Source: an uncultured Solirubrobacterales bacterium
Lineage (GTDB): Bacteria; Actinomycetota; Thermoleophilia; Solirubrobacterales; Solirubrobacteraceae
DNA length: 64,000 bases
Reading direction: 5' to 3'
NCBI GenBank assembly: GCA_963767695.1
Contig: CAVYFE010000010.1
Location: 71,872 to 135,871 of the forward strand
Shown: positions 1-64,000 of the stretch, piece after piece
Layout: each line of letters opens with the position of its first letter
How positions within the stretch are numbered: position 1 is the first letter of the stretch
Program-made: the position numbers and the translations under genes
Notes under the pieces: model-generated
Told to the model about the DNA's origin: nothing
The model's input: the letters and a program-made list of their open reading frames with translations, nothing else
Databases searched by the model: none

Positions 1-798
1 CAGATCACGCCGCTGACGGCGCAGCGGCGGAAGGTACGCGCCAAGTCGCCGAGCGCGCTGTGCGGCCGTCCCGGTGCGAACCGGATTGACGCCGGTCAGC
101 GCCTCATAGGTCATCAGCGCGAGCGAGTAGAGGTCGGCCGGCGCTCCCACCTCCAGCCCCTCCGCCTGCTCGGGCGCCATGTACGCCGCGGTGCCCACGA
201 CGTCGCCCGTGCGCGTCAGCGACCTGCCCCCGATCACCCGCGCTACGCCGAAGTCGGTCAGCTTCGCGAGCTGCGTCGGGCTGGCCGGGTGATCCGGGAT
301 CAGCACGTTCGACGGCTTGACGTCGCGGTGCACGACCCCCTGGGCGTGCGCGTGGAGGAGTGCGTCGCACAGGGGGATCGCGATCCGCACGATGTCGCGG
401 TCGGACAGTCTGCCCGCGTCGAGCAGATCGTCGAGCGTCTCGCCGCGGACCAGCTCGGAGACCAGGTAAGCGCCCTCGTCATCGACCGCCGCCTCATACA
501 GAGTCACGATCCCCGGATGCGAGAGCCGGGCCGCCGCGCGCGCCTCGCGCTCGAAGCGGCCGCCGAGCACGCGTTCGCGGGGCACGATCTTGACTGCGAC
601 GTCGCGTTCGAGTCGTTCGTCGCGCGCCATCCAAACGGTCCCGAAGCCGCCGGCGCCGAGGCGGCGGTGAAGTCGATATCGGCCCAGAACCACGGAGATC
701 TCGTCCCGCCCGCCCCCGCCCCGTCGGGTCGCCGTGGCCGCGGTGGGCGTTTCGCCGGTCGAGGAGAGCCGCGCGGTGGGCAGCTGGCTCGCGCTCAT
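1..798 (-). CDS. Hanks-type Ser/Thr protein kinase (runs off the window start)
   Basis: Manual translation of a minus frame missing from the ORF track: LGAGGFGTVW, VAVK, HRDVKPSN, DFGVAR, GTAAYMAPEQ; ATG at 798. Confidence 0.92.
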   Translation of the reverse strand, partial: MSASQLPTARLSSTGETPTAATATRRGGGGRDEISVVLGRYRLHRRLGAGGFGTVWMARDERLERDVAVKIVPRERVLGGRFEREARAAARLSHPGIVTLYEAAVDDEGAYLVSELVRGETLDDLLDAGRLSDRDIVRIAIPLCDALLHAHAQGVVHRDVKPSNVLIPDHPASPTQLAKLTDFGVARVIGGRSLTRTGDVVGTAAYMAPEQAEGLEVGAPADLYSLALMTYEALTGVNPVRTGTAAQRARRLGAYLPPLRRQRRDL

Positions 799-916
799 CG
801 CTCGCCTTTTCCACGTCGCGGTGCGGGTCCCTGCGAGATCACGTCGCGGTGAGCCGAGCTTCCAGCCGTGCAGGCGTTCATACTGACGCTTTCACAACCC
901 CGCAAGGAGCGATCAG

Positions 917-2017
917 TTGTCGTTCTTCGACGAGGCAGACGAGCCTCGCACGGCGACGCGAACAGCCCCGCGTAGACGCCGTTCTTCGCGCAGCGGCCGC
1001 CGCCCCCCCAGCGATCAGCAGGCGATTCAGATTCGGCGGGCCGTGGCCGCCGCCGTGCTCCTGGTGGCCCTGATCCTGATCGTGCTCGGCGTCCACAGCT
1101 GCCAGGTCAGCGCACGCAACAGCTCGCTGAAGGACTACACCAACAGCGCCTCGTCGCTGATCCAGCAGTCCAATCAGACCGGTAAGGGCTTCTTCTCGCT
1201 GCTCTCAACCGCGGCCGCCGGCAATGTCAGCGGCCTTCAGAACTCGATCAATCAGGTCCGCGCCTGCGCCGCGGCCCAGCTCAAGGACGCCCATTCACTG
1301 AGCGTGCCCGACGAGATGAAGCGGGCGCAGACCAATCTGCTGCTGACCCTGCAGATGCGCAGCGACGCAATCTCCAACATCGCGACCGAGTTCCAGCCAG
1401 CCCTCGGAACTGCGACCAGCAAGGATGCGATCAATGCGATCGCCGCCCAGATGGCGCGCCTGTACGCCTCCGATGTCGTCTACAAGGACTACACCACGCC
1501 GCTGATCGCGAGCGCCCTCCATTCGGCGGGGATCGCGGTGGGCGGCGCCAACGGCGAGTTGATTGCCAGCGGCCAGTTCGTGCCCGACCTGGGCTGGCTG
1601 AGCCCGACGTTCGTCGCCACCAGGCTCGGCGCCAAGGCGCCGGCGTCAAGCGGCAAGATCGCGCCCGGGCTCCACGGCCATGAGCTCAATTCGGTCAGTG
1701 TCGCCGGCACCACGCTGCAGACCGGGTCCCCGAACACGATTCCGGCCAGCCCGGCGCCGACGTTCACGCTCAATTTCACCAATGACGGCCAGAACACCGA
1801 GACGAACGTCATCTGCAAGGTGTCGGTCAGCGGGACGAGCGACAGCGGCCAGAAGGTCATCGCCCAGACGACCGCCGGGGAGACGACTTCGTGTCAGGTG
1901 ACGCTCGCGTCGCCGCCCAGCCCCGGGACCGACACCGTGAACGCGACGGTCGAGCCGGTCCCGGGCGAGAAGAACACCACGAACAACACGATGTCGTTCC
2001 CGGTGACCTTCCAGTAG
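917..2017 (+). CDS. Membrane-anchored hypothetical protein with probable C-terminal Ig-like domain
   Basis: 366 aa; basic N-terminus, one hydrophobic helix (AVAAAVLLVALILIVLGV), Thr/Ser-rich beta-type C-terminus. Confidence 0.7.
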   Translation: MSFFDEADEPRTATRTAPRRRRSSRSGRRPPSDQQAIQIRRAVAAAVLLVALILIVLGVHSCQVSARNSSLKDYTNSASSLIQQSNQTGKGFFSLLSTAAAGNVSGLQNSINQVRACAAAQLKDAHSLSVPDEMKRAQTNLLLTLQMRSDAISNIATEFQPALGTATSKDAINAIAAQMARLYASDVVYKDYTTPLIASALHSAGIAVGGANGELIASGQFVPDLGWLSPTFVATRLGAKAPASSGKIAPGLHGHELNSVSVAGTTLQTGSPNTIPASPAPTFTLNFTNDGQNTETNVICKVSVSGTSDSGQKVIAQTTAGETTSCQVTLASPPSPGTDTVNATVEPVPGEKNTTNNTMSFPVTFQ

Positions 2018-2033
2018 GCACCGCGGGGCGCGC

Positions 2034-2146
2034 GGGGGTCGTGGCCGGCGGGGTCGGCGGCCGTGGCCGGCGGGGTCGGCGGGGGTCGTGGCCGGGGGGG
2101 CGGTCGGCGGCCGTGGCCGGGGGGCGGTCGGGGGTCGTGGCCGGCG
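2034..2146 (+). repeat. G-rich imperfect tandem repeat, 22-25 bp period
   Basis: Core GTGGCCGG at 2041, 2063, 2088, 2113, 2137, separated by G-runs. Confidence 0.85.
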
Positions 2147-2250
2147 CCGGCGTCGGTGCGCAGGGCCGTCCCGGTGGCCGTGGCTGGGCGCGGCCGCCAG
2201 GGGCAGGCCGGACCCGCGGCGCCACCGGGGATCCGCCTATTCTTTCGCGG

Positions 2251-2769
2251 GTGCACAACCTGACCAGCACGGCTGGGATCGTCGCGATCGCCGCTGGAGC
2301 GGTCGCCGTGATCTCGCTGCTGACGAGCATCGTCCTGGCGATCAGGCTGCGCCGGATCCGTGCTGACCAGCGGACCGTGCTCGGCGACCGCCGTCAGGAC
2401 CTCGTCGCCCACGCGGCTGCATTGCAATCGCAGTTCGAGGCGCTGTCGGATTACGTCGAGGACGCCGCCGGGCGGCTCGACGACCGCGTGGGGGCGACCG
2501 AGCATCGGCTCGACGGGGCAATGGCCTACCGGGCGCTGGTTCGCTACGACGCCTACGGCGAGATGTCCGGTCGCCAATCGACATCGATCGCGATCCTCGA
2601 CGCCACCCGCTCCGGCGTGGTCCTCTCCTCGATCCACCACCGCGATCAGGCCCGGGTGTATGCCAAGGAGGTCCGCAACGGCAAGCCCGAGCTCGAGCTC
2701 TCACCCGAGGAGGACGAGGCGATCCGGCTCGCGCTGGAAGGGGACGGCCGCCCGCCGCCGGCGAGATAG
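2251..2769 (+). CDS. DUF4446-family membrane protein
   Basis: N-terminal TM helix, coiled coil, LVRYDAYGEMSGRQSTSIAILD...GVVLSSIHHRDQARVYAKEV...LSPEE; GTG start. Confidence 0.8.
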   Translation: MHNLTSTAGIVAIAAGAVAVISLLTSIVLAIRLRRIRADQRTVLGDRRQDLVAHAAALQSQFEALSDYVEDAAGRLDDRVGATEHRLDGAMAYRALVRYDAYGEMSGRQSTSIAILDATRSGVVLSSIHHRDQARVYAKEVRNGKPELELSPEEDEAIRLALEGDGRPPPAR

Positions 2770-2779
2770 CGCCCCTGCG

Positions 2780-3679
2780 TTGTCCCCGATCCGCGCCGGC
2801 TACCTCGGTCCCGAGGGCACCTTCACCCAGGAGGCGCTGCTCGATGCCGCCGGTACGGCGGAGTTCGAGCTCGTCTCGTTTCCCACCATCTACGACACGG
2901 TGATGGCGGTTCACGACCGCTCCGTCGAGCGGGCTCTGGTCCCGATCGAGAACTCGCTCGAGGGGTCGGTCAACGCGACCCTCGACGCCCTGGCGATGGA
3001 GACCGAGGACGTGGCGATCCTCGGCGAGCTCGTGCACCCGATCCGCCAGTGCCTGATCGCGCGCAGCGAGCTGGAGCTCGGCGACATCGAGGTGGTGGTC
3101 TCCCATCCCCAGGCGAACGCGCAGTGCGGACGGTTCATCCGCACTCGCCTCGCCGCGGCGACCGTCCTCTCCGGCAGCTCGACCGCCGACGCGGTGAGGA
3201 TGGTGGCCGAGCACGAAGGGCCGTGGGCGGCGATCGGGACGCGGCTGGCCGCTGAGCGCTATGGCTGCCGCGTACTGCGCGCCGGCATCGAGGACGTGGC
3301 CGATAACGAGACGCGGTTCGTGTGGCTCGGGCCGGTCGGCGCGGTGCCCGGCGGGCCGGGTGCTCGAACCCGACTAGCTGGCCACGCCGATCCACCGGGC
3401 CACATCCGTCCACTCGGTCCCTGGAAAACCGCGATCGTGTTCTGGGGTATCGGGTCCGAAGCGCCGGGATGGCTGGTCAGCTGTCTCTCGGAATTCGCGG
3501 CCCGGCAAGTCAACCTGACCCGCATCGAGTCGCGCCCGCGCAAGCAGGGGCTTGGGCGCTATATGTTCTTCGCCGATCTGGAGGGCCGAGACGCAGAACC
3601 CCACGTCGCCGAGGCCCTTGAAGGGCTGCGCCAGCACGTTGAAGTACTCCGCGTCCTGGGCTCGTTTCCGACCGGTTAA
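2780..3679 (+). CDS. pheA: Prephenate dehydratase with ACT domain
   Basis: YLGPEGTFTQEA, VPIENSLEGSV, SHPQA, NETRF, NLTRIESRP; TTG start inferred. Confidence 0.93.
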   Translation: MSPIRAGYLGPEGTFTQEALLDAAGTAEFELVSFPTIYDTVMAVHDRSVERALVPIENSLEGSVNATLDALAMETEDVAILGELVHPIRQCLIARSELELGDIEVVVSHPQANAQCGRFIRTRLAAATVLSGSSTADAVRMVAEHEGPWAAIGTRLAAERYGCRVLRAGIEDVADNETRFVWLGPVGAVPGGPGARTRLAGHADPPGHIRPLGPWKTAIVFWGIGSEAPGWLVSCLSEFAARQVNLTRIESRPRKQGLGRYMFFADLEGRDAEPHVAEALEGLRQHVEVLRVLGSFPTG

Positions 3680-3722
3680 CGGCGATTGGCACGGCTGGAC
3701 CCATCGGTACACTGGCGCCATC

Positions 3723-4289
3723 ATGGCCACTTCAGTACCAGCGCCAGTGTGGTCCGCGCCGCCTTCAGAGCACCAGCGGCGCGGGCGAGAGGTTGGCCGG
3801 GTGCTCGTCTTAAACGCGACCTACGAACCGATCAACGTGTGCACGGTTCGCAGAGCCGTCGTACTGCTGCTGAAGGACAAGGCCGAGATGGTCGAGCGCG
3901 CCGAGCTCGAGCTTCACTCCGCCACGTGCACGATCGCCCGCCCGGTCGTGATCCGGCTCGTCAGCTACGTGCGGATCCCCCGCGACACCCATCGCCGCAA
4001 GATCACCAGGCGCGCGGTCTTCGCCCGCGATGACTGGACGTGCCAGTACTGCGGGTCGCGCTCGAATCTCACCGTCGACCACGTCGTTCCGCGCTCCAAG
4101 GGGGGCACCTCCAACTGGGAGAACATCGTCGCCTCATGCGCGCCCTGCAATCGCCGTAAGGGCAACGCGCTGCCGCACCACGCCGGGATGCGACTGCGCA
4201 AGCAGCCCCGGACGCCCAGCCCGCACGTGTTCATCCGAGTCGCGAGCCCGACGATTCCGACGGTCTGGCGTCAGTACCTGGCGGCCTGA
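3723..4289 (+). CDS. HNH endonuclease (conserved actinobacterial McrA-like type)
   Basis: VLVLNATYEP, RDDWTCQYCG, TVDHVVPRSKGG, NIVASCAPCNRRKG. Confidence 0.9.
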   Translation: MATSVPAPVWSAPPSEHQRRGREVGRVLVLNATYEPINVCTVRRAVVLLLKDKAEMVERAELELHSATCTIARPVVIRLVSYVRIPRDTHRRKITRRAVFARDDWTCQYCGSRSNLTVDHVVPRSKGGTSNWENIVASCAPCNRRKGNALPHHAGMRLRKQPRTPSPHVFIRVASPTIPTVWRQYLAA

Positions 4290-4326
4290 GGCACCGCCGG
4301 CAGCGGACGAAGGCCGGCCGGGGCGA

Positions 4327-4372
4327 GAACCCCACCGGGCGCGCCCCCGCAGGGCGCGCCCCGATGGGGTTC
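4327..4372. terminator. GC-rich hairpin between convergent genes (probable bidirectional terminator)
   Basis: GAACCCCA..GGGCGCGCCC-ccgca-GGGCGCGCCC..TGGGGTTC. Confidence 0.65.
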
Positions 4373-4384
4373 CTCAGGAGGTAA

Positions 4385-4654
4385 CTAAGCCGCGAATCGC
4401 TGGGCTGACCTCGCCCGGGCCTTGGCCGCCTCGGCCTCGCGATCCTTCGGTGGCGCGGAGGTCTGCAGGTCGTGGAGCAATTGCGTCGAGGCCGCGGCGA
4501 CGGCGTCGATCGCTCGTTCGAACGCCTCGGCGTTCGAACGGGAGGGCTTGCTGAAGCCGCTGATCTTTCGCACGTACTGCACGGCAGCGGCCCGCACCTC
4601 TTCGTCGCTCGCCGGGGGATCGAAGTTGTAGAGGGTTCGGATGTTTCGGCACAT
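4385..4654 (-). CDS. DUF2277-family small protein
   Basis: MCRNIRTLYNFDPPASDEEVRAAAVQYVRKISGF. Confidence 0.85.
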   Translation of the reverse strand: MCRNIRTLYNFDPPASDEEVRAAAVQYVRKISGFSKPSRSNAEAFERAIDAVAAASTQLLHDLQTSAPPKDREAEAAKARARSAQRFAA

Positions 4655-4699
4655 ACGCCAAGAGTAGAGATGTGGCGACGCATGCTCCTCAAAACGCAC

Positions 4700-4728
4700 G
4701 AAGGGCGCCGTCGACGCCGGCGCCCTTC
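4700..4728 (-). terminator. Intrinsic terminator-like hairpin
   Basis: Perfect 11-bp stem GAAGGGCGCCG/CGGCGCCCTTC, 7-nt loop, followed by GTGCGTTTT on the minus strand. Confidence 0.7.
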
Positions 4729-4729
4729 G

Positions 4730-4917
4730 CAGACTTCCTTTGGCTACCTATACCGGGTGGACTTGCTCAAAGCCGGAGGGACCAATCCCGGCGCCCACCG
4801 CGGCGGTGTCGCGGGGGGACTCCGCTAAGCGGGGTCAGCCTCCGACCTAGCGGCCGGACACCTCCAGGGTCCCGCAATAACTGTCAGACAAGCTCGGACC
4901 ACCTCCTTTCTCTGGTA
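4730..4917 (-). ncRNA. Candidate structured small RNA, possibly carrying a 14-codon ORF (4847..4891)
   Basis: TATCCT -10-like box at 4924-4929, nested long-range helices, extended SD AGAAAGGAGGTG, terminator downstream. Confidence 0.4.
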
Positions 4918-4952
4918 GGCGGGAGGATAGCGAAGCGCGGAGACGCGCTCAG

Positions 4953-7448
4953 CTATCCGTCGGGCTCGTCATCGAGCACCGCTGCGGCCGTCGCGGCCTC
5001 GGACTCAACCACCAGCGCCACGGCGCTGACCTGATCGTCGTCGCGGATGTTCATCACGCGGACGCCCTGTGAGGCGCGGCCATAGCGGTTGATTCCGCGC
5101 ACCGAGGTCCGCTGCACCATTCCGTTCTGCGAGATGAACACGAGCTCCTGATGCTCGCGCACGACGAGCGCGCCGGCGAGCTGGCCCTTGTTCTCGGTCA
5201 GCGTGATCGTCTTGACGCCCATCGTCCCACGACCCTTCACGGGGTAGTCCGGGATCGGGGTGCGCTTCCCGTACCCGTTCTCGGTCACCACCAGCAGCTC
5301 CTGGTCGTCGCGAGCGACGTCCATCGCCAGCACCGAGTTGCCCTTCTGCGACACGTTCATACCCCGCACACCGCTCGTATCGCGTCCCATCGCGCGGACC
5401 TGGCTCTCGCTGAACCGCGCGGCCTGTCCCGAACGCGAAACCATGATCACGTCGTCGTGGCCGCTGGTTCGGCGGACCGCGATCAGCTCGTCGTCGTCAT
5501 GGATGTTGATCGCGATGATCCCGTCGGCCTTGATCGGAGTGTTGTAGGCGCCGAACTCGGTCTTCTTGATCATCCCCTGCCGGGTCGCGAACACCAGGTA
5601 CTGGCCTTCGTTGAAGTCCCGCGTGGAGAGGACCGACTGGACCCGCTCGCCCTCACGCAGCGGCAACAGGTTGACGAGCGCACGGCCCCGCGCGGTTCGT
5701 GACGCCTCGGGCAGCTCGTAGACCTTGAGGCGGTAGACCTTGCCTCGGTTGGTGAAGAACAAGAGGTAGTCGTGTGTGGAGGAGACAAACAGGTGCTCGA
5801 TGTAGTCGTCGTCCTTCATCTCCATCCCGGTCACGCCGATCCCGCCGCGACGCTGCTGGCGGTAAGTCGACAGCGGCAGTGACTTGATGTAGCCCGAGTG
5901 GGTGATCGAGATCACCATCTGCTGGTCGGCGATCAGGTCCTCGATGTCAATCTCGCCCTCGGCGTGCGTGATCTCGGTCCGCCGCTCGTCCCCGTAGGTG
6001 CTGGCGATCTCCGTGAGCTCGTCCTTGATCAGCCCGCTGACCCGGCTCTCGTCGCCAAGAATCTCGCGCAGCTCCGTGATCCGCTCCATCAGATCGGCGT
6101 GCTCCTGCTTGATCTTGTCGGCCTCGAGCGCGGTCAGCCGGCTGAGGGTCAACTGCAGGACCGCCTGCGCCTGGACCACCGTCAGCTCGAACCGCTCGAC
6201 GAGACCCTTGCGCGCCGTCTCCGGGTCGCGCGAGCCGCGGATCAGCGCGATCACCTCGTCGAGGCTGTCGAGCGCGATCAGCAGTCCCTCGAGCACGTGC
6301 GCCCGCTCCTCCGCCCGGCGCAGCTCGTACTTGGTGCGGCGGATGATGACTTCGCGCTGGTGATCGACGTAGTGGCCGATCACCTCGCGCAGCGACAGGG
6401 TCCGCGGCACGTTGTCGACGAGCGCAATCATGTTGACGCCGAACGTGGTCTGCAGGGGGGTGTGCTTGTAGAGCTTGTTGAGCACGACCTTGGGAATCGC
6501 GTCGCGCTTGAGCTCGATCACGATCCGGATGCCGTGGCGGTCGGACTCGTTGCGGAGATCGCTGATCTCGGGCAGCTTCTTCTGCTCGTGCAGCTCCTTG
6601 ATCTTCAGGATCAGGCCGCCTTCGCCGTCCCGGCGCACCTGGTAGGGCAGCTCGGTGACGATGATCGCCTCTTTGCCTTGCCCGATCGGCTCGATGTGCG
6701 CCCTGCCCTGCACACGCACCCGGCCGCGCCCGGTCTCATAGGCATCCCGAATGCCGTCCCGACCGAGGATGATCCCCGCCGTCGGGAAATCTGGGCCCTT
6801 GATGTGCTTCATCAGGCCATCGACGTCGATGTTCGGATTGTCGATATAGGCGACCGTCGCGCCGATCACTTCACGCAGGTTGTGCGGCGGAATGTTCGTG
6901 GCCATCCCCACCGCGATCCCCGACCCGCCGTTGACGAGCAGGTTCGGGAACCGCGACGGCAGCACGATCGGCTCCTGGCGAGTGCCGTCGTAGGTCGGCG
7001 TGAAGTCGACCGTGTCCTGGTCGAGGTCGCGCAGCATCTCGGTCGCGAGGCGGTCGAGGCGCGCCTCGGTGTAGCGCATGGCAGCTGCCGAGTACCCGTC
7101 GATGTTGCCGAAGTTGCCGTGACCGTCGACGAGCGGGTAGCGCATCGAGAAGTCCTGCGCGAGCCGCACCAGCGTGTCGTAGATCGCGCTGTCGCCATGG
7201 GGGTGGTACTTGCCCATCACCTCGCCGACGATCTGCGCGCACTTCACGTGCTTGCGGTTCGGCTGCAGGCCGAGCTCGTTCATGACGTACAGCACGCGGC
7301 GGTGGACCGGCTTCAGTCCGTCGCGGACGTCGGGCAGCGCACGCCCGACGATGACCGACATCGCGTAGTCGAGATACGCCGAGCGCATCTCCTCCTCGAG
7401 CCCACGGGGCTCGATGTTGCCGCCGCCGATTGTGTCGATCGCAGACAT
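4953..7448 (-). CDS. gyrA: DNA gyrase subunit A
   Basis: [25 protein letters not shown], GyrA-box QRRGGIG. Confidence 0.99.
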
Positions 7449-7458
7449 CCTCGCTGCC

Positions 7459-10113
<2,655 letters not shown>

Positions 10114-10410
10114 TTACACCGCCACGCACCGCAGCCGCTCGATTCGCCCGTCGCTCAGCCGCGCGTTCAGGCGACCCAGGATCGCCGGCGCCATCAGGTC
10201 GAGCTCCTGCGCCCACACCGCCGCCGAGCACGACACCGTGAGCACGCCGCCGCGCTCGGCGGTTGGGGTCGCCTCGCCGGCGATCGCCGCGCCGACCACG
10301 TCCGGCCAGACCCGCTGGACATCGGCGAGCAGCGTCTCGGGGGCAAGGTCGTCCCGCAACGCCTCCAGCGCTAACGTCATCGAACGGGGGGCGCCGCGGT
10401 AGCGGGTCAA
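10114..10410 (-). CDS. DUF721/DciA-family protein
   Basis: WPDVVGAAIA...GVLTVSCSAAVWAQEL; lies between recF and gyrB. Confidence 0.85.
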   Translation of the reverse strand: MTRYRGAPRSMTLALEALRDDLAPETLLADVQRVWPDVVGAAIAGEATPTAERGGVLTVSCSAAVWAQELDLMAPAILGRLNARLSDGRIERLRCVAV

Positions 10411-11513
10411 GCGACCAGCGCCTCCTTCAGCAGCCGGCCACTCGAGACTTCGATTCGGCTGACATCCGGCGCGTCGGCGCCCGGCACATGCTCCAGATCG
10501 GTGCTGGTGATGATCGATTGCCCGCCGCAGCTGCGCAGCAGCTCGACCAGCGCCTCGCGGCGATCGCGGTCGAGCTCGCTCATCACATCGTCGAGCAGCA
10601 TCAGCGGGGGCGAGCCGCGGGCGGTCGCAATCGCCTCGCGCTCGGCGAGCAACAGCGCCAGCAGCGCGAGCCGCTGCTGTCCCTGGGAGCCATAGGTCCG
10701 CAGATCGCGGCCCTCCCGGAGTGTCGCGAGTTCGTCGCGGTGCGGACCGTGGCCGCTGAATCCCCGTTCGAGATCGCTGTCGTGTCGGTCAGCCAGCTCG
10801 GCGGCGAGCTCCTCGACCCCGGTGGCGCGCGAGCGAGGTCGGTATTGCACCGCGGGCGCGCCGTCGAGCCCCAGGGTCGAGGCCAAGCGCGAGAACGAGC
10901 CGCTCACGCGCTCGAGCGCCGCCGCACGATCGTTCATCAACGCGATTGCATGCTGTGCGAGCTGCTGATCCCAGGCGGCGAGCGACTCTCGCGCGGAGCC
11001 ATGCGAGCGGATGCGGGCGATCAGCGCGTTTCGTTGCGCCAGTGTCTGGGCGTAGGCTCGGCGGGTTACGCTCCGCGACGGCCACAGCGCGGCGACGAAC
11101 TGGTCGAGGTGGGCGCGGCGCAAGCTCGGGGCGCCCTTGACCAGCTCGAGCCGGTCGGGCAGGAAGACACTCAGGAGCGGGCGCTCGCCGAGGTCCACCA
11201 GACTCTCGACCGTGGCGCCGTCGACGCGCATCCGCTTCGGCTGACCGGGGGTAAAGCCGACCGACAGCTCATGGAATCCGTCCTCGCCCTCAGCATCGAT
11301 CACGACGCGCGTCGTCGCGGCGCCGAACCGGACCAGTTCGCGCTCGTTGTTGGTGCGGCACGAGCGACCGGTACAACCGAAGTACACCGCCTCCAGCAGG
11401 TTGGTCTTGCCGGCGCCGTTGGGTCCCCACACCACGGTCACGCCGTCTCCGAGCGGGGCCCGCGCGTCTTCGTAGCCGCGGAACTCGCGGAGGCTGACGG
11501 CGGTGACGCGCAC
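10407..11513 (-). CDS. recF: DNA replication and repair protein RecF
   Basis: GPNGAGKTNLLEA, GPHRDEL, GSQGQQR, LLLDDVMSELD. Confidence 0.97.
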   Translation of the reverse strand: MRVTAVSLREFRGYEDARAPLGDGVTVVWGPNGAGKTNLLEAVYFGCTGRSCRTNNERELVRFGAATTRVVIDAEGEDGFHELSVGFTPGQPKRMRVDGATVESLVDLGERPLLSVFLPDRLELVKGAPSLRRAHLDQFVAALWPSRSVTRRAYAQTLAQRNALIARIRSHGSARESLAAWDQQLAQHAIALMNDRAAALERVSGSFSRLASTLGLDGAPAVQYRPRSRATGVEELAAELADRHDSDLERGFSGHGPHRDELATLREGRDLRTYGSQGQQRLALLALLLAEREAIATARGSPPLMLLDDVMSELDRDRREALVELLRSCGGQSIITSTDLEHVPGADAPDVSRIEVSSGRLLKEALVA

Positions 11514-11516
11514 GAC

Positions 11517-12626
11517 TTACACGTTCAGCCTGATCGGCATGATCAGGTACTTGAAGCCACTGTCGTCGGCTGACTCGATCAGACCGGGACGCAACGGGCT
11601 GATCAGCTTCAGCAGCACGTCGCCTTCGTCGATCGCCTCCAGCCCGTCGCGGAGAAAGTCGGGGTTGAAGCCGATCTCGAGCGGTTCCCCTTGGAAGGCG
11701 ACGGGCAGCGACTCCTCCGCTTCGCCGACGTCTGGAGTCTGCGCGGAGACACTCAGCTCGCCGGGCGTAAACGACAACCGCAGCGGGGCATTCTTCTGCG
11801 CCAGCAGGCTGATCCGGCGGACCACGTCGGTGAGCTCGGGCCCCCCGACCCGCAGCTCGTGCTCGAAGCTTTCCGGGAGCAGTTGCCGGTAGTTGGGGAA
11901 CTGCCCATCAATCAGCCGGGAGGACAGGATGACCCGGCCGAGCACGAACAAGACCTGGTTCTGGCGGACCGTCACCGTCACCTGGTCGTCGTCGGCGTGG
12001 GAGGCCACGCGCGCGAGCTCTTGCAGCGCGCGGGCGGGCACGTTGACCTCGAATCCGGAGGGGAGCGGCGCCTCGAGCGTCGTCTCCTTGACGCTCAACC
12101 GGTATGAGTCCGTAGCCACCATCCGTAGCTCGCGGTCCGAGACCGAGACGAGGATCCCGGTGAGCACGGGCCGGGTCTCATCGCGCGACGCCGACCCGGC
12201 GACCTTGAGCGCCGTCGACACGAACGCCTCCGATGGAAGCGATACCGCCGAGTCACCATCGGGCTCCGGGAACGGGGGGAAGTCCTCGGTGCGCAGCGTC
12301 CGGATATGGAACGTGGCCGAGCCCGAGACGAGCTCGACATCCTGCTCGGCGGGACGGACCTCCAGTGTGACCTGAGGGGAGGGCAGCGACCGGATCACGT
12401 CGAGAATCAGGCGCGCTGGCAGCACGACCACTCCCTCTCGGGTGACCTCGGCCTCGAGTGGGACCCGCAGGCCGACGTCCATATCGGTCGCGCGGAGCTC
12501 GCAAGCACCGGCAGATGCCGTGAGCTGAACCCCGGACAGCGCTTGGATGGCGCTCCGCGTCGATGCGACTCGGCTGACCGTCTGGAGCTGCCCAAGCAGG
12601 GCGTCTCGCTCGAGGGAGATCTTCAC
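11517..12626 (-). CDS. dnaN: DNA polymerase III beta clamp
   Basis: ATDMDV, RPVLTGIL, VATDSYRL, SRLIDGQFPNY, YLIMPIRL. Confidence 0.98.
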   Translation of the reverse strand: MKISLERDALLGQLQTVSRVASTRSAIQALSGVQLTASAGACELRATDMDVGLRVPLEAEVTREGVVVLPARLILDVIRSLPSPQVTLEVRPAEQDVELVSGSATFHIRTLRTEDFPPFPEPDGDSAVSLPSEAFVSTALKVAGSASRDETRPVLTGILVSVSDRELRMVATDSYRLSVKETTLEAPLPSGFEVNVPARALQELARVASHADDDQVTVTVRQNQVLFVLGRVILSSRLIDGQFPNYRQLLPESFEHELRVGGPELTDVVRRISLLAQKNAPLRLSFTPGELSVSAQTPDVGEAEESLPVAFQGEPLEIGFNPDFLRDGLEAIDEGDVLLKLISPLRPGLIESADDSGFKYLIMPIRLNV

Positions 12627-12741
12627 GATGAATACCTCAGCAGGAAGGTAGAAGTCATAGGGCGAATCGAAGCTGTGGAGAAGTACGTATTCATCCGCAA
12701 CGAGCGAGCAAGTTGTTGCTCTGGCAGGACAGACAAGTGTG
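12627..12741. other. Probable oriC unwinding region
   Basis: dnaA-dnaN gap. DnaA-box-like TTCTCCACA (minus, 12674-12682) and TCATCCGCA (plus, 12691-12699); GCCC then DnaA-trio-like TATGACTTCTACCTTC (minus, 12644-12663), resembling the B. subtilis box-GC-trio layout. Confidence 0.65.
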
Positions 12742-14120
12742 TCAACAGAGCCGGTCGCCTCCGCCTGCGCTCAGCGATGCACGAAGGCGGTCGACCTGTT
12801 GCTCCGCTTCTTGATCGGTGGCCAGGCGCTCCGATACGCGCTTGCACGCATGTAGGACCGTCGCATGGTTGCGCCCGCCAAACGCGGCGCCGATCGCCGT
12901 CGTCGACGACCTCGGTGAGCTCGCGCACGAGGTGGATCGCCACGTGCCGGGGCCACGCTATGCGCACGGCCCTGCTCGATGACGTGAGCTCCTCGACGGA
13001 GATCCCATAGGCGGCCGCGACCGCAGCCTGAATGCCGTGGACCGACAGCGCGCCCGGGCGCGTGCTGGGGTGGATCTCATCGAGGACCTCGGTCGTGAGG
13101 TAGGAGTCGATCGGATGGCCGGTCAGCGAGTGGTAGGCGACGACCCGAATCAGCGCTCCCTCGAGCGCACGGACGTTATGGGTGATGCGCTCCGCGATCA
13201 CGTCGAGCACGGACGTGTCGGTGAGGGCGACGTGGTCGACCGCTGCACGCTTGCGCAGGATCGCCACGCGCGTCGCGAAGTCGGGGGGGCGAATGTCGGC
13301 CACGAGTCCGGACTCGAACCGCTCGCGCAACCTTGCCTCGACGGCTGAGAGCTGTCGCGGCAGGCGATCGCAGGTCAGCACGAGCTGGCGTCCATCCTCG
13401 TAAAGCGCGTTGAAGGTGTGGAAGAACTCCTCTTCGGTCTTGGCCTTGCTGGCGAGGAACTGGACGTCGTCGATGAGCAGGACGTCGGCGTCGCGATAGG
13501 CCCGCTTGAAGTGGTCGATCGACCGCGAACCGAGCGCGGTGATGAAGTGGTTGGTGAACGCCTCGACGGTGGTGTAGCGGACCGTCGTGCCAGCTCCAAA
13601 CGCCAGCACGTAGTTGCCGATCGCGTGCAGCAGGTGGGTCTTGCCGAGCCCCGGTGGCGCGTGCATGAACAGCGGGTTGTATGCCTGTCCGGGGAGCTCG
13701 GCGACCGCCAGCGCCGCGGCGTGCGCCAACCGGTTGCCGTCGCCGATGATGAACTGGTTGAAGCTGTAGCGCGGGTTGAGAGTTTCGACGACGCTGCGGT
13801 TGCGCGCCGGCGCCGGCGGATGTCCCGGTCGGCCGGGCGACGGAGCAGCTGGCAACCAACGGCTCGAGCTCGACTCGCGCCGGCGTGCCGAGCACGGCCC
13901 GCGCGGAGGTCTCGAGGATCCGTCCGAAGCGCTTTGCCACCCAGGTCTGTGTAGCGGGCGGTGCCTCGAGCACGAGGACCTGGCCATCCCACGCCTTGAT
14001 CGTCAGCGAGGAGAGCCAGATCTCATAGGTGGAGTCGCCGACAGCCCGTCGCAGTTCGGCGCGAATCGCGCGCCAGCCAGGTTCGAGCTCGGGGTGCGCG
14101 GGTTGCGCGGGCAGCACCAA
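12742..14120 (-). CDS. dnaA: Replication initiator DnaA (two apparent frameshifts, ~13830-13860 and ~12900)
   Basis: Domain I (TYEIWLSSL), AAA+ (YNPLF, GLGKTHLL, LLIDDVQF, NVRALEGAL) and domain IV (FGGRNHATVLHACKRV) lie in different frames. Confidence 0.95.
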
Positions 14121-14395
14121 GCGACTCCTCCGGGGAGCATCAACAGACCGTTTTCGCGAGGCCCGAGCACACCGGCCCGGAGGAGGCGAATATACCGCGG
14201 CGTCTCACGGCGCAGGGCGCCGTCATCGGCGCGTTGGTGCAAAGCGCGGGAAAAAAGCGAACTGGTCCGGAACACCAACGGTTGAGTGCTCAATGGTGTG
14301 CCGATCTGGCCCGAGTGCACCCATGGCGAGGGTCCGCCGGAGGGCCGTCTGGCGCTGCGTATACTGACCACTGACCCGCCGAGGGCTTGTGAGCT

Positions 14396-14530
14396 ATGAA
14401 ACGCACCTATCAGCCGAAAAAGCGCAAGCGCGCGCGGACCCATGGTTTCCGCGCCCGGATGCGGACCCGCGCTGGGCGGCTTACGCTGAAGCGCCGTCGC
14501 GCCAAGGGTCGCAAGCGGCTCACGGTGTGA
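14396..14530 (+). CDS. rpmH: 50S ribosomal protein L34
   Basis: [44 protein letters not shown] (44 aa, below ORF-track cutoff). Confidence 0.99.
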
Positions 14531-14949
14531 TGGCCGGTCCGGCCGGGGCGCGGCCGCGAGCGGGTCGAGGACGGCTTTCGCGCAGCGCTGACTTCGACCG
14601 CGTGTTTCGCGCGGGCCGCGCACACGCGGGCCCTGAACTGGTCCTGTACGTCTTCCCGCGCGGGGACAGCGACGCCTCCAGACTGGGCCTCTCGGTGTCC
14701 CGGAAGGTGGGGGGTGCGGTGGAGCGAAACCGCGTCAAGCGCCTGCTGCGGGAGGCGTTTGCCCAGGAGAGCACGCGATTGCCGGAGGGCACCGACGCTG
14801 TCGTCGTGGCTCGTCCGGGCGCCGGGGCGCTCGCCGAGCGAGACGGTTTAGCCGGTATCCGCCGCGCTCTGGCCGAGTTGGTGGGGCGGGTCCAGGGGGT
14901 TGGCGAGGCGTCGGCGAACGAGGTTCTGGATCCCGAGCCCGCGCAATGA
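14530..14949 (+). CDS. rnpA: RNase P protein component
   Basis: [37 protein letters not shown]. Confidence 0.96.
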
Positions 14950-15206
14950 CCCCGCTGCGATCAGCGGCGATCGCTCCGATCAGGCTCTACCAGCGGCTGC
15001 TCGCCCCGGCGTTCGGAGCGCGCTGCAAGTACTACCCCTCCTGCTCGGAGTACGCCGCGCAGGCGATCGGTAGATTCGGCATACTGCGCGGGCTGATTCT
15101 GGCCGGTTGGCGATTGCTTCGATGTAACCCCTGGAGCCACGGAGGGTTCGATCCAGTCGAGGACCAGCGGCTGTTCAAGTCCCGAGCACCGGCCACGAGC
15201 GCCTGA
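14946..15206 (+). CDS. yidD: Membrane protein insertion efficiency factor
   Basis: [27 protein letters not shown]. Confidence 0.96.
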
Positions 15207-15209
15207 CCC

Positions 15210-16269
15210 ATGTTTATCCCTGCGAACATCTTCCAGCCGCTAATCGACGTGTTCGAGGCGGTCCTGAAGGCGATCCACGGCGTCATCGGGGGGTCCTGGG
15301 GCTGGTCGATCGTGCTGCTGACGATCCTCGTGCGGGCGCTGCTGATCCCACTGACGCTCAAACAGTTTGGCTCGATGCAGAAGCTCCAACGACTGCAGCC
15401 CGAGCTGAAGGCGCTCCAGAACAAGTACAAGGACGACAAGCAGCGCCAGCAGCAGGAGCTGATGAAGTTCTACAAGGAGAACCAGGTCAATCCGCTGGGC
15501 TCCTGCCTTCCGCTCGTCGCGCAGCTGCCGGTCTTCATCTCGCTGTTCTACATGCTGCGCTCGAGCCTTCGCATCGATATCTGCCCGCAGACCCAGCGCG
15601 CGCACCAACACATCGGCCCGACGGTCCCGATCAGCCACGCGCACACGGTCCCCTGCGGCCCGCACAACGGCGCCAACTTCCTGTTCATCCCAGACCTGAC
15701 GAACAAGGCCACGGGCGCGGTGCTGGTCGTGCTGATCGTGCTCTACGTCGGCACGCAACTGGCGTCCAGCTTGATGATGTCGACCCCCACGATGGACAAG
15801 ACGCAGCGCCAGATCATGCTGGTAATGCCGCTGTTCTTCGTCATCTTCATCATCAACTTCCCGGCCGGCGTGATCGTCTACTGGGTCACCACGAACACGT
15901 GGACGATCCTCCAGCAGTACGTCGTTCGAAGACGCATCGGCCCGATCGGGGCGCCCGTCGTCGCGGCTGAGGTCGCGGCCGATGGCGCTGGCCGCGCCAA
16001 ACCTGATCGCGCCCGCGGCCAGGAACCCGCGGCGAACGGGTCCGATGGGGTCCTGGCCGGCGGATTGGGAGCGCTTCTGCGGGGCCGCGTTAACCAAGGA
16101 GCCCAAGCAGCCGAAGGAGACCAACGGGCCGGAGACCAAAGGGCCGAAGGAGACCACAGGGCCGAAGCAGACCAAGGAAAAGGCTGCGGTCGCCGCCCAG
16201 AACCGCCCGCGCGCCGCGCCTCCACCGCCGCCGAGGAAGAAGAAGAAGCGATCCGGCAGGAGGAGGTAG
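15210..16269 (+). CDS. yidC: YidC/Oxa1 insertase (apparent frameshift ~16080 before the charged tail)
   Basis: WGWSIVLLTILVR, QPELKALQNKYKDDKQRQQQE, NPLGSCLP; tail ending PPPPPRKKKKRSGRRR in another frame. Confidence 0.93.
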
Positions 16270-16271
16270 GA

Positions 16272-16736
16272 GTGGAGACGCTGAGCGAGCCTGCGGAGCG
16301 TGTCCGCGAGCTGATGGAGCGGATCGCCACCGAGGCCGGTGTGCGCGCCGAGATCGAGGTGCACGAAGACGACGACGGGGTATCGGCGCGGTTCGTCGGC
16401 GACGATCTGGGATTGCTGATCGGCCACCACGGCCAGACGATTGACGCCATCCAGCATCTCGCCTACCGGTTCGCGTTCCGTGGTGTCGAGGATCGCAAGC
16501 GGGTCGTCGTTGACGCCGCCGGCTACCGAGAGCGCCGCGCCGTGGCGCTCCGGGCCGCAGGAGACCAGGCAGCCGAGACGGCCGTGCGGGATCGTCGGCC
16601 GGTCCCGCTCGAGGCGATGAGCGCCTTAGAACGCAAGGTCGTCCACGAGCACCTCAAGACCCGCCACGACGTGGAGACCTACAGCGAGGGCCAGGAGCCC
16701 GCTCGCAGGTTGGTCGTCGCGCCCCTGGTGCATTGA
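16272..16736 (+). CDS. jag: Jag/EloR RNA-binding protein (KH + R3H)
   Basis: LGLLIGHHGQTIDAIQHL, VVVDAAGYRERR, ERKVVHEHL. Confidence 0.93.
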   Translation: METLSEPAERVRELMERIATEAGVRAEIEVHEDDDGVSARFVGDDLGLLIGHHGQTIDAIQHLAYRFAFRGVEDRKRVVVDAAGYRERRAVALRAAGDQAAETAVRDRRPVPLEAMSALERKVVHEHLKTRHDVETYSEGQEPARRLVVAPLVH

Positions 16737-16744
16737 GCCCGACC

Positions 16745-16771
16745 GTTTCACGTTTTTCCCTACGGTGAAAC
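16745..16771. promoter_or_regulatory. parS-like site split by 13 bp
   Basis: GTTTCAC-gtttttccctacg-GTGAAAC versus canonical GTTTCACGTGAAAC. Confidence 0.5.
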
Positions 16772-16838
16772 AGGCAAGGCTCGGCCGGTATGGGGGCCGC
16801 GCTACAGGCAAGGCTCGGCCGGTATGGGGGCCGCGCTA
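16771..16838 (+). repeat. Perfect 34-bp tandem duplication
   Basis: CAGGCAAGGCTCGGCCGGTATGGGGGCCGCGCTA at 16771-16804 and 16805-16838. Confidence 0.95.
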
Positions 16839-16849
16839 CAACACCCCCT

Positions 16850-17209
16850 GTGTCTCTATCCGAATTCGAGCGGGGGATCGTAGTCGGGCTGCTGATCGGG
16901 GAGGGCTCTTTCGGCGGGGACGGCAAGCAGCCGCAGATCACGCTCAGGATGCACGTCCGCCACGAGGCCCTGTTCAAATGGCTGGTCGAGCGTTTCCCCG
17001 GCACGCGGCTGTACGGGCCCTATCACCACGGCGGCCGGTCCTACTTCCAGTGGATGGCCCGCGGCCGGGTCCTGGTGCACGACGTCCTACCTCTGCTCGA
17101 GGAAGAAGTTCACGCTGGACTCGACGGTTACGCCGCCGAGCGCCTGGCTTCGATGTGTGATCGCTACGCGGGGTTCATCACGCGCGAGCGCGCACGCTCG
17201 ACGGAGTGA
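16850..17209 (+). CDS. Small single-motif LAGLIDADG-like protein
   Basis: 119 aa; FERGIVVGLLIGEGSF followed by a beta-rich segment (QPQITLRM...YFQWMARG). Confidence 0.65.
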   Translation: MSLSEFERGIVVGLLIGEGSFGGDGKQPQITLRMHVRHEALFKWLVERFPGTRLYGPYHHGGRSYFQWMARGRVLVHDVLPLLEEEVHAGLDGYAAERLASMCDRYAGFITRERARSTE

Positions 17210-17212
17210 CGA

Positions 17213-17935
17213 GTGTCGCGCCCGGTCATCGACGCGGTCGCCGGTGAGGTCGCGGCATTGGCGCACCGATACGCGCTATCGGAGGTTGCGGGAAGGCAGC
17301 TGCTGGCGCTCCTCGGGCTCGTCGCGACCCACCCGCTGGCGCCGACGACCGTCCGCGAGCCGCCGGCGATCGTGGCCGACCACCTTGCGGATTCACTGGT
17401 CGCGCTCGAACTTCCCGTGGCCCGCGCCGCCGGCACGATCGCGGACATCGGCTCGGGCGCCGGCTTTCCCGGCCTCCCCCTCGCCATCGCGCTTGAGGGG
17501 ACCTCGGTACACCTGATCGACAGCAGTTCGAGGAAGTGCGCGTTCATCGAGCGGGCGATCGAAACCTGCTCGGTGTCGAATGCCCGCGCTGTCCATGCCC
17601 GTGCCGAAGCCTGGGACGAGGGCCTCGGCGTATTCGACCTGGTGACGGCCCGCGCGCTCGCACCGCTCGCGGTGGTCGCCGAGTATGCCGCGCCGCTGTT
17701 GCGGGTCGGTGGCTCGCTGGTGGCCTGGAGGGGCCGGCGCGATCCCAGCGAAGAGGCCAGCGGAGCGCGAGCCGCCGAGGAGCTGGGGCTCCAGCCGGCT
17801 GATCCGTTGCCGGTCCGGCCGTATCAGTTGGCAGAGCACCGGCATCTACAGCTCATGTTGAAGGTGAGAGAAACCCCTTCTGGGTTCCCCCGCCGGCCTG
17901 GAGCCGCGCGCAAACGGCCGCTCGGCACGGGTTGA
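17213..17935 (+). CDS. rsmG: 16S rRNA m7G527 methyltransferase
   Basis: DHLADSL, ADIGSGAGFPGLPLAI, VTARALA. Confidence 0.95.
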   Translation: MSRPVIDAVAGEVAALAHRYALSEVAGRQLLALLGLVATHPLAPTTVREPPAIVADHLADSLVALELPVARAAGTIADIGSGAGFPGLPLAIALEGTSVHLIDSSSRKCAFIERAIETCSVSNARAVHARAEAWDEGLGVFDLVTARALAPLAVVAEYAAPLLRVGGSLVAWRGRRDPSEEASGARAAEELGLQPADPLPVRPYQLAEHRHLQLMLKVRETPSGFPRRPGAARKRPLGTG

Positions 17936-17996
17936 GGATTCGGCAACCTGGCGGCGCCTGCATCTGACCGGGATCGACGGTAGCTTGGTGGCGACG

Positions 17997-18755
17997 ATGG
18001 GCACCGTGTACGCGATCGCCAACCAGAAGGGCGGCGTCGGCAAGACGACCACGGCCGTGAATCTCGCTGCGTGCGTCGCCGAGGCCGGCTACGAGTCCCT
18101 GCTCGTCGACATCGATCCGCAGTGCAACGCGACGGTCGGTCTCGGCATCGGCAAGGACCTGCCAACCACGGTCTATGACGTGCTCATCGGGTCGGCGGCC
18201 CTGGAGCAAATCGCCGTGCCGAGCGGGATCGACCACCTCTCTGTCGCCCCCGCCGGGCCCGATCTCGCAGGAGCGATGGTCGAGTTGCCGCGCGCCCCGG
18301 GGTCGGAAGCGCGCCTGCGGACCGCGCTCGAGCCCGTCCGCGGCCGATATTCGTTCATCCTGCTCGACTGCCCGCCGTCACTCGGCCCGCTGACGATCAA
18401 CGCACTCGTCGCCGCCGACCGGGTGATCGTGCCCGTCCAGGCGGAGTACTTCGCGCTCGAGGGCCTGGCGGGCCTGCTCGACACGTTGTCGCTGGTCCAG
18501 CGCGAGCTGAACCCGCGGCTTACGGTTGCCGGCATGCTGTTGACGATGCACGATGGCCGCACCCGGCTGGCCCAGGACGTCGAGCGCGAGGTCCGGAAGC
18601 ACTTTCCCGAACTGGTGTTCGATACGGTGATCCCGCGGAACGTGCGGATCGGCGAGGCGCCGAGCTTCGGCAGGCCGGTGACCCACCACGACCCGCACTG
18701 CGCCGGCGCCGACGCGTACTTCGAGCTCGCAAAGGAGGTAGCCGCTCGTGGCTGA
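17997..18755 (+). CDS. parA: ParA/Soj ATPase
   Basis: ANQKGGVGKTTT, DIDPQCNAT, DCPPSLGPLT, IPRNVRIGEAPSFG. Confidence 0.97.
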   Translation: MGTVYAIANQKGGVGKTTTAVNLAACVAEAGYESLLVDIDPQCNATVGLGIGKDLPTTVYDVLIGSAALEQIAVPSGIDHLSVAPAGPDLAGAMVELPRAPGSEARLRTALEPVRGRYSFILLDCPPSLGPLTINALVAADRVIVPVQAEYFALEGLAGLLDTLSLVQRELNPRLTVAGMLLTMHDGRTRLAQDVEREVRKHFPELVFDTVIPRNVRIGEAPSFGRPVTHHDPHCAGADAYFELAKEVAARG

Positions 18756-19625
18756 CCGACAGAAGGGAATGGGCCGAGGGCTTGCAGCGATCCTCTCCGT
18801 GGCCCCCAAGGACGAGTCCGAGGAGCTCCGCCAGCTGCCGCTCGAGCTGATCTCCACGAACCCGAGCCAACCACGGCGCTCCCTGGACGAGCAGACCCTG
18901 CTCTCGCTGGCCGATTCGATTCGAGTCCGAGGCGTGCTGCAGCCGGTGCTGGTGAGGCCGCTCGTGGGCGGCCGCTACGAGCTGATCGCGGGCGAGCGCC
19001 GCTGGCGGGCGGCCGCTATCGCCGAGCTGGAAACGATCCCCGCCGTCGTACGCCGCCACGACGACGCCGCCTCACTCGAGGTGGCGTTGATCGAGAACAT
19101 GGCACGCGAGGACCTGAACCCCGTCGATGAGGCGCGGGCGTGCGCGGCGCTGGTCGAGGAGCTGGGGATGACGCGCGAGGACGTCGGGCTCCGTGTCGGC
19201 CGCAGCCGGGTGGCGGTCTCGAACCTGATTCGCCTACTCGACCTGCCCGACGAGGCGCTCGTCTTGATCGAGCGCGGCGAGCTAACCGAAGGCCACGGCC
19301 GCGCGCTGCTGCTGGCCGAGGACCACGCCGACCGCCGGAAGCTGGCCAAGGACGCGCTCGCGGGTCAGTGGTCGGTGCGCGAGCTCGAGGCGCGCGCCCG
19401 GGCTGTCGGCATCGCTGCGCGGGGGCGAAGCGGCCCCCGCCGCGAGCTTCATCCGGATCAGGCGGCGGCGGTCGAGCAGATCGCCGATGCGCTCGGGGAG
19501 GTGCTCGGGGCCGAGCTCGAGGTCAGCCCGGCCGGCCGCGGCTACCGCGCCCGAGCTGACGTTCCAGCTCGCTCGACGAGGCGCTCGAGATGGCCCGCCG
19601 GCTGCGGGTCCGCGCGGCGGCCTGA
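18748..19625 (+). CDS. parB: ParB/Spo0J (apparent C-terminal frameshift ~19550-19570)
   Basis: GMGRGLAAIL, GVLQPVLVR, IAGERRWRA, IENMAREDLNP; removing two extra C residues restores RAELTFSSLDEALEMARRL. Confidence 0.95.
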
Positions 19626-19742
19626 CCTCGCCGGCCTGGGACGCGGCGGCTCGGCGGGGCGCGGCCGGGACCCCGTCCCAGAGGGCTAGAATCCGTCGCG
19701 GATCGAGCGGGACGGTCGCAAAAGACGCCGCCAATACAGCAT

Positions 19743-19816
<74 letters not shown>

Positions 19817-20430
19817 CTGGGGATACCGTGGAAATGGGCAGGTTTCTGCGCCGCGGGCCAGCGACCTGCGGCTCGGTCGCCGCTATGGAATCGCTTTGGA
19901 AGCCTCGTGCCGGCGGACAGCTCCTGCTATGACGCGAGCCTGAAGGTCTAAATCCTGATTGTGCGAGTTCCCCTCCCACTTCAGTGGACGTAACCCCCCG
20001 GGAGGGGCGCTTGAAGCACGAGAGCGTCCCCCGAACCACCGCAGCCGTCGCCCCTGCAAGCTGTCGGACGAGGCCCTCGGATCGCACTCGGGGACCAGGC
20101 CGTCCGAGTCCGTCACGGCCTCGCGCCAACGGTGGCGAGCGGATCGTCGCGGAGGCGATAGTGGGGTCTGCGACCTCGCGCCGTGTAAAGCGGTCGTGCG
20201 TGGCGACGGTCGGCGGCTGCTGACGCGCGAAGGTGCGACTCTCGGGTCGAGACCCGATCCGGCGGTCGCGCCGGCCCTTGTCGATCGAGCTCACGGAGCC
20301 TGGCATCTATCGGCTCAAGCGCGAGCTTCTCCTCTGGGTGCATCGGATCCGTTTGCGACCGGTCCACCGCTTCAGTCGTGAGCAGCGCTCCGCGATCCTC
20401 CCCGGCCTCACGAAGCGTGGTTCGAGAGGC

Positions 20431-20461
20431 TTGACCTGGAGCGCGCGCAAAGTCGTAGGCT
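20431..20461 (+). promoter_or_regulatory. MerR-type promoter (19-bp spacer with dyad), probably leaderless
   Basis: TTGACC-N19-TAGGCT; imperfect palindrome ACCTGGAGCG|CGCGCAAAGT; ATG 6 nt after the -10 box. Confidence 0.55.
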
Positions 20462-20467
20462 GGGGAG

Positions 20468-21433
20468 ATGCCAACGACAACGCCTCAGCACAAGATCGGA
20501 TCGGGTTTCGGAGCACGCAGCACCGTGCGAGAGGTGCTGCAAGGAATCGACCTAACGGGGAAGGTCGCGATCGTCACCGGCGGTTACTCGGGGCTCGGGC
20601 TCGAGACCACGCACGCGTTGGCTGGCGCCGGCGCGCACGTCGTCGTCCCGGCCCGGCGGCGGGCGACGGCCGAGCAGGCACTTGCAGGATTAGATCGCGT
20701 TGAGGTCGACGAGCTCGACCTGGCCGACCTCGCGAGCGTGCGCGCGTTCGCCGAGCGCTTCCTCGCCTCCGGGCGGAGCGTCGAGGTCGTGATTAACAAC
20801 GCCGGAATCATGGCCTGCCCGGAGACACGCGTCGGCCCGGCGTGGGAGGCGCAGTTCGCGACCAACCACCTCGGTCACTATGCGCTCGTGAACCTGCTGT
20901 GGCCGGCGATCGCGCACGACGCGTCGCGTGTCGTGTCGGTGTCCTCGGCCGGTCACCGTCGCTCCCCGATGCGCTGGGACGATGTGATGTTCGAGCGCGG
21001 GTACGACAAGTGGGAGGCCTACGGCCAGGCGAAGACGGCGAACGTGCTTTTCGCCGTCCAACTCGACGCGCTTGGCCAGGATGCCGGCGTGCGGGCGTTC
21101 TCGCTGCACCCCGGCGGGATCCGGACGCCGTTGCAGCGTCACCTGACGACCGAGGAGATGGTAGCCGCCGGCTGGATTGATGAGCACGGCAACTTGATCG
21201 CTTCAGGGTTCAAGACGCCCGAGCAGGGCGCGGCGACACAGGTTTGGGCGGCCACCTCCCCGCAGCTGGAGGGAATGGGCGGCGTCTACTGCGAGGACTG
21301 CGACATCGCCGAACTTGTGCCGGCGGACGACCCCACGTCCGGCGGCGTGCGCGAGTACGCGATCAACCCCGCCCAGGCCGCGCGCCTGTGGGCGCTGTCT
21401 GCCGAGCTCACCGGCATCGACGCATTCGCTTGA
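20468..21433 (+). CDS. SDR oxidoreductase (retinol-dehydrogenase/WWOX-like)
   Basis: VTGGYSGLG, INNAGIM, QFATNHLGH, YGQAKTAN, SLHPGGI. Confidence 0.92.
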   Translation: MPTTTPQHKIGSGFGARSTVREVLQGIDLTGKVAIVTGGYSGLGLETTHALAGAGAHVVVPARRRATAEQALAGLDRVEVDELDLADLASVRAFAERFLASGRSVEVVINNAGIMACPETRVGPAWEAQFATNHLGHYALVNLLWPAIAHDASRVVSVSSAGHRRSPMRWDDVMFERGYDKWEAYGQAKTANVLFAVQLDALGQDAGVRAFSLHPGGIRTPLQRHLTTEEMVAAGWIDEHGNLIASGFKTPEQGAATQVWAATSPQLEGMGGVYCEDCDIAELVPADDPTSGGVREYAINPAQAARLWALSAELTGIDAFA

Positions 21434-22262
21434 AACAACCAGGATCCGCTCGTCGCGGTAGGTCTCGGCGGCTCGCCGGCCGGCCCGCCGATCTGGCTCC
21501 AGCCGCGGCCTGGCGGGCCGTAGGGATTCGCGAGAGCCGCGTCGTCCCGGCGGGTGCAGAGCTCGAAGAACGCGACGGGGTTCCTCGCGGGCGATCTCGC
21601 CCAGCGCTCGATGGCTCGATGCGATCGCCTGCTCGAAGGTCTCCGCCGCACTCGTAGAGCACCTCAGGCGCCGTTGGCGTCGACCAACAGATCGCAGAAA
21701 GGATTTCCCAGCCAATCTAACCAGGATCGCAGCCGATCCATCGTTCATCCGAGCCGCAACGGACATCTCGCCGTGGCCGTGGTCCGCCCTCAGATGCGCG
21801 GCAACCAGGGCTACTCCCCGGTGCGTGCCCGTACCTCTTCTCCTAGGCGCCACCCAGGCAGGTCGGGGCTAAGGTTCGAGTCCTGGATCGCCCACTCGGC
21901 GTTTGCCCTGTAAATCGCCAGGTTTCTGTGCTGACGGCGGCTGCAGCGGACCGTGCTAACCGGTCACAGGTTCCGTCCGGACGCTACCGCTGACCCGCCG
22001 CTGCTGTCCACGCAGGTGATTTTCAACAGACGCGAGATGACCAGCAGCTCGCGTTTCTCGTCACGGCGCCGTACGCAGGCTAGGCTGGCGTCTAGTGGGT
22101 CCCACCGAAACGTTCCACCGGTTATGGCGGCCCCGGATGACCGCCAGGCTTCCTCCTCGAATCCTCGCGCAGCGCTGCTGCGCGTCGGATGCTGCGTCCG
22201 CGCATTACGGCCCCCGGGTCTCGCCCTTCCCGGCGGCACGTTCCGGCGAGACCCACTAGCGA

Positions 22263-23180
22263 GTGTCTGGAACAGTCGGTGTCATTGTCCTGGTCGTTGG
22301 GATCGGCGTGGTCGTGCTCGCGGCCGACATGTTCGTCGACGGCCTGCTCGGGGTCGCCCGAAAGGTGGGGATCGCGCCATTCGTACTCTCGGTCGCCCTC
22401 TCTGGATTTGAGACCGAGAACCTAGCCGCCGGGATCGCGGCCAACGCGAAGGGCTTGCCTGGAGCGGCGGCCGGCACATTCCTGGGCGGCGTCACGTTCG
22501 TGGCGCTAGGCGTGGCCGGTCTCGGCGGGCTGATCGCACCGATCCGCGTGGAGCTACCTGCGCGCTTCGCCGTTTGGACCGCGATCGCCCCGCTGCCGCT
22601 GCTCGGGTTCGCGATCGACGGGCGCCTCTCGCGCCCAGAAGGCGCACTCCTCGTGGTCTGGTCGGTTGTGGCGCTGGTTGGGCTGGCACGTTCGGGACGG
22701 GCGCTGCTCGCCGTCGAGGACGAGGAGCGCGTCCGGCGGCCCGCCCTGCGACTCCTTGCTGGACTGGGGCTTCTGACGGGCGGGGGATGGCTGATCGGCG
22801 AGGGTCTTCGCACTACCGTGCGCCAGCTGGGCGTCCCGCAGACGCTGCTTGGCAACACCGCGCTGGCGGCCACGGTCGAGGCCGAGGAGCTCGCACGCTT
22901 TGCGGTGCCGGCCCGTCGCGGACGCCCCGAGATCGGCCTCGGCAACATTGCCGGAACCGTTGTCCACTTCGCGGCGCTCAACGCCGGCATCATCGCGCTC
23001 GTCAAACCCCTCACGCTCGGGCACGACACCACCCGCTTCTACCTGCCGGTCGCGGCCGCCAGCCCCGCGGTCCTCGCCGCGCTGCTCCTTGCGCGCAAAC
23101 AGCTGGGGCGGACCGAAGGCGCGGCGCTGACCGGCCTCTACGCCGCCTATGTCGCAGCCGCGATCATCATCTCGACCTGA
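22263..23180 (+). CDS. CaCA-family (Na+/Ca2+ exchanger-like) cation antiporter with atypical alpha-repeats
   Basis: ~10 TM helices in two internal repeats; GFETENL and TVEAEEL at alpha-repeat positions, followed by GNIAGT-type motif. Confidence 0.7.
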   Translation: MSGTVGVIVLVVGIGVVVLAADMFVDGLLGVARKVGIAPFVLSVALSGFETENLAAGIAANAKGLPGAAAGTFLGGVTFVALGVAGLGGLIAPIRVELPARFAVWTAIAPLPLLGFAIDGRLSRPEGALLVVWSVVALVGLARSGRALLAVEDEERVRRPALRLLAGLGLLTGGGWLIGEGLRTTVRQLGVPQTLLGNTALAATVEAEELARFAVPARRGRPEIGLGNIAGTVVHFAALNAGIIALVKPLTLGHDTTRFYLPVAAASPAVLAALLLARKQLGRTEGAALTGLYAAYVAAAIIIST

Positions 23181-23185
23181 ACTCG

Positions 23186-23956
23186 CTAGGCCGCGGTCCG
23201 GGCCTCGATCAGGCTGGCGATGGATAGACGCCGCCGGCACATCTCCACAGCCTCCTGCCGGGTTGCCGCGGGCACGGCGTCGCCCCATGCCGCCGCCGCC
23301 TCGTCCGCACGGTCCAGCACGTTGCTAACGGAGTCCGCGGATCCATCCTCGATCAGGCAGCGCAGGCCGAAGCCGACGTGCCAGCGCTCGTCGAGCTCGA
23401 TGTGCCCCACGCCCTCGCGAATTCCGGGCAGGGCACCGTCGGCCAGATCGTCGAGCAACGCACGTTGGCCGGCGGCGAAGACGGCCCCCTCGAGCACCAT
23501 GTGGTAGAGGGCGACGCCGTCGACCAGTCGGGTACGGCCCGCCGCGAGCTCGGCGGCCATTGCAGGCAGCCGCATCTCGAAGAGCTCGAGCAGGGCGGCC
23601 GGGACGTGCGCCCGGGCCGCGGCGCGCCGCTCGGCCGGGGCATCTCCGGGCAGCCCGAGCACGTCGGCAGCGATGCGGTCGAAGAGCAGCGCGTGGCGGT
23701 CCTCGTCGCGACGCTGGAGAAAGAAGACCCACATCAGCATGCTGTCTACGGTCTCGGTCACATCGGCGAACGGCAAGAGGTGCTCAGCGACGGCGTCCTC
23801 GGCCACGCGGAAGCCGGCGAGAAGCGTGGTGAGGCGGCGACGGCGCTCGACCGGGAGCCCGGGCCACGCCCGAGCGTCGGGGGCGAGGTCGATAGCCGCC
23901 GCATCCCAATGCAGACGAGCCACGATCTGGGAGTACGTCGCGAGCCTCGGGAACAT
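23186..23956 (-). CDS. R2-like ligand-binding oxidase (R2lox, ferritin-like dimetal protein)
   Basis: AEDAV, DEDRH, YHMVLEG, DERWH. Confidence 0.8.
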   Translation of the reverse strand: MFPRLATYSQIVARLHWDAAAIDLAPDARAWPGLPVERRRRLTTLLAGFRVAEDAVAEHLLPFADVTETVDSMLMWVFFLQRRDEDRHALLFDRIAADVLGLPGDAPAERRAAARAHVPAALLELFEMRLPAMAAELAAGRTRLVDGVALYHMVLEGAVFAAGQRALLDDLADGALPGIREGVGHIELDERWHVGFGLRCLIEDGSADSVSNVLDRADEAAAAWGDAVPAATRQEAVEMCRRRLSIASLIEARTAA

Positions 23957-24121
23957 CAACAGCTCAGAGCGGTCAGCGGTGGGAACGCTGAGACCACCTG
24001 GTCCCATGTTGGGATGTGCTTTCACGACCTACGAGGTTGGGATCGGTTGCGCCATCAAAGATAGCTTGCCGCATAGGCTTGGGAACCGGCGACGACGGAC
24101 GCAACCGACCGCGCACATCGC

Positions 24122-25219
24122 TCAGACACGCGCCGGTCGCTTCATCGTGCGATAGACGAACTCCTCCGTCTGCGCCGACTCGCGTGCCGTGATGACGCGG
24201 CCGTGATGTGGCGAGAACCGGCACACCGGGTCCGTGGCCGCCGCGTCGCCCGTCAGCCGCAGGGCCTGGCAGCGGCAGCCGCCCCAATCCACCTCTTGCT
24301 GTCCGAGCGGGCACGAGCCGCACGGCTCCTGCATCCAGCCCGTACCCCGGAAGCGCGCGAACGCGTGGGACTCGTTCCAGATCCATTCCAGGGGGTGCTC
24401 GCGGACGTTGGCGAACTCGAGCCCCGGAATCGTCGACGCCGCCTGGCAGGGCAACGCGTCGCCGTTCGGGGCGAGCACCATCGCCGTCCGGCCCCAGCCG
24501 CCCATGCATGGCTTCGGCAGCTCCTCGTAGAGGTCGGGGAGCACCCAGAGCACGTCGACTTGTGGTCCGACGCGCTCGCGGAAGCGCTTGACCGCTTCCT
24601 CCCCGCGTCGAAGCTGCTCCCACGACGGCAGGAGCGCCTCCTGGTTGACAACCGCCCAGCCGTAATACTGGGCGTTGGCAAGCTCGAGCCGCTGGGCCCC
24701 GAGATCGAGGGCGAGCTCGAGCAGCTCCTCGATGCGATCGAGGTTCTGCCTGTGCAGGACGCAGTTGATCGTCAGCGGGAAGTCGAGCTCCTTGACGAGG
24801 CGCGCAGCCGCGATCTTCTTCTCGAACGATCGGTTCCCCGCGATGCGGTCGTTGTCCTCTGCGTCCGGGCTTTGAATCGAGATCTGCACGTGGTCGAGCC
24901 CGGCGGCCTTGAGCGCCTCTGCGCGCTCGCGCGTGAACAGGGTGCCCGCGGTGATCAGCGACGAGTAGAGACCGGCGTCGCGCGCGGCCGCGCACAGCTG
25001 AACCAGGTCGCGGCGCAGCATCGGCTCGCCGCCAGTCAGCGCGAGCTGAAGGACGCCGAGCCCGCTCGCTTCCCGGAACACCCGGATCCAGTCCTCGGTC
25101 TCGAGTTCCCGGCGGTACCTCTCGCCGCCGATGTCCACCGGATTTGAGCAGTAGGGGCAGTGGAGTGGGCACCGGTAGGAAAGCTCGGCGATCAGCGTGA
25201 ACGGCCTAAGCTGCTGCAT
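24122..25219 (-). CDS. pqqE: PqqA peptide cyclase, radical SAM/SPASM
   Basis: ELSYRCPLHCPYCSNP, LTGGEP, PKPCMGGWG, DWGGCRCQA. Confidence 0.97.
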   Translation of the reverse strand: MQQLRPFTLIAELSYRCPLHCPYCSNPVDIGGERYRRELETEDWIRVFREASGLGVLQLALTGGEPMLRRDLVQLCAAARDAGLYSSLITAGTLFTRERAEALKAAGLDHVQISIQSPDAEDNDRIAGNRSFEKKIAAARLVKELDFPLTINCVLHRQNLDRIEELLELALDLGAQRLELANAQYYGWAVVNQEALLPSWEQLRRGEEAVKRFRERVGPQVDVLWVLPDLYEELPKPCMGGWGRTAMVLAPNGDALPCQAASTIPGLEFANVREHPLEWIWNESHAFARFRGTGWMQEPCGSCPLGQQEVDWGGCRCQALRLTGDAAATDPVCRFSPHHGRVITARESAQTEEFVYRTMKRPARV

Positions 25220-25469
25220 CGATCAGGAGTCCTCTCTGGGCCATGGCGTCGAGGAGCCCTCGGACGTCGTCGCGCAGGTCGGCGCCGGCGTACCGCGCAG
25301 CGAGGACGCCGACGATGTCGTCGAGCGATCGCTGTCCGTCGCACAGCTCGAGCACCTCCGCCGCGGTGGGATTGAGCCGCACGGCCCCCTCAGGGACCAG
25401 CAGCAGGTGCTCCTCGCGCACCTCGTCATACCGCAGTCGCGCGCCGGTGACGAGGCGAGGCCGAGTCAT
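25206..25469 (-). CDS. pqqD: PQQ peptide chaperone
   Basis: LRYDEVREEHLLLVPEGAVRLNPTAAEVLELCDG. Confidence 0.95.
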   Translation of the reverse strand: MTRPRLVTGARLRYDEVREEHLLLVPEGAVRLNPTAAEVLELCDGQRSLDDIVGVLAARYAGADLRDDVRGLLDAMAQRGLLIDAAA

Positions 25470-26203
25470 GCGGCACGGCCTGGCGGCTGCGTGTCGCCGC
25501 GCTCGATGGCGTCGAGTTGCGTCCAAAGCATCTCGGTCTTGAAGCGGAGCGCCGCGACCGCCGCGTTTTGTTGCTCGCGCGTTCGGCAGCGTTCGACCGT
25601 GAGCTCGAGCGCATACTGCGCGTCACGTGGCGCCTTCACGAGCCGGGTCTGGAAGTACTCCAGGCCAGCGGGGTCGATCCACGCGTAGTGGCGCTTGAGT
25701 GCCTCGAGCCGCACCTGGATCGCGGCCGGTCCGAACAGCTCGGTGAGCGATGAGGCGACCGCGTCGAGCCACGGCTTCTGGCGCGCGAAGTTCACGTAAG
25801 CATCAACCGCGTAGCGCACCGCCGGGAGCACATGCCGCTCGGACCCCAGTTCTGCTCGCGAGACGCCGAGCGCCTCGCCGAGCCGGAGCCACGACTCGAT
25901 GCCGCCCGTTCCCTCCGTTGTCCCGTCGTGGTCGATGATCCGCTGGATCCACTCGCGTCGGACCTCGACCTCGGGGCAGTTCGACAGGATCGCCGCGTCC
26001 TTCAGCGGGATGCACTTCTGGTAGTAGAAGCGGTTTGAGACCCAGCGCTGCAGCTCCTCGCGGGTGAGCTCTCCCGCGTCCATTCTCCTGTGGAAGGGAT
26101 GCAGATTGTGGTAGCGCGTTCCCTGGGCGCGCAGCTCGGCGATGAACTCCTCGGGCAGCGCCGGCGCGCTCTCGCCCGTCGGTCTCGTGGCAGTCTCAGT
26201 CAC
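25466..26203 (-). CDS. pqqC: Pyrroloquinoline-quinone synthase
   Basis: YHNLHPFH, NRFYYQKCIPLKDAAILSNC, RIIDHDG, AVDAYVNF. Confidence 0.97.
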   Translation of the reverse strand: MTETATRPTGESAPALPEEFIAELRAQGTRYHNLHPFHRRMDAGELTREELQRWVSNRFYYQKCIPLKDAAILSNCPEVEVRREWIQRIIDHDGTTEGTGGIESWLRLGEALGVSRAELGSERHVLPAVRYAVDAYVNFARQKPWLDAVASSLTELFGPAAIQVRLEALKRHYAWIDPAGLEYFQTRLVKAPRDAQYALELTVERCRTREQQNAAVAALRFKTEMLWTQLDAIERGDTQPPGRAA

Positions 26204-27129
26204 AGCTCGACCTCGAGGCCATCGTAGGCGACTTCGATCCCTGCGCGGGTGACCGCCCCCCGCTCGGGAGAGTCATCGAGCAGGATCGGGTTGGTGTTGT
26301 TGATGTGGACGAGCGCCTTGCGCGGTCGCTCCAGCCGCGCGAGCGCCTCGAGCGTCCCGCCGGGACCTGAGAGCGGCACGTGGCCCATCTCCCGCGCGCT
26401 CCGAGGCGAGATGCCGAGTCGGGCGAGCTCATCGTCGCGCCAAAAAGTGCCGTCGACGAGCACGAGATCGCTGGTGGCGAACCGGGAGAGCACGTCGTTG
26501 TCCAATCGGGCGAGACCGGGGGCGTAGGTCACGACCCCTCCACCCGCGCGGTCCCGAAAGACAAACCCGCTCGCGCCGAGCTCCAGATCCGACCCGTCCT
26601 GATAGCGCGGAGGGTCACCGCCCACGTCGAACGCCTCGACGCTGAGGCTCGACCCCTCGAGCGGACTGGGCAGCTCTGGTTCCAGCCTCCGCCACTCGGC
26701 GCCGCAATAACGGTCGAGAATCGGCAGCACGGGATATCCCTGCCTCAGCGCGCGCTCGACACCCTCGTCGCCGTATACGCGCACCGGCGTCGCCGACTCC
26801 CGCAGGAGCAGAAGCCCTGCCGTGTGATCGATCTCCGCGTCAGTCAGGAGCACGCCGGCGATCGGTGACGCGCGGACACCGTCGACCCGCGGAGGCACGA
26901 TCGCTGCAAGCTGCTGGCGCGCGTCCGGCGAGGCGTTTACGAGAAACCAGGGTCCCTCGCCGCCACGGATCGCCAGCGACGACTGCGTACGGGGTCGCGC
27001 ACGCGCACCCGCGCGCGCAGCCTCACATGTCGGGCAATGGCAATTCCACTGCGGAAACCCTCCGCCAGCGGCCGAGCCGAGAATCAGAACGCGCACGCGG
27101 CAGAAGAACCGGTTCGTAGCCCCAGGCAA
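26200..27129 (-). CDS. pqqB: PQQ biosynthesis hydroxylase (start may be ~27096)
   Basis: LGSAAGGGFPQWNC, RTQSSLAI, LTDAEIDH, VHINNTNP. Confidence 0.96.
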   Translation of the reverse strand: MPGATNRFFCRVRVLILGSAAGGGFPQWNCHCPTCEAARAGARARPRTQSSLAIRGGEGPWFLVNASPDARQQLAAIVPPRVDGVRASPIAGVLLTDAEIDHTAGLLLLRESATPVRVYGDEGVERALRQGYPVLPILDRYCGAEWRRLEPELPSPLEGSSLSVEAFDVGGDPPRYQDGSDLELGASGFVFRDRAGGGVVTYAPGLARLDNDVLSRFATSDLVLVDGTFWRDDELARLGISPRSAREMGHVPLSGPGGTLEALARLERPRKALVHINNTNPILLDDSPERGAVTRAGIEVAYDGLEVEL

Positions 27130-27158
27130 GCACCGGAGGCCACGCCGGCTTCAGCGTC

Positions 27159-27233
27159 CTACCGGTGGTACAGGTAGGAGGTGACCTCCGAGCACATCTC
27201 GATGAACTCAAACTCCGGCTTGGTCCACACCAT
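27159..27233 (-). CDS. pqqA: PQQ precursor peptide
   Basis: MVWTKPEFEFIEMCSEVTSYLYHR with the E-x3-Y core, directly upstream of pqqB. Confidence 0.93.
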   Translation of the reverse strand: MVWTKPEFEFIEMCSEVTSYLYHR

Positions 27234-27310
27234 AGGATGCCTCTCCCTCTTAGAGTTCAACGTCGCGGGCATCTTAGCGAACGACTGCAAGCAGAAGAAA
27301 GGGCCGCCAC

Positions 27311-28724
27311 ATGATGCGCGTCGAGGTAACCGCGGGCGACCCGGACACGAGCGGCGCCGACCTCGTCGCAGTCGCGGCGGGAGCGCGGGCCTCGGAGCTC
27401 GGCGCCCCCGAGCGCGCGATCGCGGACGCCGATCCGGTCGCGATCGTCTATCAGCACTCGGCCCACCCCGGCGCCCCGCTCGCTGTCGTCGCGCTCGAGC
27501 CGGACGCCGAGGGACTGCGGACGGCTGCGGCGCGGGCAGTGCGCGCGTGCAGGGGTGGCGGGACTGTCGTGTGGGCGCTCGATGCATCCCTGCCGGTCAC
27601 CGTCGAGGAGCAGGTGCGGGCGCTGAGCGAAGGCGCCGTCATCGGCGGCTACGACGGCCGGCGCTGGCGAAGCGGCGAGCGGCCGCGCAGCGTGGAGCGC
27701 TTCGTGATCAGCGGCTGCGGCGGGGAGCTCGCACCCGTGGCCGATCGCGCCGCGCTCGTCGCGCGCTGGACGAACACCGCTCGCGAGCTCGTCGACGCCC
27801 CACCCAACGTGATGTCACCGACCGCGCTCGCGGACCGGGCGGCGGAGTTTGCGGGGCTCGCGGAGCGAGAGCATCGACCCCGCCGAGGCGGGGCTTGGCG
27901 CGCTCGCCGCGGTCGGCGCGAGCAGCCCGGCCGCGCCGCTGCTCCTGGTCCTCCGGCACGAGTCACCCGACGCGCAGGATGCACCGCGGCTGGCGCTCGT
28001 CGGCAAGGCTGTCACGTTCGATACGGGGGGCTACTTCCTCAAGTCGCAGACGGACATCGTCCGCCAGAAGGCCGATATGGCGGGCGGCGCGGCGGTCGTG
28101 GCAGCGCTCGGCGCGATCGCCGAGCTGGGGCTCCCGCTGGCGGTCACCGGTGTCGTACCGGCCTGCGAGAACATGCTCAGCGGCAGCGCAATGCGTCCGA
28201 CCGACGTCATCCCGACAGCTTCCGGCCTCACCGTCGAAGTGACGAATCCTGACGCTGAGGGGCGTCTGATCCTGGCGGATGCCCTGTGGTACGCGCGCCG
28301 CGACGGCGCGACCCACCTCGTGGACTTAGCGACCCTGACAGGCGCGTTGCGCGCCGGCATGGGCGATCTCTACGCCGGCGTCTTCGCGACAGACGAATCG
28401 TGGCGCGACGCCGTCGTCGATGCGGGCAACGCAAGCGGCGATCTTGCCTGGCCGTGGCCGCTTCACCCGCGCTATCGACCACTGATCGACTCGACGGTGG
28501 CCGACCTGCGCAACACAGCCGGAAAGAGCTTCGGCTTCCCGATTGTCGCCGCGACGTTCTTGGCGCAGTTCGCTGGCCAGGGGCCGTGGGCACACGTCGA
28601 CATGCTGGGCCCCGCGCTGCTCGACGAGGACCGCGGCGACGCGTTCGGGCGCGGCGCGACTGGCTATGGCGTCCGCCTGCTGGTCGAGCTCGCGACGCGC
28701 CTGAGCGCCGCGGCGACAACGTGA
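27311..28724 (+). CDS. M17 leucyl aminopeptidase family (apparent frameshift ~27860)
   Basis: LVGKAVTFDTGG, KADMAGGA, ENMLSG, NPDAEGRLILAD, DLATLTGA. Confidence 0.88.
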
Positions 28725-28752
28725 GTGAATGCCCAGGCGTTACGCTGGCGCC

Positions 28753-29367
28753 ATGGATGTCGGAGGTCGCGATCCGCAAGCTGCGACCGCTATCACGCTC
28801 GGACGGGTCGTCGACGCCTCCAAGTTCGACTTCGCCGCCGCGGAGCGCGCCGCGCTGGAGTTGCTGCGCGCGATTGGCGCCGACGTCGCCTCTCCGGCTC
28901 TGCTCGAGACTCCGCGCCGGGTCGCCGCCTCCTTCGTCGAGCTGGTCACGCCCGCCGAGCTCGGCGCGACCTTATTTCCGAATGAAGGCTGCTACGACGA
29001 GCTCGTGGTGGTGCGCGATATCCCGTTCCACACGCTGTGCATGCATCACCTGCTGCCGTTCCACGGTTGTGCCCACGTCGGGTATCTGCCGGGAGAGTGC
29101 ATCATCGGGATATCGAAGCTCGCGCGCGTGGTCGAGGCGTTCGCCCGGGACCTGCAGCTGCAAGAGCGCCTGACGGTGCAGATCGCCGATTGGCTGGAGC
29201 AGGAGCTCGCGCCGCGGGGCGTGGGGGTGGTGCTCAGCGCGGAGCATATGTGCATGACGATCCGCGGCGTCCGCAAGCCGGGGGCTCGAACCGTCACCTC
29301 GGCGCTGCGCGGCTCACTGCGCGACGATGCGCGCACGCGCCAGGAGTTCCTCAGCCTTGTCGGCTGA
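28753..29367 (+). CDS. folE: GTP cyclohydrolase I (FolE type)
   Basis: ETPRRV, FHTLCMHHLLPF, ISKLAR, QLQERLT, AEHMCM. Confidence 0.95.
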   Translation: MDVGGRDPQAATAITLGRVVDASKFDFAAAERAALELLRAIGADVASPALLETPRRVAASFVELVTPAELGATLFPNEGCYDELVVVRDIPFHTLCMHHLLPFHGCAHVGYLPGECIIGISKLARVVEAFARDLQLQERLTVQIADWLEQELAPRGVGVVLSAEHMCMTIRGVRKPGARTVTSALRGSLRDDARTRQEFLSLVG

Positions 29368-29386
29368 AACCGGTGAGCAGAGACCG

Positions 29387-29944
29387 CTGATCGAGACCGT
29401 GGTGACCACGACCGGGAGCGACGGTGTCGTCAACTGCGGCGCGATGGGGGTGCGCTGGAGCGAGGAGGAGCTTGTCTTCTGGCCCTTCGAGGCCACGCGC
29501 ACATTGCGGAACCTGCGCCTTCGAGGCGAGGCGGTCGTGCATCTCACCGACGATGTGCTCCTGTTTGTGCGGGCCGCGCTGGGTCATCCACGCCCCGCTA
29601 TGCGCGCCGCGAGCGCGATCGGCGGCTCGGTGATCGAGGAGGCGAACTCCTGGCGGGAGGTAGTCGTGACCGAAATCACGCCCTGCGAGGGTGGGCTGGC
29701 TCGCTCCCGGGTGCGTGCGCGGGTCGTTGCGACCGGCACAGGCACGCGGCAGCCACTCGGCCTGTGCCGCGCCCGGCACGCCGCCGTCGAAGCGTCGATC
29801 TTCGCCAGCCGGATTAAATGGCTCGGCGCCGAGCGCGTCCAGACGGAACTCCACCGCCTTCAGGAGCTGGTGGACAAGACCGGCGGACCCCGCGAGCATG
29901 CGGCGATGGAGTACGTGCGACGCTACGTCGTCGAGCGAACGTGA
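29387..29944 (+). CDS. DUF447-family protein (found in methanopterin clusters); start uncertain
   Basis: IETVVTT...NCGAMG...PFEATRTLRNL...HLTDDVLLF; CRARHAAVEASI. Confidence 0.75.
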   Translation: MIETVVTTTGSDGVVNCGAMGVRWSEEELVFWPFEATRTLRNLRLRGEAVVHLTDDVLLFVRAALGHPRPAMRAASAIGGSVIEEANSWREVVVTEITPCEGGLARSRVRARVVATGTGTRQPLGLCRARHAAVEASIFASRIKWLGAERVQTELHRLQELVDKTGGPREHAAMEYVRRYVVERT

Positions 29945-30906
29945 CCGAGATCGTGGTCACCGCGCCGGCGCGGCTGCATTTCGGAATGCTCGATCCGGCG
30001 GGCCTTGGAGCGCGCCGCTTCGGGGGCTTTGGCGTGGGGGTCGAGTCTCCGCGAGTGGTCGTGGCGGTCAGGCGCCGGTCCGGGGACGCGGTCAGCGTGT
30101 CCGGATCAGAGCCCGAGCGTGCCACGACGTTCGCTCGCCAGGCGCGAAGGGCATTCGGGCTCAGCGGGGGCGTGGAGGTGAACGTGCGCGAGGCGATCCC
30201 GCCACACGTCGGGCTCGGGTCGGGCACCAAGCTGGGCCTGGCGATCGCGCGCGGGCTAGCCGAGCTCGCGGGCATCTCCGCGGGCCCGGAGCAGCTGACC
30301 GAGGCGAGCGGGCGTGGGGCGCGATCCAGCGTCGGCTGTTGGACGTTTGCCGCCCCGGGACTCGTGGTCGAGGCCGGCGTCCGCGACGGGGACTACATCA
30401 GCCCCGTGGTGGCCCGGTACCCCATGCCTGAGCGGTGGCGGTGCGTGCTCGCGCTGCCCCTCGGGGTGGAGGGAGTCTCCGGGGACGCGGAGGAGCGCTT
30501 CTTCGGTCAGCTGCGCGAGTCGCCGGCCGCCGAGCCGCGCGTGCCCCGGCTGCTGCTGACCGCGCTGCTGCCCGGCCTGCTGAGAAGCGACATCGATCAG
30601 TTCGGCGTCGCGCTCGCCCAGATCCAGCGCGAGATGGGATCGATCTTCGCCGCCCAGCAGGGTGGCGTGTTTCACCCGCGCGCGGCTCCGCTGGTCGACG
30701 CGCTGCTGGCCTTGGGCGTCGGAGCGGTGGGACAGAGCTCGTGGGGCCCTTCGGTCTACGGGATCGTCGATGGCCCCCAGGCCGCCGCCGACGTGGCCGA
30801 CCGACTGCGTGTCGCGGCGGGCGCCGGCACTGAGGTCAGCGTGGTCGACTTCGATCGCCGGGGCGCGTGGATTGCCCGCCGCGGCTCGGGGCAGGCGGCG
30901 GCATGA
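29941..30906 (+). CDS. mptG: beta-RFAP synthase (GHMP family)
   Basis: TAPARLHFGMLD, HVGLGSGT, GQSSWGP. Confidence 0.92.
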   Translation: MTEIVVTAPARLHFGMLDPAGLGARRFGGFGVGVESPRVVVAVRRRSGDAVSVSGSEPERATTFARQARRAFGLSGGVEVNVREAIPPHVGLGSGTKLGLAIARGLAELAGISAGPEQLTEASGRGARSSVGCWTFAAPGLVVEAGVRDGDYISPVVARYPMPERWRCVLALPLGVEGVSGDAEERFFGQLRESPAAEPRVPRLLLTALLPGLLRSDIDQFGVALAQIQREMGSIFAAQQGGVFHPRAAPLVDALLALGVGAVGQSSWGPSVYGIVDGPQAAADVADRLRVAAGAGTEVSVVDFDRRGAWIARRGSGQAAA

Positions 30907-31628
30907 GGTTGCTGGTCAGCGTCGTCTCCGCGGAGGAGGCCCGGCGCGCACTCGCCGGTGGAGCGGACATCATCGATGTCAAGGATCCGGGCGAAGGGGC
31001 GCTCGGTGCCCCGTCGCCGGGCGTCCTGTCCGAGGTGGTGCGGGTGGTCGGCACGGCTGTCCCCGTGAGCGTCGCGCTGGGTGACCTGCCCAACCTCCCG
31101 CACACCGCGGCGCTGGCCGGGCGCGGCGCCGCGTTCAGCGGCGCCAGCTATGTCAAGGTCGGGCTACGCGGGGTGCGCGAGCTAGACGCCGCCGTGGCGC
31201 TGGTGGGCGCCGTGGCGGACGCGGTGGGACCACGGACCGCGGTGATTGCCGCAGCGTACGCGGACGCCGACGCGCTCGATCCTCCCGCTCTCGCTCCCGG
31301 GTGGCTGCCCGTGCTGGTGGACGGGGCGGGCATCTCCGGCGCACTCGTCGACACGTTCGTGAAGGACGGCCGTGGCCTGTACGGCTGGATGTCCGAGTGC
31401 GAACTGGCCGACCTCATCGCTCGCACGCGCAAGGCGGGCGCGAGCTTCGGCGTCGCCGGACAGCTGACCCGGGGCCAGCTGCGCCGAGTGGCGGCCGATG
31501 TCGTCGGTGTCCGCTCGGCGGTCTGTCGCGGTGGCGACCGAGCGGCCGAGCTCGACGCCGAGCTGGTGGCAGCCGCGGTCGCGGAGGTGCGCGCCCGCAA
31601 TGGGTGGGCGGGTCCTAATCCCGAGTGA
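30903..31628 (+). CDS. mfnB: (5-formylfuran-3-yl)methyl phosphate synthase (DUF556)
   Basis: LLVSV..AEEA..ALAGGADIIDVKDPGEGALGA, YVKVG, LVDTFVKDG, GVRSAVC. Confidence 0.9.
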   Translation: MRLLVSVVSAEEARRALAGGADIIDVKDPGEGALGAPSPGVLSEVVRVVGTAVPVSVALGDLPNLPHTAALAGRGAAFSGASYVKVGLRGVRELDAAVALVGAVADAVGPRTAVIAAAYADADALDPPALAPGWLPVLVDGAGISGALVDTFVKDGRGLYGWMSECELADLIARTRKAGASFGVAGQLTRGQLRRVAADVVGVRSAVCRGGDRAAELDAELVAAAVAEVRARNGWAGPNPE

Positions 31629-32256
31629 TCCGCGTGCCGACCGGGTGGGCGGCGCCCGGTCTACGCACCACCACGGCCACCCCGGTGCGGCGCACGGCCT
31701 CGGGCAGGTAGGCGTCCACGGCTCGCCCGCCGCCACGCGCCTGAAGCGCCTGCAGCTCGCCGGCGGTCAACCTGGGTAGCGGTGGGCTGTCTGCACCGTA
31801 CGGCGCGAGCACTCCGGCGATCGGCTTGAGCAGGATCGCCTCCTCGGCCCCGATCGCAGCGGCCGCCAGCACCGCCAGCGAGTCGCTGGTCACGGCCCAG
31901 GTCTCCGGGACCTCGGGCCGGTCACGGAATGCCGGCGCCGCCAGGAGCACGGCCAGTGCGCGGGGTGTGACCAGGCGGGTGAGCAGCTCGGCGGTCGGCA
32001 GCAGCGCTGCCAGCAGCACTCCAAGCTGATCCATCGCCCGCAGCGCCAGCGCGTGCGCCACGTCATCGGCGAGGCCCACCTGCGCGTCAACCGCGCGCAC
32101 CGCATCGGCGAACGGACCGCCCCCGGGCACGACCAGCACCGGCCGATGGCTGGCCATCTCTGCCGCGTCCGCGCACGCCCGGCGCAGGCCTTCAAGGCCC
32201 TCGGCCCGCAGCAGCCCGCCGCCGATCTTGACCACCAGCGGGCAGAGCTCACCCAC
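31615..32256 (-). CDS. Amino-acid-kinase-family protein, MfnE-like
   Basis: VVKIGGGL, VPGGGPFADAVR, AHALALRAMDQ, WAVTSDSLA. Confidence 0.8.
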   Translation of the reverse strand: MGELCPLVVKIGGGLLRAEGLEGLRRACADAAEMASHRPVLVVPGGGPFADAVRAVDAQVGLADDVAHALALRAMDQLGVLLAALLPTAELLTRLVTPRALAVLLAAPAFRDRPEVPETWAVTSDSLAVLAAAAIGAEEAILLKPIAGVLAPYGADSPPLPRLTAGELQALQARGGGRAVDAYLPEAVRRTGVAVVVRRPGAAHPVGTRITRD

Positions 32257-33283
32257 GACCCAGCACCGACAGCGCGACGGCGGCGGCGACCTCTCCGCCC
32301 TGACCGCTGAGCGGCGACGGCGGGCCGGTGTCCGAATGGAGCGGCAGCCCGCAGCGCTGCGCCGCCGCGCGGGCCAGGAACGCGCCGACACCGACTGCGA
32401 TCACCGGGGCGCCGGCGGGAAGCCGTGCAGCGACGCGGCCAAGGGCGGCGGCGATCGACGCAATCTGCGCCTCCTCGACGGCGGCGGCGACCGCCTCCAG
32501 GTCGCCGTCGGCGAGCTGCTCGGGGTCGGCGCAGACGACGCGCGCCAGCCGGGAGCGCACTTCGGGGAGCGAGGGTCCGCGATTATCAGGGAAAGTGCAG
32601 GTGCACTGCTCGGGAGTGAGGCTGCCACACAGCAGGTGCGCATCGGCGCTGATCGCGAACAGCTCGGAGGACACCGGGCAGGGTTCCCCGCCGATCGGCA
32701 CCTGCGCGAGTATCGCTGCGACGTTGGTCCGCAGCGCGCCGGTGTAGACCAGCTCGCCTGCGAGCAGCCGCTCGATGTCGGTGCGCCCCCGAGCGGCGAC
32801 CTCGCCGGCCACGATCGGGATCACGTCGGTGGTCGTCCCGCCGCAGTCCAGCAGGATCGCGTCGGGCAGCGAGCGCGCGATCAGAAGCGCGGTGGCCACC
32901 CAGTTGGCGGCCGCGCACCGCAACGGTGCGGCCCGGGCCTCCGGCAAGGCGATCAGCTCGCCGGCGGTAGTCATGACCCGCAACCGGCGCCCGGGCAGCG
33001 CCTGCCGCGCGGCCTCGAGCACGTGCAGCACTCCTTCTCGCTTGCTGGCAAACACGTCGACGAGCTCGGCGGTCGTGGTCAGGGCGACTGGGGCGCGACC
33101 CAGCCCCAGCCGACCGACGACGGACGCGATCGCATCGACCAGCGCCTCGGGCGCGCGCCACACCTCAAATGGCTCGGACACGATCTCGACCCGATCGTCG
33201 CCGTCCACCACCGCCGCTTTGGTGTTGGCGCCGCCGACATCGAGCCCGATCACCGGGTCCGGCGGCTGTCGCGACGCGGGCAT
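32249..33283 (-). CDS. Hydantoinase/oxoprolinase-like protein, MfnF-like
   Basis: IGLDVGGANTK, TTTAELVD, AAANW, DCGGTTTDVIP, ELVYTG. Confidence 0.85.
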   Translation of the reverse strand: MPASRQPPDPVIGLDVGGANTKAAVVDGDDRVEIVSEPFEVWRAPEALVDAIASVVGRLGLGRAPVALTTTAELVDVFASKREGVLHVLEAARQALPGRRLRVMTTAGELIALPEARAAPLRCAAANWVATALLIARSLPDAILLDCGGTTTDVIPIVAGEVAARGRTDIERLLAGELVYTGALRTNVAAILAQVPIGGEPCPVSSELFAISADAHLLCGSLTPEQCTCTFPDNRGPSLPEVRSRLARVVCADPEQLADGDLEAVAAAVEEAQIASIAAALGRVAARLPAGAPVIAVGVGAFLARAAAQRCGLPLHSDTGPPSPLSGQGGEVAAAVALSVLGRG

Positions 33284-33323
33284 CGACCAATTCCAGCAGT
33301 TCCGTACTGTCTCGAGGCCGACG

Positions 33324-34025
33324 ATGCAGATTGTGCCGGTTCTCGATCTCAAGGCCGGGATCGTCGTGCATGCCCGCCGCGGGCGGCGCGCCGACTACGC
33401 GCCGCTGCGTAGCCCGCTGGTCGCAGGGTGCGAGCCCGTCGCGGTGGCGCGGGCGCTGTGCGCCGTCTGCCGGACCAACAGCCTGTACGTCGCCGATCTT
33501 GACGCGCTGGCCGGGGAGCCGGTGGACGAGGCGACGCTGGCAGCCTTGGCAGCGGTGGCAGAGCCGTGGGTCGACGCTGGCGCCACCACCCCCGAGCGGG
33601 CTGCGGCGCTGACACGCGCCGGTGTGGCGCGCAGCGTTGTCGGTACGGAGTCGTTAGGGCCCGATACGTTGACCGGGGACCTTCTTGCCGCTCCGGCGCC
33701 CCCGCGGGTGCTCAGCGTCGACCTGCGCGAGGGGAGGCTGATCTCTCCTCACCCCGAGCTCGCCGGCCGCGAACCCGCGGCCGCCGCGCCGCTCGCGACC
33801 GCGCTGGGCGCGAGCGAGCTGCTGGTGATCGACCTGGCGCGCGTGGGCAGCGGCTCCGGCCCGCCGCTGCGCGCCGTGGCCCAGCTCGCGGCGACCCTTC
33901 CGGGAATCGCGGTCTACGCGGGCGGTGGTGTGCGCGACGACAACGACCTGCTGGCGCTCCAGGCCGCCGGGGCCGCCGGGGCGCTGGTCGCCACCGCCTT
34001 GCACGAAGGTCGCCTCACGCCGTGA
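33324..34025 (+). CDS. HisA/HisF-related TIM-barrel protein of H4MPT clusters
   Basis: IVPVLDLKAGIVVHARRGRRADYAP, LYVADLDAL, IDLARVGSGSGP, YAGGGVR. Confidence 0.85.
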   Translation: MQIVPVLDLKAGIVVHARRGRRADYAPLRSPLVAGCEPVAVARALCAVCRTNSLYVADLDALAGEPVDEATLAALAAVAEPWVDAGATTPERAAALTRAGVARSVVGTESLGPDTLTGDLLAAPAPPRVLSVDLREGRLISPHPELAGREPAAAAPLATALGASELLVIDLARVGSGSGPPLRAVAQLAATLPGIAVYAGGGVRDDNDLLALQAAGAAGALVATALHEGRLTP

Positions 34026-34914
34026 CCAGCACCTCGCAAGTCGCGACGACCCGCTCTGTGAGATCCTCTTCGCAGGTCGACTGCAGTGCCTGCCAGCCGG
34101 GGATCCCGTTGACCTCCAGCACGACGATTTCCCCGTCGGGCGCGACGAGCAGGTCCACGCCGGCGACGTCGGCCTCCATGGCGGTGGCCGCCGCGAGCGC
34201 AACGCTGCGCTCGGCGTCGCTCAGCGTGACAGCGCGTGTACGGGCGCCACGCGCGACGTTGGCCCGCCACGAATCGGCCACGCGTTCCATCGCGCCGGCC
34301 ACCTCGCCCCCGACGACCAGCACCCGCAGGTTCCGGCGGCCGGAGGGCGCGATCGTGCGCTGCACGTAGTAGACCGTCCGCTCCAGCTCCAGGGCGCGGA
34401 ACACTCGGTGGGCCAAGTCGCGATCCTCGACGCGGACGATCCCGTTGCCCATCGCGCCGAACAGCGGCTTGACGACGACGTCGCCGCCCAGGCGCTCAAA
34501 CGCCTGCATGGCGCCGTCGTAGCGCTCGCAGACGATCGTCGGCGGAGTGGGCAGCCCGGCCCCGGCAAGCACGGCGCCGGCCCACGACTTGTCGACGGTG
34601 CGTTCGATTGCGCGGGGGCTGTTGACGCAGCGGACGCCGTGCTCGGCGAGGACGTGCAGCGCGTCCATGCGGAAGATCACCTGCTCCAGCGAGCCACGGG
34701 GGAGTCCACGGACGACCAGCAGGTCGAGCGCGTCGAGCACCACGCTCTCGGGCCCGAGCACGTGCACGTCTCCGTGCTCGTCGATCTCGGACCGCAATCG
34801 CGTCGCGGGGATGGCGAGTACCTCGTGGCCGCGAGCGGTCAGCGCGGTGAGCAGCCCGTGCGTGTGCCAGGAGCGGGAGGCGCCGAGCACTCCGACGCGC
34901 AGCCGTCGGATCAC
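34015..34914 (-). CDS. RimK-family ATP-grasp glutamate ligase (cofactor glutamylation)
   Basis: GSLEQVIFRMDAL, VNSPRAIERTVDK, KPLFGAMG, WRANVARG, LEVNGIPGW. Confidence 0.88.
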   Translation of the reverse strand: MIRRLRVGVLGASRSWHTHGLLTALTARGHEVLAIPATRLRSEIDEHGDVHVLGPESVVLDALDLLVVRGLPRGSLEQVIFRMDALHVLAEHGVRCVNSPRAIERTVDKSWAGAVLAGAGLPTPPTIVCERYDGAMQAFERLGGDVVVKPLFGAMGNGIVRVEDRDLAHRVFRALELERTVYYVQRTIAPSGRRNLRVLVVGGEVAGAMERVADSWRANVARGARTRAVTLSDAERSVALAAATAMEADVAGVDLLVAPDGEIVVLEVNGIPGWQALQSTCEEDLTERVVATCEVLVTA

Positions 34915-35862
34915 CGGGAGAACGAGCGCTCGAGCACCTCGGGAGCCAGCCCGCCTCCATGATGGGCCCGTCCGGACTCGGTGCTGGTGAGCGTGACCGC
35001 CGCGGGGCTGAACAGCATCGGATCGATGTCGTAGAAGTTCCAGTCGGCGGCGGCCAGCAGCTCCCCGAACGGGACGCCGAACGCCTCCGAGGCGGCGGAG
35101 GGGAGCCGCTGGGCCAGGTCGGCGACCTCCTCGTCCGCGGCCTCGATCCACAGGTGCACGGTCCCGCCGTACAGGATCGCGTCGTTGGTGCGTCCGATCG
35201 CCGCCGGGTCGTCGGCGGCCACCGGAGCGATGGGGCAACACCCCCAGCCGCCCAGTACCCGGGCCGGGTCAACGCCGAGCTCGTGCAGCTTGTGCAGCGC
35301 GGTCTCGACCACGCGGGCCGAGATCTGCACCGAGCCGCACAGGGACGCGGTTGGGGCGATCAGAAACGTAACCTCGGACGCCGGCACTCCGCAGCGCTGC
35401 GAGACCTTGTCGACGATCTCCGCCGGCGGGGCCTGCCGGGTCTCCAGGCAGAGGACCGCCCGCTCCGCCTCGCTCGCGCCAGGTCAGCTCCTCGAACAGG
35501 TCCTCCGCGCGTGCCAGGGCGCGCCCCGGGCCGCTGGCCATCGCGAAGAACTTCTCGTGCTCGAGCTTCCAGCCGGCGTACTGCGCGGCCAGGCACGCGG
35601 CCGCCGGCTCGTCCACGGCGACGCCGACGCCGGGCCAGGTTCGCTGGCCGACCGGTACCGCCAGGGGGTCGATCCGGCCCAGCCCACCCATGCAGGCGGC
35701 GGCGAAGCCCAGACCGGCCTGCACTCCGCCGCGCGCCTGAGCGCCGCAATCCACCAGGCGCGCGCCGGAGTCCAAGGTGCGGACCTCGATTCCCAGCGCG
35801 GCGGCGTCGGCGACCAGCGCATCCACCTGCGCCGCGGCACGTTCGTTCATCGACAGGCTCAT
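34911..35862 (-). CDS. mch: Methenyl-H4MPT cyclohydrolase (apparent +1 frameshift ~35470)
   Basis: ACMGGLG, CLAAQYAGW, AMASGPGRALA, APTASLCGSVQISARVVETALHK, GRTNDAILYGG, FYDIDPMLFSPA. Confidence 0.93.
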
Positions 35863-36681
35863 GGGCGCTCCTCCTCGTCAAAGATCAGGATCTCGCCCCG
35901 GCCGAGCTCGGTCCGGTCGCCGGACCATCTCGCCCAGGCTCCGCCCAGGAGTCGCCTCGCTGACCATCAGACCGAGCACGCGCGCCCGGCGCAGCTGCAG
36001 CCGGAGAGCGGGGGGGCGAAAGCGGGTGGCGAAGGCATAACTCGGCAGCGGCTCGAGCGTTGCCCCCGAGACGAGGCTTCCGCGCTTGTTGCCGAGCCCC
36101 GCCTCCGCCCCGATTCCGCCCAGCGCGATCACCGTGCCCGCCAGCATCCGCAGCCCGGCGCCGCTCCCCGTCCGGCCGCTGACCACCACCAGCCCGCGGC
36201 GCATGCCAGCGCCGGCCTCTTCTCCTGCGTCGCCCAACGCGACGATCTCGCCTCCGGTCATGCCGATGCGAGCTCCGGGGTAGGCAGCGCCGAGACGGGC
36301 GCCCGCATCACCCCAGATCCGCAGAAGACCGCCGGCCAGCTCGGCCCCCGCCCAAGCGCCGGCGTCGCCGCGCACGGCGATCTCACCGCCGCTCATACGG
36401 GCGCCGAGGTGGTCACCGCACGATCCCTCCACAAGCACCCGGCCATGCGACATGCCGGCGCCGATCCCGTCCACTTGGCGCAGGTCGCCTGCGAGCCACA
36501 GCTGCTCGTCGCCCGTGCCGGACACGTCGAACAGGTCGCCCAGGCTCAGCCTCTGGCGGCCGCAGCGCACGGTCATGGCGGCGACCTTGGCCGCATCGAG
36601 GCCTCGCAGTCGCTCCGGTGTCAGCGAGCCGGCCGGGATCCGCGCCGGCGGCTGGGTGCGGAGGGTGAGCCTCAGCGTCAC
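35859..36681 (-). CDS. fhcC: Formyltransferase/hydrolase complex subunit C (apparent frameshift near C-terminus)
   Basis: GXGM-x-GG beta-helix repeats, GARIGMTGG, MRRGLV. Confidence 0.9.
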
Positions 36682-37583
36682 GGCGGATCCCGCAGCTCGC
36701 TGAGCGGAAAATGGAATTCGCCGAGCTTGCCGCCGAAGTTGGCGGCGCTGACATGTGTCGCACCGCCGCCGGCGGCGGCGTGCAGTCCGCGGCGCATCGC
36801 TTCGCGCACTGCCTCCTCGGACACGCCGTCGATGACGATCTCGAACAGCGCGCCGACGCCCTCGGGAACGAGCGTGTCGTCGACCTGCACGCGCAGCGTG
36901 GGAGCGAGCTGGTGGTTGGTCGAGGCAGGCATCGAGGAGGAGGTGCGGGCGCCGACCTTGCTGCCGCTGCGAACGATGCCGCCTGGGAATGGGAGCGCGA
37001 TGCCCTCGCCGCGCATCGCGTCGGCCGCCGCCTGCGCGGCCGCCAGTGCAGCGTCCTCTTCGGCCGCCCCGATCACCAAGTTCCCTCCCCCGACGCCCCT
37101 GCCGACACCGACCGAATCGCAGACCAGGAACTCGCCCTCCATTACCGGGATCCGCCAAAAGCGCTGCCCCGCGATCACCTTGCTGGCCTGAAAGCCGTCG
37201 CCGAAGTAGCGCAGGCTCGATCCCAGCTTCGCAGTCCTCTCGGCGCCCGCCAACCCATCGAAGCAGGCCGTCGTGGGACAGGTCATCACGCACTGGCCCA
37301 CCCGGTCCAGGACTCGCTCGCCGACGCCCTCGCGGTCCATCGCGAACAGCAGCACGGCGACTCCCGGCCGGCCGTCAGGGGTCTGCTCCGCGCCGAGCAG
37401 GCGTTCGATCGCGGCCTCGCACTTGCAGCCGATCACCGACGTGGCAAAGCCGGTCGCGGAGCGGGCCGCCTCGTGCGCCCAGTCCGCGGTCGCGGCCGTT
37501 ATCACGAGCCGGGCGTAGCGCATCGGAAACGCCTCCGCGAACGTGTCGGCAACCTCGCTGGCACCGAGCCGATAGCCGCTCAC
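36678..37583 (-). CDS. fhcD: Formylmethanofuran:H4MPT formyltransferase
   Basis: DTFAEAF, TGFATSVIGCKCEA, TPDGRPG, RVGQCVMTCPTT, GVGGGN, SAANFGGKLG. Confidence 0.95.
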   Translation of the reverse strand: MSGYRLGASEVADTFAEAFPMRYARLVITAATADWAHEAARSATGFATSVIGCKCEAAIERLLGAEQTPDGRPGVAVLLFAMDREGVGERVLDRVGQCVMTCPTTACFDGLAGAERTAKLGSSLRYFGDGFQASKVIAGQRFWRIPVMEGEFLVCDSVGVGRGVGGGNLVIGAAEEDAALAAAQAAADAMRGEGIALPFPGGIVRSGSKVGARTSSSMPASTNHQLAPTLRVQVDDTLVPEGVGALFEIVIDGVSEEAVREAMRRGLHAAAGGGATHVSAANFGGKLGEFHFPLSELRDPP

Positions 37584-39229
37584 GCTCGGGCCTCCACTAT
37601 CCGTGCGGGCTCGCGCAGCGCCGGGTCGCGTACCGGGTAGTGCTCGAACCCCACCGTGTAGCGCTCGCCGAACAGCGGTTCCAGCACACTGCTCACCTCG
37701 GGATCGAAGGCGGCGCGGCTCGAGAGCAGCAGCCCGTCGTCGACCCGGCGCAGGTCGCCGTCCTCGACGGCCAACTCCCCGCCCTTGATCACGTACCGGG
37801 GGGTGGCGAACATCTCCTCGCGGTCGGCGCGATCGTGGTAGATCGTCACATCGGCGTCGGCACCGATCCCGAGGTGGCCCTTGTCGCGCAGGCCGAGGCG
37901 GCGCGCGGGAGCGGCGCGGGTGATGATCGCGACCTCGTTCAGGGTGTACTCGCGGTCCAGCCCGTCGGGCAGGGTGGTGCGCCGGATCGCTCGCTGGTTG
38001 GCGCGGCCCAGCTGATCCTCCCGGAAGGCACGGTCCATCAGCAGACGGATCAACTTCGGGTAGGAGAGGAACGAGCCGCCGTTGGGATGGTCGGTGGACA
38101 GCATCACCTGCCAGGGGTTCTGGCCCAGCAGGAACAGCTCTAGTCCGATCCCCCACTGCAGGGCGTGGACGTAGTTGCCCGCCCGGTACGTGTAGGGGAC
38201 GATCCCGCAGCCGGTCTCCACCTCGGTGTCGTGGTTGATCCATTTATCAGCGCCGAGGTCGCGCAGCACGGCCGAAAGTGGAGCGTCGGCCGTCATCGTC
38301 ACGGCCGGCCCGAACATCACCTGGCCGACGTCGGCGGTGATCTCGGGATGCTTGTCCAGGTATTCGACCAGCTCGGGCGCACGGGAGCGAGGCTGACCTC
38401 CAGGGCGGCCGCCGTAGCTGTGAAACTGGAGGTGGGCGAAGTGCGCCTGGCGGCCTGAGAGCGTGCGCATCGTCTCCAGCGTCGTGTCGGCGTTGCCGGA
38501 TACGCCGAGGTTGTTGGGGTGAACATGCACGGGATGCGGGAGCCCGAGCTCGTGCACGGCCCCGCCGATCGCCTCCAGCACCTGGCGCGGGGTGACCTCG
38601 AAGCCCGCCACCTCGTCGTCCAGCGAATGCACGTTGCCGTTCCCCTGCTTCCAGAGCTCCACCCCGCCGGGGTTGACGAGCTTGACGCCGTAGCCACCGG
38701 TGGCCTGAAGCCACCACGCGACGGCATCGCGCAGCTGGGGCGAGGCGGCGCCGCCGGACTGGCGGATCAGCTCGAACAGCACCTGGTTGTTGCCCATCAG
38801 GATCAGGAACGCCTTGTCGATCATCGGCGTGTCGCGCAGCTCCGAGAGCACGTGGCGCGCGGCCAACGGCGGGGCGGCCGCCTCCACGACGGTGGTGTAG
38901 CCCAGCAGCGAGTAGCGGTAGCCGGTGGTGAATGTGGAGGGGACCAAGCCGCCGGTGCCCGAGCGCAAGAGCTCGGTTCGATCCACGGGATGGTCGCGGC
39001 GCTCGTCGGGCGAGAGCTTGCGGGCGGCGTTTACCTTGGGACCGGCGATGTGGGCGTGTATGTCGACGCCGCCGGGCATCACCACCATCCCGCGCGCGTC
39101 GATCCGGCGGGCCTCGGGACCGACCTCGGCGACCACCTTGCCGTCCTTCAGGCACACATCGCGGACCTCGCCGTCGATCTCGTTGGCGGGGTCGTGGACT
39201 CGGCCGCCGCTGATCCGGATCGCCGTCAC
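37580..39229 (-). CDS. fhcA: Formyltransferase/hydrolase complex subunit A (amidohydrolase)
   Basis: PGGVDIHAHIAG, GVKLVNPGG, HVHPNNLG, HLQFHSYG, STDHPNGG. Confidence 0.95.
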   Translation of the reverse strand: MTAIRISGGRVHDPANEIDGEVRDVCLKDGKVVAEVGPEARRIDARGMVVMPGGVDIHAHIAGPKVNAARKLSPDERRDHPVDRTELLRSGTGGLVPSTFTTGYRYSLLGYTTVVEAAAPPLAARHVLSELRDTPMIDKAFLILMGNNQVLFELIRQSGGAASPQLRDAVAWWLQATGGYGVKLVNPGGVELWKQGNGNVHSLDDEVAGFEVTPRQVLEAIGGAVHELGLPHPVHVHPNNLGVSGNADTTLETMRTLSGRQAHFAHLQFHSYGGRPGGQPRSRAPELVEYLDKHPEITADVGQVMFGPAVTMTADAPLSAVLRDLGADKWINHDTEVETGCGIVPYTYRAGNYVHALQWGIGLELFLLGQNPWQVMLSTDHPNGGSFLSYPKLIRLLMDRAFREDQLGRANQRAIRRTTLPDGLDREYTLNEVAIITRAAPARRLGLRDKGHLGIGADADVTIYHDRADREEMFATPRYVIKGGELAVEDGDLRRVDDGLLLSSRAAFDPEVSSVLEPLFGERYTVGFEHYPVRDPALREPARIVEARA

Positions 39230-40449
39230 CGCCCGATCTCCGCGAGCAGCCGCGTCAGCAGCGCGGCCGCTGTCGGCGCGTCGCCCGCCAGCGGTGCCTG
39301 GAGCGCCAGCGGGACCCCGTCCAGCCGGTGCGCGGTGCCTCTCGCCTCCACGCCGGCGGCTGCGGTGCGGATCGACACCTCCGGATGAGCCCCCGGCCAC
39401 CCCGCCGGCAGGCTGCATAGCGCGATCTCCGCCACGGCCGCGGGCAGCCGCCCCGGGCCGCCCTCGATGCGCAGCGAAACGTCGATGCCCTCGCCGGTCT
39501 CGAGCGGCACGGTTGCAGTGACGAGCTCCGGATGACCGCTGGCGAGATCGACGTTCCCGCCATATCCGGTCTGCCAGGCCAGCACGTCCTGCGCGCCCCT
39601 GGTCCCGGCGGCGCTCGGCAGCGCCAGCGTGACCACGTGGCGTTCGTGGCACAGCGCGCGCACCAACTCGTGCAGCGCGAGCGCGCGGCGGTGACCGCCC
39701 GCGCCGGTGGCGAGGCCGGGTCCGTGCACAAACGCAACATGAGGCACGGCGCCCACGCGCTCCAGCAGCCGGCCCAGCTGCGCTTCGAAGTCGCTGGGCC
39801 CCGTCGCCAGCCTCCGCTGCATCGCGTGCAGCGTGATCAGCGCATCGAGGTCGCGCTCCCGCGCCCAGCGGAGCTGCAGGTCCGCGCGCGCAGCAGTGGC
39901 GGTAGCACGGTCGTCGACGACCACCAGGGTGCGCTCGGTACGGGTCCGGGAGGGCGCCGCGCCGCCGAAGCCGAGGCGATCGAGCAACCGCGGATGGGTG
40001 GTCTCGGGATCCTCGCGCCAGACGACGACCAGCTGCGAGCGATCGCGGATCTCGCCCAGGGTGGCGGTCGACCCGCCGCGCAGGGGTACCGCCGGGGCGC
40101 CGGGCCACGGGCCGGCCACGTTCTCGGTCGCGACCAGCGCGCCCAGGCGGTCGGCGAGGGCGACGGCCGCGCGCGCGTCCTCCACGGTGGCCCCGTCGAA
40201 GCCGTGCAGCAGCGGCCGGCGCGCCCCGCGCAGCAGCTCGACGGCACGGGTCAGTGCCGTCTCGACATCGGCCGGCTGACCGTTGACAGTGGCGGGTGCG
40301 CTCGCCGGCCGGCGCGTGCGCTCGGAGAACCACTCAGCGCCCAGGCGACAGGGGGGCTGCAGGCCCACGGCGTCGCCCGAGCGCTCCACGGTCACGTCGT
40401 CGCACAGGACGCCACAGCCCGCACAGGTAATCGGCCCGAACTCAGCCAC
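39226..40449 (-). CDS. fhcB: Formyltransferase/hydrolase complex subunit B (FwdB-like)
   Basis: TCAGCGVLCDD...PCRLG, TATLGEIRDR, VLAWQTGY. Confidence 0.88.
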   Translation of the reverse strand: MAEFGPITCAGCGVLCDDVTVERSGDAVGLQPPCRLGAEWFSERTRRPASAPATVNGQPADVETALTRAVELLRGARRPLLHGFDGATVEDARAAVALADRLGALVATENVAGPWPGAPAVPLRGGSTATLGEIRDRSQLVVVWREDPETTHPRLLDRLGFGGAAPSRTRTERTLVVVDDRATATAARADLQLRWARERDLDALITLHAMQRRLATGPSDFEAQLGRLLERVGAVPHVAFVHGPGLATGAGGHRRALALHELVRALCHERHVVTLALPSAAGTRGAQDVLAWQTGYGGNVDLASGHPELVTATVPLETGEGIDVSLRIEGGPGRLPAAVAEIALCSLPAGWPGAHPEVSIRTAAAGVEARGTAHRLDGVPLALQAPLAGDAPTAAALLTRLLAEIGR

Positions 40450-41548
40450 CGGCGAGCACCGCCTCGGGGAGGGCGGACAGGAGACGGGCCCCGCGCTCGG
40501 CGAGCTCCGGCGCGCTCGCGCTGGCCGAGACCAGAGTGCACACCGGCGCGCCTCGTTTGATCGTCTCACCGGCATGGGGGACATCGCGCACCAGGCCTGC
40601 CGGCCACCAGCCGGGATCGGGGACGCGAAGGTCGCGGTCGGCGAACAGCACCAGCTTCACCCTTGCACACCTCGTCGGCGGAGGTGTGCTGGCATTGGGG
40701 AGCCCGAGCCCGCGCGCTCCCCGTACGTGCGCCTCGAAGCTGCGGGGCCCGAACAGTTCCAGCCCGGCCGGCGGTCGTGGGTTGACCTCCAGCACCCAGG
40801 CGTTGCGCCCGTCCCAGACCGCGTCCACCCCGAACGCCCCGCACACGCCGAAGCGGGCCGCCACCTCGCCGCAGACCGCGCGCAGCTGGCCCTCGAGCTC
40901 GGCCCGCTGCGCGTCGGGCAGACGTGGGGGCGCCAGGTTGCCGGTCCACTGAAAGCCCGGGGGAAGATGGAGTTGCTCGGTGAGGCCGAGCACGGCGGCC
41001 CGCCGGCCGTCGCCGATCGCCACCGCCGAGCACGACAGCCCGTGGACGCGGCGCTGCAGGATCTCGGTGGGCCGCAGCGCGCCGCCCGCCCACCGGCGCA
41101 CCCCGCGCCCCCCGCCACCAAGGCGGGGCTTACGCAGCCACACCTCGCGATCCCGCTCTCGCCGGCCGGCGCCGGCGGGCTCTGGGAGCTCGTCGACCGA
41201 CCGCGTGTCCGGAGCGCGCGCGCCCGCGGCGCGTGCGGCGGCGCCCACCGCCCACGGGTCGCGCACGGCCGCCAGCAGCTCGGGAGGCGTTCCCAGCAGC
41301 TCCCGTCCGCCGGCCAGCCGCCTGACCAGGTCGGGCCGATTCTCAAACCCGCCGCCGTACACGACCGCGTCGGCGTCGATGCCCGCGGCGAGCGCCGCCA
41401 GAGCATCGTTGCTGTTCGCCGTCGCTCCGGGGGCGACCGCGCGCAGGTCGACGTCGCCGAAGCGGTCCAGCGCCGTCACCTCATAGCCGTCGGCGACCGC
41501 CAGCTGAGCGAGCATGCGCGCGCTGATCGCGACCACCAACACCCTCAC
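40442..41548 (-). CDS. ATP-grasp ligase associated with methanofuran/methanopterin clusters
   Basis: SARMLAQ, DRFGDVD, LRKPRLGGGG, FGVDAV, LEVNPRP. Confidence 0.8.
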   Translation of the reverse strand: MRVLVVAISARMLAQLAVADGYEVTALDRFGDVDLRAVAPGATANSNDALAALAAGIDADAVVYGGGFENRPDLVRRLAGGRELLGTPPELLAAVRDPWAVGAAARAAGARAPDTRSVDELPEPAGAGRRERDREVWLRKPRLGGGGRGVRRWAGGALRPTEILQRRVHGLSCSAVAIGDGRRAAVLGLTEQLHLPPGFQWTGNLAPPRLPDAQRAELEGQLRAVCGEVAARFGVCGAFGVDAVWDGRNAWVLEVNPRPPAGLELFGPRSFEAHVRGARGLGLPNASTPPPTRCARVKLVLFADRDLRVPDPGWWPAGLVRDVPHAGETIKRGAPVCTLVSASASAPELAERGARLLSALPEAVLAGG

Positions 41549-42406
41549 CGCAGCCTCACTCCCGACAGCAGCGCGGCCAGCAGCGTCCCCGCGACCAGGT
41601 CGGCGGTCGTCCCGGGATTCAGCCGGTTGTCGGCCCCCCGCAGCGAGGCGTCGAACTTCGCCAGCGAGCGGGATCCGTCGCGCACCTCGCGAGCCGCCGC
41701 GCTGACCGCCCGCGCCGCCGCGGCGCCCGCCTTGCGCGCGATCAGGGTGTCAGGATGGGAGGCCAGCAAGCCGACGTGGAGCGACACGATCGCGTCGAGC
41801 GTGGAGAGGCCGTTGCGCAGCGCATCATCCAGCAACGGCAAACCGGTGTCGAATACGATCGCGTAGCCGGTGGCGTATTCGGAGGCGATGCTGTCGCGGT
41901 GCGCGGCGGTCGCCATCGCCTCGCGCAGGGAGACGCGCGCCGGAGCTCCGACGTCGTGCTCAGGGGCCTCGCCGAGGCCGCCGGGATTGGCCCCGGCGAT
42001 CGCCGCGAAGGCCGCGGCGGCATCATCGACGCCAAGCTGCGCGAGGGTCGTCTCGGTAGCCAATCGCAGCGCTTCGCCGGCTCGCCGGGTCGCCGCGGCG
42101 CGGACCAGCGGCGCGAACAGGAGCACGATTCCCAAGTTGGTGTTGGCGCTCGGCGACCCGCGCCGTCGCCCCGACCCCGTCCGCGATCAGCTCGCCAACG
42201 GTCCGCTGTCGGGCCCGGCGGCGGGTGAACACCGGGCCGAGCGCGAGCGCCGAGCGCATCATGTCGGCGTAGGTCGTGTCGGAGAAGTCGTGGGCTGGCG
42301 TGATGTTGCCGGGCTTGGCGGCCGACACCTCCAGCACGCACGCGAGCTGGACGTGATGCTCAAGTAGGTCCCCGCTCAGTCTCGAGTGAGCTAGGGTTGC
42401 GTTCAC
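41545..42406 (-). CDS. CitG-like triphosphoribosyl-dephospho-CoA synthase family (apparent frameshift ~42155)
   Basis: [41 protein letters not shown]. Confidence 0.85.
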
Positions 42407-42439
42407 CGGCGTCACAATACGAGAGGGAGGTACACAAGC

Positions 42440-42952
42440 ATGGCCATCACGCTGGCAACCGGAGAGGCGCTGACCGGTGACGGTAACGAGCTGGCCCACA
42501 TCGACCTTCTGATCGGGTCCAAGAGCGGACCGGTCGGTGAGGCGTTCGCCAGCGCCTTCACCAACGAGAAGGAGGGTCACACCAACCTCATGGCGGTGGT
42601 CACCCCCAACCTGCCGGCCAAACCGGACACGGTGATCTCCAACAAGGTGACGATCAAGGGCGCGAAGCAGGCCGTGCAGCTGTTCGGTCCTGCCCAGGCC
42701 GCGGTCGCCCGCGCGGTGGTGGACTCGGTCGCCGAGGGAGTGATCCCCAAGGATCAGGTCGACGACCTGTGTCTGATCGTGGGCGTGTTCATCCACTGGG
42801 AGGCCGAGGACGACAAGAAGATCTTCGACTACAACTACGAGGCCGTGAAGCTGTCGATCGCCCGCGCCCTCAAGGGTGAGCCGAGCATCGACAAGGTGCT
42901 GGCCGAGACGCCCGCGGCGCGTCACCCGTTCGCCAGCGGCGCCGAGGGATAG
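42440..42952 (+). CDS. fae: Formaldehyde-activating enzyme
   Basis: [52 protein letters not shown]. Confidence 0.96.
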
Positions 42953-42972
42953 CGGCGGCTGGCGAGGAGCCG

Positions 42973-43735
42973 TTGACCGCGCAGACCGGAGAGTCGCCGC
43001 TCGCCGGTCTGCGCACAGTCGTCACCGGAGCCAGCTCCGGGATCGGGAGGGCGATCGCCGTCGCTTTCGCGGGCGCTGGCGCTCGCGTCGGCATCGGCTT
43101 CTGGCGCTCGTCGGGGGCCGCGCAAGCCCTGGCGAGCGAGCTCGGTCCCGTCCATCCCCTGCTGCGAGCGGACCTCAGCACGCTCGACGGCTGCACGTCG
43201 ATTGTGAGGCAGGCATTCGCCGCGCTGCGGCAACGTCGACGTCTGGGTCAACAATGCCGGCGCCGACGTGCTCACAGGCGATGCCGGCCGATGGCCGGCC
43301 GAGCGCAAGCTGCAGGCGTTGCTCGAGCTCGACCTCAAGGCGACGATCCGCTGCTCGCGGCTGGTCGCCGCCCAGATGCGGCCCGGAGGCTGCATCCTCA
43401 ACCTCGGCTGGGACCACGCCACCATCGACGGGATGGCGGGCGACGACCCCGAGCTGTTCGCCGGCGTCAAGGCTGGGGTGCTCGGCTTCTCCAAGTCGTT
43501 CGCGCGCTCGGTCGCACCCGACGTGCGCGTCAACGTGCTGTGCCCGGGCTGGATCGAGACCGCATACGGGGAGGACGTGGACCGCGACTTCTACGCCGAG
43601 ATCGCGGCGAAGACGCCGCTTCGCCGCTGGGGCCAGCCGCAGGACGTGGCGGGCGCCGCGGTCTGGCTGGCCTCGCCGGCCGCCGCCTTCGTCACCGGCC
43701 AGGCGGTCAATGTCAACGGCGGCGCAGTTGGCTGA
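42973..43735 (+). CDS. Atypical SDR oxidoreductase (apparent frameshift ~43230)
   Basis: TGASSGIG, VNNAGAD, F-A-G-V-K in place of YxxxK, VRVNVLCPGWI, TPLRRWG. Confidence 0.85.
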
Positions 43736-45068
43736 CACCCTGTTCCTCACCGGCCGCCTGGCGGAGCCGGCGCTCCGCAACGTCCTCTCCAAGCTGGGCA
43801 TCGACCACCAGGTCTCCGTGATGAACATCAGCGTTGCAGCGCTCATGACCACGCGCTGGATTGCCAGGCGGCTGGAGGTGCCGCCGGGGGTGGACAACAT
43901 CGTGATCCCGGGGCTGTGCGAGGGCGACGTCGACACGCTGCAGCAGGCGACTGGCCTGCCGGTGCGCAAGGGACCGGCCGACGTCCGCGCGCTGCCGGAG
44001 TGGTACGGGCGCGAGGCGGTCCGCGCAGAGCTCGGTCCGCGTGACGTGCGCGTGTTCGCCGAGATCAACCAGGTGCAGTCGCTCTCAGTCGAGCAGGTGA
44101 TCGATCGGGCGCAGGCCTACCGGGCGGAGGGAGCGGACGTGATCGACCTCGGCCTGTCGCTGGATCGCTCGTGGCTGGCCGAGGGGCCGCCGACGATCGC
44201 GGCGCTGCGCGAGCGCGGGCTGTCGCTCAGCATCGACACGCTTGATCCCGAGCACATTTGCATGGCCGACGCCGCCGGAGTGGATTATGTGCTCAGCCTC
44301 ACGCCGGCGACGATCGATCTCGCGAAGGACTTGCGCGCGACCCCGGTGCTGATCACTGAGGATCCCGACGACCTCGGCGGCCTCGACCGGTTGGCCGCCC
44401 GGATGGAGCAGCTGGACCGCCCGTACCTGCTCGACTCGATCCTGGCTCCGATCAACTTCGGCTTCGCCGCGTCGCTGGCGCGCTACGTCGAGGTCCGCCG
44501 GCGCCATCCGGAGGCCGAGCTACTGATGGGGATCGCCAATCTGACGGAGCTCACCGAGGCCGACTCGCCGGGGGTGACGGCGCTGCTGATCGGCTTCTGC
44601 CAGGAGGTTGGCATCGGCGCGGTGTTGACGACCGAGGTGATCGGGTGGGCGCGCGGGGTGGTGCGTGAGACGGTGCTGGCGGCACAGATCATGCACCTGG
44701 CCCAGCGCCAGGCACGGCCGCCCAAGCACATCGACTCCGGACTGGTCACGAGCAAGGACGAGTCGATGCGGGCACCCTCAGAGCAGGAGCTGCGCGCGAT
44801 GCAGACCCAGATCTCGGACGCCAACTACCGCCTGTTCGCCGACGCCGACTGGCTGTACGCGTTCAACGACGAGCGGTTTGTCCGCGAAGCGAACATGTAT
44901 GCGGTGTTCGATCAGCTCGACGTGGACGACGCCTCGCACGCCTTCTATCTCGGCAAGGAGCTGATGAAGGCCACGATCGCGCGCGGCTTGCACAAGAGCT
45001 ATCGCCAGGAGGGTCCCCTCGACTGGGGCCTGCTGAGCTTTCCCGAACCTCGACGGGAGGACATCTGA
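43728..45068 (+). CDS. Dihydropteroate-synthase-like pterin-binding protein (dihydromethanopterin synthesis)
   Basis: FLTGRLAEPAL, VAALMT, GADVIDLG, GIANLTELTEADS, HAFYLGKELMKA; TTG start. Confidence 0.85.
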   Translation: MADTLFLTGRLAEPALRNVLSKLGIDHQVSVMNISVAALMTTRWIARRLEVPPGVDNIVIPGLCEGDVDTLQQATGLPVRKGPADVRALPEWYGREAVRAELGPRDVRVFAEINQVQSLSVEQVIDRAQAYRAEGADVIDLGLSLDRSWLAEGPPTIAALRERGLSLSIDTLDPEHICMADAAGVDYVLSLTPATIDLAKDLRATPVLITEDPDDLGGLDRLAARMEQLDRPYLLDSILAPINFGFAASLARYVEVRRRHPEAELLMGIANLTELTEADSPGVTALLIGFCQEVGIGAVLTTEVIGWARGVVRETVLAAQIMHLAQRQARPPKHIDSGLVTSKDESMRAPSEQELRAMQTQISDANYRLFADADWLYAFNDERFVREANMYAVFDQLDVDDASHAFYLGKELMKATIARGLHKSYRQEGPLDWGLLSFPEPRREDI

Positions 45069-45928
45069 TGAACAAGATCCTGATCCAGCTGGACACCGAC
45101 CAGCACCCCAGTTCGTTCGACGCGATCGCCGCCTACGACGCGGATGTCGACGTGGTGCTGGGGTTCGGCCAGATCACCGCCGAGAACTTGGGGGAGGTCG
45201 TCCAGGGGGCGATCTTCCCGCGCGGACCCGACGGCCTGGCGAACACCGCCTTCTGGGTGGGAGGGTCCAAGGTGCGCGACGGCGAGGCGGTGTTCGCCGC
45301 TGCGCGCAAGCTGTTCTTCGAGCCCTTCCAGCCGTCGATCATGCTCGACTCGGACGGCTCCAACACCACCGCGGCGGCCTGCGTGGCCCGCGTCCGCGGC
45401 GCGGTGGCGCTGGAGGGCAGCCGGGCGGCGGTGATCGGCGTCGGCCCGGTGGGCCTGCGAACGGCGGAGCTGCTGCGACGCGAGGGCGCCGAGGTGACGC
45501 TGTTCACGTTCCCGCCCGATGCGATGGAAGGCGGCTATCGCCGCGCGTCGGGCATCGCGGTCGCGCAGGAGGCGGGGTTCGACGTCGTCGAGCCCGAGTC
45601 CAGCGACGAGCTCGACGCCGCGCTAGGCGGCCACGCGGCGGTGTTCGCCGCCGGTCCGGCGGGCACACAGATCCTGCGGCGCAGCGGCTGGGCGCAGGAG
45701 GGCGTGCGGGTGGTCGTCGACTACTCGGCGGCCGAGCCCGTGGGGGTGGAGGGCGTCGACCGGGGCGACGACCTGAAGGAGGAGGATGGCGTCCTCAAGC
45801 TCGGGGCGCTGGCCGTGGGGGGCCCGAAGATGAAGGTCCAGAAGCGCTGCGTGCAGCGGATGTTCGAGACCAAGGGCACCGTGCTGGATCTCGAGGGCGT
45901 ATACGACGTCGCGCTGGACACGCTGTGA
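45068..45928 (+). CDS. mtd: NAD(P)-dependent methylene-H4MPT dehydrogenase, MtdA/MtdC-like
   Basis: ILIQLDTDQHPSSFD, FPRG, FFEPF, MLDSDGSNTTAAA, LGALAVGGPKMK. Confidence 0.9.
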   Translation: MNKILIQLDTDQHPSSFDAIAAYDADVDVVLGFGQITAENLGEVVQGAIFPRGPDGLANTAFWVGGSKVRDGEAVFAAARKLFFEPFQPSIMLDSDGSNTTAAACVARVRGAVALEGSRAAVIGVGPVGLRTAELLRREGAEVTLFTFPPDAMEGGYRRASGIAVAQEAGFDVVEPESSDELDAALGGHAAVFAAGPAGTQILRRSGWAQEGVRVVVDYSAAEPVGVEGVDRGDDLKEEDGVLKLGALAVGGPKMKVQKRCVQRMFETKGTVLDLEGVYDVALDTL

Positions 45929-46087
45929 GAAAGGGGGGGCCTCGCTCCGCTCGGCGTCCAGCCGGATGACTCGCGGCCGGCCCGTTCAAGCGAGGCCGGA
46001 TGCCGAGCGGGCCGCAGCCGCGAGGCCACGTGCCCCGTCCGGACGGGCCCGCAGGCCCCATGGATGCCGCGAAGCGGCCCCTCTTTA

Positions 46088-46477
46088 TCAGCCGCCGGCG
46101 GGCGCGGACGATTTCGAGAACACGAACTTGCCCATCGGCCCGTCGAGTGGGCTGTCCGGCTCGGGCCGCCACAGGATCGTGTCCTCGATCTTGCGCGCCA
46201 GCGTGAAGTCCTTGTCGGTGATGCCGCCCGCCGAGTGCGTGGCCAGCTTGACCCACAGCTTTCCCCAGGTGACGTTCAGGTCGGCGTGATGGCCTGCGGC
46301 CTCGCACAGGTACCCGACGGCGTTGACCGCCATCAGGGTCGAGGGCCAGCCGTCAGTGTTGTACTTGCGCCGGATCCACTTGTCCTCGTAGTACCACTCG
46401 TCGAGGCCGTACTCCGAGAACTTCGCGGGGATCTCGTCCTCGCTGTAAGTGCGCGGCTTCTCCTTGATTGTGCTCAT
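46088..46477 (-). CDS. Pterin-4a-carbinolamine dehydratase family
   Basis: WIRRKY, EAAGHHADL, LATHSAGGITDKDFTLARKIE. Confidence 0.88.
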   Translation of the reverse strand: MSTIKEKPRTYSEDEIPAKFSEYGLDEWYYEDKWIRRKYNTDGWPSTLMAVNAVGYLCEAAGHHADLNVTWGKLWVKLATHSAGGITDKDFTLARKIEDTILWRPEPDSPLDGPMGKFVFSKSSAPAGG

Positions 46478-46488
46478 GCTCGAATGAT

Positions 46489-47559
46489 ATGCCCCGCGTA
46501 GCCGGTGTCGATCCGGGAACGGTCTCGTTTGATCTGTGCGTGTTGCAGGACAGCGAGCCGGTCGTCGAGCAGGTGTTCGAGACCGGGTCGCTGAGCGAGG
46601 ACAGCAGGCCGCTGTTCGACGCGCTCGCCCGCCACGGACCCTACGACCTGGTCTACGGTCCGAGCGGCTACGGCCTGCCGCTGGTGGCGGCCGCCGATGT
46701 GGGTGAGCGCGAGCTGGCCGAGATGGTGCTCGTGCGCCCGGACGAGGCGCACGCCGACGCCGGGATCAGCGGGATGCGATCGCTGCTCCGCTCGCTGGCG
46801 CAAAGCGGCCTTCCGGTCACGTTTGGTCCCGGCGTCATCCACCTGCCGACGGTTCCGCGGCAGCGCAAGTACAACCGGATCGATCTCGGGACCGCGGACA
46901 AGGTCTGCGCGGCGGCTTGCGCGATCGTCGACCAGTCCGCCCGTCGGGCGATCCCGCTGCACCAGACGGCGTTCGTCCTGCTGGAGCTGGGGGGCGCCTT
47001 CACCGCGGCGCTGGCCGTCGACCACGGACAGATCGTCGACGGCATGGGCGGGTCGTCGGGACCCGTGGGTATGCGGGCCGCCGGGGCCCTGGACGGCGAG
47101 CTGGCTTACCTGCTGGCGCCGGCACTACGCAAGCAGACCCTGTACAGCGGTGGAGCCATCGATCCGGCCGGCGCCCTCGACATGACCGACCTCCAGGCGC
47201 TGTGGGTCTCAGCCGCCCACGCTGAAGGCTGGACGGCACTGCTCGAGGCCGCCGCCAAAGCGGTGCGCGCCCTGGTGGTGAGCGTCCCGATCCCGCACGA
47301 GATCGTCGTTTCCGGCCGTCTGGCCCGCCTGCCCGAGCTGATCGCGACCCTCGGCTCGTCGCTGGGAGCCGTCGCCCCGGTGGTCGCCCTCGTTCCGGGC
47401 CGGGCGAGCGCCGCCGCGTGCGGTGGCGCCCTGCTGGCCGATGCGTTGGCCGGCGGCCGGAACGCGCCCCTCGCGGAGGTGCTGAGGCTGCGCGAGTCGA
47501 GCGGCACCGTGCTCGACTATCTGCGCGTGGCCGGCGCCCAGACGATCTCGCTGGGCTGA
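46489..47559 (+). CDS. DUF1464-family protein (ASKHA/butyrate-kinase-like)
   Basis: AGVDPGTVSFD, GPSGYGLP, VIHLPTVP, NRIDLGTADK, ELGGAFTA. Confidence 0.8.
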   Translation: MPRVAGVDPGTVSFDLCVLQDSEPVVEQVFETGSLSEDSRPLFDALARHGPYDLVYGPSGYGLPLVAAADVGERELAEMVLVRPDEAHADAGISGMRSLLRSLAQSGLPVTFGPGVIHLPTVPRQRKYNRIDLGTADKVCAAACAIVDQSARRAIPLHQTAFVLLELGGAFTAALAVDHGQIVDGMGGSSGPVGMRAAGALDGELAYLLAPALRKQTLYSGGAIDPAGALDMTDLQALWVSAAHAEGWTALLEAAAKAVRALVVSVPIPHEIVVSGRLARLPELIATLGSSLGAVAPVVALVPGRASAAACGGALLADALAGGRNAPLAEVLRLRESSGTVLDYLRVAGAQTISLG

Positions 47560-47605
47560 GAGCGGCAACGGCTCACCTCTTTGCCCGGCGATCAGTGAAT
47601 TGTGA

Positions 47606-47667
47606 CTGATTGGTCAGGATCACCACCTGACCGGTCAGTCAGTGTGCCACCCTGACCGGTCGGTCAG
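47606..47667. promoter_or_regulatory. Three palindromic operator-like boxes upstream of the PQQ dehydrogenase operon
   Basis: CTGATTGGTCAG (47606), CTGACCGGTCAG (47627), CTGACCGGTCGG (47652). Confidence 0.6.
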
Positions 47668-47759
47668 TAGGTGTTCTCGCTGACGGCCAGGTTGTGCCGC
47701 GGTCGCGCCCCTGTTAGGTTTTTTTGGCCCATTTTCCGTGTTGGAAGGAGAGAGTCACT

Positions 47760-48212
47760 GTGGCCGCCACTGCCGATAAGGCTGTTATCGAGGGATTGGC
47801 AAAGCAGAACGGGGTGACGTTGGGGCGGGTGCTCGGCCGCGGAAACGTCGGGATGGCCGAGGAGGGATCCGACGGCAAGATGCACGCCACCGTCCGGATC
47901 CCGCTGGACGAGCTGGTGTTCGATCCCGGGGTCCTGGTCCTCCCTCACGGCGGCCACCTCGAGCTCGAGATCATCAACGACGACAACAACTCCCATTGCG
48001 CGGTCTTGCCGTGCAACGGCGATTCCAAGTTCATCTGGCTCGTGAACTTCTCGAAAGGCAGGGCAAGCCTTGAGCTCGACGGCCCGGGCTACTACTGGTA
48101 CGGCTCCCGGACCGGAAACGACGAGGGCGGCGGCCTGACCGGCACGATCGTCGTCGGCGGAGAGGTCCCGGACGAAGCCAAGCTCCACCGCCCACCCCAG
48201 CCGCGACCGTAG
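47760..48212 (+). CDS. MSMEG_3727-like PQQ-associated cupredoxin-fold protein
   Basis: DELVFDPGVLVLPHGG, NDDNNSHCA, LDGPGYYW, GEVPDEAKLHRPPQPRP; directly upstream of the dehydrogenase. Confidence 0.75.
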   Translation: MAATADKAVIEGLAKQNGVTLGRVLGRGNVGMAEEGSDGKMHATVRIPLDELVFDPGVLVLPHGGHLELEIINDDNNSHCAVLPCNGDSKFIWLVNFSKGRASLELDGPGYYWYGSRTGNDEGGGLTGTIVVGGEVPDEAKLHRPPQPRP

Positions 48213-48225
48213 AAAGGAGCAGTTG

Positions 48226-49926
48226 ATGGCAACTGAGACTGAGTACGTCGACGCCGGCGAGGCGGTCGACTTCCGGAATCTGAGCCCGGGCTATATCGGC
48301 AGTGCCCCGTCGGTGGCGAGAGGCGTCAACTACGACCGGATCCTCAAGGCTCGCGATGCGGAGCCCCATAACTGGCTGACGTACTACGGCGCCTACGACG
48401 GGCAGCGCTTCAGCCCGCTCGACCAGATCACCTCGAGGAATGTCCAGCACCTGAAGCCCGAGTGGGTGTTCCAGTGCGGCTCGGTGGGCATGCACTCGGG
48501 CGCGTCGACGTACTCGTTCGAGGCGTCGCCGCTGGTGGTCGACGGCATCATGTACGTCACCGGCTGGGATGGCTGGGTCTGGGCGCTTGACGCCAAGAAC
48601 GGAGCGGAGCTGTGGCGCTACCACCGCGCGTCCCCGTACGACGTTCGCCTGTGCTGCGGCAACGTCAACCGCGGGTGCGCCGTGGCGGCCGGGAAGGTCT
48701 TCATGGCCACCCTGAACGCCCACGTGATCGCCCTCGACGCCACGAACGGCCAGCTGATCTGGGAACAGCCATACGGCGACGTGCGGGCCGGCGAGAGCGC
48801 AACGGTCGCCCCGCTGATCGTCAAGGACATGGTCATCGTCGGGAGCTCCGGCGGCGAGTTCGGGGTGCGCGGCCACGCCGACGCGTTCAAGCTCGAGACC
48901 GGAGAGCGCGTCTGGCGCACCTACATGGTTCCCGAGCCGGGGGAGCCGGGTTCCGAGACGTGGCCCGCCGAGGGCGAGGCATGGGCGCGCGGCGGCGGTA
49001 ACTGCTGGACCACACCCACGTTCGACCAGGAGCTCAACCTCCTGTACTTCAACACGGGCAACCCGTGCCCCGACTTCGACGGGGCGGTCCGCGAGGGCGA
49101 CAACCTGTTCACGAACTGCGTCGTGGCGGTCGATCCCGACAGCGGCCAGATCAAGGGGCACTACCAGTACACCCCGCACGACGTATGGGACTACGACTCG
49201 ACGATGGAGAACATCCTGTTCGAGATGGACGGGCGGAAGTGTTCCGGACACTTCGACAAGAACGGGTACTTCTTCGTCCTGGACCGCACGGACTGCAGCC
49301 TGATCCGGGTCGTGCCGTTCGTCGATCGCATCACCTGGGGCGAGATCGACGCGAGCGGCAAGGTGACGCCGCGAGTGTTCCCCGACAAGGAGGGGGATCC
49401 CGTCCACTTCTGGCCCGGCCCGGCCGGGGCCAAGGAATGGACGCACGCCGCCTACAGCCCGAGGACGGGGCTGTTCTATGCGCCGGTGCAGGACGTCGGG
49501 GCCACGGCCACGCGACGGCGCCGGGAGTTCAAGGAGAGCATCCCGTACTGGGGCGCGGGCGTCGCCGTGGACACCGAGGACGTGTCCGGTTACCTCTCCG
49601 CCTTCGACCCAGCCACGGGTCAGGAGAAGTGGCGCTTCAGCAATGAACACCCGATGACTGCGTCGGTGCTGGCCACGGCCGGCAACCTCGTGTTCACCGG
49701 CGACCCCGCGGGGATATTCAGGGCGTTCAACGCCAACAGTGGAGAGCTGCTGTGGCAGTTCACGTGCGGCAGCGGCCACCACTCGAGTCCCTGCAGCTAC
49801 AGCGTCGACGGGCGGCAGTACATCGCCGTGCCGGTCGGATATGGCGCTTGGACCGAGGGGTTTTATCCTGGGGCCCTCGCGCAGGCCGGTGGATCCGCCC
49901 TGTTCGCGTTCGCGCTGCCGGAGTAG
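48226..49926 (+). CDS. PQQ-dependent alcohol/methanol dehydrogenase, no signal peptide
   Basis: AGAAAGGAG SD; WLTYYG..QRFSPLDQI, CCGNVNRG, GGEFGVRG, TGNP, TPHDVWDYD, GRQYIAV. Confidence 0.95.
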   Translation: MATETEYVDAGEAVDFRNLSPGYIGSAPSVARGVNYDRILKARDAEPHNWLTYYGAYDGQRFSPLDQITSRNVQHLKPEWVFQCGSVGMHSGASTYSFEASPLVVDGIMYVTGWDGWVWALDAKNGAELWRYHRASPYDVRLCCGNVNRGCAVAAGKVFMATLNAHVIALDATNGQLIWEQPYGDVRAGESATVAPLIVKDMVIVGSSGGEFGVRGHADAFKLETGERVWRTYMVPEPGEPGSETWPAEGEAWARGGGNCWTTPTFDQELNLLYFNTGNPCPDFDGAVREGDNLFTNCVVAVDPDSGQIKGHYQYTPHDVWDYDSTMENILFEMDGRKCSGHFDKNGYFFVLDRTDCSLIRVVPFVDRITWGEIDASGKVTPRVFPDKEGDPVHFWPGPAGAKEWTHAAYSPRTGLFYAPVQDVGATATRRRREFKESIPYWGAGVAVDTEDVSGYLSAFDPATGQEKWRFSNEHPMTASVLATAGNLVFTGDPAGIFRAFNANSGELLWQFTCGSGHHSSPCSYSVDGRQYIAVPVGYGAWTEGFYPGALAQAGGSALFAFALPE

Positions 49927-49947
49927 CGCGCAGCGACCGAAGCCATT

Positions 49948-49986
49948 TGCGATCTGTCACGGCTTGTGATGCCGTGACAGATCGCA
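49948..49986. terminator. Perfect 16-bp stem-loop after the dehydrogenase
   Basis: TGCGATCTGTCACGGC-TTGTGAT-GCCGTGACAGATCGCA; no U-tract. Confidence 0.75.
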
Positions 49987-50017
49987 GCCACTCGACGCCG
50001 ATCTTTCGAAAGAACCA

Positions 50018-50581
50018 GTGTTCGCGCTTATCTCTCTCGGGTTTACCCTGAGCCTGGACAACTTCCGCAGCTCGCTCGTGCTGGGGGGGCTTAAGCCGAC
50101 CTTCCTTCAATCGGTCAAGACATCCGCCATCTTTGGCCTGTGGGATGGCGTCGCACCGGCGGTCGGGATCCTCATCGGCCACTTCCTGAGCGACAAGATC
50201 GACAACACCGCCGACACGTTCGCAATGATCGGCCTTGGTACATACGGCCTGTTCCTCATCGTCCGGGCGGTGATCGCACCCGAGCGCGCGGATCCAAACC
50301 TGACGTGGGCGAGGCGCGGGCTGCCGCTCCCCCTGAGCGTTGACAACGTCGCCGCCGGCACGGCGCTTGGCCTCGCTGGGTTCTCCCCCTGGCTCGCGCC
50401 CATCGTGTTTGGGGTCATCACCTTCGCGGTGTCGGTCGCCGGGCACCAGATCGGCCGCACAGTGGCGCACTTCGTCGACTTCATCCCCCGCATCAACACC
50501 GACCTGTTGACCGGGATCGCGTTCGCCGCAATAGCAGCCTTGATGGCACTCGGTGTTACGCTCCCGCTCTCGGGCGGCTGA
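50018..50581 (+). CDS. MntP-family metal efflux protein
   Basis: Two repeats LSLDNF and LSVDNV; ~6 TM helices. Confidence 0.8.
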   Translation: MFALISLGFTLSLDNFRSSLVLGGLKPTFLQSVKTSAIFGLWDGVAPAVGILIGHFLSDKIDNTADTFAMIGLGTYGLFLIVRAVIAPERADPNLTWARRGLPLPLSVDNVAAGTALGLAGFSPWLAPIVFGVITFAVSVAGHQIGRTVAHFVDFIPRINTDLLTGIAFAAIAALMALGVTLPLSGG

Positions 50582-50607
50582 CGCCGGGGCGCCGGGCAGC
50601 GGGCCTA

Positions 50608-50903
50608 CTAACCGCGGCCGATCAGATCCATCAGGATCCGCCCCAGCTCGGAGGCGTCGCGGGCGACGGCGTCGGCATCCGTCAGTGCGTCGCGCTCAAA
50701 CGGGCCGCTCGCCACCGCCACGCAGCGGACTCCATCCGCGCGCGCGCGATTTCGCCGTCGCTCCGCCCAGCCGTCGGGATGGGCGTCCGGATGAGGCTGG
50801 TGTCGACTCCGTGCACCTCTCGCAGGGCCGCGGCCAGTGCCTCACCCACCAGCGGCGCCGTGCCTTCTATCAGCGTTCCGTCGATGTCGAACAGTAGAAG
50901 CAC
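50608..50903 (-). pseudogene. Internally deleted HAD phosphatase paralog
   Basis: LLFDIDGTL...GEIARA joined out of frame to ADGVRCVAVASGPF...DAVARDASEL, paralleling both ends of the HAD at 56577-57323. Confidence 0.8.
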
Positions 50904-50914
50904 CGATGCCCTCG

Positions 50915-50957
50915 CAGCTCGGGGATGCTGGCGATCACAGCTCAGGGATGCTGGCGA
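50915..50957 (+). repeat. 20-bp direct repeat, 23-bp period, upstream of the Fe-ADH operon
   Basis: CAGCTCGGGGATGCTGGCGA and CAGCTCAGGGATGCTGGCGA. Confidence 0.8.
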
Positions 50958-51039
50958 CCGTGGACATGTCAGCGCCCTGCCGTGACTGGCAGCCGCCAGA
51001 TCGGTAGGATCGCATGGCAACCGGCTGAGGAGGCAAGGA

Positions 51040-52341
51040 TTGGAGCAGTTGACCCCTACACCTCCCGCGATGGCAGAGGGCCTGCCCCCGGCGTCCACCG
51101 CGGTCGCCCCCGCGTCCTCCGCAGCCGCCTCCGAGTCGTCTGAAGCCGCCGCTGCGCCCTCGGAAGCTGCGCCGGCGCTGCAGCCGCTGCGCGGGCGGGT
51201 TAGCAAGTTCGTGATCCCGGAGGTGATCTTCGGCGTAGGCACCCTGGCGGAGGTGGGCGGCGCGGTCCGCCGAGTCGGCGGCCGGCGCCCGATGCTCGTG
51301 AGTGATCCGGGCGTGCTGGCCGCCGGCTGGGTCGAGCGCGCGATGCCGCACCTCGCCAACGTGCGCGTTCAGTGGCGACTGTGGCACGACCTGACGCCCA
51401 ACCCCAAGGACATCGAGGTCGAGGCGGCGTTCGAGAGCTACCTCGAAAGCGGCTGCGACGCGCTCCTCGCAATCGGTGGTGGGAGCTGCATCGACCTCGC
51501 CAAAGCGGTGGCGATCCTCAGCGGCAACGGCGGCCAGATCCTCGACTACGAGGGCATCGACCGCGCCACCAGCCCGATCCCGCCGATGGTGATGGTCCCG
51601 ACGACCGGTGGCTCGGGATCGGACGTGTCCCAATTCTGCGTGGTGACCGACACCAGGCGACGGTTCAAGGCGACGATCGGAGGCCGCGCGCTCGTCCCCG
51701 AGATCTCCTTGACAGACCCGGAGCTGCTGACCACGATGTCCCCCGAGCTGACCGCGCACACCGGGATCGATGCGCTCAGCCATGCGATCGAATCTTCGGT
51801 GTCCGAAGCCTGCGACTTCCTGAGCAAGGGGCTCGCGATCGCCGCGGTTCGGGCGATCGTTGAGCACCTGCCGGCGGCGGTCGAGAATCCGCTCGATCTC
51901 ACGGCGCGCGAGGGTATGGCACGGGCGAGTCTGCAGGCCGGGATGGCGTTCACCAACGCGCTGCTCGGTGCGACGCACGCGATCGCCCACCAGATCGGTG
52001 GTGCGCTCGACCTTCCGCACGGGCTGCTCAACGCGATCCTGATACCGCACGTGATGCGCTTCAACGCCGAGACCCACGCCGACCGCTACGTCGACGTGGC
52101 GAGAGCGCTGGGAATCGAGACCGATGGGCTCGATGCCAGCACCGCCGCCGAGCGGGCAATCGACCGCGTCGAGGAGCTCAGCCGAGCCCTGGGGATTCCC
52201 AGCGGGCTGAAGGAGATCGGCGTCCATCCGGCCGACTTCGACACGTTCGCGGTCAACGCGCTCCGCGACGCCTACATCGCGACCAACCCGAGGCCAGTCG
52301 GGGAGGACGATGTCCGCCGCATCTGCATCGCCGCCTACTGA
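51040..52341 (+). CDS. Iron-containing (type III) alcohol dehydrogenase family
   Basis: PEVIFGVG, GGGSCID, PTTGGSGS, DALSHAIE, HAIAHQ, HGLLNA; Ala/Ser-rich N-extension. Confidence 0.93.
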   Translation: MEQLTPTPPAMAEGLPPASTAVAPASSAAASESSEAAAAPSEAAPALQPLRGRVSKFVIPEVIFGVGTLAEVGGAVRRVGGRRPMLVSDPGVLAAGWVERAMPHLANVRVQWRLWHDLTPNPKDIEVEAAFESYLESGCDALLAIGGGSCIDLAKAVAILSGNGGQILDYEGIDRATSPIPPMVMVPTTGGSGSDVSQFCVVTDTRRRFKATIGGRALVPEISLTDPELLTTMSPELTAHTGIDALSHAIESSVSEACDFLSKGLAIAAVRAIVEHLPAAVENPLDLTAREGMARASLQAGMAFTNALLGATHAIAHQIGGALDLPHGLLNAILIPHVMRFNAETHADRYVDVARALGIETDGLDASTAAERAIDRVEELSRALGIPSGLKEIGVHPADFDTFAVNALRDAYIATNPRPVGEDDVRRICIAAY

Positions 52342-53662
52342 CCAGCCCCCGGCCGTCGACCGGTTGGCGCTCGAGCGCCTGATCGGCGTCCGCTCCTCCA
52401 AGCCGAGCTTCTACGCCGCCTGGCGCGACAAGTCCGCCCGGCTCGACCACACGATCGAGACGCTCGAGTGGATCTCGGCCGCTCTGTGCGCCACTCCCGA
52501 CGGACCGGGGGCCCTGTGCGACGCGGTGGTCGAGGCCGCCGCTCACCACTTCAACTCGCCCTGGGCCGTGATGATGTTCTCGGGCGCCGATGCCGGCGAG
52601 GCTCTTCCCAGGGTCATCGTCCACACCCGCGGCGAGGTCGTCCAGCGCTGGGACGCACCGGCGTCCGCGCTGGCGGAGCTCGCCCAGCGAACGCTCGTCG
52701 CTGAGCGGCCCGTGGTTGTGGCCGAGAACGAGCGGTACGCGCTAGGCGCGGCGGTGGGTGGCGAGCCATGCGCTGCGGTGGCGGCGCCGATGCCAGTCCG
52801 CGGGGAGCTCGCTGGGATGCTCGCCGTGGGGCTGCCGGCTGACGCCCAGGTCGAGCCGAGCGATCTCTCGATCCTGCTGACGCTCGCCAACCACGCCGGC
52901 GTCGCCCTCCACAACGCGTGGCTGTTCCAGGAGAACGAGCGGCGCGCGGCCGAGCTCGAGCGGCGGAGCACGGAGCTCGAGGGCATCCGGCGACGGCTCG
53001 AGCACGCCGGCCGGCGCCAGCTGCTGAGCGCGGAGCGCAACCGCATCGCCCGTGAGCTGCATGACAGCGTCGCCCAGCACTTGTTGACGATCGGCATGAA
53101 CCTCGAGTGGTGCCGCCGCCACGAGTCGACCTCGTCTCCGGTGCTGGAACGCGTGTCGGCGGCGCAGTCCCTCGCGCGCGCGGCCGTGGCCGAGATCCGC
53201 GAGGTGATCTTTGAACTCGCAAGCGACGGCCAGATCGAGCTACGCGGCGCGCTCCGCGACGTGATCAAGGACGTCGAGGCGGGCACACGTCTCGAGGTCG
53301 GGCTCCGGGCGTACGGCGAGACGCATCCGGTCGCGGCGATCACGCAGCACGCGCTCGTGCAGATCGCCCGCGAGGCGCTATTCAACGTCGTCCGTCACGC
53401 GGATGCGGCCCACGCCTGGGTGACGCTCCGATGGCGGCCTCACGTCGTGTCGCTCGCGGTCGCCGACGATGGGCGCGGGCATCCGGTGGAGCTCCACCGC
53501 CATCTTCTCTCTCCGCATCCCTCGGGCGAGCATCTCGGGCTCGCTGGGATCGCGGACCGGGTGCGCGGCCTGGGCGGGACGGCGTGGTTCGAGCGCCGCC
53601 GTGGCGGCGGCGTCAGGCTGAAGGTCGAGGTCCCCCTGGGAGGCACAGTTGGTATCGCCTGA
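52310..53662 (+). CDS. Soluble GAF-HisKA_3 sensor kinase, MnoS/MadS-like
   Basis: LERLIGVRSSKPSFY, ERNRIARELHDSVAQ, EALFNVVRHA, DDGRG, HLGLAGI; no TM helix. Confidence 0.88.
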   Translation: MSAASASPPTDQPPAVDRLALERLIGVRSSKPSFYAAWRDKSARLDHTIETLEWISAALCATPDGPGALCDAVVEAAAHHFNSPWAVMMFSGADAGEALPRVIVHTRGEVVQRWDAPASALAELAQRTLVAERPVVVAENERYALGAAVGGEPCAAVAAPMPVRGELAGMLAVGLPADAQVEPSDLSILLTLANHAGVALHNAWLFQENERRAAELERRSTELEGIRRRLEHAGRRQLLSAERNRIARELHDSVAQHLLTIGMNLEWCRRHESTSSPVLERVSAAQSLARAAVAEIREVIFELASDGQIELRGALRDVIKDVEAGTRLEVGLRAYGETHPVAAITQHALVQIAREALFNVVRHADAAHAWVTLRWRPHVVSLAVADDGRGHPVELHRHLLSPHPSGEHLGLAGIADRVRGLGGTAWFERRRGGGVRLKVEVPLGGTVGIA

Positions 53663-54326
53663 GGCTGTCGACGCGCCCGCCCGCGTGCTGCTTGTCGACG
53701 ATCACGCGATCGTCCGCCGCGGTCTGCGCTCGATCCTCGAGCTCGAGCCCGATGTCTCGGTGGTGGCCGAGGCGGGCGGCCGCAGCGAGGCGCTCCGCGC
53801 GCTCGACCAGGCCAAGCCGGACATCGTGCTGCTCGACCTCAAGCTGAGCTCCGACCACGACGCCGAGGGCCTCGACCTGTGCAGCGAGATCCTCGAGCGC
53901 CGGCCGCAGTCGAACGTCGTCGTCCTGTCGACGTTCCTGGACGAGGGTCTGCTCAATCAGGCGCTTCGGCGCGGCGCCAAGGCATACGTGCTCAAAGAGG
54001 TCGACGTCGTCGAGCTCGTGCGGATCATCCGCGCCGTGTCGCGCGGCGGGTCCGCGTTCGACGGCCGCAGCGCGGCCATGGTCAGGGCACTCGTCGCCGG
54101 CGAGCACGCGCGGGCGGAGCCGGTATTGACCGAGCGCGAGCGCGAGGTCACCAGGCTGATCGCCGGCGGGCTGACCAACCGTGAGATCGGCCACCGCATC
54201 TTCGTGAGCGAAAGCACCGCCAAGTTCCACGTCCGCAACGTGATGCGAAAGCTCGGCGTCCAGAGCCGCGCGGAGGTCGCGTACACCGCCGGCAAGCGCG
54301 GCCTGCTGGACGAGTCGTTGCACTAG
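53649..54326 (+). CDS. NarL/LuxR-type response regulator, MnoR/MadR-like
   Basis: LLVDDHAIVR, LLDLKL, AYVLK, LTERERE, GLTNREI, TAKFHVRN. Confidence 0.92.
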   Translation: MVSPEAVDAPARVLLVDDHAIVRRGLRSILELEPDVSVVAEAGGRSEALRALDQAKPDIVLLDLKLSSDHDAEGLDLCSEILERRPQSNVVVLSTFLDEGLLNQALRRGAKAYVLKEVDVVELVRIIRAVSRGGSAFDGRSAAMVRALVAGEHARAEPVLTEREREVTRLIAGGLTNREIGHRIFVSESTAKFHVRNVMRKLGVQSRAEVAYTAGKRGLLDESLH

Positions 54327-54492
54327 CGCGCCCGGTCACCCGGGCCGGGGTGCGAATACGACATGACCCCTGGCGATCGGCTGGTGCCGCCGAGCTCACG
54401 GATCGATTTGGCGATGAAGCCCGCCACGCGATCCTCAGGCTCTCGGGTTCCCCGCCGCTCGGTCCAGGTGGCGCGGGATAACCTCCTACCCG

Positions 54493-55881
54493 ATGTCCAC
54501 GACCTTCGCTGCCGCGAAGCTCGAGCGAGTGCCGCTCGACTGCAGGCTCGCGCCGCAGGATGCGTTGCGCGCGATCAACGACCAGCCTTGGCCGTTTGCG
54601 CTGACCGGCGACTGGGCCGGGGGTGGGTCGATCGTCGGTTCGAGCCCGCTCGTCGTCGCCGACCCCGACGCCGACCCGTTTGCCTTACTGGACGCGCTGC
54701 CCTCCGTCGGGGGGCACGCGGACGCCGGATCGGTCGGCGGCGGGTGGTTCGGGTGGCTCGGGTACGGACTCGGTCGTCGCATCGAGGACCTGCCGGCGGG
54801 TCCGCCGCGACCCGTTGCGCTGCCCGATTTCCACCTGGCCTATTACGACCACCTGCTGCGCCTCGACCGATTCGGGCAGTGGTGGTTCGAAGCGCTGGTC
54901 AGCACCGGCGCGGAGGACCGTATCGGGCGCCGCCTGGAGGATCTGCGGGCGCGCCTTGCTACTCCTCGGCGCTCCGAGCAGGTCTACGTTGCTCCCGAGC
55001 GGTTTCGTCTCAGCCACACCGACAAGAGCCGTCACATGGCAGCGGTCGAGGAATGCATTGAGCGCATCGTCGCCGGCGAGATCTACCAGGCCAACATCTG
55101 CCTGCGACTCGAAACGCGGTGGCGCGGCTCCGTCACGGAGCTGTACGCACGGGCGCTGGACCGGATCTCGCCCACCCGCGGCGGCGCCTTTGGGACGCCA
55201 TGGGGCGGGATCGCGAGCCTGTCTCCGGAGCTGTTTCTGCGCCGCGTGCGCGATGCGGTCGTGACCGCGCCGATCAAGGGCACGATCAAGCGCCCCGAGG
55301 ACGAGGGAATCGCGCAGGCAGCGCTCGCGGCGCTCCGCCGTTCCGCGAAGGATGCCGCCGAGCACGTGATGATCGTCGACCTGATGCGCAACGACCTGGG
55401 TCGGGTATGCGCGTACGGGACGATCCAGGCGCCACGGGCGCCCGAGGCCGAGTCGCATCCAGGCGTCTGGCACCTGGTGTCCAAGGTGCGCGGCCGTCTG
55501 CGCCCCGGGGTCGGCAACGGAGACCTCCTGCGCGCCACGTTCCCGCCCGGCTCGGTGACGGGAGCGCCGAAGGTCCAGGCGATGCGCGTCATCTCCGAGC
55601 TCGAGCAGACCGGCCGAGAGGTGTACACGGGCGGGATCGGATTCGCGAGCCCGGTGGCGGGGCTCGAGCTCAACGTCGCGATCCGCACCTTCGAGCAACG
55701 CGACAGCCGACTGTGGCTGGGTGCCGGCGGCGGGATCGTGGCCGATTCCGATCCGGAGCACGAGTTCGAGGAGGCTCTGGTCAAGGCGGATCCGCTCGTC
55801 ACCGCAATCGGCTCTCGCATCGCCCCGGACGCGTGGGACGGCTCACGGATCCCAGCCGGCAGCGCTGAGAGCCGTACGTAG
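54493..55881 (+). CDS. pabB: Aminodeoxychorismate synthase component I
   Basis: GEIYQAN, SPELFL, PIKGT, KDAAEHVMIVDLMRNDL, FPPGSVTGAPK, YTGGIG, LNVAIRT. Confidence 0.9.
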   Translation: MSTTFAAAKLERVPLDCRLAPQDALRAINDQPWPFALTGDWAGGGSIVGSSPLVVADPDADPFALLDALPSVGGHADAGSVGGGWFGWLGYGLGRRIEDLPAGPPRPVALPDFHLAYYDHLLRLDRFGQWWFEALVSTGAEDRIGRRLEDLRARLATPRRSEQVYVAPERFRLSHTDKSRHMAAVEECIERIVAGEIYQANICLRLETRWRGSVTELYARALDRISPTRGGAFGTPWGGIASLSPELFLRRVRDAVVTAPIKGTIKRPEDEGIAQAALAALRRSAKDAAEHVMIVDLMRNDLGRVCAYGTIQAPRAPEAESHPGVWHLVSKVRGRLRPGVGNGDLLRATFPPGSVTGAPKVQAMRVISELEQTGREVYTGGIGFASPVAGLELNVAIRTFEQRDSRLWLGAGGGIVADSDPEHEFEEALVKADPLVTAIGSRIAPDAWDGSRIPAGSAESRT

Positions 55882-56580
55882 GACCGCCACGACAGGGCTA
55901 TGACGGTGCGGTGACGGACCGTCGTGGAGCGCGGCGGCCACCGCGTATCGCAGCGACGACGTCAGAAAGATGGCATCCGCCTCGCGAGCGCGGTCGATCG
56001 AGATCGGCTCCGTCGATGCTTTCAGCCCCAGTGCCGGGGCGCATTCGAGCAGGAGCGAGCGAGTGATGCCAGGTAGCAACCGTCCGTCGGCAGCGGGTGT
56101 GACGATGCATCCATCCTCGACGATCCAGACGTTCGCCCAGGCTGCCTCGAGCACGTCGCCCTCGACGTCGACGATCAGGAGTGCGGATCCCGTGGAGCTC
56201 AGATTGTCGAGGAGGCGTCGGTCGCACCACTTGTATCGGCCCAGCCCACCCGGCATGAGGACCGGTGCCAGCATGATCGCCGACTGTGGCCCTGGCGCCG
56301 AGAAGGGCTCCGTCTCGATCCGCACCACGAGGCGGCCAGGCGCGGGGCGCGCGCACACCCGCAGCCGGTGTTCACCCATCAGCTGTCGGGCGATCCGGCG
56401 CGCGCGATCCTCCAGATCGTGCGGCAGTGGCTGGCCGTACAGATCGCATACCGCAGCGGCGAGACGCTCGATGTGCCGGTCGAGCGCCTGCAGACGGCCG
56501 TCGCGCACCGCGAGCGTCTCGAACACGCCGCGGTCGGGGTCGGGTCGCGGCCCGACCGCTGGGACCTTCGTGAATGTCAC
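55843..56580 (-). CDS. pabC: Class IV aminotransferase / aminodeoxychorismate lyase-like
   Basis: RGVFETL, RHIERL, YKW, EAAWANVW, LPGITR, FLTSS; overlaps the pabB 3' end. Confidence 0.75.
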   Translation of the reverse strand: MTFTKVPAVGPRPDPDRGVFETLAVRDGRLQALDRHIERLAAAVCDLYGQPLPHDLEDRARRIARQLMGEHRLRVCARPAPGRLVVRIETEPFSAPGPQSAIMLAPVLMPGGLGRYKWCDRRLLDNLSSTGSALLIVDVEGDVLEAAWANVWIVEDGCIVTPAADGRLLPGITRSLLLECAPALGLKASTEPISIDRAREADAIFLTSSLRYAVAAALHDGPSPHRHSPVVAVLRTALSAAGWDP

Positions 56581-57323
56581 GTGGCCGTTGTCTCGGTAGG
56601 GGCTGGTTGAGGGGTACGAACTACGCCGGAGGCGCCGATTCCGAGATCCGGCAGGATCAGAAGCAGCTCGGCGGCGTCGCGCGCCACGGCGTCGGCACCC
56701 GCCAAGGCATCGTGCGTAAAGGGTCCGCTTGCCACGGCCACGCACCGCAGTCCGTCTGCGCGGGCACACGAGATGTCCGCCGGCGTGTCTCCGATCACGA
56801 TCGTCTCACGACGCGGGTACGGTGCTCCGGGCCCGCCGGCGCGTCGCCGGGCGATCGCCGGCAAGGCTCCGCGATCCTCGGCGTCCGAGCCGAAAGCGCC
56901 CTGTCCCGGTGCAAATGCCCAAGCAATGCCGGCCCGCATCAGCTTCAGCCGCGCGATCGCCTCGTAGTTGCCGGTCAACAATCCAAGCCTCACGTCCATT
57001 TGATCAGTCAGCCAGTTGAGCAGCTCCGGAACCCCGGGAAGCACGGCATGGGACAGATCGGCGGGGAGCAGCCGAGCGCTGGCCCGGCAACAACGTTCCC
57101 GCACGTCGTCAGCGAGAGCGTCGATCCGTTTCGCGGAGACACCGACGTCGAGCAGGATGGCTCGCGCGATTTCGCCGTGGGTTCGGCCGGCCGTGGCGAT
57201 CTCTGTCCGGATGACGCTCGTGTCGACCCCATGCACTTCCTCGAGGGCCGCGCGCAAAGCTTCGCCGACCGGCTGCGCCGAGTCTTCCAGCAGCGTCCCG
57301 TCGATGTCAAACAGCAGGAGCAC
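56577..57323 (-). CDS. HAD-superfamily phosphatase
   Basis: FDIDGTL, LLTGN, VIGDTPADI. Confidence 0.9.
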   Translation of the reverse strand: MLLLFDIDGTLLEDSAQPVGEALRAALEEVHGVDTSVIRTEIATAGRTHGEIARAILLDVGVSAKRIDALADDVRERCCRASARLLPADLSHAVLPGVPELLNWLTDQMDVRLGLLTGNYEAIARLKLMRAGIAWAFAPGQGAFGSDAEDRGALPAIARRRAGGPGAPYPRRETIVIGDTPADISCARADGLRCVAVASGPFTHDALAGADAVARDAAELLLILPDLGIGASGVVRTPQPAPTETTAT

Positions 57324-57621
57324 GAGGGGATCTGGTCAGCATCGCAATCGGCACGCAGTTCGGTCCGACCGAAAGGCCGGCCACGAGGTAGGTGATGATG
57401 CCAGGCGACATCCGTCCTAAAGCGGCGGACGGGACGGCAGACCTCCGACGGCAGACCTGCCCCCGCCCCATACTCTTTGCCGGTGACACCCTCACCACCG
57501 CGGCCTCGGCGTCGCCAGGAGACGAGGCGACGTTGGATGCGCGGCCGCGAGGTGTGCCCGCGACGCGTCCGCTGGCATCCGCGCCAGCGACACTGTGGAG
57601 GCTGAAGAGGAGGCTGAAACC

Positions 57622-57918
57622 ATGGCATTCGACCGGGAACAGATTCGAGCCTCGATCGAACGCGCCGGTGACGCGCACTGGCAGGCCCTCGTCCGGCACC
57701 ACACAGACGTTTATCCCGAGAGCAATCCCACGCCCGGTGACGTTGCCCGGGCCGAGGCTGAGCGGCTGAACGCCCTCGGCTTGGGCGAGAACCCCAACCT
57801 CAAGCTGGTGGAGAGCCGGGTGGAGCGGGTCCCCCCCGCAGTCCGCATCACCCACGTTTTCGAGGATCGCGACAAAGGCACGCGGTCCGAGACCGAGCCG
57901 TTCACTGGCTACGAATGA
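57622..57918 (+). CDS. Small hypothetical protein (98 aa)
   Basis: GAGGAGG SD before ATG; protein-like composition. Confidence 0.6.
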   Translation: MAFDREQIRASIERAGDAHWQALVRHHTDVYPESNPTPGDVARAEAERLNALGLGENPNLKLVESRVERVPPAVRITHVFEDRDKGTRSETEPFTGYE

Positions 57919-58028
57919 GGACGGTTCGGCACTAGCGTCGTCGTGCGGCGCGTTGCTACCTCACCGCTCCTTCTGCCTGCCTGACAGTTGCAGCCGGATC
58001 GTGGACCGGCGCATGCGATCCTGACGCG

Positions 58029-58907
58029 ATGTTGATCGACCGTGCGATTCTGTTCCGGCTGGCTACGAGCCGGCGGTTCGAGAAAACGGTACGAATCCTG
58101 CCGCGCGGTGAGCGGCTGGCCTGGCGCGCGGCCTCTAGGTACGTGTCCGGAAGGACCGCTGCAGACGCCGTTGCGATGGCACTAGAACTGCACCAGCGGG
58201 GAGTTGGCGCCAGCATCGACCAGTTCGGTGAATCGGTCCGCGATGGCGCTGTCGCCGAGAGCGTGGCCGCTGATTACCTGCGGCTGGCGGACGAGCTTGC
58301 TGACCTCCACCACGACGCGTGGCTATCGGCCGACCTGTCACATCTCGGGCTTGACATCGATCCGGCCAGATGCGCTGAGCACCTCGCCGCTATCGCAGGA
58401 CGACTGCCGGCGGGTCGGCGCATCCAGGTCGGCGCGGAAGACTACGATCGCTCCAACGCCGTGTTGGATTGCGTCCTGGCCGTCGCCGATGAGGGCCTGG
58501 CGAACCGCCTCGGCGCCACGGTGCAGGCGAACTTTCGCCGTGCCCCAGCCGATCTGGACCGTCTGCTAGAGGCCGGCGTGCACGTCCGGCTGGTCAAGGG
58601 CGCCTATGTCGAGTCGACTGCACGAGCGCTGTCCTATGGCGAGGCCACGGATGTCACCTACCTGCGCTTGGCGCATCGTCTCGCCGAGGCCGACGCACAA
58701 TTCTCGTTGGCCACCCATGACAGCGTGCTGCGGGAGGCACTGCTTGCCTCGATCGGCGCGCGTCCGGTCGAGCAGTTGCTCGGCGTGCGCCCTTCGGTGC
58801 TTGGCGATCTCGTTGCTCGAGGTGTTCCGACCCGCGTGTACGTGCCCTTCGGCAACGAATGGTTCCGCTATTGGATGCGTCGCCTCGCCGAATCCCGGGG
58901 CCGCTGA
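58029..58907 (+). CDS. Monofunctional proline dehydrogenase
   Basis: RYVSG, IDQFGE, VGAED, VRLVKGAYVE, ATHD, RVYVPFG.WFRYWMRRLAE. Confidence 0.9.
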   Translation: MLIDRAILFRLATSRRFEKTVRILPRGERLAWRAASRYVSGRTAADAVAMALELHQRGVGASIDQFGESVRDGAVAESVAADYLRLADELADLHHDAWLSADLSHLGLDIDPARCAEHLAAIAGRLPAGRRIQVGAEDYDRSNAVLDCVLAVADEGLANRLGATVQANFRRAPADLDRLLEAGVHVRLVKGAYVESTARALSYGEATDVTYLRLAHRLAEADAQFSLATHDSVLREALLASIGARPVEQLLGVRPSVLGDLVARGVPTRVYVPFGNEWFRYWMRRLAESRGR

Positions 58908-59219
58908 ACGACCCGCATGAGGCAGCCCCAGCGCGATCGTCCCGAGCGACGTGTCGCTCTGGAGGGCCTCGCCGTCGACGCGCGACACGCCGCCCGAGGC
59001 CTGCCCTGTGGCGCGCGGAGCCTCGGCCCGGGGCGTCCGATCCGCCATCGCGCGATGGCGGCAGCGGGCGTGGCGGCCTCGAGCGTCAGTCGCCAGCGTG
59101 TGCCTCATGAGTACCCGTGACAGCGGATAACAGCAGTATCACGCAGATCCTCGCTTTCGATCCCGGGAGCGCGTCGCGCTCCACTCGGCGGCAACGTCCG
59201 GCGACTCCTCCGAAGGGAT

Positions 59220-59930
59220 CTACTTGCTTGGAGCCGCGGTGTTGGCGACCGCGTTCTCGCGCGTCAGCATGATGACGCTGCTGACGAGGACGAAGACCAG
59301 GAAGAGCACAAAGCCGATGAGGTCGAGAACGAGCCCGAATGAGGCGATCACGCCGCCGAGGCCGAAGCCTTGAAGGAAGAACAGAATCCCGACAGCGATC
59401 GAGACCCACCCCAGCCAGCGCGGCAGGACGCCGCTCTTTAACACGATCAAGCCCGCCGCTAAAAAACAGAGACTGCCGAAAACGTCCCCGACGCTGTCCA
59501 CAGCAAACGTCGTCAGGAACAGCGAGTAGGAGACGCCCGGATCGTGTTGAGCCCCAAACGACGCGAGCTTCGCGCCGACCAAGCCGGTGATGCCGATGTC
59601 GCTGAGGGCATGTAAGACAATAAAGAGCGCTCCGCCGACCAGCACCAAGGAGCCGAGGACCCGCGGCCGGCCAGGCTCGCCGCGCAGCAGGTTGTACAGA
59701 CTCCAGAGGTAGATCACGAACGCGCCGACGTAGATGACGGACAGGTATGCGATCACCAACAGCCGGTCGCGGTGCTCGTGGAGCGCGCTCGCGATCTTCC
59801 CCGCCGAGTCGTTCTGAGTCACTCCGAGCGTGGTCGCGATCACAGACTCCGCCACCAGCGCGATGACGTAAACGATGCCCGCCACCCAGACATACCGCTC
59901 CCACTCTCTCGAGCTCCGCGCCGCCGCCAC
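59220..59930 (-). CDS. DUF4386-like multi-pass membrane protein
   Basis: Multiple TM helices, SGVLPRWLGW motif; start uncertain. Confidence 0.65.
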   Translation of the reverse strand: MAAARSSREWERYVWVAGIVYVIALVAESVIATTLGVTQNDSAGKIASALHEHRDRLLVIAYLSVIYVGAFVIYLWSLYNLLRGEPGRPRVLGSLVLVGGALFIVLHALSDIGITGLVGAKLASFGAQHDPGVSYSLFLTTFAVDSVGDVFGSLCFLAAGLIVLKSGVLPRWLGWVSIAVGILFFLQGFGLGGVIASFGLVLDLIGFVLFLVFVLVSSVIMLTRENAVANTAAPSK

Positions 59931-60020
59931 GATGCGATCTTCGCCTCTGGCGCCGCGCTTAGCAAGGCTCGAGGTTGAGGAGGGGCCACAGGCAAACCCG
60001 GATTCCGGCTGAACCCGCCT

Positions 60021-60190
60021 TTGTTGAAGGTGGCCCAAGGGAGGTCGACACGGAGATTGCCGCCGAGCTTGTGATCAGCGAGCGCACAGCGCGCACCCGC
60101 GTGAGCACGTCCTGTCCAAGCTTGATCTGAGGTCGCCTACGCACGCGCCGCCGTGGCGGTGCGCGGTTGGCGCCCGCGCGGATTGGGACC
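60021..60190 (+). pseudogene. LuxR-type HTH fragment
   Basis: LLKVAQG..EIAAELVISERTART.VS..KLDL with indels. Confidence 0.6.
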
Positions 60191-60242
60191 AGATCAGGAG
60201 AGCTCGACATGGCACGGCGGAACAACACAAAGGCGCAGTCCG

Positions 60243-60350
60243 GCGATCGAGCTGATCACGGAGCATGTCCTCCAACCCCGGTTGGACTACATAAACGAGT
60301 TCGAGTTCGGAGTCGAGCCGATCCTCGACGGCCCCGCACGATCGTTGAAT
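60243..60350 (+). pseudogene. TetR C-terminal fragment
   Basis: EHVLQPRLDYINEFEFGVEPILDG. Confidence 0.5.
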
Positions 60351-60370
60351 ACGACTTCGCACCGGCTCCG

Positions 60371-61830
60371 TCAGCCAGTATCCGACCGGAATACGGGCAC
60401 GAGCACGCGGAGCGCGAGGATGCCGGCGAACACGAGCAGGCAGTAGCCGAAGAACGCGTACAGGGTGACGCGGTGGGTCACGCTCGGCCCTCCGTGAAGA
60501 CCAAGCATGAGTACGGACATGACGCCGAGGGTGGCGGCGAGGAACGCGAGCACCAGCTGGTGCACGAGGCCGGTTAGGTAGCAGCGGTCGCTGTCGTCGG
60601 CGAGGAGGCGGACGTTGATGCTGAGTCGCCCGTGCTCGAGTGAACCGCCGATCCGGTCCAGCCGGCGCGGCAGCCGGCGCAGCATCGGCACCAACGAGAT
60701 CAGTTCATCGGTGGCGGTCTTGCGTAGCGCTCCGGGGCTGAGCTGTGCGGCGAGATAGTCGGTGGTGAAGCGGCGGCCCTCCGTGAGGATGTCGAAGCCG
60801 GGCGCGAGCTGGGTCAGCGTGCCCTCGATCGTCGCCAGCGCGCGGAACGCGCCCGCGATCTCGGGCGGCACCGATAGTCCATGCTCAGCGATGATCCGGA
60901 AAAGATCGGAACATTCGCACGCGGGAGTGATTCCGGCCCCCACGTGGCAGCCCATGAACACGCCGAGCGCCCGCACGAGCGCGGGCTCGTCGAGCTCATC
61001 GGGCCGCTGCACGATCTCCAGCAGCGCGTCGTTAGCGCCGCCGGATCGCCACGATCGACGGCGACCAGCAGCCGCTGCAGCGCGGCTCGAAGCCCCGCGT
61101 CGATCCGTCCAACGGAGCCGAAGTCGAGCAGCGCGAGCTGTCCGTCGGAGAGCAGCAGCACGTTGCCCGGATGCGGATCGGCGCGGAAGACGCCATCGAT
61201 CATCAGCTCGCCCAGCAGCGCGTCGAACAGGGTGCGGGCGCGTGCCCGGCGGTCCCGATACGCCCATCCGCCGTGATCGCGCCTAATGGCCGTCGAGCCG
61301 CTCCATCACGAGCACGTTCGCGGTACACATGGGCTCGTGCGGTTTCGGTATCCGGACCGATGCGGCGGCGCCCCGCGCGCTCGCCGCCGCGGCCACGGCA
61401 GTCATGTTCTGGGCCTCGATTCGCAGATCGAGTTCCTCCCTGAGCGCCGCCGCGAACCCATTCGAGAGGTCGACGGCGCCGACTCCCCGCCCCCAGCGCG
61501 TGCTGCGCTGCAGGCGCCTCGCCAGTCGATCTACGATGTCCAAATCCCACGCCACGACTGTGTCGATCCCCGGCCGGCGAATCTTCAGGACGACGCGCTC
61601 ACCTGAGTCGAGCACCGCAGCGTGCACCTGCGCGATCGAGGCGGCCGCGAACGAGGTGCGATCGAAGCTCGCGAACACGGCGTCGACTTCGGCTTCGAGC
61701 TCGCGCTGAGCAGGACGCGTGATGTCGCCGGCGAGATGCGTGTGCGATCACGAAAGCAGGTCTGGGGTTGGTCGTACTGTGCCGGCCGAGCGTGGCTGCT
61801 CCACGCTCAAGCCGTCACGCCCGCGGCGTG
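60371..61830 (-). pseudogene. Degraded ABC1/UbiB (AarF) kinase
   Basis: AAASIAQVH, VVLKIRRPG, FRADPHPGN, LDFG in at least three frames; degenerate 5' end. Confidence 0.8.
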
Positions 61831-62000
61831 GCTCCTCTGGATGGAAATTCGGTAGCGCCGTCTCGGCCGCGTGTCGTTTCGCCTGATGGACGGTGTCGTA
61901 GCCCGCTCACTGGGTGGGCTACGACCACCGCTGGTTGACGATGGTGGCGCTCGGTAGGAGACTTCGCGTGGGTTGTCCACCGCTGAGCTGAGGAGGTAAT

Positions 62001-62942
62001 ATGAGAAGGGCTCTTCTTGCGTTGCTGACTTTGTGCGTCGCCTTTTGGTTGCTTGTGGCGCCGGCGGGGGCTCGGACCGAGACGCTGGCCTGTGGGGCCG
62101 TTGTCACGCATAGCGTGCGGCTTGCCGCAGACGTGCAGTGCCCATTTGGGGCGCCGGCTGGCCTAATCGTCGGCGCGGACGGAATCACGATCGATCTGAA
62201 TGGCCACCAGGTTCAGGCGGCGTTCGGATCTGGTGGTGGGATCGGGAACGGTATCGAGAACGACGGCCATGCGCACGTCACGATCCGGAGCGGTTCGATC
62301 GGTGGCTTTGCGGTCGGAGTCTTGCTCAACGCCGCGACCGACAGTCGTCTCTTAGCGCTGGCGCCTCTTGGGCTCACGAACGCGATCGTGATTGACGGCG
62401 GAGGTCGTAACCTCGTCAGGAACAGCTCGGTCTTCGGACGCGCGGTCGGCATCGTGGTGGATGGGTCTGATCACAGTCGCCTGATTGGTAATGCGGCGGG
62501 TGGCTTGAGCGGCGCGATCTCGCTGCAAGCGAGCTACGGTGTCATCGCCAAGAACGTGATGAATGACCAGCCCGGTGATGGCGTGACGGTGTCAGGGTCG
62601 TTCAATCGGATCGCCTACAACGCCATCCGCAGTGGGTTCGTCGGCATCGAGGTTATGTCGGGACAGGCGAACGTGGTTGACCGCAACTGGGTCGTCAACG
62701 TTGGGGGTGACGGAGTGCTGACAGAGCCTCAGGCCACGAGCACCGTCATTAGCCGAAACCTCGCCATGGGCAATGGTGCTGACGGCATCGACGCGGAGGG
62801 GGCCAGCACGGCGATCCTATTCAACGGGGCGAATGACAACGGCGGCTACGGCATCGAGGCTGTGCCGGGGGTGTTTGCGGTCGGCAACAAAGCCAGCGGC
62901 AATGGCAATCCGATGCAATGCCTAAACGTGACGTGCGGCTGA
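62001..62942 (+). CDS. Secreted right-handed parallel beta-helix protein
   Basis: Signal peptide MRRALLALLTLCVAFWLLVAPAGA; G-I/V-x-V...N-x-I-x-x-N repeats; Cys pairs at both ends. Confidence 0.8.
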   Translation: MRRALLALLTLCVAFWLLVAPAGARTETLACGAVVTHSVRLAADVQCPFGAPAGLIVGADGITIDLNGHQVQAAFGSGGGIGNGIENDGHAHVTIRSGSIGGFAVGVLLNAATDSRLLALAPLGLTNAIVIDGGGRNLVRNSSVFGRAVGIVVDGSDHSRLIGNAAGGLSGAISLQASYGVIAKNVMNDQPGDGVTVSGSFNRIAYNAIRSGFVGIEVMSGQANVVDRNWVVNVGGDGVLTEPQATSTVISRNLAMGNGADGIDAEGASTAILFNGANDNGGYGIEAVPGVFAVGNKASGNGNPMQCLNVTCG

Positions 62943-63489
62943 CACTCGACGGTCACCAACGTACCGCGAGCGCCAACGCGCAACTGCACGGTCACGAGGT
63001 GATCAGTCACCCAGGCGAAGCAGCAGCGCCTGCTCGCCGGCTGCCAGCCGGAGCGGTTAGCGGCCCGAGTCCCAGCAAGCGATGCTGGCTGTCGCTCCCT
63101 CACCGGAGCGGCCACGGGTGACGTAGTCGACGACGTGCTCGCAGTGGACGAGCTGGGACAGGCGGTCGCAACCGGTCGGGCGCCTGCTCCGCAGGGTGAA
63201 GCAGCGACCTCGCCGATCGATCCGACGATACCGCTGTTGCATTTCGACCAGCCACGACCTCGGGGCTGCCGGCAGTCGCGCTGGCGCTGTTTCCGGACAC
63301 CGACAGTCACGCGCCGCGGATGCCCGTCTGAATGTGAAGGCAGGGCTCGCCGCGCGCGAGGCAAGAGACCCGAGCTTCGCCACTTGCACGACGGGCTGCG
63401 TCGCTTGCCGCCAAGCGCCGTGAGCGATCGGTCCGAGGCCCTGCTTTAAGCGCTCTGGATCAGCACCTGCGGCCCCATTACGGAGGTCG

Positions 63490-63874
63490 CCGTGGTGCTG
63501 GCCGCTGATCGCATCGATGAGTGTACGGGCGGCGTTTGAGCGAACGTGACAGACGTGGGCCATCGAGTCGCTGATATGGCGCGACTCGATGGCCCACGTC
63601 TGGCGTCCGGGCGCGGCGGGATTGACGCGGACGATCGCGGCGGGCGGGTCGCCGAGCGCGCGCGGATTTATCTCGGCGCAGTAGCCGGTGCTCACGCGGG
63701 CTTGTTCGAGGCGTTTGAGCGGTCGGCGATGGCCGGCGGGGAGAGGCTGACGCGCCTGCCGAGCTTGACGAGCGAGATCCTCCCGTCCGTCATGAGCTCG
63801 CCGATGATCTCGTGGTCGATCGCGTCCAGATCTGGATATTCAGTAGCCGAAAGAGGCCCAGTGCCGTTCTTCAT
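63490..63874 (-). pseudogene. Lrp/AsnC regulator remnant
   Basis: LDAIDHEIIGELMTDGRISLVKLGRRVSLSPPAIADR, frameshift, LKRLEQ...GYCAEINPRALG. Confidence 0.7.
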
Positions 63875-64000
63875 GAGTTGCTTCTTCGATCGGTCCGGGG
63901 CACGTTCGGCGGCGCCGAGGGGAGACGGTGGACTTATCCGGGTAGCGCCGCACATGATTATTGTCAGATGCGTGCTTTTGCTGGTACTCGCGTTGATCGC

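Follow-up and report, generated by a model that had tools for sequence, protein, structure and literature searches.

Downstream of gyrA, in DNA from an uncultured Solirubrobacterales bacterium, lies a structured RNA of about 225 nt that is an independent gene with its own predicted promoter and terminator. Our preferred explanation, to which we assign a probability of about two in three, is that this is a single-copy, independently transcribed RNA gene of the Ms_IGR-5 lineage, with a design like that of the rre genes, that engages the ribosome. The argument rests on a 16-nt segment complementary to the entire 3' tail of 16S rRNA, on a short reading frame whose stop codon is fixed in position, and on a fold recovered from covariation among relatives. 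The RNA is predicted to carry the strongest conceivable ribosome-binding site. The comparative fold offers features that can be tested: a clamp, an unpaired 16-mer, a pseudoknot that mirrors the 3' end of the Shine-Dalgarno (SD) sequence, and a frame that threads through helices. Coordinates are collected in Table 1 and refer to the window, that is, the whole 64,000-nt stretch of DNA that was analysed. All the sequence features listed by an earlier, sequence-only reading of this DNA were found again at their positions when the minus strand was re-read.

Table 1. Features of the RNA locus, from 5' to 3' along the transcript
Feature	Positions in window	Strand	Basis or remark
-10 box, TATCCT (TAnnnT type)	4924-4929	-	Conserved at fixed offset
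Predicted transcription start, A of ACCAG	4916 (+/-1 nt)	-	Inferred, not directly mapped
P1a 5' strand, CCAG (clamp directly 5' of SD)	4912-4915	-	Pairs with 4864-4867
16-nt complement of the 16S tail (extended SD), AGAAAGGAGGUGGUCC (DNA AGAAAGGAGGTGGTCC)	4896-4911	-	Pairing with the 16S tail of relatives
14-codon frame (UUG, 13 codons, UAG), predicted peptide MSDSYCGTLEVSGR	4847-4891	-	TTG 4891-4889, TAG 4849-4847
Mid element, GGGAC	4869-4873	-	Partner either SD-end GGUCC (P1b, 4896-4900) or 3'-domain apical loop (PK)
P1a 3' strand, CUGG	4864-4867	-	Covariation
P2 5' strand, GGUGUC (part of second conserved GAGGUG)	4857-4862	-	Pairs with 4805-4810
PX 5' strand, GGCUG (long-range helix crossing P2)	4836-4840	-	Pairs with 4742-4746
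Small hairpin Hb, CCGC-UUA-GCGG	4822-4832	-	92.6% paired
GGAGUCC motif	4817-4823	-	Conserved across the phylum; GGAAUCC in most other Actinomycetota
P2 3' strand, GACACC	4805-4810	-	Covariation
3' domain (helices P3a, P3b and P3c, apical loop GAUUGGUCCCU)	4753-4803	-	Covariation
PK partner GUCCC in the apical loop of the 3' domain	4778-4782	-	Mid/loop co-changes
PX 3' strand, UAGCC	4742-4746	-	Variants and permutation
Intrinsic terminator, 13-bp G+C-rich stem (4730-4718 with 4710-4698) and short U run	4690-4730	-	Covariation

The 16S-tail complement and the short frame

The 3' tail of 16S rRNA was read in eight relatives (five of the same genus and three of the same order); the bacterium's own assembly lacks the 16S 3' end. 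All eight read ...GCGGCUGGAUCACCUCCUUUCU/AGGGAG, that is, the tail GGAUCACCUCCUUUCU followed by AGGGAG. Nucleotides 6-21 of the RNA are complementary to all 16 positions of this tail through 15 Watson-Crick pairs and one G.U pair, so the near-perfect Shine-Dalgarno sequence described in the sequence-only reading stands. The complementarity stops precisely where mature 16S rRNA is taken to end, a position placed by convention and not mapped. The duplex between the 16-mer and the tail has a predicted energy of -27.8 kcal/mol, compared with -9.2 kcal/mol for the canonical AGGAGG, and the 16-mer is invariant in all 85 aligned homologues. A weak start codon, UUG in this RNA, follows 10 nt 3' of GGAGG. 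The SD core, AGAAAGGAGGU, sits between P1a and GGUCC and falls within no helix supported by covariation. From the comparative fold, the RNA appears to display this site rather than hide it.

In nine actinobacterial homologues, GGACCACCUCC or GGAUCACCCCC, which is almost identical to the 3' tail of 16S rRNA, is found between the strands of P2, in the central variable region. In those lineages this element could pair with the SD over 10-11 bp and occlude it. The clade to which the window belongs has no such 16S-tail-like element between the P2 strands.

The frame that follows the complement ends at one fixed site in 145 of 146 distinct homologues, with all three stop codons in use (TAG in 114, TGA in 16 and TAA in 15). 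None of these 145 homologues has an internal in-frame stop. Stops occur in the +1 frame of 66 and in the +2 frame of 128 of them, but these are not independent counts because the stops lie partly within conserved sequence. Among the 146 homologues the start codons are TTG (72), CTG (about 31), ATG (15), AUU, AUC or AUA (9) and GTG (6), and about 12 (roughly 8%) lack a plausible start, whether canonical or near-cognate, in the right place. Conservation of the small frame, which had been put forward as a check on the sequence-only reading, is thus borne out for the open frame and its stop site; the starts are weak or missing in part of the family and the N-terminal halves differ.

These patterns could indicate that the locus is chiefly a small-protein gene, in which the 14-residue peptide is the functional product and the fold of the RNA only tunes its expression. 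Consistent with this, the frame is always open, in contrast to the other two, and the stop site is kept while the codon that occupies it varies. Codon 2 specifies serine in 41 of 59 homologues and does so with two unrelated families of codons (AGT in 25, TCT in 13), and threonine at codon 8 is specified by all four synonymous codons. Counter to this, the conserved peptide positions, G-T-x-E-V..R, coincide with strands of RNA helices, as the frame threads through P1a, the pseudoknot strand and P2, and changes in the variable 'x' codon go together with changes at the RNA's 5' end. The N-terminal halves are specific to clades (MSDS.., MHKP.. and MYGY..). Entropy by codon position places the greatest conservation at third positions, above first and second positions, in codons 2, 3 and 5. 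The RreB and RreR peptides, from RNAs that resemble this one in design, are unstructured and without phenotype (PMC5711450). Given also the weak or absent starts, we consider a peptide-centred function unlikely.

Alternatively, the RNA may be a purely non-coding decoy or sensor of the 16S tail, acting on 30S subunits or on free or precursor 16S ends, that is never productively translated and whose frame is a by-product. The extent of the complementarity, which covers the whole tail and stops at its conventional end, would suit such a role, as would start codons that are UUG, CUG or missing and an entropy profile along the frame that is not coding-like. However, a fixed stop site occupied by all three stop codons, at the end of a frame that is always open, is hard to explain without ribosomes that read it. 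In addition, ribosome footprints have been reported on Ms_IGR-5 homologues in Mycobacterium abscessus and M. smegmatis (PMC4974804), and rreB is weakly translated (PMC5711450). A decoy that escapes translation altogether therefore seems improbable to us. The comparison of homologues indicates that selection probably acts on ribosomes reading, and terminating at, the frame, and that the peptide sequence itself is probably not selected.

Transcription unit and genomic context

The gyrA gene (minus strand; Pfam DNA_topoisoIV and gyrase C-terminal repeats) ends at 4953. The RNA element begins 36 nt past its stop codon and runs on the same strand from about 4916 to about 4690. In order, the sequence 3' of gyrA comprises TATCCT, ACCAG, AGAAAGGAGGUGGUCC, the UUG frame, a G+C-rich structured stretch, the 13-bp hairpin and then GCGUUUUG.

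A TAnnnT box at a fixed offset, 7-8 nt 5' of the A in ACNNG, is present in 116 of 176 distinct upstream sequences, against a background of 0.0007 per position. We infer a transcription start near 4916 from the position of this box, from the onset of conservation and from metatranscriptome contigs that stop at 4890-4906. At the other end, the terminator stem is 97.4% paired in the 85-sequence alignment, with changes on both sides in 10 of its 13 pairs. A scan for consensus promoters and terminators returned nothing relevant at the RNA locus, where the promoter has the TAnnnT box of actinobacteria and the terminator only a short U run.

The conserved core of the RNA occurs in at least 18 metatranscriptome runs from soil, peat and rhizosphere. 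In four soil, peat and rhizosphere RNA runs, contigs from close relatives all fall within 4712-4906 and none reaches gyrA. One entire contig of 193 nt corresponds exactly to 4712-4906, at 88% identity, and derives from a relative rather than from this metagenome-assembled genome. Assembler word depth, which is a poor measure of expression, peaks at about 120 in one run, which comprises 21 million letters. In a fifth run (X9, from soil), one contig of a close relative, with 96% identity across 4772-4917, continues past the predicted start for 58 nt in the upstream direction (4917-4975), through the relative's promoter. This extension could be due to read-through transcription or to contaminating DNA.

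The element is single-copy in its own genome, and the 15-mer GAAAGGAGGTGGTCC occurs only once in the 4.5-Mb assembly. A DNA search across 41 related genomes detected the element in 35; within the genus, 23 of the 24 other genomes have it. In the order's other families, the segment that begins with the SD and ends with the stop codon shows 75-89% identity. A pattern scan of species representatives recovered at least 120 stretches; among the matches listed, the labels are mainly Solirubrobacterales, Solirubrobacteraceae or Conexibacteraceae, with Acidimicrobiia for some, which fits the Thermoleophilia named in the sequence-only reading. Together, the conserved -10 box, the covarying terminator, the presence in relatives and the metatranscriptome contigs uphold the proposal in the sequence-only reading of a discrete, structured small RNA behind gyrA.

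The position of the RNA raises the question of whether it is a cis-acting element, either a 3' untranslated region of gyrA or a terminator-controlled leader of the gene for a DUF2277 protein (PF10041, 126 bits; 4385-4654, minus strand), which begins 44 nt beyond the terminator. The short distances on either side are compatible with this, as are the relatives of the same order, where gyrA lies upstream on the same strand at 78 of 150 Solirubrobacterales-type loci and DUF2277 downstream at 25 of 150, and as is the one RNA contig that passes the predicted start. Neither neighbour is present, however, at any of 30 loci in the rest of the phylum, a pattern that falls short of the conserved linkage expected of a cis leader or riboswitch. 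On these counts, gyrA and DUF2277 represent synteny at the level of the order and are not part of the RNA unit. The RNA also lies between a conserved -10 box of its own and a strong terminator that covaries, and four RNA runs cover it and not gyrA. We regard a cis-acting role as very improbable.

Some other features of the locus may be recorded here. The order on the minus strand is gyrB, gyrA, the small RNA and DUF2277. The gyrB open reading frame (7459-10113, minus strand) is listed at 884 amino acids with an ATPase domain only from residue 121, and its true start codon is probably farther downstream. Convergent with the DUF2277 gene is a plus-strand open reading frame with an HNH endonuclease domain (PF01844; 3552-4289). 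Transcripts homologous to the DUF2277 gene were present in a peat metatranscriptome run (X23) at a word depth of 25-45. Two plus-strand open reading frames, 4472-4828 and 4672-5034, were rejected as genes: they have no Pfam match and overlap the covarying helices.

A comparative fold and its possible partner switch

Helices were derived with RNAalifold from 24 sequences and then evaluated by counting pairs in the alignment of 85. Together, the supported helices are paired in 89.4% of cells, compared with 37-46% for slid partners. Covariation scores 0.222, as opposed to 0.123 for shuffled alignments, and none of 500 shuffles reached the observed value. The check for conservation and covariation in relatives that accompanied the sequence-only reading was therefore positive on both counts. 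Constrained to these helices, the RNA folds at -101.3 kcal/mol, which is 2.3 kcal/mol costlier than the unconstrained minimum of -103.6 kcal/mol. The minimum-free-energy fold of the single sequence is a long nested structure that is unexceptional (z = -1.71). We rejected it as a guide; it is misleading in that its partner for the SD lies 5' of the transcript start.

The clamp P1a is invariant within the order and covaries across the phylum and in metagenomes, with at least 14 different helix sequences. Of 32 distinct combinations of 5' and 3' tetramers, 23 are fully paired, compared with 3.5 after shuffling (maximum 10 in 2000 shuffles). P2 is 90.8% paired and its fifth pair changes from U-A to C-G. 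In the small hairpin Hb, CCGC/GCGG is replaced by CGCC/GGCG in three homologues. The long-range helix PX has moderate support from comparative data: variants include GGCUGGA/UCCAGUC and CUGGU/ACCAG, and real partners score 5.77 against 5.24 +/- 0.08 for permuted ones. Covariation is strongest in the 3' domain, where changes on both sides are seen in all six pairs of P3b and all three pairs of P3a. A pairing partner was sought for the GGAGUCC motif and none was found; the motif may be a tertiary or protein contact.

Of the four helices proposed in the sequence-only reading, two survive this comparison. GGUGUC/GACACC exists and covaries, as P2. GGGACC/GGUCCC persists as GGGAC/GUCCC, which is invariant in the clade; about half of the sequences lack the sixth pair. 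GCUUG/CAAGU is refuted, with just 37.5% of homologue cells paired. The outer helix, GGUGG/CCACC, pairs no better than with shuffled partners; its apparent 84% pairing arises solely from an invariant strand rich in G set against partners rich in C and U, and covariation is unable to test it because the 5' strand never varies. Its CCACC (4756-4760) belongs instead to P3b, covarying with a local GGUGGG through variants such as GACGAG/CUCGUC and UCUGG/CCAGA. The partial sequestration of the SD that had been attributed to this outer helix is thus not supported. The three distal helices of that model are jointly no better than shuffles, 449 of 500 of which reach the observed value.

The comparative evidence describes a fold that is multi-domain and pseudoknotted, and not a rod with a bubble. 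A 6S- or Ms1-like RNA that binds RNA polymerase by mimicking open promoter DNA, the rod-like option in the sequence-only reading, finds some encouragement in the size of about 220 nt, the G+C-rich helices and the long nested single-sequence fold, but this option is scarcely credible given that no 6S or other polymerase-binding small RNA family matches positions 4500-5100 at E values up to 10, that the single-sequence fold is not exceptional, that the outer helices of the rod fail the comparative test and that covariation favours separate domains and crossing helices.

The mid element deserves particular consideration, since it has two candidate partners. The GGUCC at the end of the SD can pair with GGACC to form P1b, and the loop sequence of the 3' domain is identical to that SD end; the P1b and PK duplexes have equal stacking energies, -7.1 kcal/mol each. 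GGGAC/GUCCC is invariant in the clade of the window, and in other lineages mid element and loop change together (CGAC/GUCG, AGAC/GUCU and GGAU/AUCC), as they do within a single lineage (GCGAC/GUCGC and GUGAC/GUCAC). A hairpin loop bearing GUCC is found in 95% of sequences with GGAC, as opposed to 11-33% in the other classes of mid element, although the automatic loop search is noisy in metagenome hits, where it meets GUCGAC terminator loops and unrelated architectures of other phyla. Only the G-to-C and C-to-G classes are clear, and those for A and U draw on a few examples within lineages. With P1b and PK both invariant in the clade, a swap of partners is suggested only by the other lineages and by the equal stacking energies.

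Under our preferred explanation of a ribosome-engaging RNA, these elements would work together as follows. The 4-bp clamp P1a directly precedes a 16-mer with which the single-stranded 3' tail of 16S rRNA can pair over its full length, and through this 16-bp duplex the RNA would dock very tightly on the 30S subunit. Docking would free GGGAC from GGUCC in P1b, and GGGAC could then pair with the identical GGUCC-type sequence in the loop of the 3' domain. We infer this swap on 30S binding from the identity of the loop with the SD end and from the equal energies of the two duplexes. Alternatively, the pseudoknot between mid element and loop may keep the SD open all the time. The RNA would be translated rarely or slowly, and an elongating ribosome would have to unfold the core of the RNA. 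The property under selection is then more likely to be the engagement of RNA and ribosome than the peptide.

Relation to Ms_IGR-5, CC2171 and the rre genes

At gathering thresholds, a search of Rfam found only a tRNA elsewhere in the window and no match at the RNA locus, consistent with the sequence-only reading, which had been unable to assign a family. That statement holds at curated thresholds but not below them. A relaxed search matched RF02471 (Ms_IGR-5) over model positions 1-184 at 18.5 bits (E = 0.05). This lies below the gathering score of 45, which is why standard annotation misses the RNA. Under strict filters RF02471 also misses the bacterium's own genome, and it scores 26.4 bits in a genome of the same genus. 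Across the phylum it matches 49 of 151 genomes, with one match each in 48 of the 49, and the scores grade from 185 bits in mycobacteria-like genomes down to 22 bits. The family is thus present in about a third of the sampled Actinomycetota genomes, and curated thresholds miss its form in the Thermoleophilia.

Reciprocal evidence comes from a covariance model, R1, for which the sole input was the first 114 nt of 67 copies from Solirubrobacterales. R1 matches the window once, at 135 bits, and it recovers all 30 of the phylum loci detected with RF02471, of which 19 exceed the cut-off, with matching coordinates and E values from 2e-13 to 6e-3. Because this reciprocal search links the two groups, the RNA is, on the evidence of the model matches, homologous to Ms_IGR-5 and a divergent, sub-threshold member of that family.

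Ms_IGR-5 (M. smegmatis IGR-5, or ncMSMEG15794c) is, like the RNA described here, a single-copy, stand-alone transcript of Actinomycetota. The two have in common, in the 5' part, the -10 box, A-CNNG, AGAAAGGAGGUG(G/A)UCC and a short frame, and, further along, GGAC-CNNG-GAGGUG, a fixed stop, GGA(A/G)UCC, a 3' strand of P2 ending in ...CACC and a 3' hairpin with a GUCC loop. The Solirubrobacterales form differs in its CCAG/CUGG clamp, its short central region, the extra long-range helix PX and a separate terminator hairpin. Homologues of Ms_IGR-5 are expressed in Streptomyces (PMC8079986, PMC8780764) and in M. smegmatis (PMC10454040), and we found no function for them in the literature. A set of metagenome contigs (L189-L308), probably from other phyla, has the same layout of SD, mid element and GAGGUG with other clamps (ACUG/CAGG, CACC/GGUG and CACU/AGUG) and different 3' architectures.

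A second family, RF01867 (CC2171, a Caulobacter small RNA), gave a weak full-length match of 21.5 bits (E = 0.02; cut-off 75). CC2171 shares GAAAGGAGGUG(A/G)UCC near the 5' end and a 3' terminator with the RNA in the window, the similarity being confined to the SD and the terminator, and it comes from a different phylum. The RF01867 search returned no loci from control genomes.

A further parallel is with rreB and rreR, described as 'small mRNAs with extended Shine-Dalgarno'. The rreB mRNA is 165 nt long; its SD spans 17 nt and its frame, which begins with GUG, has 14 codons (Hahn et al. 2016, RNA Biol, PMC5711450). It co-sediments with the 30S subunit, its weak translation is due to the long SD and the GUG start, and its stability depends on the start codon, replacement of which stabilises it (PMC5711450). 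Over-expression has no growth phenotype and no role is known (PMC5711450); a simple role as a ribosome sponge is therefore doubtful.

The RNA in the window resembles these genes in design, as judged from their published description. Both are small stand-alone transcripts (165 nt and about 225 nt) in which at least 16 nt complementary to the entire 16S tail lie upstream of a short open reading frame. In both, the frame has 14-18 codons and a non-AUG start, and conservation runs by clade while the genomic context is not conserved. There are also differences. The rre genes are described only in Alphaproteobacteria, whereas the RNA reported here belongs to the Actinomycetota. In the rre genes the complementarity extends as far as the initial G of the GUG start, whereas here it ends at 4896 and the UUG begins at 4891, with 4 nt between them. 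Finally, the rre SD is predicted to lie partly inside a hairpin with a 5-nt single-stranded seed, whereas the SD core here lies in no covariation-supported helix. Of the options raised in the sequence-only reading, a small-peptide mRNA or dual-function small RNA fits the Ms_IGR-5 and rre class; its repression by a fold-back that occludes the SD is not supported.

It is tempting to consider that Ms_IGR-5, the rre genes, CC2171 and the Solirubrobacterales form are one ancient and very widespread class of ribosome-engaging RNAs, built on a scaffold with a GGGAC partner switch, that report on or adjust the supply of free 30S subunits, or the activity of initiation factors. We regard so broad a unification as doubtful. 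Leaderless translation is prominent in Actinomycetota, and if the idea were true, such RNAs might, for example, alter how much translation is SD-led and how much is leaderless. RNAs of the Ms_IGR-5 and rre kinds were already known; to these, the present analysis adds a sub-threshold member and a better-supported fold.

Follow-up and report, generated by a model that had tools for sequence, protein, structure and literature searches.

Gene content of the locus

A C1/alcohol-oxidation block occupies 24.1-56.6 kb of the window (the whole stretch of 64,000 nucleotides analyzed here) and contains pqqABCDE, a PQQ alcohol dehydrogenase, fae-mtd-mch-fhcBADC, an ErcA-like protein with a two-component system, as well as most of the genes for methanopterin, methanofuran and PABA synthesis. 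Genes were identified from NCBIfam/TIGRFAM and Pfam profile scores against curated cut-offs together with PDB matches; FhcB, MfnB, MfnE, MptN and several others scored under the curated equivalog cut-offs. Every element named in a first-pass annotation was recovered close to its reported position with strong profile scores, but that inventory had omitted pqqA, the MSMEG_3727-family partner, the MntP-like membrane protein and the ErcA-like regulator. The PQQ synthesis genes and their neighbors are:

22263-23180, plus: CaCA-type cation (Ca2+/Na+) antiporter-like membrane protein (TIGR00367/NF008005, E 4e-14, far under cut-off)
23186-24025, minus: ferritin-like/R2-like oxidase-like protein (NF006200, 62.9 bits, under cut-off)
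24122-25219, minus: pqqE, radical-SAM PQQ synthesis enzyme (TIGR02109, 498.5 bits, cut-off 381)
25206-25469, minus: pqqD, peptide chaperone (TIGR03859, 77.1 bits, cut-off 46)
25466-26203, minus: pqqC, PQQ synthase (TIGR02111, 323.1 bits, cut-off 240)
26200-27129, minus: pqqB (TIGR02108, 358.4 bits, cut-off 245)
27159-27233, minus: pqqA precursor peptide MVWTKPEFEFIEMCSEVTSYLYHR (E-x3-Y core, read in translation upstream of pqqB)
27554-28724, plus: M17 leucyl aminopeptidase, pepA (C-terminal half 305 bits; split near 27864)

The full pqqABCDE set is encoded and is predicted to make PQQ. Whether the antiporter-like gene belongs to the module is uncertain, and the ferritin-like gene immediately downstream of pqqE matched Pfam Ribonuc_red_sm weakly. 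Read through, PepA scored 356.8 bits over profile positions 94-503; the gene was found in only 41 of 67 relatives, and the aminopeptidase may act in trimming the PQQ peptide or have no connection with it.

The formaldehyde-to-formate route is encoded by:

34911-35862, minus: mch, methenyl-H4MPT cyclohydrolase (C-terminal half, profile 159-312; split near 35468)
35865-36681, minus: fhcC (TIGR03122, 208.9 bits)
36678-37583, minus: fhcD, formylmethanofuran:H4MPT formyltransferase (TIGR03119, 375.6 bits, cut-off 292.6)
37580-39229, minus: fhcA, amidohydrolase subunit (TIGR03121, 671.2 bits, cut-off 392.75)
39226-40449, minus: fhcB (TIGR03129, 188 bits, under cut-off 327.8)
42440-42952, plus: fae, formaldehyde-activating enzyme (TIGR03126, 249.4 bits, cut-off 118)
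45068-45928, plus: mtd, methylene-H4MPT dehydrogenase of the MtdA/B/C family (Pfam Mpt_N, 82.9 bits)

Fae matched its M. extorquens counterpart (1Y5Y) with 208.8 bits and Mtd matched M. extorquens MtdA (1LU9/6TGE) with 195 bits over residues 2-283, while the read-through products reached 373.7 bits for mch with one base removed (profile 1-312 of 313) and 219 bits for fhcC (profile 1-260 of 260). FhcA was closer to archaeal FwdA (8rja, 468 bits) than to M. extorquens FhcA (6s6y, 365 bits). FhcB keeps the C-x2-C-x3-C...C motif, its four cysteines being present in 76/76 relatives, but in the alignment to FwdB (5t5i_B) the catalytic Cys-His is missing. Judged from these genes, Fae, Mtd, Mch and FhcBADC make up a complete methanopterin/methanofuran route predicted to lead from formaldehyde to formate. 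As the first-pass annotation had stated, the called genes of the window scanned by profile included none for formate dehydrogenase, RuMP or the serine cycle.

Cofactor supply is represented by:

28753-29367, plus: folE, GTP cyclohydrolase I, pterin supply (TIGR00063, 192.3 bits, cut-off 181.6)
29357-29944, plus: DUF447 protein, known from methanopterin-linked gene islands (Pfam DUF447_N 71.2 and DUF447_C 41.8 bits)
29941-30906, plus: mptG, beta-ribofuranosylaminobenzene 5'-phosphate synthase (TIGR00144, 114.1 bits, cut-off 113.5)
30909-31628, plus: mfnB-like (5-formylfuran-3-yl)methyl phosphate synthase, methanofuran (NF002575, 190.8 bits, below the equivalog cut-off of 304)
31615-32256, minus: mfnE-like kinase, methanofuran (NF040622, 61.4 bits, under cut-off)
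32249-33253, minus: TIGR03123/MfnF-like H4MPT-linked C1 pathway protein (TIGR03123, 305.7 bits, cut-off 244)
33324-34025, plus: HisA/HisF-related protein of methanopterin islands (TIGR00734, 97.7 bits, under cut-off; His_biosynth 99.8 bits)
34015-34914, minus: mptN-like RimK-family tetrahydromethanopterin:glutamate ligase (NF040720, 211 bits, under cut-off)
40442-41542, minus: ATP-grasp protein, candidate MfnD-like ligase (Pfam ATP-grasp_3, 57.6 bits)
41545-42421, minus: CitG-like triphosphoribosyl-dephospho-CoA synthase homologue (Pfam CitG, 142.7 bits, profile 87-283; split near 42150)
42973-43735, plus: SDR oxidoreductase (as assembled, C-terminal half only; split near 43231-43237)
43728-45068, plus: dihydropteroate-synthase-like protein, methanopterin synthesis (TIGR00284, 154.2 bits, under cut-off)
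46088-46477, minus: pterin-4a-carbinolamine dehydratase (NF002017, 77 bits, cut-off 80)
46540-47559, plus: DUF1464 protein (Pfam DUF1464, 262.7 bits)
54493-55881, plus: pabB, aminodeoxychorismate synthase component I, PABA for methanopterin (NF004530, 394.8 bits, cut-off 383)
55843-56580, minus: pabC-like class IV aminotransferase/aminodeoxychorismate lyase (TIGR03461 and NF005886, about 56-58 bits, under cut-offs)

MptG, the enzyme of the first committed methanopterin step, also matched NF040726 (129.9 bits, under cut-off), and the mptN-like ligase matched TIGR00768 (188.2 bits, cut-off 143). The ATP-grasp protein had no NCBIfam match and was found in 78 of 80 relatives; read-through CitG had none at E 1e-10. 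The SDR protein, full length when read through, scored 107 bits (under cut-off) with the "pteridine reductase" profile NF006598 and is a candidate pterin reductase. The dihydropteroate-synthase-like protein further matched DUF6513 (Pfam, 76.6 bits) and, weakly, Pterin_bind.

The dehydrogenase and its conserved neighbors are:

47760-48212, plus: MSMEG_3727-family PQQ-associated protein (TIGR04339, 241.1 bits, cut-off 75; PF23509, 235 bits)
48226-49926, plus: PQQ-dependent alcohol dehydrogenase, PedH/ExaF-like (TIGR03075, 592.7 bits, cut-off 480)
50018-50581, plus: MntP/YtaF-like membrane protein, putative metal transporter (Pfam Mntp, 52.1 bits)
51211-52341, plus: ErcA-like iron-type alcohol dehydrogenase (NF041833 ErcA, 432.2 bits, cut-off 550)
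52364-53662, plus: sensor histidine kinase, NarX/LiaS type (NF047786, 307 bits, under cut-off 500)
53685-54326, plus: NarL/LuxR-type response regulator (NF047785, 274.9 bits, cut-off 300)

The ErcA-like protein is probably a regulatory or sensor protein. The MSMEG_3727-family protein, in which the NDD-N-HC and GNDEG motifs are invariant in the alignment, is a candidate partner of the dehydrogenase; its structural model was poor (pLDDT 52) and gave weak, non-significant matches to cupredoxin-like folds.

Host and conservation of the island

The closest relatives of both GyrB (85-93% identity) and FhcA (79-92%) were Solirubrobacterales/Solirubrobacteraceae MAGs, which places the host in the Solirubrobacterales, class Thermoleophilia, in agreement with the earlier suggestion of a probable member of this class. 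The contig had also been considered potentially chimeric; gyrB and fhcA were found on a single contig in two long-read relatives and the junction region was tiled at 99-100% identity by a short-read soil metagenome, so it is not.

H4MPT genes had been described as sporadic in the phylum. This does not hold for the Solirubrobacterales, in which FhcA relatives were found in 136 species-level genomes and the gene order of the island was kept in all 80 relatives inspected. As judged by synteny, at least 80 species-level genomes share the island as a conserved trait, and probably all 136 do. Flank counts rest on the 70 of these 80 relatives with a complete flank: fae, mtd and DUF1464, the latter between mtd and the dehydrogenase module, were present in 70/70. 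Methanol stable-isotope probing has placed 13C label in Solirubrobacteraceae (PMC9258066), and 13C-methanol DNA yielded a Solirubrobacteraceae MAG (PMC10994693).

Relationship between the two modules

The first-pass annotation had coupled PQQ alcohol oxidation to the H4MPT route. Both modules are present, and the MSMEG_3727-family and dehydrogenase genes adjoin fae/mtd in 68 of the 70 full-flank relatives; the coupling itself and methanol as substrate are what we infer. The dehydrogenase matched PDB entries 6zcv/6zcw with 364-366 bits, and the ethanol dehydrogenases PedH, ExaA and qhEDH scored 364, 315 and 318 bits, whereas methanol dehydrogenases reached 245-291 bits (XoxF about 290, MxaF about 245). 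Methanol is thus a tentative substrate, since the enzyme is nearest to lanthanide-type PedH and not to XoxF or MxaF. The motifs WDYD, whose extra Asp is typical of lanthanide enzymes, and LCCGNVNRG, with vicinal cysteines, were found in 120/120 homologues, and the Glu, Asn and Asp-x-Asp of PedH are kept in the alignment.

Because the closest relatives of known structure are ethanol dehydrogenases and the regulator is of the ErcA type, the substrate may instead be ethanol, the product of which needs no Fae; ErcA-type regulators are part of ethanol-oxidation systems. The two modules might then stand independently side by side, one an ErcA-controlled dehydrogenase for ethanol or higher alcohols and the other detoxifying formaldehyde that arises elsewhere, for example from demethylations or methylated amines. 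Cultured Solirubrobacter sp. URHD0082 carries the dehydrogenase-pqq module, also adjoined by the MntP-like gene, but within 10 kb of it there are no methanopterin genes, and the modules can therefore exist apart; in 2 of the 70 relatives fae/mtd had no dehydrogenase in the flank. However, adjacency in the other 68 species-level genomes is kept at ~83% DNA identity, at which unselected order is expected to erode, and lanthanide ethanol dehydrogenases such as ExaF act on methanol and formaldehyde as well (PMC6414531). Counting against the main reading, the homologous cassette of M. smegmatis was no substitute for mycofactocin-dependent growth on ethanol (PMC6529628). On balance we regard independence of the modules as a serious but unlikely alternative to a coupled pathway.

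Location of the dehydrogenase

Oxidation entirely in the cytoplasm had also been proposed. The dehydrogenase begins with MATETEYVDAGEAV..., and its gene starts 13 nt past the preceding stop codon, which leaves no upstream room for a missed exon. Neither a hydrophobic leader nor a twin-arginine motif was found in it or in 116 full-length homologues (561-566 aa), with a mean Kyte-Doolittle value no higher than 1.58 for the most hydrophobic 12-residue stretch within the first 70 residues of these homologues. The absence of a leader lends the proposal support from sequence, and a cytoplasmic location is probable. To our knowledge every characterised PQQ alcohol dehydrogenase is extracytoplasmic, those of this family being periplasmic, and the vicinal disulfide of these enzymes, the cysteines for which are kept here, is unusual in a cytoplasmic protein. 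With this precedent and a conserved MntP-like membrane protein as neighbor, the dehydrogenase could lie outside the membrane through unrecognised export (hitch-hiking or a non-classical signal), leaving only the methanopterin part cytoplasmic. We consider this improbable, as the MSMEG_3727-family partner has no leader either and no CxxCH motif of a c-type cytochrome, as electron acceptor outside the cell, occurs in any called gene of the window.

Frameshifts

The frameshifts noted earlier in mch, citG and the SDR gene exist, each gene lying in two frames against its relatives, and further ones were found in pepA, likewise in two frames, the C-terminus of fhcC and dnaA. Each of the six lesions is one extra base, located at the split points given above for pepA, mch, citG and SDR and at 35954-35959 in fhcC; at all five island sites it is absent from every relative. 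Independent short-read contigs without the extra base were available for five of the six sites, the pepA site having no informative contig, and no contig spanning the mch, fhcC, citG or SDR site contained it. In mch the N-terminal half lies in the other frame; in fhcC the last ~28 codons are shifted and an X1 short-read contig lacks the base at 35954; citG regains a 300-codon stop-free frame on its removal and is free of it in X1 and X3 contigs, as is SDR in an X1 contig. After 21980 one base is missing relative to a short-read contig of 99.8% identity. By these comparisons the frameshifts are assembly errors and not decay, and the island is for this reason read as intact. Five frame-breaking insertions within 16 kb might suggest a decaying island and a dead pathway in this strain, as had been allowed for, but with the same defect in domain IV of the essential dnaA, and one-base removal restoring otherwise intact, full-length proteins, this is hardly credible.

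Proposed pathway

We give a probability of roughly 0.6 to the reading in which an uncultured Solirubrobacterales bacterium carries on its chromosome an island for C1/alcohol oxidation, inherited vertically, with a cytoplasmic dehydrogenase feeding the methanopterin route. In the cytoplasm the dehydrogenase would turn methanol, and possibly further small alcohols, into the aldehyde; Fae and H4MPT would capture formaldehyde immediately, and its oxidation to formate would yield NAD(P)H. Electrons of PQQH2 would exit by a non-cytochrome route, perhaps via the MSMEG_3727-family protein, which might equally be a metal-handling partner. Because FhcB lacks the catalytic Cys, the Fhc complex would hydrolyse formyl-methanofuran to formate with no oxidation to CO2, and the products of genes beyond the window would oxidise or assimilate formate.

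Solirubrobacterales are common Gram-positive soil bacteria. The leaderless PedH/ExaF-like dehydrogenase with WDYD, its pairing with an MSMEG_3727-family protein and the lack of a c-type cytochrome in the window are new details, and the island suggests that methanol/C1 oxidation in soil also follows a route that has gone unrecognised and is probably cytoplasmic.

Gene content of the window

Gene calls based on a codon-usage score were named with NCBIfam and Pfam profiles, and the PQQ and C1 block that the first-pass annotation had described was recovered by these matches at 24.1-56.6 kb. G+C content was 65-75% across the whole window, and an Rfam scan of the window returned a single tRNA and nothing else, rRNA being absent. 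The features are given below, with dciA and rnpA assigned by position alone through comparison with the locus of a relative (L084).

1-19.7 kb: standard replication-origin region, then a tRNA; Ser/Thr kinase, DUF4446, prephenate dehydratase, HNH, gyrA, gyrB, small ORF in the dciA position, recF, dnaN and dnaA, followed by rnpA, yidC, jag, rsmG, parA and parB
27159-27233: pqqA, not listed in the first-pass annotation
Island, PQQ synthesis: pqqE, pqqD, pqqC and pqqB, by profile matches
Island, cofactor genes: folE, DUF447, beta-RFAP synthase, mfnB-, mfnE- and mfnF-like genes, HisA/F-related gene, mptN-like gene
Island, C1 pathway: mch, fhcC, fhcD, fhcA, fhcB, ATP-grasp, CitG-like gene, fae
Island, further pterin genes: SDR, DHPS-like gene, mtd, pterin carbinolamine dehydratase, DUF1464
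47760-48212 (+), 48226-49926 (+): MSMEG_3727-family gene and PQQ dehydrogenase, which form the dehydrogenase module with an MntP-like membrane protein
Island, regulation and PABA: ErcA-like Fe-ADH, histidine kinase, response regulator, pabB, pabC-like gene

Scores lay far over the curated cut-offs for PqqE (498 bits), the dehydrogenase (593), Fae (249), FhcA (671) and FhcD (376), while several cofactor genes and FhcB fell under their equivalog cut-offs and are therefore to be read as "-like". An M17 leucyl aminopeptidase gene (27554-28724, +) lies head to head with pqqA/pqqB and occupied that position in 41 of 67 relatives; trimming of the PQQ precursor by this enzyme is possible, with conservation giving it no support. 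Between the MntP-like and ErcA-like genes, an ORF uncalled by the coding score (50682-51359, -) carries the HAD-phosphatase N-terminal motif LFDIDGTLI and extends into the stretch where the ErcA-like gene is predicted to start.

Host lineage and integrity of the contig

An FhcA search of one genome per GTDB species returned 136 relatives, the best 80 of which were all MAGs (79-92% amino-acid identity) labelled Solirubrobacterales, Solirubrobacteraceae or more broadly Actinomycetota. In a GyrB search the window's own protein was matched on a 201 kb contig, and the next relatives, at 93-85% identity, were Solirubrobacterales/Solirubrobacteraceae wherever named, in agreement with the actinobacterial host proposed from the sequence earlier. 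The housekeeping part and the island thus stand at equal distance to one set of relatives. In two long-read MAGs gyrB and fhcA were found on one contig, approximately 398 kb and 83 kb apart, and the origin-side order of one of these MAGs equals that of the window gene for gene. Contigs of a short-read soil metagenome (X1) tile the stretch between origin genes and island (17.5-27.5 kb) with an identity of 99-100% and uniform depth. Linkage, tiling and shared relatives together place the island on the chromosome of a Solirubrobacterales lineage, which rules out the chimeric contig that the first-pass annotation had considered, as well as contamination of the bin.

Frameshifts in the assembly

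Reading frames were checked by tblastn of the relatives' proteins against the window and by local DNA alignment. At five sites of the island the window is longer by a single base than each of the relatives:

~35468: mch
~42150: citG
~43231-43237: SDR
~27864: pepA
~35954-35959: fhcC, C-terminus

The extra base was missing from independent short-read contigs at the fhcC, citG and SDR sites and from every spanning short-read contig at mch (88-99% identity for these four sites), while none of the contigs was informative for pepA. Deletion of one base from mch, which is split as assembled, yielded 373.7 bits over profile positions 1-312 of 313, and fhcC treated in the same way covered positions 1-260 of 260. 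SDR and PepA were full length after single-base removal, and citG became a 300-codon stop-free frame, the restored CitG read-through having no NCBIfam match.

Similar breaks were observed outside the island. dnaA (12623-13987, -) is frameshifted near 12907 within DNA-binding domain IV, with "...VRELTE" in one frame and "...AIGAAFGGRNHATVLHAC..." in another, and a 97% identical X1 contig lacks one base at this site; this frameshift is the strongest sign that the indels of the window are assembly errors. A single ORF of 508 codons (15210-16736, +) covers both yidC and jag, whereas L084 has them apart (337 and 153 codons), and near 16250 a different frame contains a Lys/Arg-rich YidC tail that ends in a stop codon; the fusion is probably another indel. 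A 99.8% identical X1 contig (951 nt) carries an extra A after position 21980, so that the window may lack a base in 21434-22262, a poorly coding stretch just upstream of the island. An indel roughly every 10 kb, with an essential gene, dnaA, among those affected, is typical of an unpolished long-read assembly and not of gene decay. Pseudogenization, and with it the possibility raised earlier that the mch, citG and SDR frameshifts are real lesions, was rejected as highly improbable in view of the relatives, the short-read contigs, the broken dnaA and the restored full-length proteins. In the last 7 kb (57300-64000) many inter-gene gaps and truncated matches, among them an ABC1 kinase fragment (61283-61678, profile positions 29-152 of 244), suggest further indels.

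Conservation of the island among relatives

To 80 loci of relatives, 24 window proteins were compared by local tblastn. The same genes were present in the same order across these loci at a nucleotide identity of only about 83%. The fae-side flank was complete in 70 loci, all of which contained fae, mtd and DUF1464 (70/70), and the MSMEG_3727 gene together with the dehydrogenase was present in 68 of them. Similarly, mch, mptN and the HisA/F-related gene were found in 67/67 loci with a complete opposite flank, and the mfn, RFAP synthase, DUF447 and folE genes in 61-65 of these 67. The island is a stable lineage trait in Solirubrobacterales. The first-pass annotation had proposed cytoplasmic oxidation of alcohols and C1 compounds by PQQ- and methanopterin-linked enzymes, an interpretation judged largely right but in need of corrections, and had regarded methanopterin genes in this phylum as sporadic genome predictions, which does not hold for Solirubrobacterales given the gene content and order kept across 80 loci.

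The methanopterin and methanofuran pathway

Fae scored 249.4 bits against TIGR03126 (cut-off 118) and 208.8 bits against M. extorquens 1Y5Y. Mtd falls into the MtdA/B/C family (Pfam Mpt_N, 82.9 bits, cut-off 27) and matched MtdA over its full length with 195 bits. Fhc subunits A (671 bits), D (375.6) and C (208.9) were each over their cut-offs, while FhcB was under its own (188 bits vs 327.8), yet is syntenic and homologous to FwdB. The beta-RFAP synthase was barely over the cut-off of TIGR00144 (114.1 vs 113.5 bits) and under that of the equivalog NF040726. The SDR would occupy the expected place of dihydromethanopterin reductase. The methanopterin pathway is judged very probably functional.

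The enzymes (fae, mtdA/B, mch, fhcABCD) are those of Methylorubrum extorquens AM1, other proteobacterial methylotrophs and Planctomycetes, and the accessory families beta-RFAP synthase, DHPS-like, DUF447, HisA/F-related, RimK-like and CitG-like as well as ATP-grasp, TIGR03123, PCD and pabB are common to these islands. In contrast to them, the present island resides in a Gram-positive actinobacterial host, has the order fhcB-A-D-C-mch, and encodes an FhcA nearer archaeal FwdA (468 bits vs 365 for M. extorquens FhcA in the PDB) and an FhcB that keeps a four-Cys iron-sulfur motif. PDB matches of FhcB were archaeal FwdB/FmdB only, the M. extorquens FhcB chain not being matched at E 1e-3. That FhcA and FhcB (37580-40449, -) score higher against archaeal Fwd/Fmd subunits than against the M. 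extorquens Fhc complex (6s6y) hints that the actinobacterial pathway was no recent import from Proteobacteria.

Closer examination of FhcB (39226-40449, -) revealed the iron-sulfur pattern C-x2-C-x3-C...C at residues 9-34 in 76/76 relatives, while the catalytic Cys-His of FwdB aligns with G-P-W (residues 112-117; W115 in 73/76 relatives). Subunits A, B and C are homologous to those of archaeal FwdABCD/FmdABCD, and B retains their N-terminal iron-sulfur Cys motif. Unlike the archaeal complexes, the catalytic Cys-His is replaced, as in M. extorquens-type FhcB and as expected of a hydrolase complex, and the operon also contains an inserted formyltransferase gene, fhcD, a feature of Fhc complexes. 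FwdD-like subunit D, FwdF and FwdG were not found among the scanned window genes. Because FhcB lacks the catalytic Cys-His and no D subunit was found, the complex is read as a formate-releasing formyltransferase/hydrolase and not as a CO2-forming dehydrogenase, and the formate must consequently be handled by genes outside the window. A true formylmethanofuran dehydrogenase, with which no formate dehydrogenase would be needed, was rejected on the same grounds. An iron-sulfur cluster in a hydrolase-type Fhc complex would be unusual.

The PQQ dehydrogenase

The dehydrogenase belongs to the PQQ methanol/ethanol family (TIGR03075, 592.7 bits, cut-off 480). Its top PDB matches were the quinoprotein ethanol dehydrogenase structures 6zcv/6zcw (364-366 bits), which we take to be PedH of P. 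putida, followed by quinohaemoprotein and ExaA ethanol dehydrogenases (approximately 300-318 bits), XoxF (258-291) and MxaF (216-245). Metal and PQQ ligands including Glu, Asn and Asp-x-Asp are conserved in the alignment, in which WDYD of the dehydrogenase pairs with WDFD of 6zcv/6zcw, and WDYD and the vicinal Cys pair were present in 120/120 homologues. The second Asp of Asp-x-Asp, two residues past the catalytic Asp, marks lanthanide-dependent members, and by this motif the enzyme is predicted to be of the lanthanide type.

The gene starts 13 nt past the upstream stop, and the protein begins MATETEYVDAGEAVDF... with neither a hydrophobic N-region nor a twin-Arg motif, i.e. no Sec or Tat leader. 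Over 12 residues of the N-region, the Kyte-Doolittle mean reached 0.56 for the window protein and did not exceed 1.58 among 116 full-length homologues (561-566 residues), which likewise have no hydrophobic segment or twin-Arg. None of the called genes of the 64 kb window contains a CxxCH haem-c motif, and a dedicated c-type cytochrome acceptor was not found among them. The eight-bladed PQQ propeller, metal ligands and vicinal Cys-Cys are shared with PedH (P. putida), ExaF (M. extorquens) and XoxF; unlike these enzymes, the window dehydrogenase has no signal peptide, and neither a cytochrome c (XoxG/ExaB/PedF) nor a XoxJ-like protein is encoded next to it; an MSMEG_3727-family protein and the MntP-like membrane protein stand in place of such neighbours. 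Its N-terminus points to a probable location in the cytoplasm.

The MSMEG_3727-family partner

The partner gene (TIGR04339/PF23509, "MSMEG_3727 PQQ-associated" family; 241.1 bits to TIGR04339, cut-off 75) stops 13 nt ahead of the dehydrogenase gene, with pqqABCDE 21 kb off in the same window. Identity among the 120 family members listed was 72-94%, with invariant motifs N-D-D-x-N-x-H-C and G-N-D-E-G. A C-terminal G-Y-Y-W-Y...G-x-I-V-V stretch recalls cupredoxins, but without their Cys/His/Met ligands. The partner has no sequence relative in the PDB. AlphaFold2, given 30 sequences, produced a model of low quality (pLDDT 52), and a Foldseek search with it placed cupredoxin/CuA domains at the top, none significantly (E 0.013-0.05); a cupredoxin-like fold is kept as no more than a lead. 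The invariant motifs are carboxylate-rich (NDD-N-HC, NGD, GNDEG). They could bind a hard metal ion (Ca2+ or lanthanide) rather than copper, in which case the protein would be a metal chaperone and not an electron carrier.

The family is known from a PQQ cassette of Mycolicibacterium smegmatis (MSMEG_3721-3727), which was found by comparative genomics only, with function unassigned and no methanopterin genes reported alongside (Haft 2011, PMC3023750), and which did not stand in for mycofactocin in ethanol growth (Krishnamoorthy et al. 2019, PMC6529628). Common to both organisms are pqq genes and a single TIGR03075 dehydrogenase gene with an MSMEG_3727-family neighbour. Unlike the M. smegmatis cassette, the present pair is embedded in a methanopterin island, here as well as in 68 relatives.

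Regulatory genes

Downstream of the dehydrogenase come the MntP-like membrane protein and the ErcA-like protein, the latter directly ahead of the sensor kinase and the NarL-type regulator, a layout of ErcA-like protein, kinase and NarL-type regulator known from the Pseudomonas ethanol-oxidation regulon. As in the P. aeruginosa regulon (ExaA, ErcA/ErcS', response regulators), these genes lie beside a PQQ dehydrogenase. In contrast to that regulon, all three window regulators were under curated cut-offs, and the window contains no cytochrome c550 and no periplasmic context. The names MadS/MadR were rejected for the two-component pair, being below cut-off and derived from an enterococcal envelope-stress system, and "NarL-type" was kept.

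Proposed working of the island

Gene content, conservation and the missing export signals are established at the level of sequence, the genes are most probably intact, and on this footing we propose the following. PQQ would be synthesized and used in the cytoplasm, where the lanthanide-type dehydrogenase would oxidize methanol and perhaps other alcohols. The resulting formaldehyde would be converted to formate via Fae, Mtd, Mch and Fhc with a gain of NAD(P)H, while electrons of PQQH2 may exit by a non-cytochrome route, possibly involving the MSMEG_3727 protein. Expression would be controlled by the ErcA-like protein and the two-component system.

The main rival explanation is that the two modules are merely neighbours with different substrates, the dehydrogenase acting on ethanol and the methanopterin pathway on formaldehyde from other sources. 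The cultured Solirubrobacter sp. URHD0082 (GCA_000425945.1, KE384480.1 98637-120334) has a dehydrogenase 77% identical to that of the window in a cluster of MntP, an unknown 266-residue protein, MSMEG_3727, PQQ dehydrogenase and pqqC-D-E-B, which adjoins a P450/ferredoxin/reductase set and has no methanopterin genes within 10 kb. Between these explanations we lean slightly toward a dehydrogenase functionally coupled to the methanopterin pathway. The full reading, in which Solirubrobacterales are overlooked lanthanide-dependent methanol oxidizers with a cytoplasmic PQQ dehydrogenase, an MSMEG_3727 electron partner and formaldehyde entering a vertically inherited methanopterin pathway, is tentative, and we assign it a probability of roughly 0.3. 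URHD0082, a cultured Solirubrobacter with the dehydrogenase module, lends itself to experiments on the enzyme and makes the model testable.

Significance

In soil, Solirubrobacterales rank with the most abundant Actinobacteria. No paper on methanopterin genes, PQQ dehydrogenases or this island in the order was found in a search of open-access full text, a scope in which absence is not proof. "Actinomycetes" have been named among the holders of methanopterin C1 genes from unpublished genomes (Chistoserdova 2016, PMC5020050), and the terms methanol, PQQ and formaldehyde are absent from a comparative genomic study of Solirubrobacter (PMC10722151). In work on lanthanide enzymes in weathered rock, XoxF was not expected in Gram-positives since it is periplasmic (PMC10875860). 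Methanol probing found Solirubrobacteraceae 13C-labelled, the gene basis not being given (PMC9258066, PMC10994693). Each part of the island is of a known kind, namely the methanopterin pathway, the lanthanide-type PQQ dehydrogenases and the actinobacterial PQQ cassette. What appears new is the combination, with a leaderless dehydrogenase, lacking a cytochrome partner in the window, fixed beside a full methanopterin island in an abundant Gram-positive soil order.

This challenges a working assumption, as soil methanol surveys seek periplasmic XoxF/MxaF in Gram-negative bacteria, and the presence of the island in dozens of Solirubrobacterales species may explain the 13C-methanol labelling of that order. 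The dehydrogenase would, if the proposed reading is true, be the first cytoplasmic member of the PQQ alcohol dehydrogenase family. Since FhcA and FhcB look nearer archaeal than proteobacterial forms, a functional island would also matter for how methanopterin-linked C1 metabolism evolved, and would provide a first function for the MSMEG_3727 cassette of actinobacteria. It would further mean a large additional sink for methanol in soil and extend lanthanide biology to monoderm bacteria. Proof that methanol oxidation is cytoplasmic and lanthanide-dependent would make the finding highly significant.

Follow-up and report, generated by a model that had tools for sequence, protein, structure and literature searches.

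In PQQ biosynthesis, the step understood with least certainty is the excision of the cross-linked Glu-Tyr unit from PqqA, and in many pqq clusters no peptidase has been assigned. The M16 enzymes PqqF/PqqG (TIGR02110, COG0612), which are encoded in or beside pqq clusters, have been assigned this excision (PMC10906245, PMC12731061), and the known pqq-linked peptidases comprise PqqF/PqqG and PqqL of family M16, PqqM/PqqH of family S9, TldD, and Pap of Devosia from family S33 (PMC10531626, PMC11331793). None of the pqq-linked peptidases listed in the latter two papers is of the M17 type, and a full-text literature search for M17 or leucyl aminopeptidases together with PQQ found nothing. The DNA analysed here, a stretch of 64,000 nucleotides from an uncultured Solirubrobacterales bacterium that is referred to below as the window, contains a pqqABCDE cluster and, divergent from it, an M17 peptidase gene.

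The initial annotation had described the M17 gene as starting 77 bp from pqqA in a cluster that lacks pqqF/G, as retaining the metal ligands of its family and as heading a run of cofactor genes, and each of these points held when the locus was re-read (Table 1). The start codon of the M17 gene at 27311 (+) lies opposite that of pqqA at 27233 (-). The pqqA gene codes for the E-x3-Y arrangement of the cross-link pair, Glu16 and Tyr20, after 15 leader residues, as read from the sequence. No M16 gene was found among the annotated genes of the window, and a true PqqF is absent from the genome, in which the top TIGR02110 matches are two generic M16 genes with scores of 66 and 46 bits (cut-off 320). 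On the other side, a gap of only 4 nt separates the M17 stop codon from the ATG of folE, which is followed by genes for a DUF447 protein, beta-RFAP synthase and MfnB, and the M17 gene and this block are probably expressed as one transcript. Farther downstream are genes for an MfnE-like kinase, a HisA/F relative, mch (methenyl-H4MPT cyclohydrolase), a DUF6513 protein with a pterin-binding domain and a DUF1464 protein, and beyond MfnB the window also encodes a PQQ alcohol dehydrogenase with its MSMEG_3727-type partner. The gene setting is that of a methylotrophy-type island.

Table 1. Features of the pqqA/M17 locus, with positions in the window.
Feature	Position	Strand	Description
pqqE	25219-24122	-	Pfam Radical_SAM and SPASM
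pqqD	about 25526-25206	-	Pfam PqqD
pqqC	26203-25466	-	Pfam TENA/PqqC; 323 bits to TIGR02111
pqqB	27129-26200	-	Pfam Lactamase_B_2
pqqA	27159..27233	-	24 codons and stop; sequence reading
Divergent pqqA/M17 intergenic region	27234..27310	.	77 bp; M17 ATG at 27311 opposite pqqA ATG
M17 N-terminal part	27311..27862	+	Frame of 27311
One extra base	27858..27866	+	Variable linker between the M17 domains; alignment with orthologues
M17 catalytic domain	27864..28724	+	Frame of 27843; stop codon 28722-28724 included
Active-site block VGKAVTFDTGGYFLK...DIVRQKADM	27999..28079	+	Metal Lys, metal Asp, catalytic Lys, metal Asp; also holds the clade-specific Phe, Ile and Gln
NPDAEGR	28245..28265	+	Metal Asp, metal Glu, Arg; Pro where Thr is usual
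HVDMLG	28593..28610	+	Leu instead of Ala in the usual DIAG motif
folE, DUF447, beta-RFAP synthase, MfnB	28729..31628	+	Downstream of M17

The catalytic part of the M17 protein scored 297 bits against PF00883 (cut-off 25), and the intact orthologue from a close relative, G184, scored 314 bits against the same model; solved leucyl aminopeptidases (LAPs) matched the catalytic region with 150–218 bits (E 1e-42 to 1e-63). The window translation contains the motifs VGK..FDTGG..LK, KADM and NPDAEGR. All the seven catalytic and metal-binding residues, K230, D235, K242, D253, D312, E314 and R316, which correspond at a constant offset of 20 to K250, D255, K262, D273, D332, E334 and R336 of bovine LAP, are present in it and are invariant across 66 members of the pqq-linked clade described below. 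When these 66 members were compared with 121 other M17 representatives, the residues around this core were found to differ. A Met of the substrate pocket, kept in 97% of the other representatives, is replaced by Gln in 100% of the clade, and the Pro of NPDAEGR occurs in 98% of the clade where 98% of the others have Thr (NTDAEGR). Further clade-specific changes are a second Met to Ile, Ser to Phe two residues ahead of the catalytic Lys, Ala to Leu in the DIAG motif, and Val to Arg together with Leu to Met in the region of the substrate-binding loop. Counted at the constant offset of the catalytic residues, the position of the Gln is that of Met270 in the bovine enzyme and of Met396 in PfA-M17, and the Leu corresponds to bovine Ala451 as mapped by motif and not by structure. 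Published descriptions place bovine Met270 and Ala451 in the lining of the hydrophobic S1 pocket (PMC8151835, PMC9470162). The full residue signature was present in all the 80 metagenome relatives and in none of the non-linked M17 proteins checked. An altered pocket combined with retained catalytic chemistry is indicative of an enzyme that is active and has changed its substrate preference.

The N-terminal part is 67–81% identical to the N-terminal parts of most intact orthologues, and the catalytic domain is 83–92% identical to orthologues. The M17 N-terminal domain model PF02789 did not match either the window protein or the G184 orthologue, although it matched clade members P0005 and P0012 and, weakly, P0010. 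In the window, this part was matched weakly by the N-terminal region of NCBIfam models for leucyl aminopeptidases.

A separate housekeeping pepA had been named as the thing to look for, and a full-length copy was found on contig C21 of the same genome, scoring 370 bits to PF00883 and carrying the NTDAEGR and DIAG motifs. The pqq-linked protein is distinct from it. Its best NCBIfam equivalog model, NF002073 of the PRK00913 group, gave 305 bits for the catalytic part, which is below the cut-off of 432, and none of the curated NCBIfam models claims the clade. In a search of 1.8 billion representative proteins with the full-length G184 orthologue, the closest relatives were 52–69% identical and were followed by ordinary M17 proteins at 40–50%. 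A quick maximum-likelihood tree, built from 79 sequences, joined eleven pqq-linked M17 proteins, with identities down to 52%, in one clade on a stem of 0.4 with an SH-aLRT support of 100, and placed the pepA of this genome elsewhere. A scan of species genomes with P0010 returned generic M17 genes only, at 32–43% identity. Thus, the gene at 27311–28724 is a paralogue in a distinct M17 clade and not the housekeeping pepA.

The M17 gene of the window is split into two frames (those of 27311 and 27843) by the extra base in the linker between its domains. All the 25 aligned orthologues are one base shorter here and read straight through, as does that of G184, and among 66 long orthologous loci, 62 keep the M17 frame open over most of its length. 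Neither a homopolymer nor a slippery heptamer was found at 27858-27866. Programmed frameshifting was considered as a candidate and rejected as unlikely, since a slippery sequence is missing and each orthologue is read in a single frame.

The extra base could also be a real lesion, in which case the M17 gene would be a true pseudogene in a decaying methylotrophy island and would have no present function in this organism. When 72 kb of G184 was compared with the window, +1 insertions were found in three window genes, namely M17, mch near 35470 and an SDR gene near 43231, and in none of those of G184. The mch gene is split by its insertion (35400-35560, minus strand), so that only the C-terminal half at 34911-35387 matches Pfam MCH in one frame; the SDR gene lies at about 42973-43735, with its insertion in the region 43141-43321. 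With all three of these genes frameshifted the island may be decaying here, and the intact state of rpoB, rpoC, two dnaE-family polymerase genes, uvrA, gyrA and gyrB in the same genome agrees with damage to the island. However, the lesions are single-base insertions only, all of them in locally hypervariable stretches and none in a homopolymer, without deletions or stop codons, which fits better with consensus error in a mixed population. Three insertions in about 16 kb do not differ significantly from none in about 23 kb (P about 0.07), and comparable breaks were noticed in other metagenome-assembled genomes (MAGs) of the group, in the M17 gene of G032 and in pqqB of G155. The changes in the M17 gene along the window lineage, 39–55 synonymous against 16–27 non-synonymous, resemble those of the intact sister genes without an excess of non-synonymous change, and therefore gave no sign of long-term decay or of relaxed selection. 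Among public contigs from three soil runs aligned to 27100-28800, none spans 27851-28007, and one short-read contig ends 10–15 nt before the site of the extra base, which also speaks against a true lesion. Genome-wide frameshift heuristics based on GC3 and codon log-odds recovered none of the three known sites and were discarded. Taken together, a consensus or assembly error is moderately favoured as the source of the extra base, and the pseudogene is given somewhat less than an even chance.

In one MAG, the locus (L069:4854-5979) has a truncated pqqB and an M17 N-terminal part split into three frames, and no pqqC-E was found anywhere in its genome. This represents either joint decay or a noisy assembly.

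The conservation of the linkage to pqq had been raised as a check on the proposed function, and it was found to be extensive. The clade M17 gene occurs in 80 species-level genomes with 83–92% identity, and in all the 78 informative GTDB species loci among them it is adjacent to and divergent from pqqA. A set of 80 soil metagenome contigs gave 68 informative M17 starts, of which 61 face pqqA and six face pqqB, so that 67 of 68 adjoin a pqq gene; the six pqqB-facing starts belong to a divergent subclade with split pqq clusters. By comparison, folE lies directly downstream of M17 in only 49 of the 78 related loci, and in three loci without it that were checked (L015, L022 and L100) the downstream gene encodes a PQQ dehydrogenase, with or without the MSMEG_3727-type partner. 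Most of the loci are kin within the Solirubrobacterales, so the raw counts overstate the number of independent events, and the rearranged layouts are therefore the better evidence.

At least five layouts retain the linkage. G603 lacks an M17 gene between pqqA-E and the folE operon, which face each other directly, and an intact M17 gene lies 20 kb away, divergent from a second pqqA that stands alone with it, without pqqB-E, and adjoining a PQQ dehydrogenase gene (the two pqqA regions are L057:5323-6867 and L195:7220-11077). The M17 gene thus moves with pqqA and not with the pterin/furan genes. Locus L189 has M17 between pqqB and pqqE, and it shares with L213–L217 a split cluster in which M17 is beside pqqB. 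The more distant members behave alike: the M17 gene of L190 (57% identical) faces pqqA, that of L200, a relative of P0005, faces pqqA-E, and that of L103, the most distant member of the clade at 52%, lies 1.6 kb from pqqA-E with one gene between. No pterin genes adjoin M17 in L102, L103, L190 or L200. A single clade member, L207 (L207:4721-9851), has the full signature and no pqq gene within 6 kb, its neighbours being genes for Spherulin4, a thiamine-binding protein, a GGDEF/EAL protein and Usp. The adjacency to pqq in 78/78 and 67/68 cases against 49/78 for folE, together with the G603 layout, argues for a link to pqq and not to pterin/furan synthesis, and the association of the M17 clade with PQQ is well supported.

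Two side observations were made in these loci. The gene between M17 and pqqA in L103 (9504-10961, minus strand) has about 483 codons and no Pfam match. One metagenome contig (L206:1695-10076) carries two clade M17 genes and two pqqB copies, with one M17 gene facing a lone pqqB and the other facing pqqA-B-C-D-E.

The occurrence of the clade is restricted. Among 201 sampled genomes of the order, pqqC was found in 14, of which four have the clade M17 gene, and a sample of 400 Actinomycetota genomes yielded the clade in no genus other than that of the window. A pqqABCDE cluster 80–87% identical to that of the window occurs without the clade M17 gene in nine genomes of another family and in G205; thus M17 is not universally needed, and the gene is accessory to pqq, being either dispensable or replaceable. 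The PqqA peptides of clusters with and without M17 showed no consistent difference. In G205 the M17-less pqq operon (L095:11444-15178) runs on the same strand into an ABC transporter pair and ends with a gene for an M19 dipeptidase of the membrane type; the genome of the window has a 65% identical M19 gene elsewhere (C3:64912-65937).

The most likely role for the M17 subfamily, to which we give about an even chance, is the trimming of PqqE-cross-linked PqqA. A specialised M17 (leucyl aminopeptidase) subfamily would have been recruited to PQQ biosynthesis as a second copy beside the housekeeping pepA, and as a cytoplasmic exopeptidase it would trim the cross-linked PqqA or its fragments, working from the N-terminal side. 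This would help to free the Glu-Tyr unit for its conversion to PQQ by PqqB/PqqC in organisms without PqqF/G. Enzymes of family M17 form hexamers in the cytosol and take residues off the N-terminus of short peptides, and Lys-Pro bonds are normally not cut by them. PqqA has a conserved bond of this kind near its start, at which a typical M17 enzyme should halt, and so another enzyme probably opens the leader. Acting stepwise from the N-terminus, the M17 enzyme could in principle cut after the cross-linked Glu, remove Val-Thr-Ser and cut after Tyr, and the resulting Glu-Tyr unit would pass to PqqB; a step immediately ahead of PqqB would agree with the subclade in which the gene is paired with pqqB. 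Both the PqqA-derived peptide as the substrate and the position of these cuts are predictions. The initial annotation had proposed that the enzyme trims the whole 15-residue leader, which is unlikely because the Lys-Pro bond resists M17 enzymes and related pqq clusters work without the gene. We consider it improbable that M17 alone excises the cross-linked Glu-Tyr by N-terminal stepping, with cuts after the cross-linked Glu, then after Val, Thr and Ser and then after Tyr, so that beyond the Lys-Pro block of the leader no endopeptidase would be required; the Gln/Leu pocket would then be an adaptation that accepts cross-linked residues, and the product would go to PqqB, the neighbour in one subclade.

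The restricted occurrence of the gene also bears on a scavenging role, in which M17, co-expressed with the highly expressed pqqA, would degrade the spent PqqA leader and tail or un-cross-linked PqqA for amino acids and not for PQQ. That related pqq clusters lack M17, that M17 enzymes are general exopeptidases, and that the closest partner of the gene is pqqA itself, even as a second copy apart from pqqB-E, are all in agreement with scavenging. Such a task would not call for an S1 pocket remodelled in the same way throughout the clade, though, and the genome already has a housekeeping pepA; moreover, one subclade pairs with pqqB instead of pqqA. Scavenging is therefore regarded as unlikely.

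The divergent arrangement allows for a regulatory function as well. Some M17 proteins bind DNA, as E. coli PepA does in acting at carAB, and a PepA-like hexamer could bind the divergent control region and set the transcription of pqqA. The short intergenic region common to two divergent genes is typical of a regulator and its target, and the M17 pairing follows the duplicated pqqA. On the other hand, the invariance of the seven catalytic and metal residues in 66 sequences and the specific pocket changes indicate selection on enzyme function. The pqqA-M17 gap varies in the relatives from about -4 to 225 bp (median 75 bp), and the only conserved elements in the aligned intergenic regions are the ribosome-binding site of pqqA and a weak TTAGAGT motif, with no conserved operator seen; the promoter and terminator scan of the control region was empty, with no sigma-70-like promoter at 27234..27310. 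One subclade, again, faces pqqB. A regulatory function is considered quite improbable.

Finally, a methanopterin/methylofuran role, in which the product of M17, at the head of the folE operon, would serve to edit the glutamate tails of these cofactors or another peptide-like part of them, as the initial annotation had offered for polyglutamate tails, accords with the pterin/furan genes directly downstream in the window and in 49 of 78 loci and is nevertheless very improbable, given that folE is not downstream in the other 29 (with a PQQ dehydrogenase module in the three checked), that the G603 folE operon faces pqqA without M17, that four distant members have no adjoining pterin genes, and that an aminopeptidase requires a free alpha-amino terminus, which gamma-linked glutamate tails do not have.

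The predicted trimming of PqqA by M17 can be set beside known systems. PqqF/PqqG have the same proposed role; these are HxxEH clam-shell endopeptidases of an unrelated fold, whereas the clade protein is a two-metal M17 exopeptidase. Pap, PqqM/PqqH and TldD are unrelated families that replace PqqF in particular lineages, a pattern which the M17 clade would match, and the S33 proline aminopeptidase Pap shows that an aminopeptidase can be a pqq-linked peptidase; being serine hydrolases or TldD, they belong to other catalytic classes than M17. Within the M17 family, E. coli PepA, bovine lens LAP and PfA-M17 share the domain order and the catalytic residues with the clade. The clade differs from them in having Gln for the S1 Met, Leu for the pocket Ala and NPDAEGR for NTDAEGR, and in its fixed pqq linkage and its status as a second copy. 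The M17 aminopeptidase BotP of the bottromycin gene cluster acts on the precursor N-terminus (PMC10885120), and like the clade M17 it is encoded with a ribosomal peptide product. BotP removes a single Met and the product is an antibiotic and not a cofactor. The PDB chain 5LHJ, which we take to be BotP, scored 198 bits like any other LAP, and thus has no specific relationship to the pqq-linked clade.

If the proposal is true, an M17 type would join the PqqF/G, PqqM/H, TldD and Pap types, and it would be the second M17 enzyme after BotP that matures a ribosomal peptide. The subfamily provides a concrete, clonable candidate, the Gln in place of the pocket Met and the NPDAEGR motif can be used for annotation, and the PQQ-making soil Actinomycetota of the Solirubrobacterales are a possible system for reconstituting the excision step.

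Just beyond pqqE, the window also contains an R2-like ligand-binding oxidase-type gene (23186-24025, minus strand) for a di-iron protein with weak family matches. About 39 of 80 related loci have such a gene on the pqqE side of the cluster, which may be a sign of an additional oxidative step connected with PQQ.

Follow-up and report, generated by a model that had tools for sequence, protein, structure and literature searches.

A gene of the SDR family, located on the forward strand at positions 42973–43735 of a 64,000-nucleotide stretch of DNA from an uncultured Solirubrobacterales bacterium (the window, i.e. the whole stretch that was analysed), encodes a candidate non-orthologous, NAD(P)H-dependent dihydromethanopterin reductase, a reading to which we assign a probability of roughly 0.6 and for which gene distribution and gene context provide the basis. 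The protein would act on the 7,8-dihydropterin ring, reducing it either in dihydromethanopterin or in an earlier intermediate supplied by the adjacent DHPS-like enzyme, and would thereby replace AfpA/DmrB or DmrA where a lineage is devoid of these; such a non-orthologous displacement is the most economical reading. The clade to which the protein belongs, here termed the ‘W-D’ subfamily, is very probably dedicated to H4MPT biosynthesis. A third, non-orthologous dihydromethanopterin reductase had been suggested in an earlier note on this DNA, with reference to the pterin reductases PTR1, FolM and DHPR; the distribution of the gene supports the suggestion, but a special kinship with these enzymes was not found, FabG-type SDRs being the nearest.

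Formaldehyde oxidation linked to H4MPT has a central place both in bacterial methylotrophy and in the way Planctomycetes detoxify formaldehyde, and to our knowledge the enzyme yielding the active tetrahydro form of the cofactor is known only for some Proteobacteria and archaea. Chistoserdova (2016) listed this enzyme as unrecognised in Planctomycetes, the Afp gene is likewise unrecognised in that group (PMC5020050), and the planctomycete DHFR homologues all group with DfrA and not with DmrA (PMC6193120). As summarised in the latter paper, a dmrA mutant is complemented by AfpA, and both DmrB and DmrX use H2MPT as substrate. No proposal of an SDR-type or third Dmr was found in the searchable literature, in which coverage of 2005 work is incomplete. 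If the reading given here is true, the SDR would fill a gap noted for Planctomycetes since 2004–2016 and widen it to Actinomycetota, thousands of annotations as ‘3-oxoacyl-ACP reductase’ would be set right, and the protein would be a rare example of an SDR working without the catalytic Ser and Tyr and would serve as a marker for methylotrophic potential in soil metagenomes of Actinomycetota and Planctomycetota. A single, easily expressed candidate protein of about 250 residues makes the gap at the tetrahydro form directly testable.

The SDR coding region is flanked on the forward strand by fae, encoding formaldehyde-activating enzyme (42440–42952; PF08714, 235 bits; TIGR03126, 249 bits), and by a gene for a DUF6513 plus DHPS-like (MJ0301/MptH-type) pterin-binding protein (43710–45068; PF20123, with TIGR00284 at 154 bits, below cut-off). 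The start of this latter gene, either ATG 43710 or TTG 43728, overlaps the SDR stop codon, TGA 43733–43735, by 8–26 nt, so that both the position between fae and the DHPS-like gene and the overlap described in the earlier note are borne out by profiles and coordinates. Further downstream are genes for an MtdB-like methylene-H4MPT dehydrogenase (45068–45928, forward strand; PF09176), a pterin-4a-carbinolamine dehydratase (PCD) homologue (46088–46477, reverse strand; PF01329, 79.5 bits) and a DUF1464 protein of the H4MPT/methanofuran cluster (46468–47559, forward strand; Pfam profile). On the other side of fae, all on the reverse strand, lie a CitG-like gene (41551–42415), a gene for an ATP-grasp protein of the cofactor cluster (40442–41548; Pfam profile and match to the syntenic locus L010, GCA_963812635.1) and the group mch, fhcC, fhcD, fhcA and fhcB (34914–40437; L010 match), and at 29387–30870 on the forward strand a DUF447 protein and a beta-RFAP synthase-like GHMP kinase (MptG) are encoded. 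Elsewhere in the source genome there is an MptA-like gene on contig C2, an HPPK gene on C27 and pabAB on C3, and no PTPS was found in this genome.

The SDR gene is real, yet it is frame-broken in the present assembly by one extra base, a point that tells against the reductase reading. The earlier note had treated 42973–43735 as one gene, which holds for the coding region but not for a single continuous frame, the span of 763 nt being no multiple of three. From the TTG at 42973 to 43230, about 85–86 codons encode the N-terminal part with the dinucleotide-binding motif TGASSGIGRAIA (Pfam and L010 SDR match), residues 1–85 of the L010 SDR aligning to 42973–43227 in this frame, which reads MTAQTGES...TGASSGIGRAIA...FAAL and thereafter nonsense. 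An extra C at 43231, in the context CTGCGG[C]AACGTC, then shifts the frame, and the C-terminal part of about 167–168 codons including the stop (43232–43735, frame of 42974; with NVDVWVNNAG, NLGWDHA, ELFAGVK and PGWIET) continues as ...NVDVWVNNAGADVLTG...ILNLGWDHATIDGMAGDDPELFAGVKAG...LCPGWIETAYG...NVNGGAVG, ending at 43735. No relative examined has the extra C: it is missing from five same-genus genomes, among them G015 and G012 by DNA alignment, from L010 and G015 by blastn, and from two soil-metagenome contigs (runs X1 and X2) that are about 95% identical. In each of the five same-genus genomes an orthologue of 253 codons (78–83% identity) runs without interruption, and public data contain more than 120 intact 253-aa orthologues (82–92% identity), labelled as Solirubrobacteraceae or Solirubrobacterales and annotated as ‘3-oxoacyl-ACP reductase’ or ‘SDR family oxidoreductase’. 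A programmed frameshift was considered and rejected, every orthologue being a single open frame of 253 codons.

Searches with the L010 proteins by tblastn found four window genes split between frames, namely mch (near 35469), fhcC (near 35951), the CitG-like gene (one-base insertion near 42120) and the SDR gene, and a fifth split gene, coding for an M17 aminopeptidase-like protein, lies at about 27.9 kb. All five carry a net one-base insertion relative to the aligned relatives, and the inserted bases are all located outside long homopolymers. Frameshifts are thus locally enriched at 27.9–43.2 kb, with five events in a stretch of 16–24 kb versus three events in 119 genes in the rest of the genome by the same test, for which ORFs were filtered on codon-position GC. 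This local enrichment would fit decay specific to the pathway, but that explanation is weakened by the uniform nature of the events, each of them a single-base insertion, as well as by the three observations on account of which we favour a consensus error in the assembly: the M17 aminopeptidase-like gene, which does not belong to methylotrophy, is hit too; the dN/dS of the SDR gene is not raised; and split mch genes also occur in other few-contig MAGs of the same class (G016, G074, G227, G301 and G422). With the extra base removed, dN/dS is 0.17–0.22, equal to the values between intact orthologues, and the SDR gene is therefore under purifying selection. In a read-level check the best public holders carried only 0.29 of the words and are strains about 95% identical. 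On balance, the SDR frameshift is probably an assembly artefact; that it is a very recent real lesion, making the gene a pseudogene, is the less probable of the two, though far from negligible.

Once the frame is corrected, the gene encodes a protein of classical SDR fold whose NAD(P) site is intact; it matches PF13561 (adh_short_C2) with 154 bits (cut-off 27) and PF00106 with 97 bits, and both cofactor motifs, TGASSGIG and VNNAG, are present. The catalytic tetrad Asn-Ser-Tyr-Lys is not retained; Asp, Trp-Asp and Phe replace Asn, Ser and Tyr, and the Lys alone remains. When aligned with classical SDRs, which display NISS and YxxxK at the corresponding columns, the protein has N-L-G-W-D at the classical N-x-S-S and E-L-F-A-G-V-K at Y-x3-K, and both departures, already pointed out in the earlier note, can be read in the sequence as well as in this alignment. 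HMMER offers an alternative in which W-D-Q forms a three-residue insertion and an Ala occupies the Ser position, and there is no Ser in either alignment. None of the specific NCBIfam models scores above cut-off; the pteridine-reductase model NF006598 reaches 111.3 bits versus a cut-off of 288 and ranks about 23rd among the SDR models. The Asp-Tyr-Lys triad of PTR1 and FolM is not preserved either, the Asp following the Trp, the Lys being present and the Tyr mostly replaced. An AlphaFold model of an intact orthologue from soil (P0003; 253 aa, 92% identical; pLDDT 92.3, pTM 0.92) matches FabG-type SDRs with a TM score of 0.85 by Foldseek, and Trypanosoma brucei PTR1 with 0.81 at rank 35, while the best match in a search of PDB sequences is of FabG type (218 bits). 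Fold and PDB sequence search do not discriminate function, FabG and PTR1 being comparably close, and the SDR is no nearer to PTR1, FolM or DHPR than to FabG; that these three are SDRs is an analogy only where the function of the present protein is concerned.

An exhaustive search of 1.8 billion representatives revealed a coherent subfamily at 40–58% identity, and the gene product belongs, as judged from its motifs, to this distinct ‘W-D’ subfamily of classical SDRs. Its members share NNAGAD(I/V)LTG, VD(L/V) at the position of the tetrad Asn, N-x-(G/S/A)-W-D-(Q/H)-A at the position of N-x-S-S, mostly Phe at the Tyr of YxxxK with the Lys retained, and VRVNxxxPGWIxT. The motifs of the predicted Rossmann NAD(P)H site, i.e. 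TGxSSGIG, NNAG, the Lys of YxxxK and PG, are kept. W-D is invariant in 120 of 120 close orthologues, which have F (108), H (6), L (3) or Q (3) at the Tyr position, and among the best 150 representatives W-D or W-N was found in 79, with F in 66 and Y in 11 of these at the Tyr position. Since the Tyr position varies while the W, D and K are conserved, this position is not catalytic. The invariant residues within the active-site segments are W146, D147 and D120 (P0003 numbering), together with W193 and R185.

An indication of function comes from the distribution of the gene, which was profiled by scoring only the best 6–8 first-look candidates per genome at a threshold of E <= 1e-66, a limit slightly above what FabG-like proteins attain. 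Within a set of 41 relatives (24 of the same genus, 16 of the same order), six genomes carry mch (PF02289) and precisely these six carry the SDR (6/6 mch-positive and 0/35 mch-negative members). AfpA (TIGR02699) gave no score above about 30 bits in these 41 relatives, and DHFR_1 (PF00186) was absent from all of them and from the source genome, with positive controls. The earlier note had found no DmrA, DmrB or AfpA gene in the window, and this extends by profile to the whole 4.5-Mb, 92.7%-complete genome, in which neither a DHFR-like nor an AfpA/DmrB gene was detected; its best match to TIGR02699 (24.5 bits) is a 433-aa ORF on contig C16 that is probably CoaBC, and tblastn of the genome with Thermoleophilia AfpA gave no match. 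A dmrA or dmrB elsewhere in the genome, which would have told against the proposal, was found neither by profiles nor, in the case of AfpA, by tblastn.

Across 401 Thermoleophilia, 40 genomes are mch-positive, and of these 29 carry AfpA/DmrB (28 of the AfpA above the curated cut-off), 3 carry the SDR, none carries both and 8 carry neither, while neither gene was found in any of the 361 mch-negative genomes. All 29 AfpA genomes fall into two families (f8 and f10), and in them a distance of about 13 kb separates afpA and mch; the three SDR-bearing genomes all belong to the family of the window’s genome. The chance of all three SDR genomes falling within the 11 Afp-negative ones is about 0.017 (hypergeometric), a figure that ignores kinship; as the three represent one family, exclusivity in this class amounts effectively to one evolutionary event. 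Most of the eight mch-positive genomes with neither gene are fragmented or incomplete, but both sampled members of genus g102 lack the two genes as well; these eight count against the reductase reading. In 301 Planctomycetota, mch and the SDR again occur in exactly the same 25 genomes (SDR in 0/276 mch-negative ones), although the two genes are often 1–2 Mb apart on the chromosome, and AfpA gave no hit at all in 18 of 18 SDR-bearing planctomycete genomes. Among the profiled sets, then, the SDR clade is present only in mch-positive genomes, and the mutual exclusivity with dmrA/dmrB anticipated by the earlier note holds insofar as the SDR never accompanies AfpA and the DHFR type is absent from the order.

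Comparison of whole clusters identifies the gene that is exchanged. The Afp-type clusters of Thermoleophilia (L123–L125) contain HisA/F-like, CitG-like and RimK-like genes, mch, fhcCDAB, DUF1464 and DHPS-like genes, together with an MptA-type GTP cyclohydrolase, ATP-grasp, mtdB, DUF447, mptG and afpA. SDR-type clusters possess the same set minus afpA, plus the SDR, fae and sometimes PCD, and the source genome has DUF447, mptG and the MptA-like gene without AfpA. The only consistent exchange between the two types of cluster is that of AfpA for the SDR.

The W-D clade is large, comprising Solirubrobacteraceae and very many Planctomycetota, and a pattern scan with one genome per species collected at least 596 relatives of the SDR. 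The best 80 of these are almost all labelled Planctomycetota and include Gemmataceae, Pirellulales, Planctomycetaceae, Isosphaeraceae and the isolates Adhaeretor mobilis and Bythopirellula polymerisocia. The Solirubrobacteraceae loci (the window, L010, G074 and G347) share the order fae–SDR–DHPS-like–mtdB with the SDR stop overlapping the DHPS-like start, and in 42 of the best 80 planctomycete loci the DHPS-like gene follows immediately after the SDR in the same orientation. HPPK precedes the SDR in 21 of these 80 loci, and in 21/21 such loci, all of Gemmataceae type, HPPK and SDR form one open frame, i.e. an in-frame fusion; two database proteins likewise contain HPPK plus SDR domains by Pfam. 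Larger H4MPT clusters are found in five of the best 80 loci. Another metagenomic lineage (L111) has the operon mch–RimK–CitG–PTPS–SDR–PCD–DHPS-like–pabB–pabA–pabC–DUF447–mptG, and PTPS and SDR are adjacent again on a short contig. One clade member is near moaA, mobA and mobB. Another (L113) adjoins rplM–rpsI, gltA and mdh in a 12.5-kb stretch devoid of H4MPT genes, and its position outside a visible H4MPT context counts against the reductase reading.

Mechanistically, NAD(P)H would deliver a hydride to position C6 of the 7,8-dihydropterin ring, and the conserved Asp and Trp would bind the pterin or protonate it, in place of Ser/Tyr acid–base catalysis; this would be a DHFR-like hydride transfer performed by a Rossmann SDR that gave up its Ser/Tyr chemistry. 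With three of the four canonical catalytic residues lost, catalysis by the SDR itself is something that we therefore infer. The sequence suggests a preference for NADPH, because an Arg and no acidic residue follows strand 2. Because the SDR is fused to HPPK and coupled to the DHPS-like enzyme, the pterin ring is perhaps reduced right after condensation, on the product of the DHPS-like enzyme and not on finished H2MPT. The fuller proposal, in which W-D SDRs would constitute an independently evolved class of dihydromethanopterin reductase with Asp/Trp-assisted hydride transfer and coupling to the HPPK/DHPS-like enzyme, is in our estimation evenly balanced.

The link to HPPK and the DHPS-like enzyme, however, would equally fit another nearby step, and an SDR acting at a different reductive step of H4MPT biosynthesis, e.g. 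the conversion of the ribofuranosyl-aminobenzene to the ribityl form, has to be weighed as an unlikely though serious alternative. This reduction is a step of White’s archaeal pathway, and we know of no gene assigned to it. Translational coupling of the SDR to the DHPS-like gene, with the pair kept in just over half of the best planctomycete loci, and the HPPK fusion would be as expected for such a role, and the strict co-occurrence with mch suits any pathway-specific step equally. Every H4MPT producer needs this step, yet the 29 Afp-type Thermoleophilia, which otherwise have the same genes, do without the SDR, so two enzymes would have to be postulated, a Dmr in the SDR lineages and a ribosyl reductase in the Afp lineages, where a dihydromethanopterin reductase demands none; moreover, the universal genes DUF447, DUF1464, CitG-like and HisA/F-like are on hand for universal steps. 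DHPR is itself an SDR, and PCD is found beside the SDR or the DHPS-like gene in the window, L010, G074, L111 and four planctomycete loci, observations which could point to a quinonoid-dihydromethanopterin reductase that recycles oxidised H4MPT with the neighbouring PCD in aerobes. We consider this improbable: PCD lies within 10 kb of the SDR in only 4/80 planctomycete loci, the G347 cluster has none, DHPR retains the YxxxK that the W-D clade does not, and neither the exclusivity with AfpA nor the HPPK fusion would be explained.

Loss of the Asn, Ser and Tyr of the tetrad, and variation of the Tyr position among close orthologues (F, H, L or Q), could also be taken to mean that the protein is catalytically dead and, by binding NAD(P)H or a pterin, assists HPPK or the DHPS-like enzyme in a structural or regulatory capacity. 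Conservation is nevertheless strict for the Lys and for the cofactor-site motifs, the active-site segments have acquired the new invariant residues W146, D147, D120, W193 and R185, dN/dS is about 0.2, and a dead protein would leave the complementary distribution with a known reductase unexplained; this seems very improbable to us. The absence of a DHFR_1 homologue from the 41 genomes of the order and the sub-threshold match to the pteridine-reductase model would be compatible with a FolM-like function in folate metabolism, the SDR taking over from dihydrofolate reductase. That function was rejected on distribution and retains hardly any credence, because 35 relatives without FolA and mch also lack the SDR, which thus tracks mch and not the loss of FolA; planctomycetes, in addition, carry the SDR despite an ordinary DfrA-type DHFR (PMC6193120).

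Set against known systems, the protein is by its sequence a divergent classical SDR that belongs to neither the DmrA, nor the AfpA/DmrB, nor the PTR1/FolM family. NADPH-dependent DmrA of Methylorubrum extorquens AM1 resembles it in the proposed reaction and the proposed nicotinamide cofactor, and each is encoded alongside H4MPT genes and restricted to lineages in which AfpA is missing; the folds, however, are unrelated (DHFR fold in DmrA), and DmrA is biochemically proven whereas the SDR is a candidate only. AfpA/DmrB of Burkholderia and DmrX of Methanosarcina would occupy the same place in the pathway, as indicated by phylogenetic profile, and AfpA and the SDR both sit in cofactor-biosynthesis operons, but these proteins have a flavoprotein fold with FMN as opposed to a Rossmann fold with NAD(P)H and show no similarity to the SDR in sequence, and AfpA adjoins mptG where the SDR adjoins the DHPS-like gene. 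PTR1 of trypanosomatids and FolM of Escherichia coli are like the SDR in fold, in a pterin-linked role and in an acidic residue within the catalytic-Ser segment. Both retain the tyrosine of Tyr-x3-Lys, in contrast to the W-D clade, which mostly has Phe at this position. FabG-type SDRs (3-oxoacyl-ACP reductase) are as close to the SDR as PTR1 and FolM, or closer, and provide its best sequence and structure matches as well as its source annotation; the FabG tetrad N-S-Y-K nonetheless corresponds to D, W-D (or Ala), F and K, and, unlike FabG, the SDR has no fatty-acid gene context and a distribution that follows mch. In 2007 Levin et al. reportedly described a Helicobacter pylori DHPS fused to a flavin-dependent dihydropteroate reductase. 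Flavin-dependent, acting in the folate pathway and unrelated in its domain, that reductase is unlike the SDR, but it is a precedent in which a reductase other than DHFR is physically coupled to the DHPS step and reduces the pterin ring as soon as condensation has taken place.

A predicted single in-frame bifunctional protein of ~415 amino acids in Gemmataceae-type genomes joins HPPK to the W-D SDR, the mostly Tyr-less SDR subfamily that is a candidate dihydromethanopterin reductase. This fusion occurs at 21 of the planctomycete loci L032–L090, which were drawn from the best 80 of at least 596 SDR relatives (e.g. L033, 9497–10714). A Gemmataceae-like fused gene lies on a 241-kb contig of a MAG labelled Alcaligenaceae (L050, CAYRFQ010000002.1), which could reflect mis-binning, mislabelling or horizontal transfer.

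Neither the W-D SDR nor the flavoprotein reductase AfpA was found in eight mch-positive Thermoleophilia genomes (G242, G296, G238, G252, G301, G139, G245 and G441), most of which are fragmented; however, G242 and G296 are the two sampled members of genus g102, and each lacks both genes. A further reductase may be present in these organisms. Two W-D clade members have no visible H4MPT cluster around them, one adjoining rplM–rpsI, gltA and mdh (L113, 8989–9756) and the other lying close to moaA, mobA and mobB (L114/L115, 10001–10774). One same-genus genome, G015, carries both SDR and mch in duplicate on separate contigs (C5, 547092–547850; C20, 7137–7727).

Considering the neighbouring genes, a pterin-4a-carbinolamine dehydratase homologue repeatedly adjoins the SDR or the DHPS-like gene in Actinomycetota (window 46088–46477, minus strand), some Planctomycetota (L031, L037, L038 and L042) and one further metagenomic lineage (L111, 4805–5173); it was not found in most SDR loci, nor in the Afp-type clusters. 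The latter, in Thermoleophilia, hold an MptA/FolE2-type GTP cyclohydrolase gene between fhcA and the DHPS-like gene (L125, 7937–8956, minus strand), the homologue of which in the window's own genome lies on a different contig (C2).

Five genes in the window are each broken by one single-base insertion, all inside ~16 kb, viz. an M17 aminopeptidase-like gene (27850–27936), mch (35469), fhcC (35951), a CitG-like gene (42120) and the SDR (43231), reflecting either locally poor consensus or recent decay. Elsewhere, the same test gave only 3 frame-break events in 119 genes.
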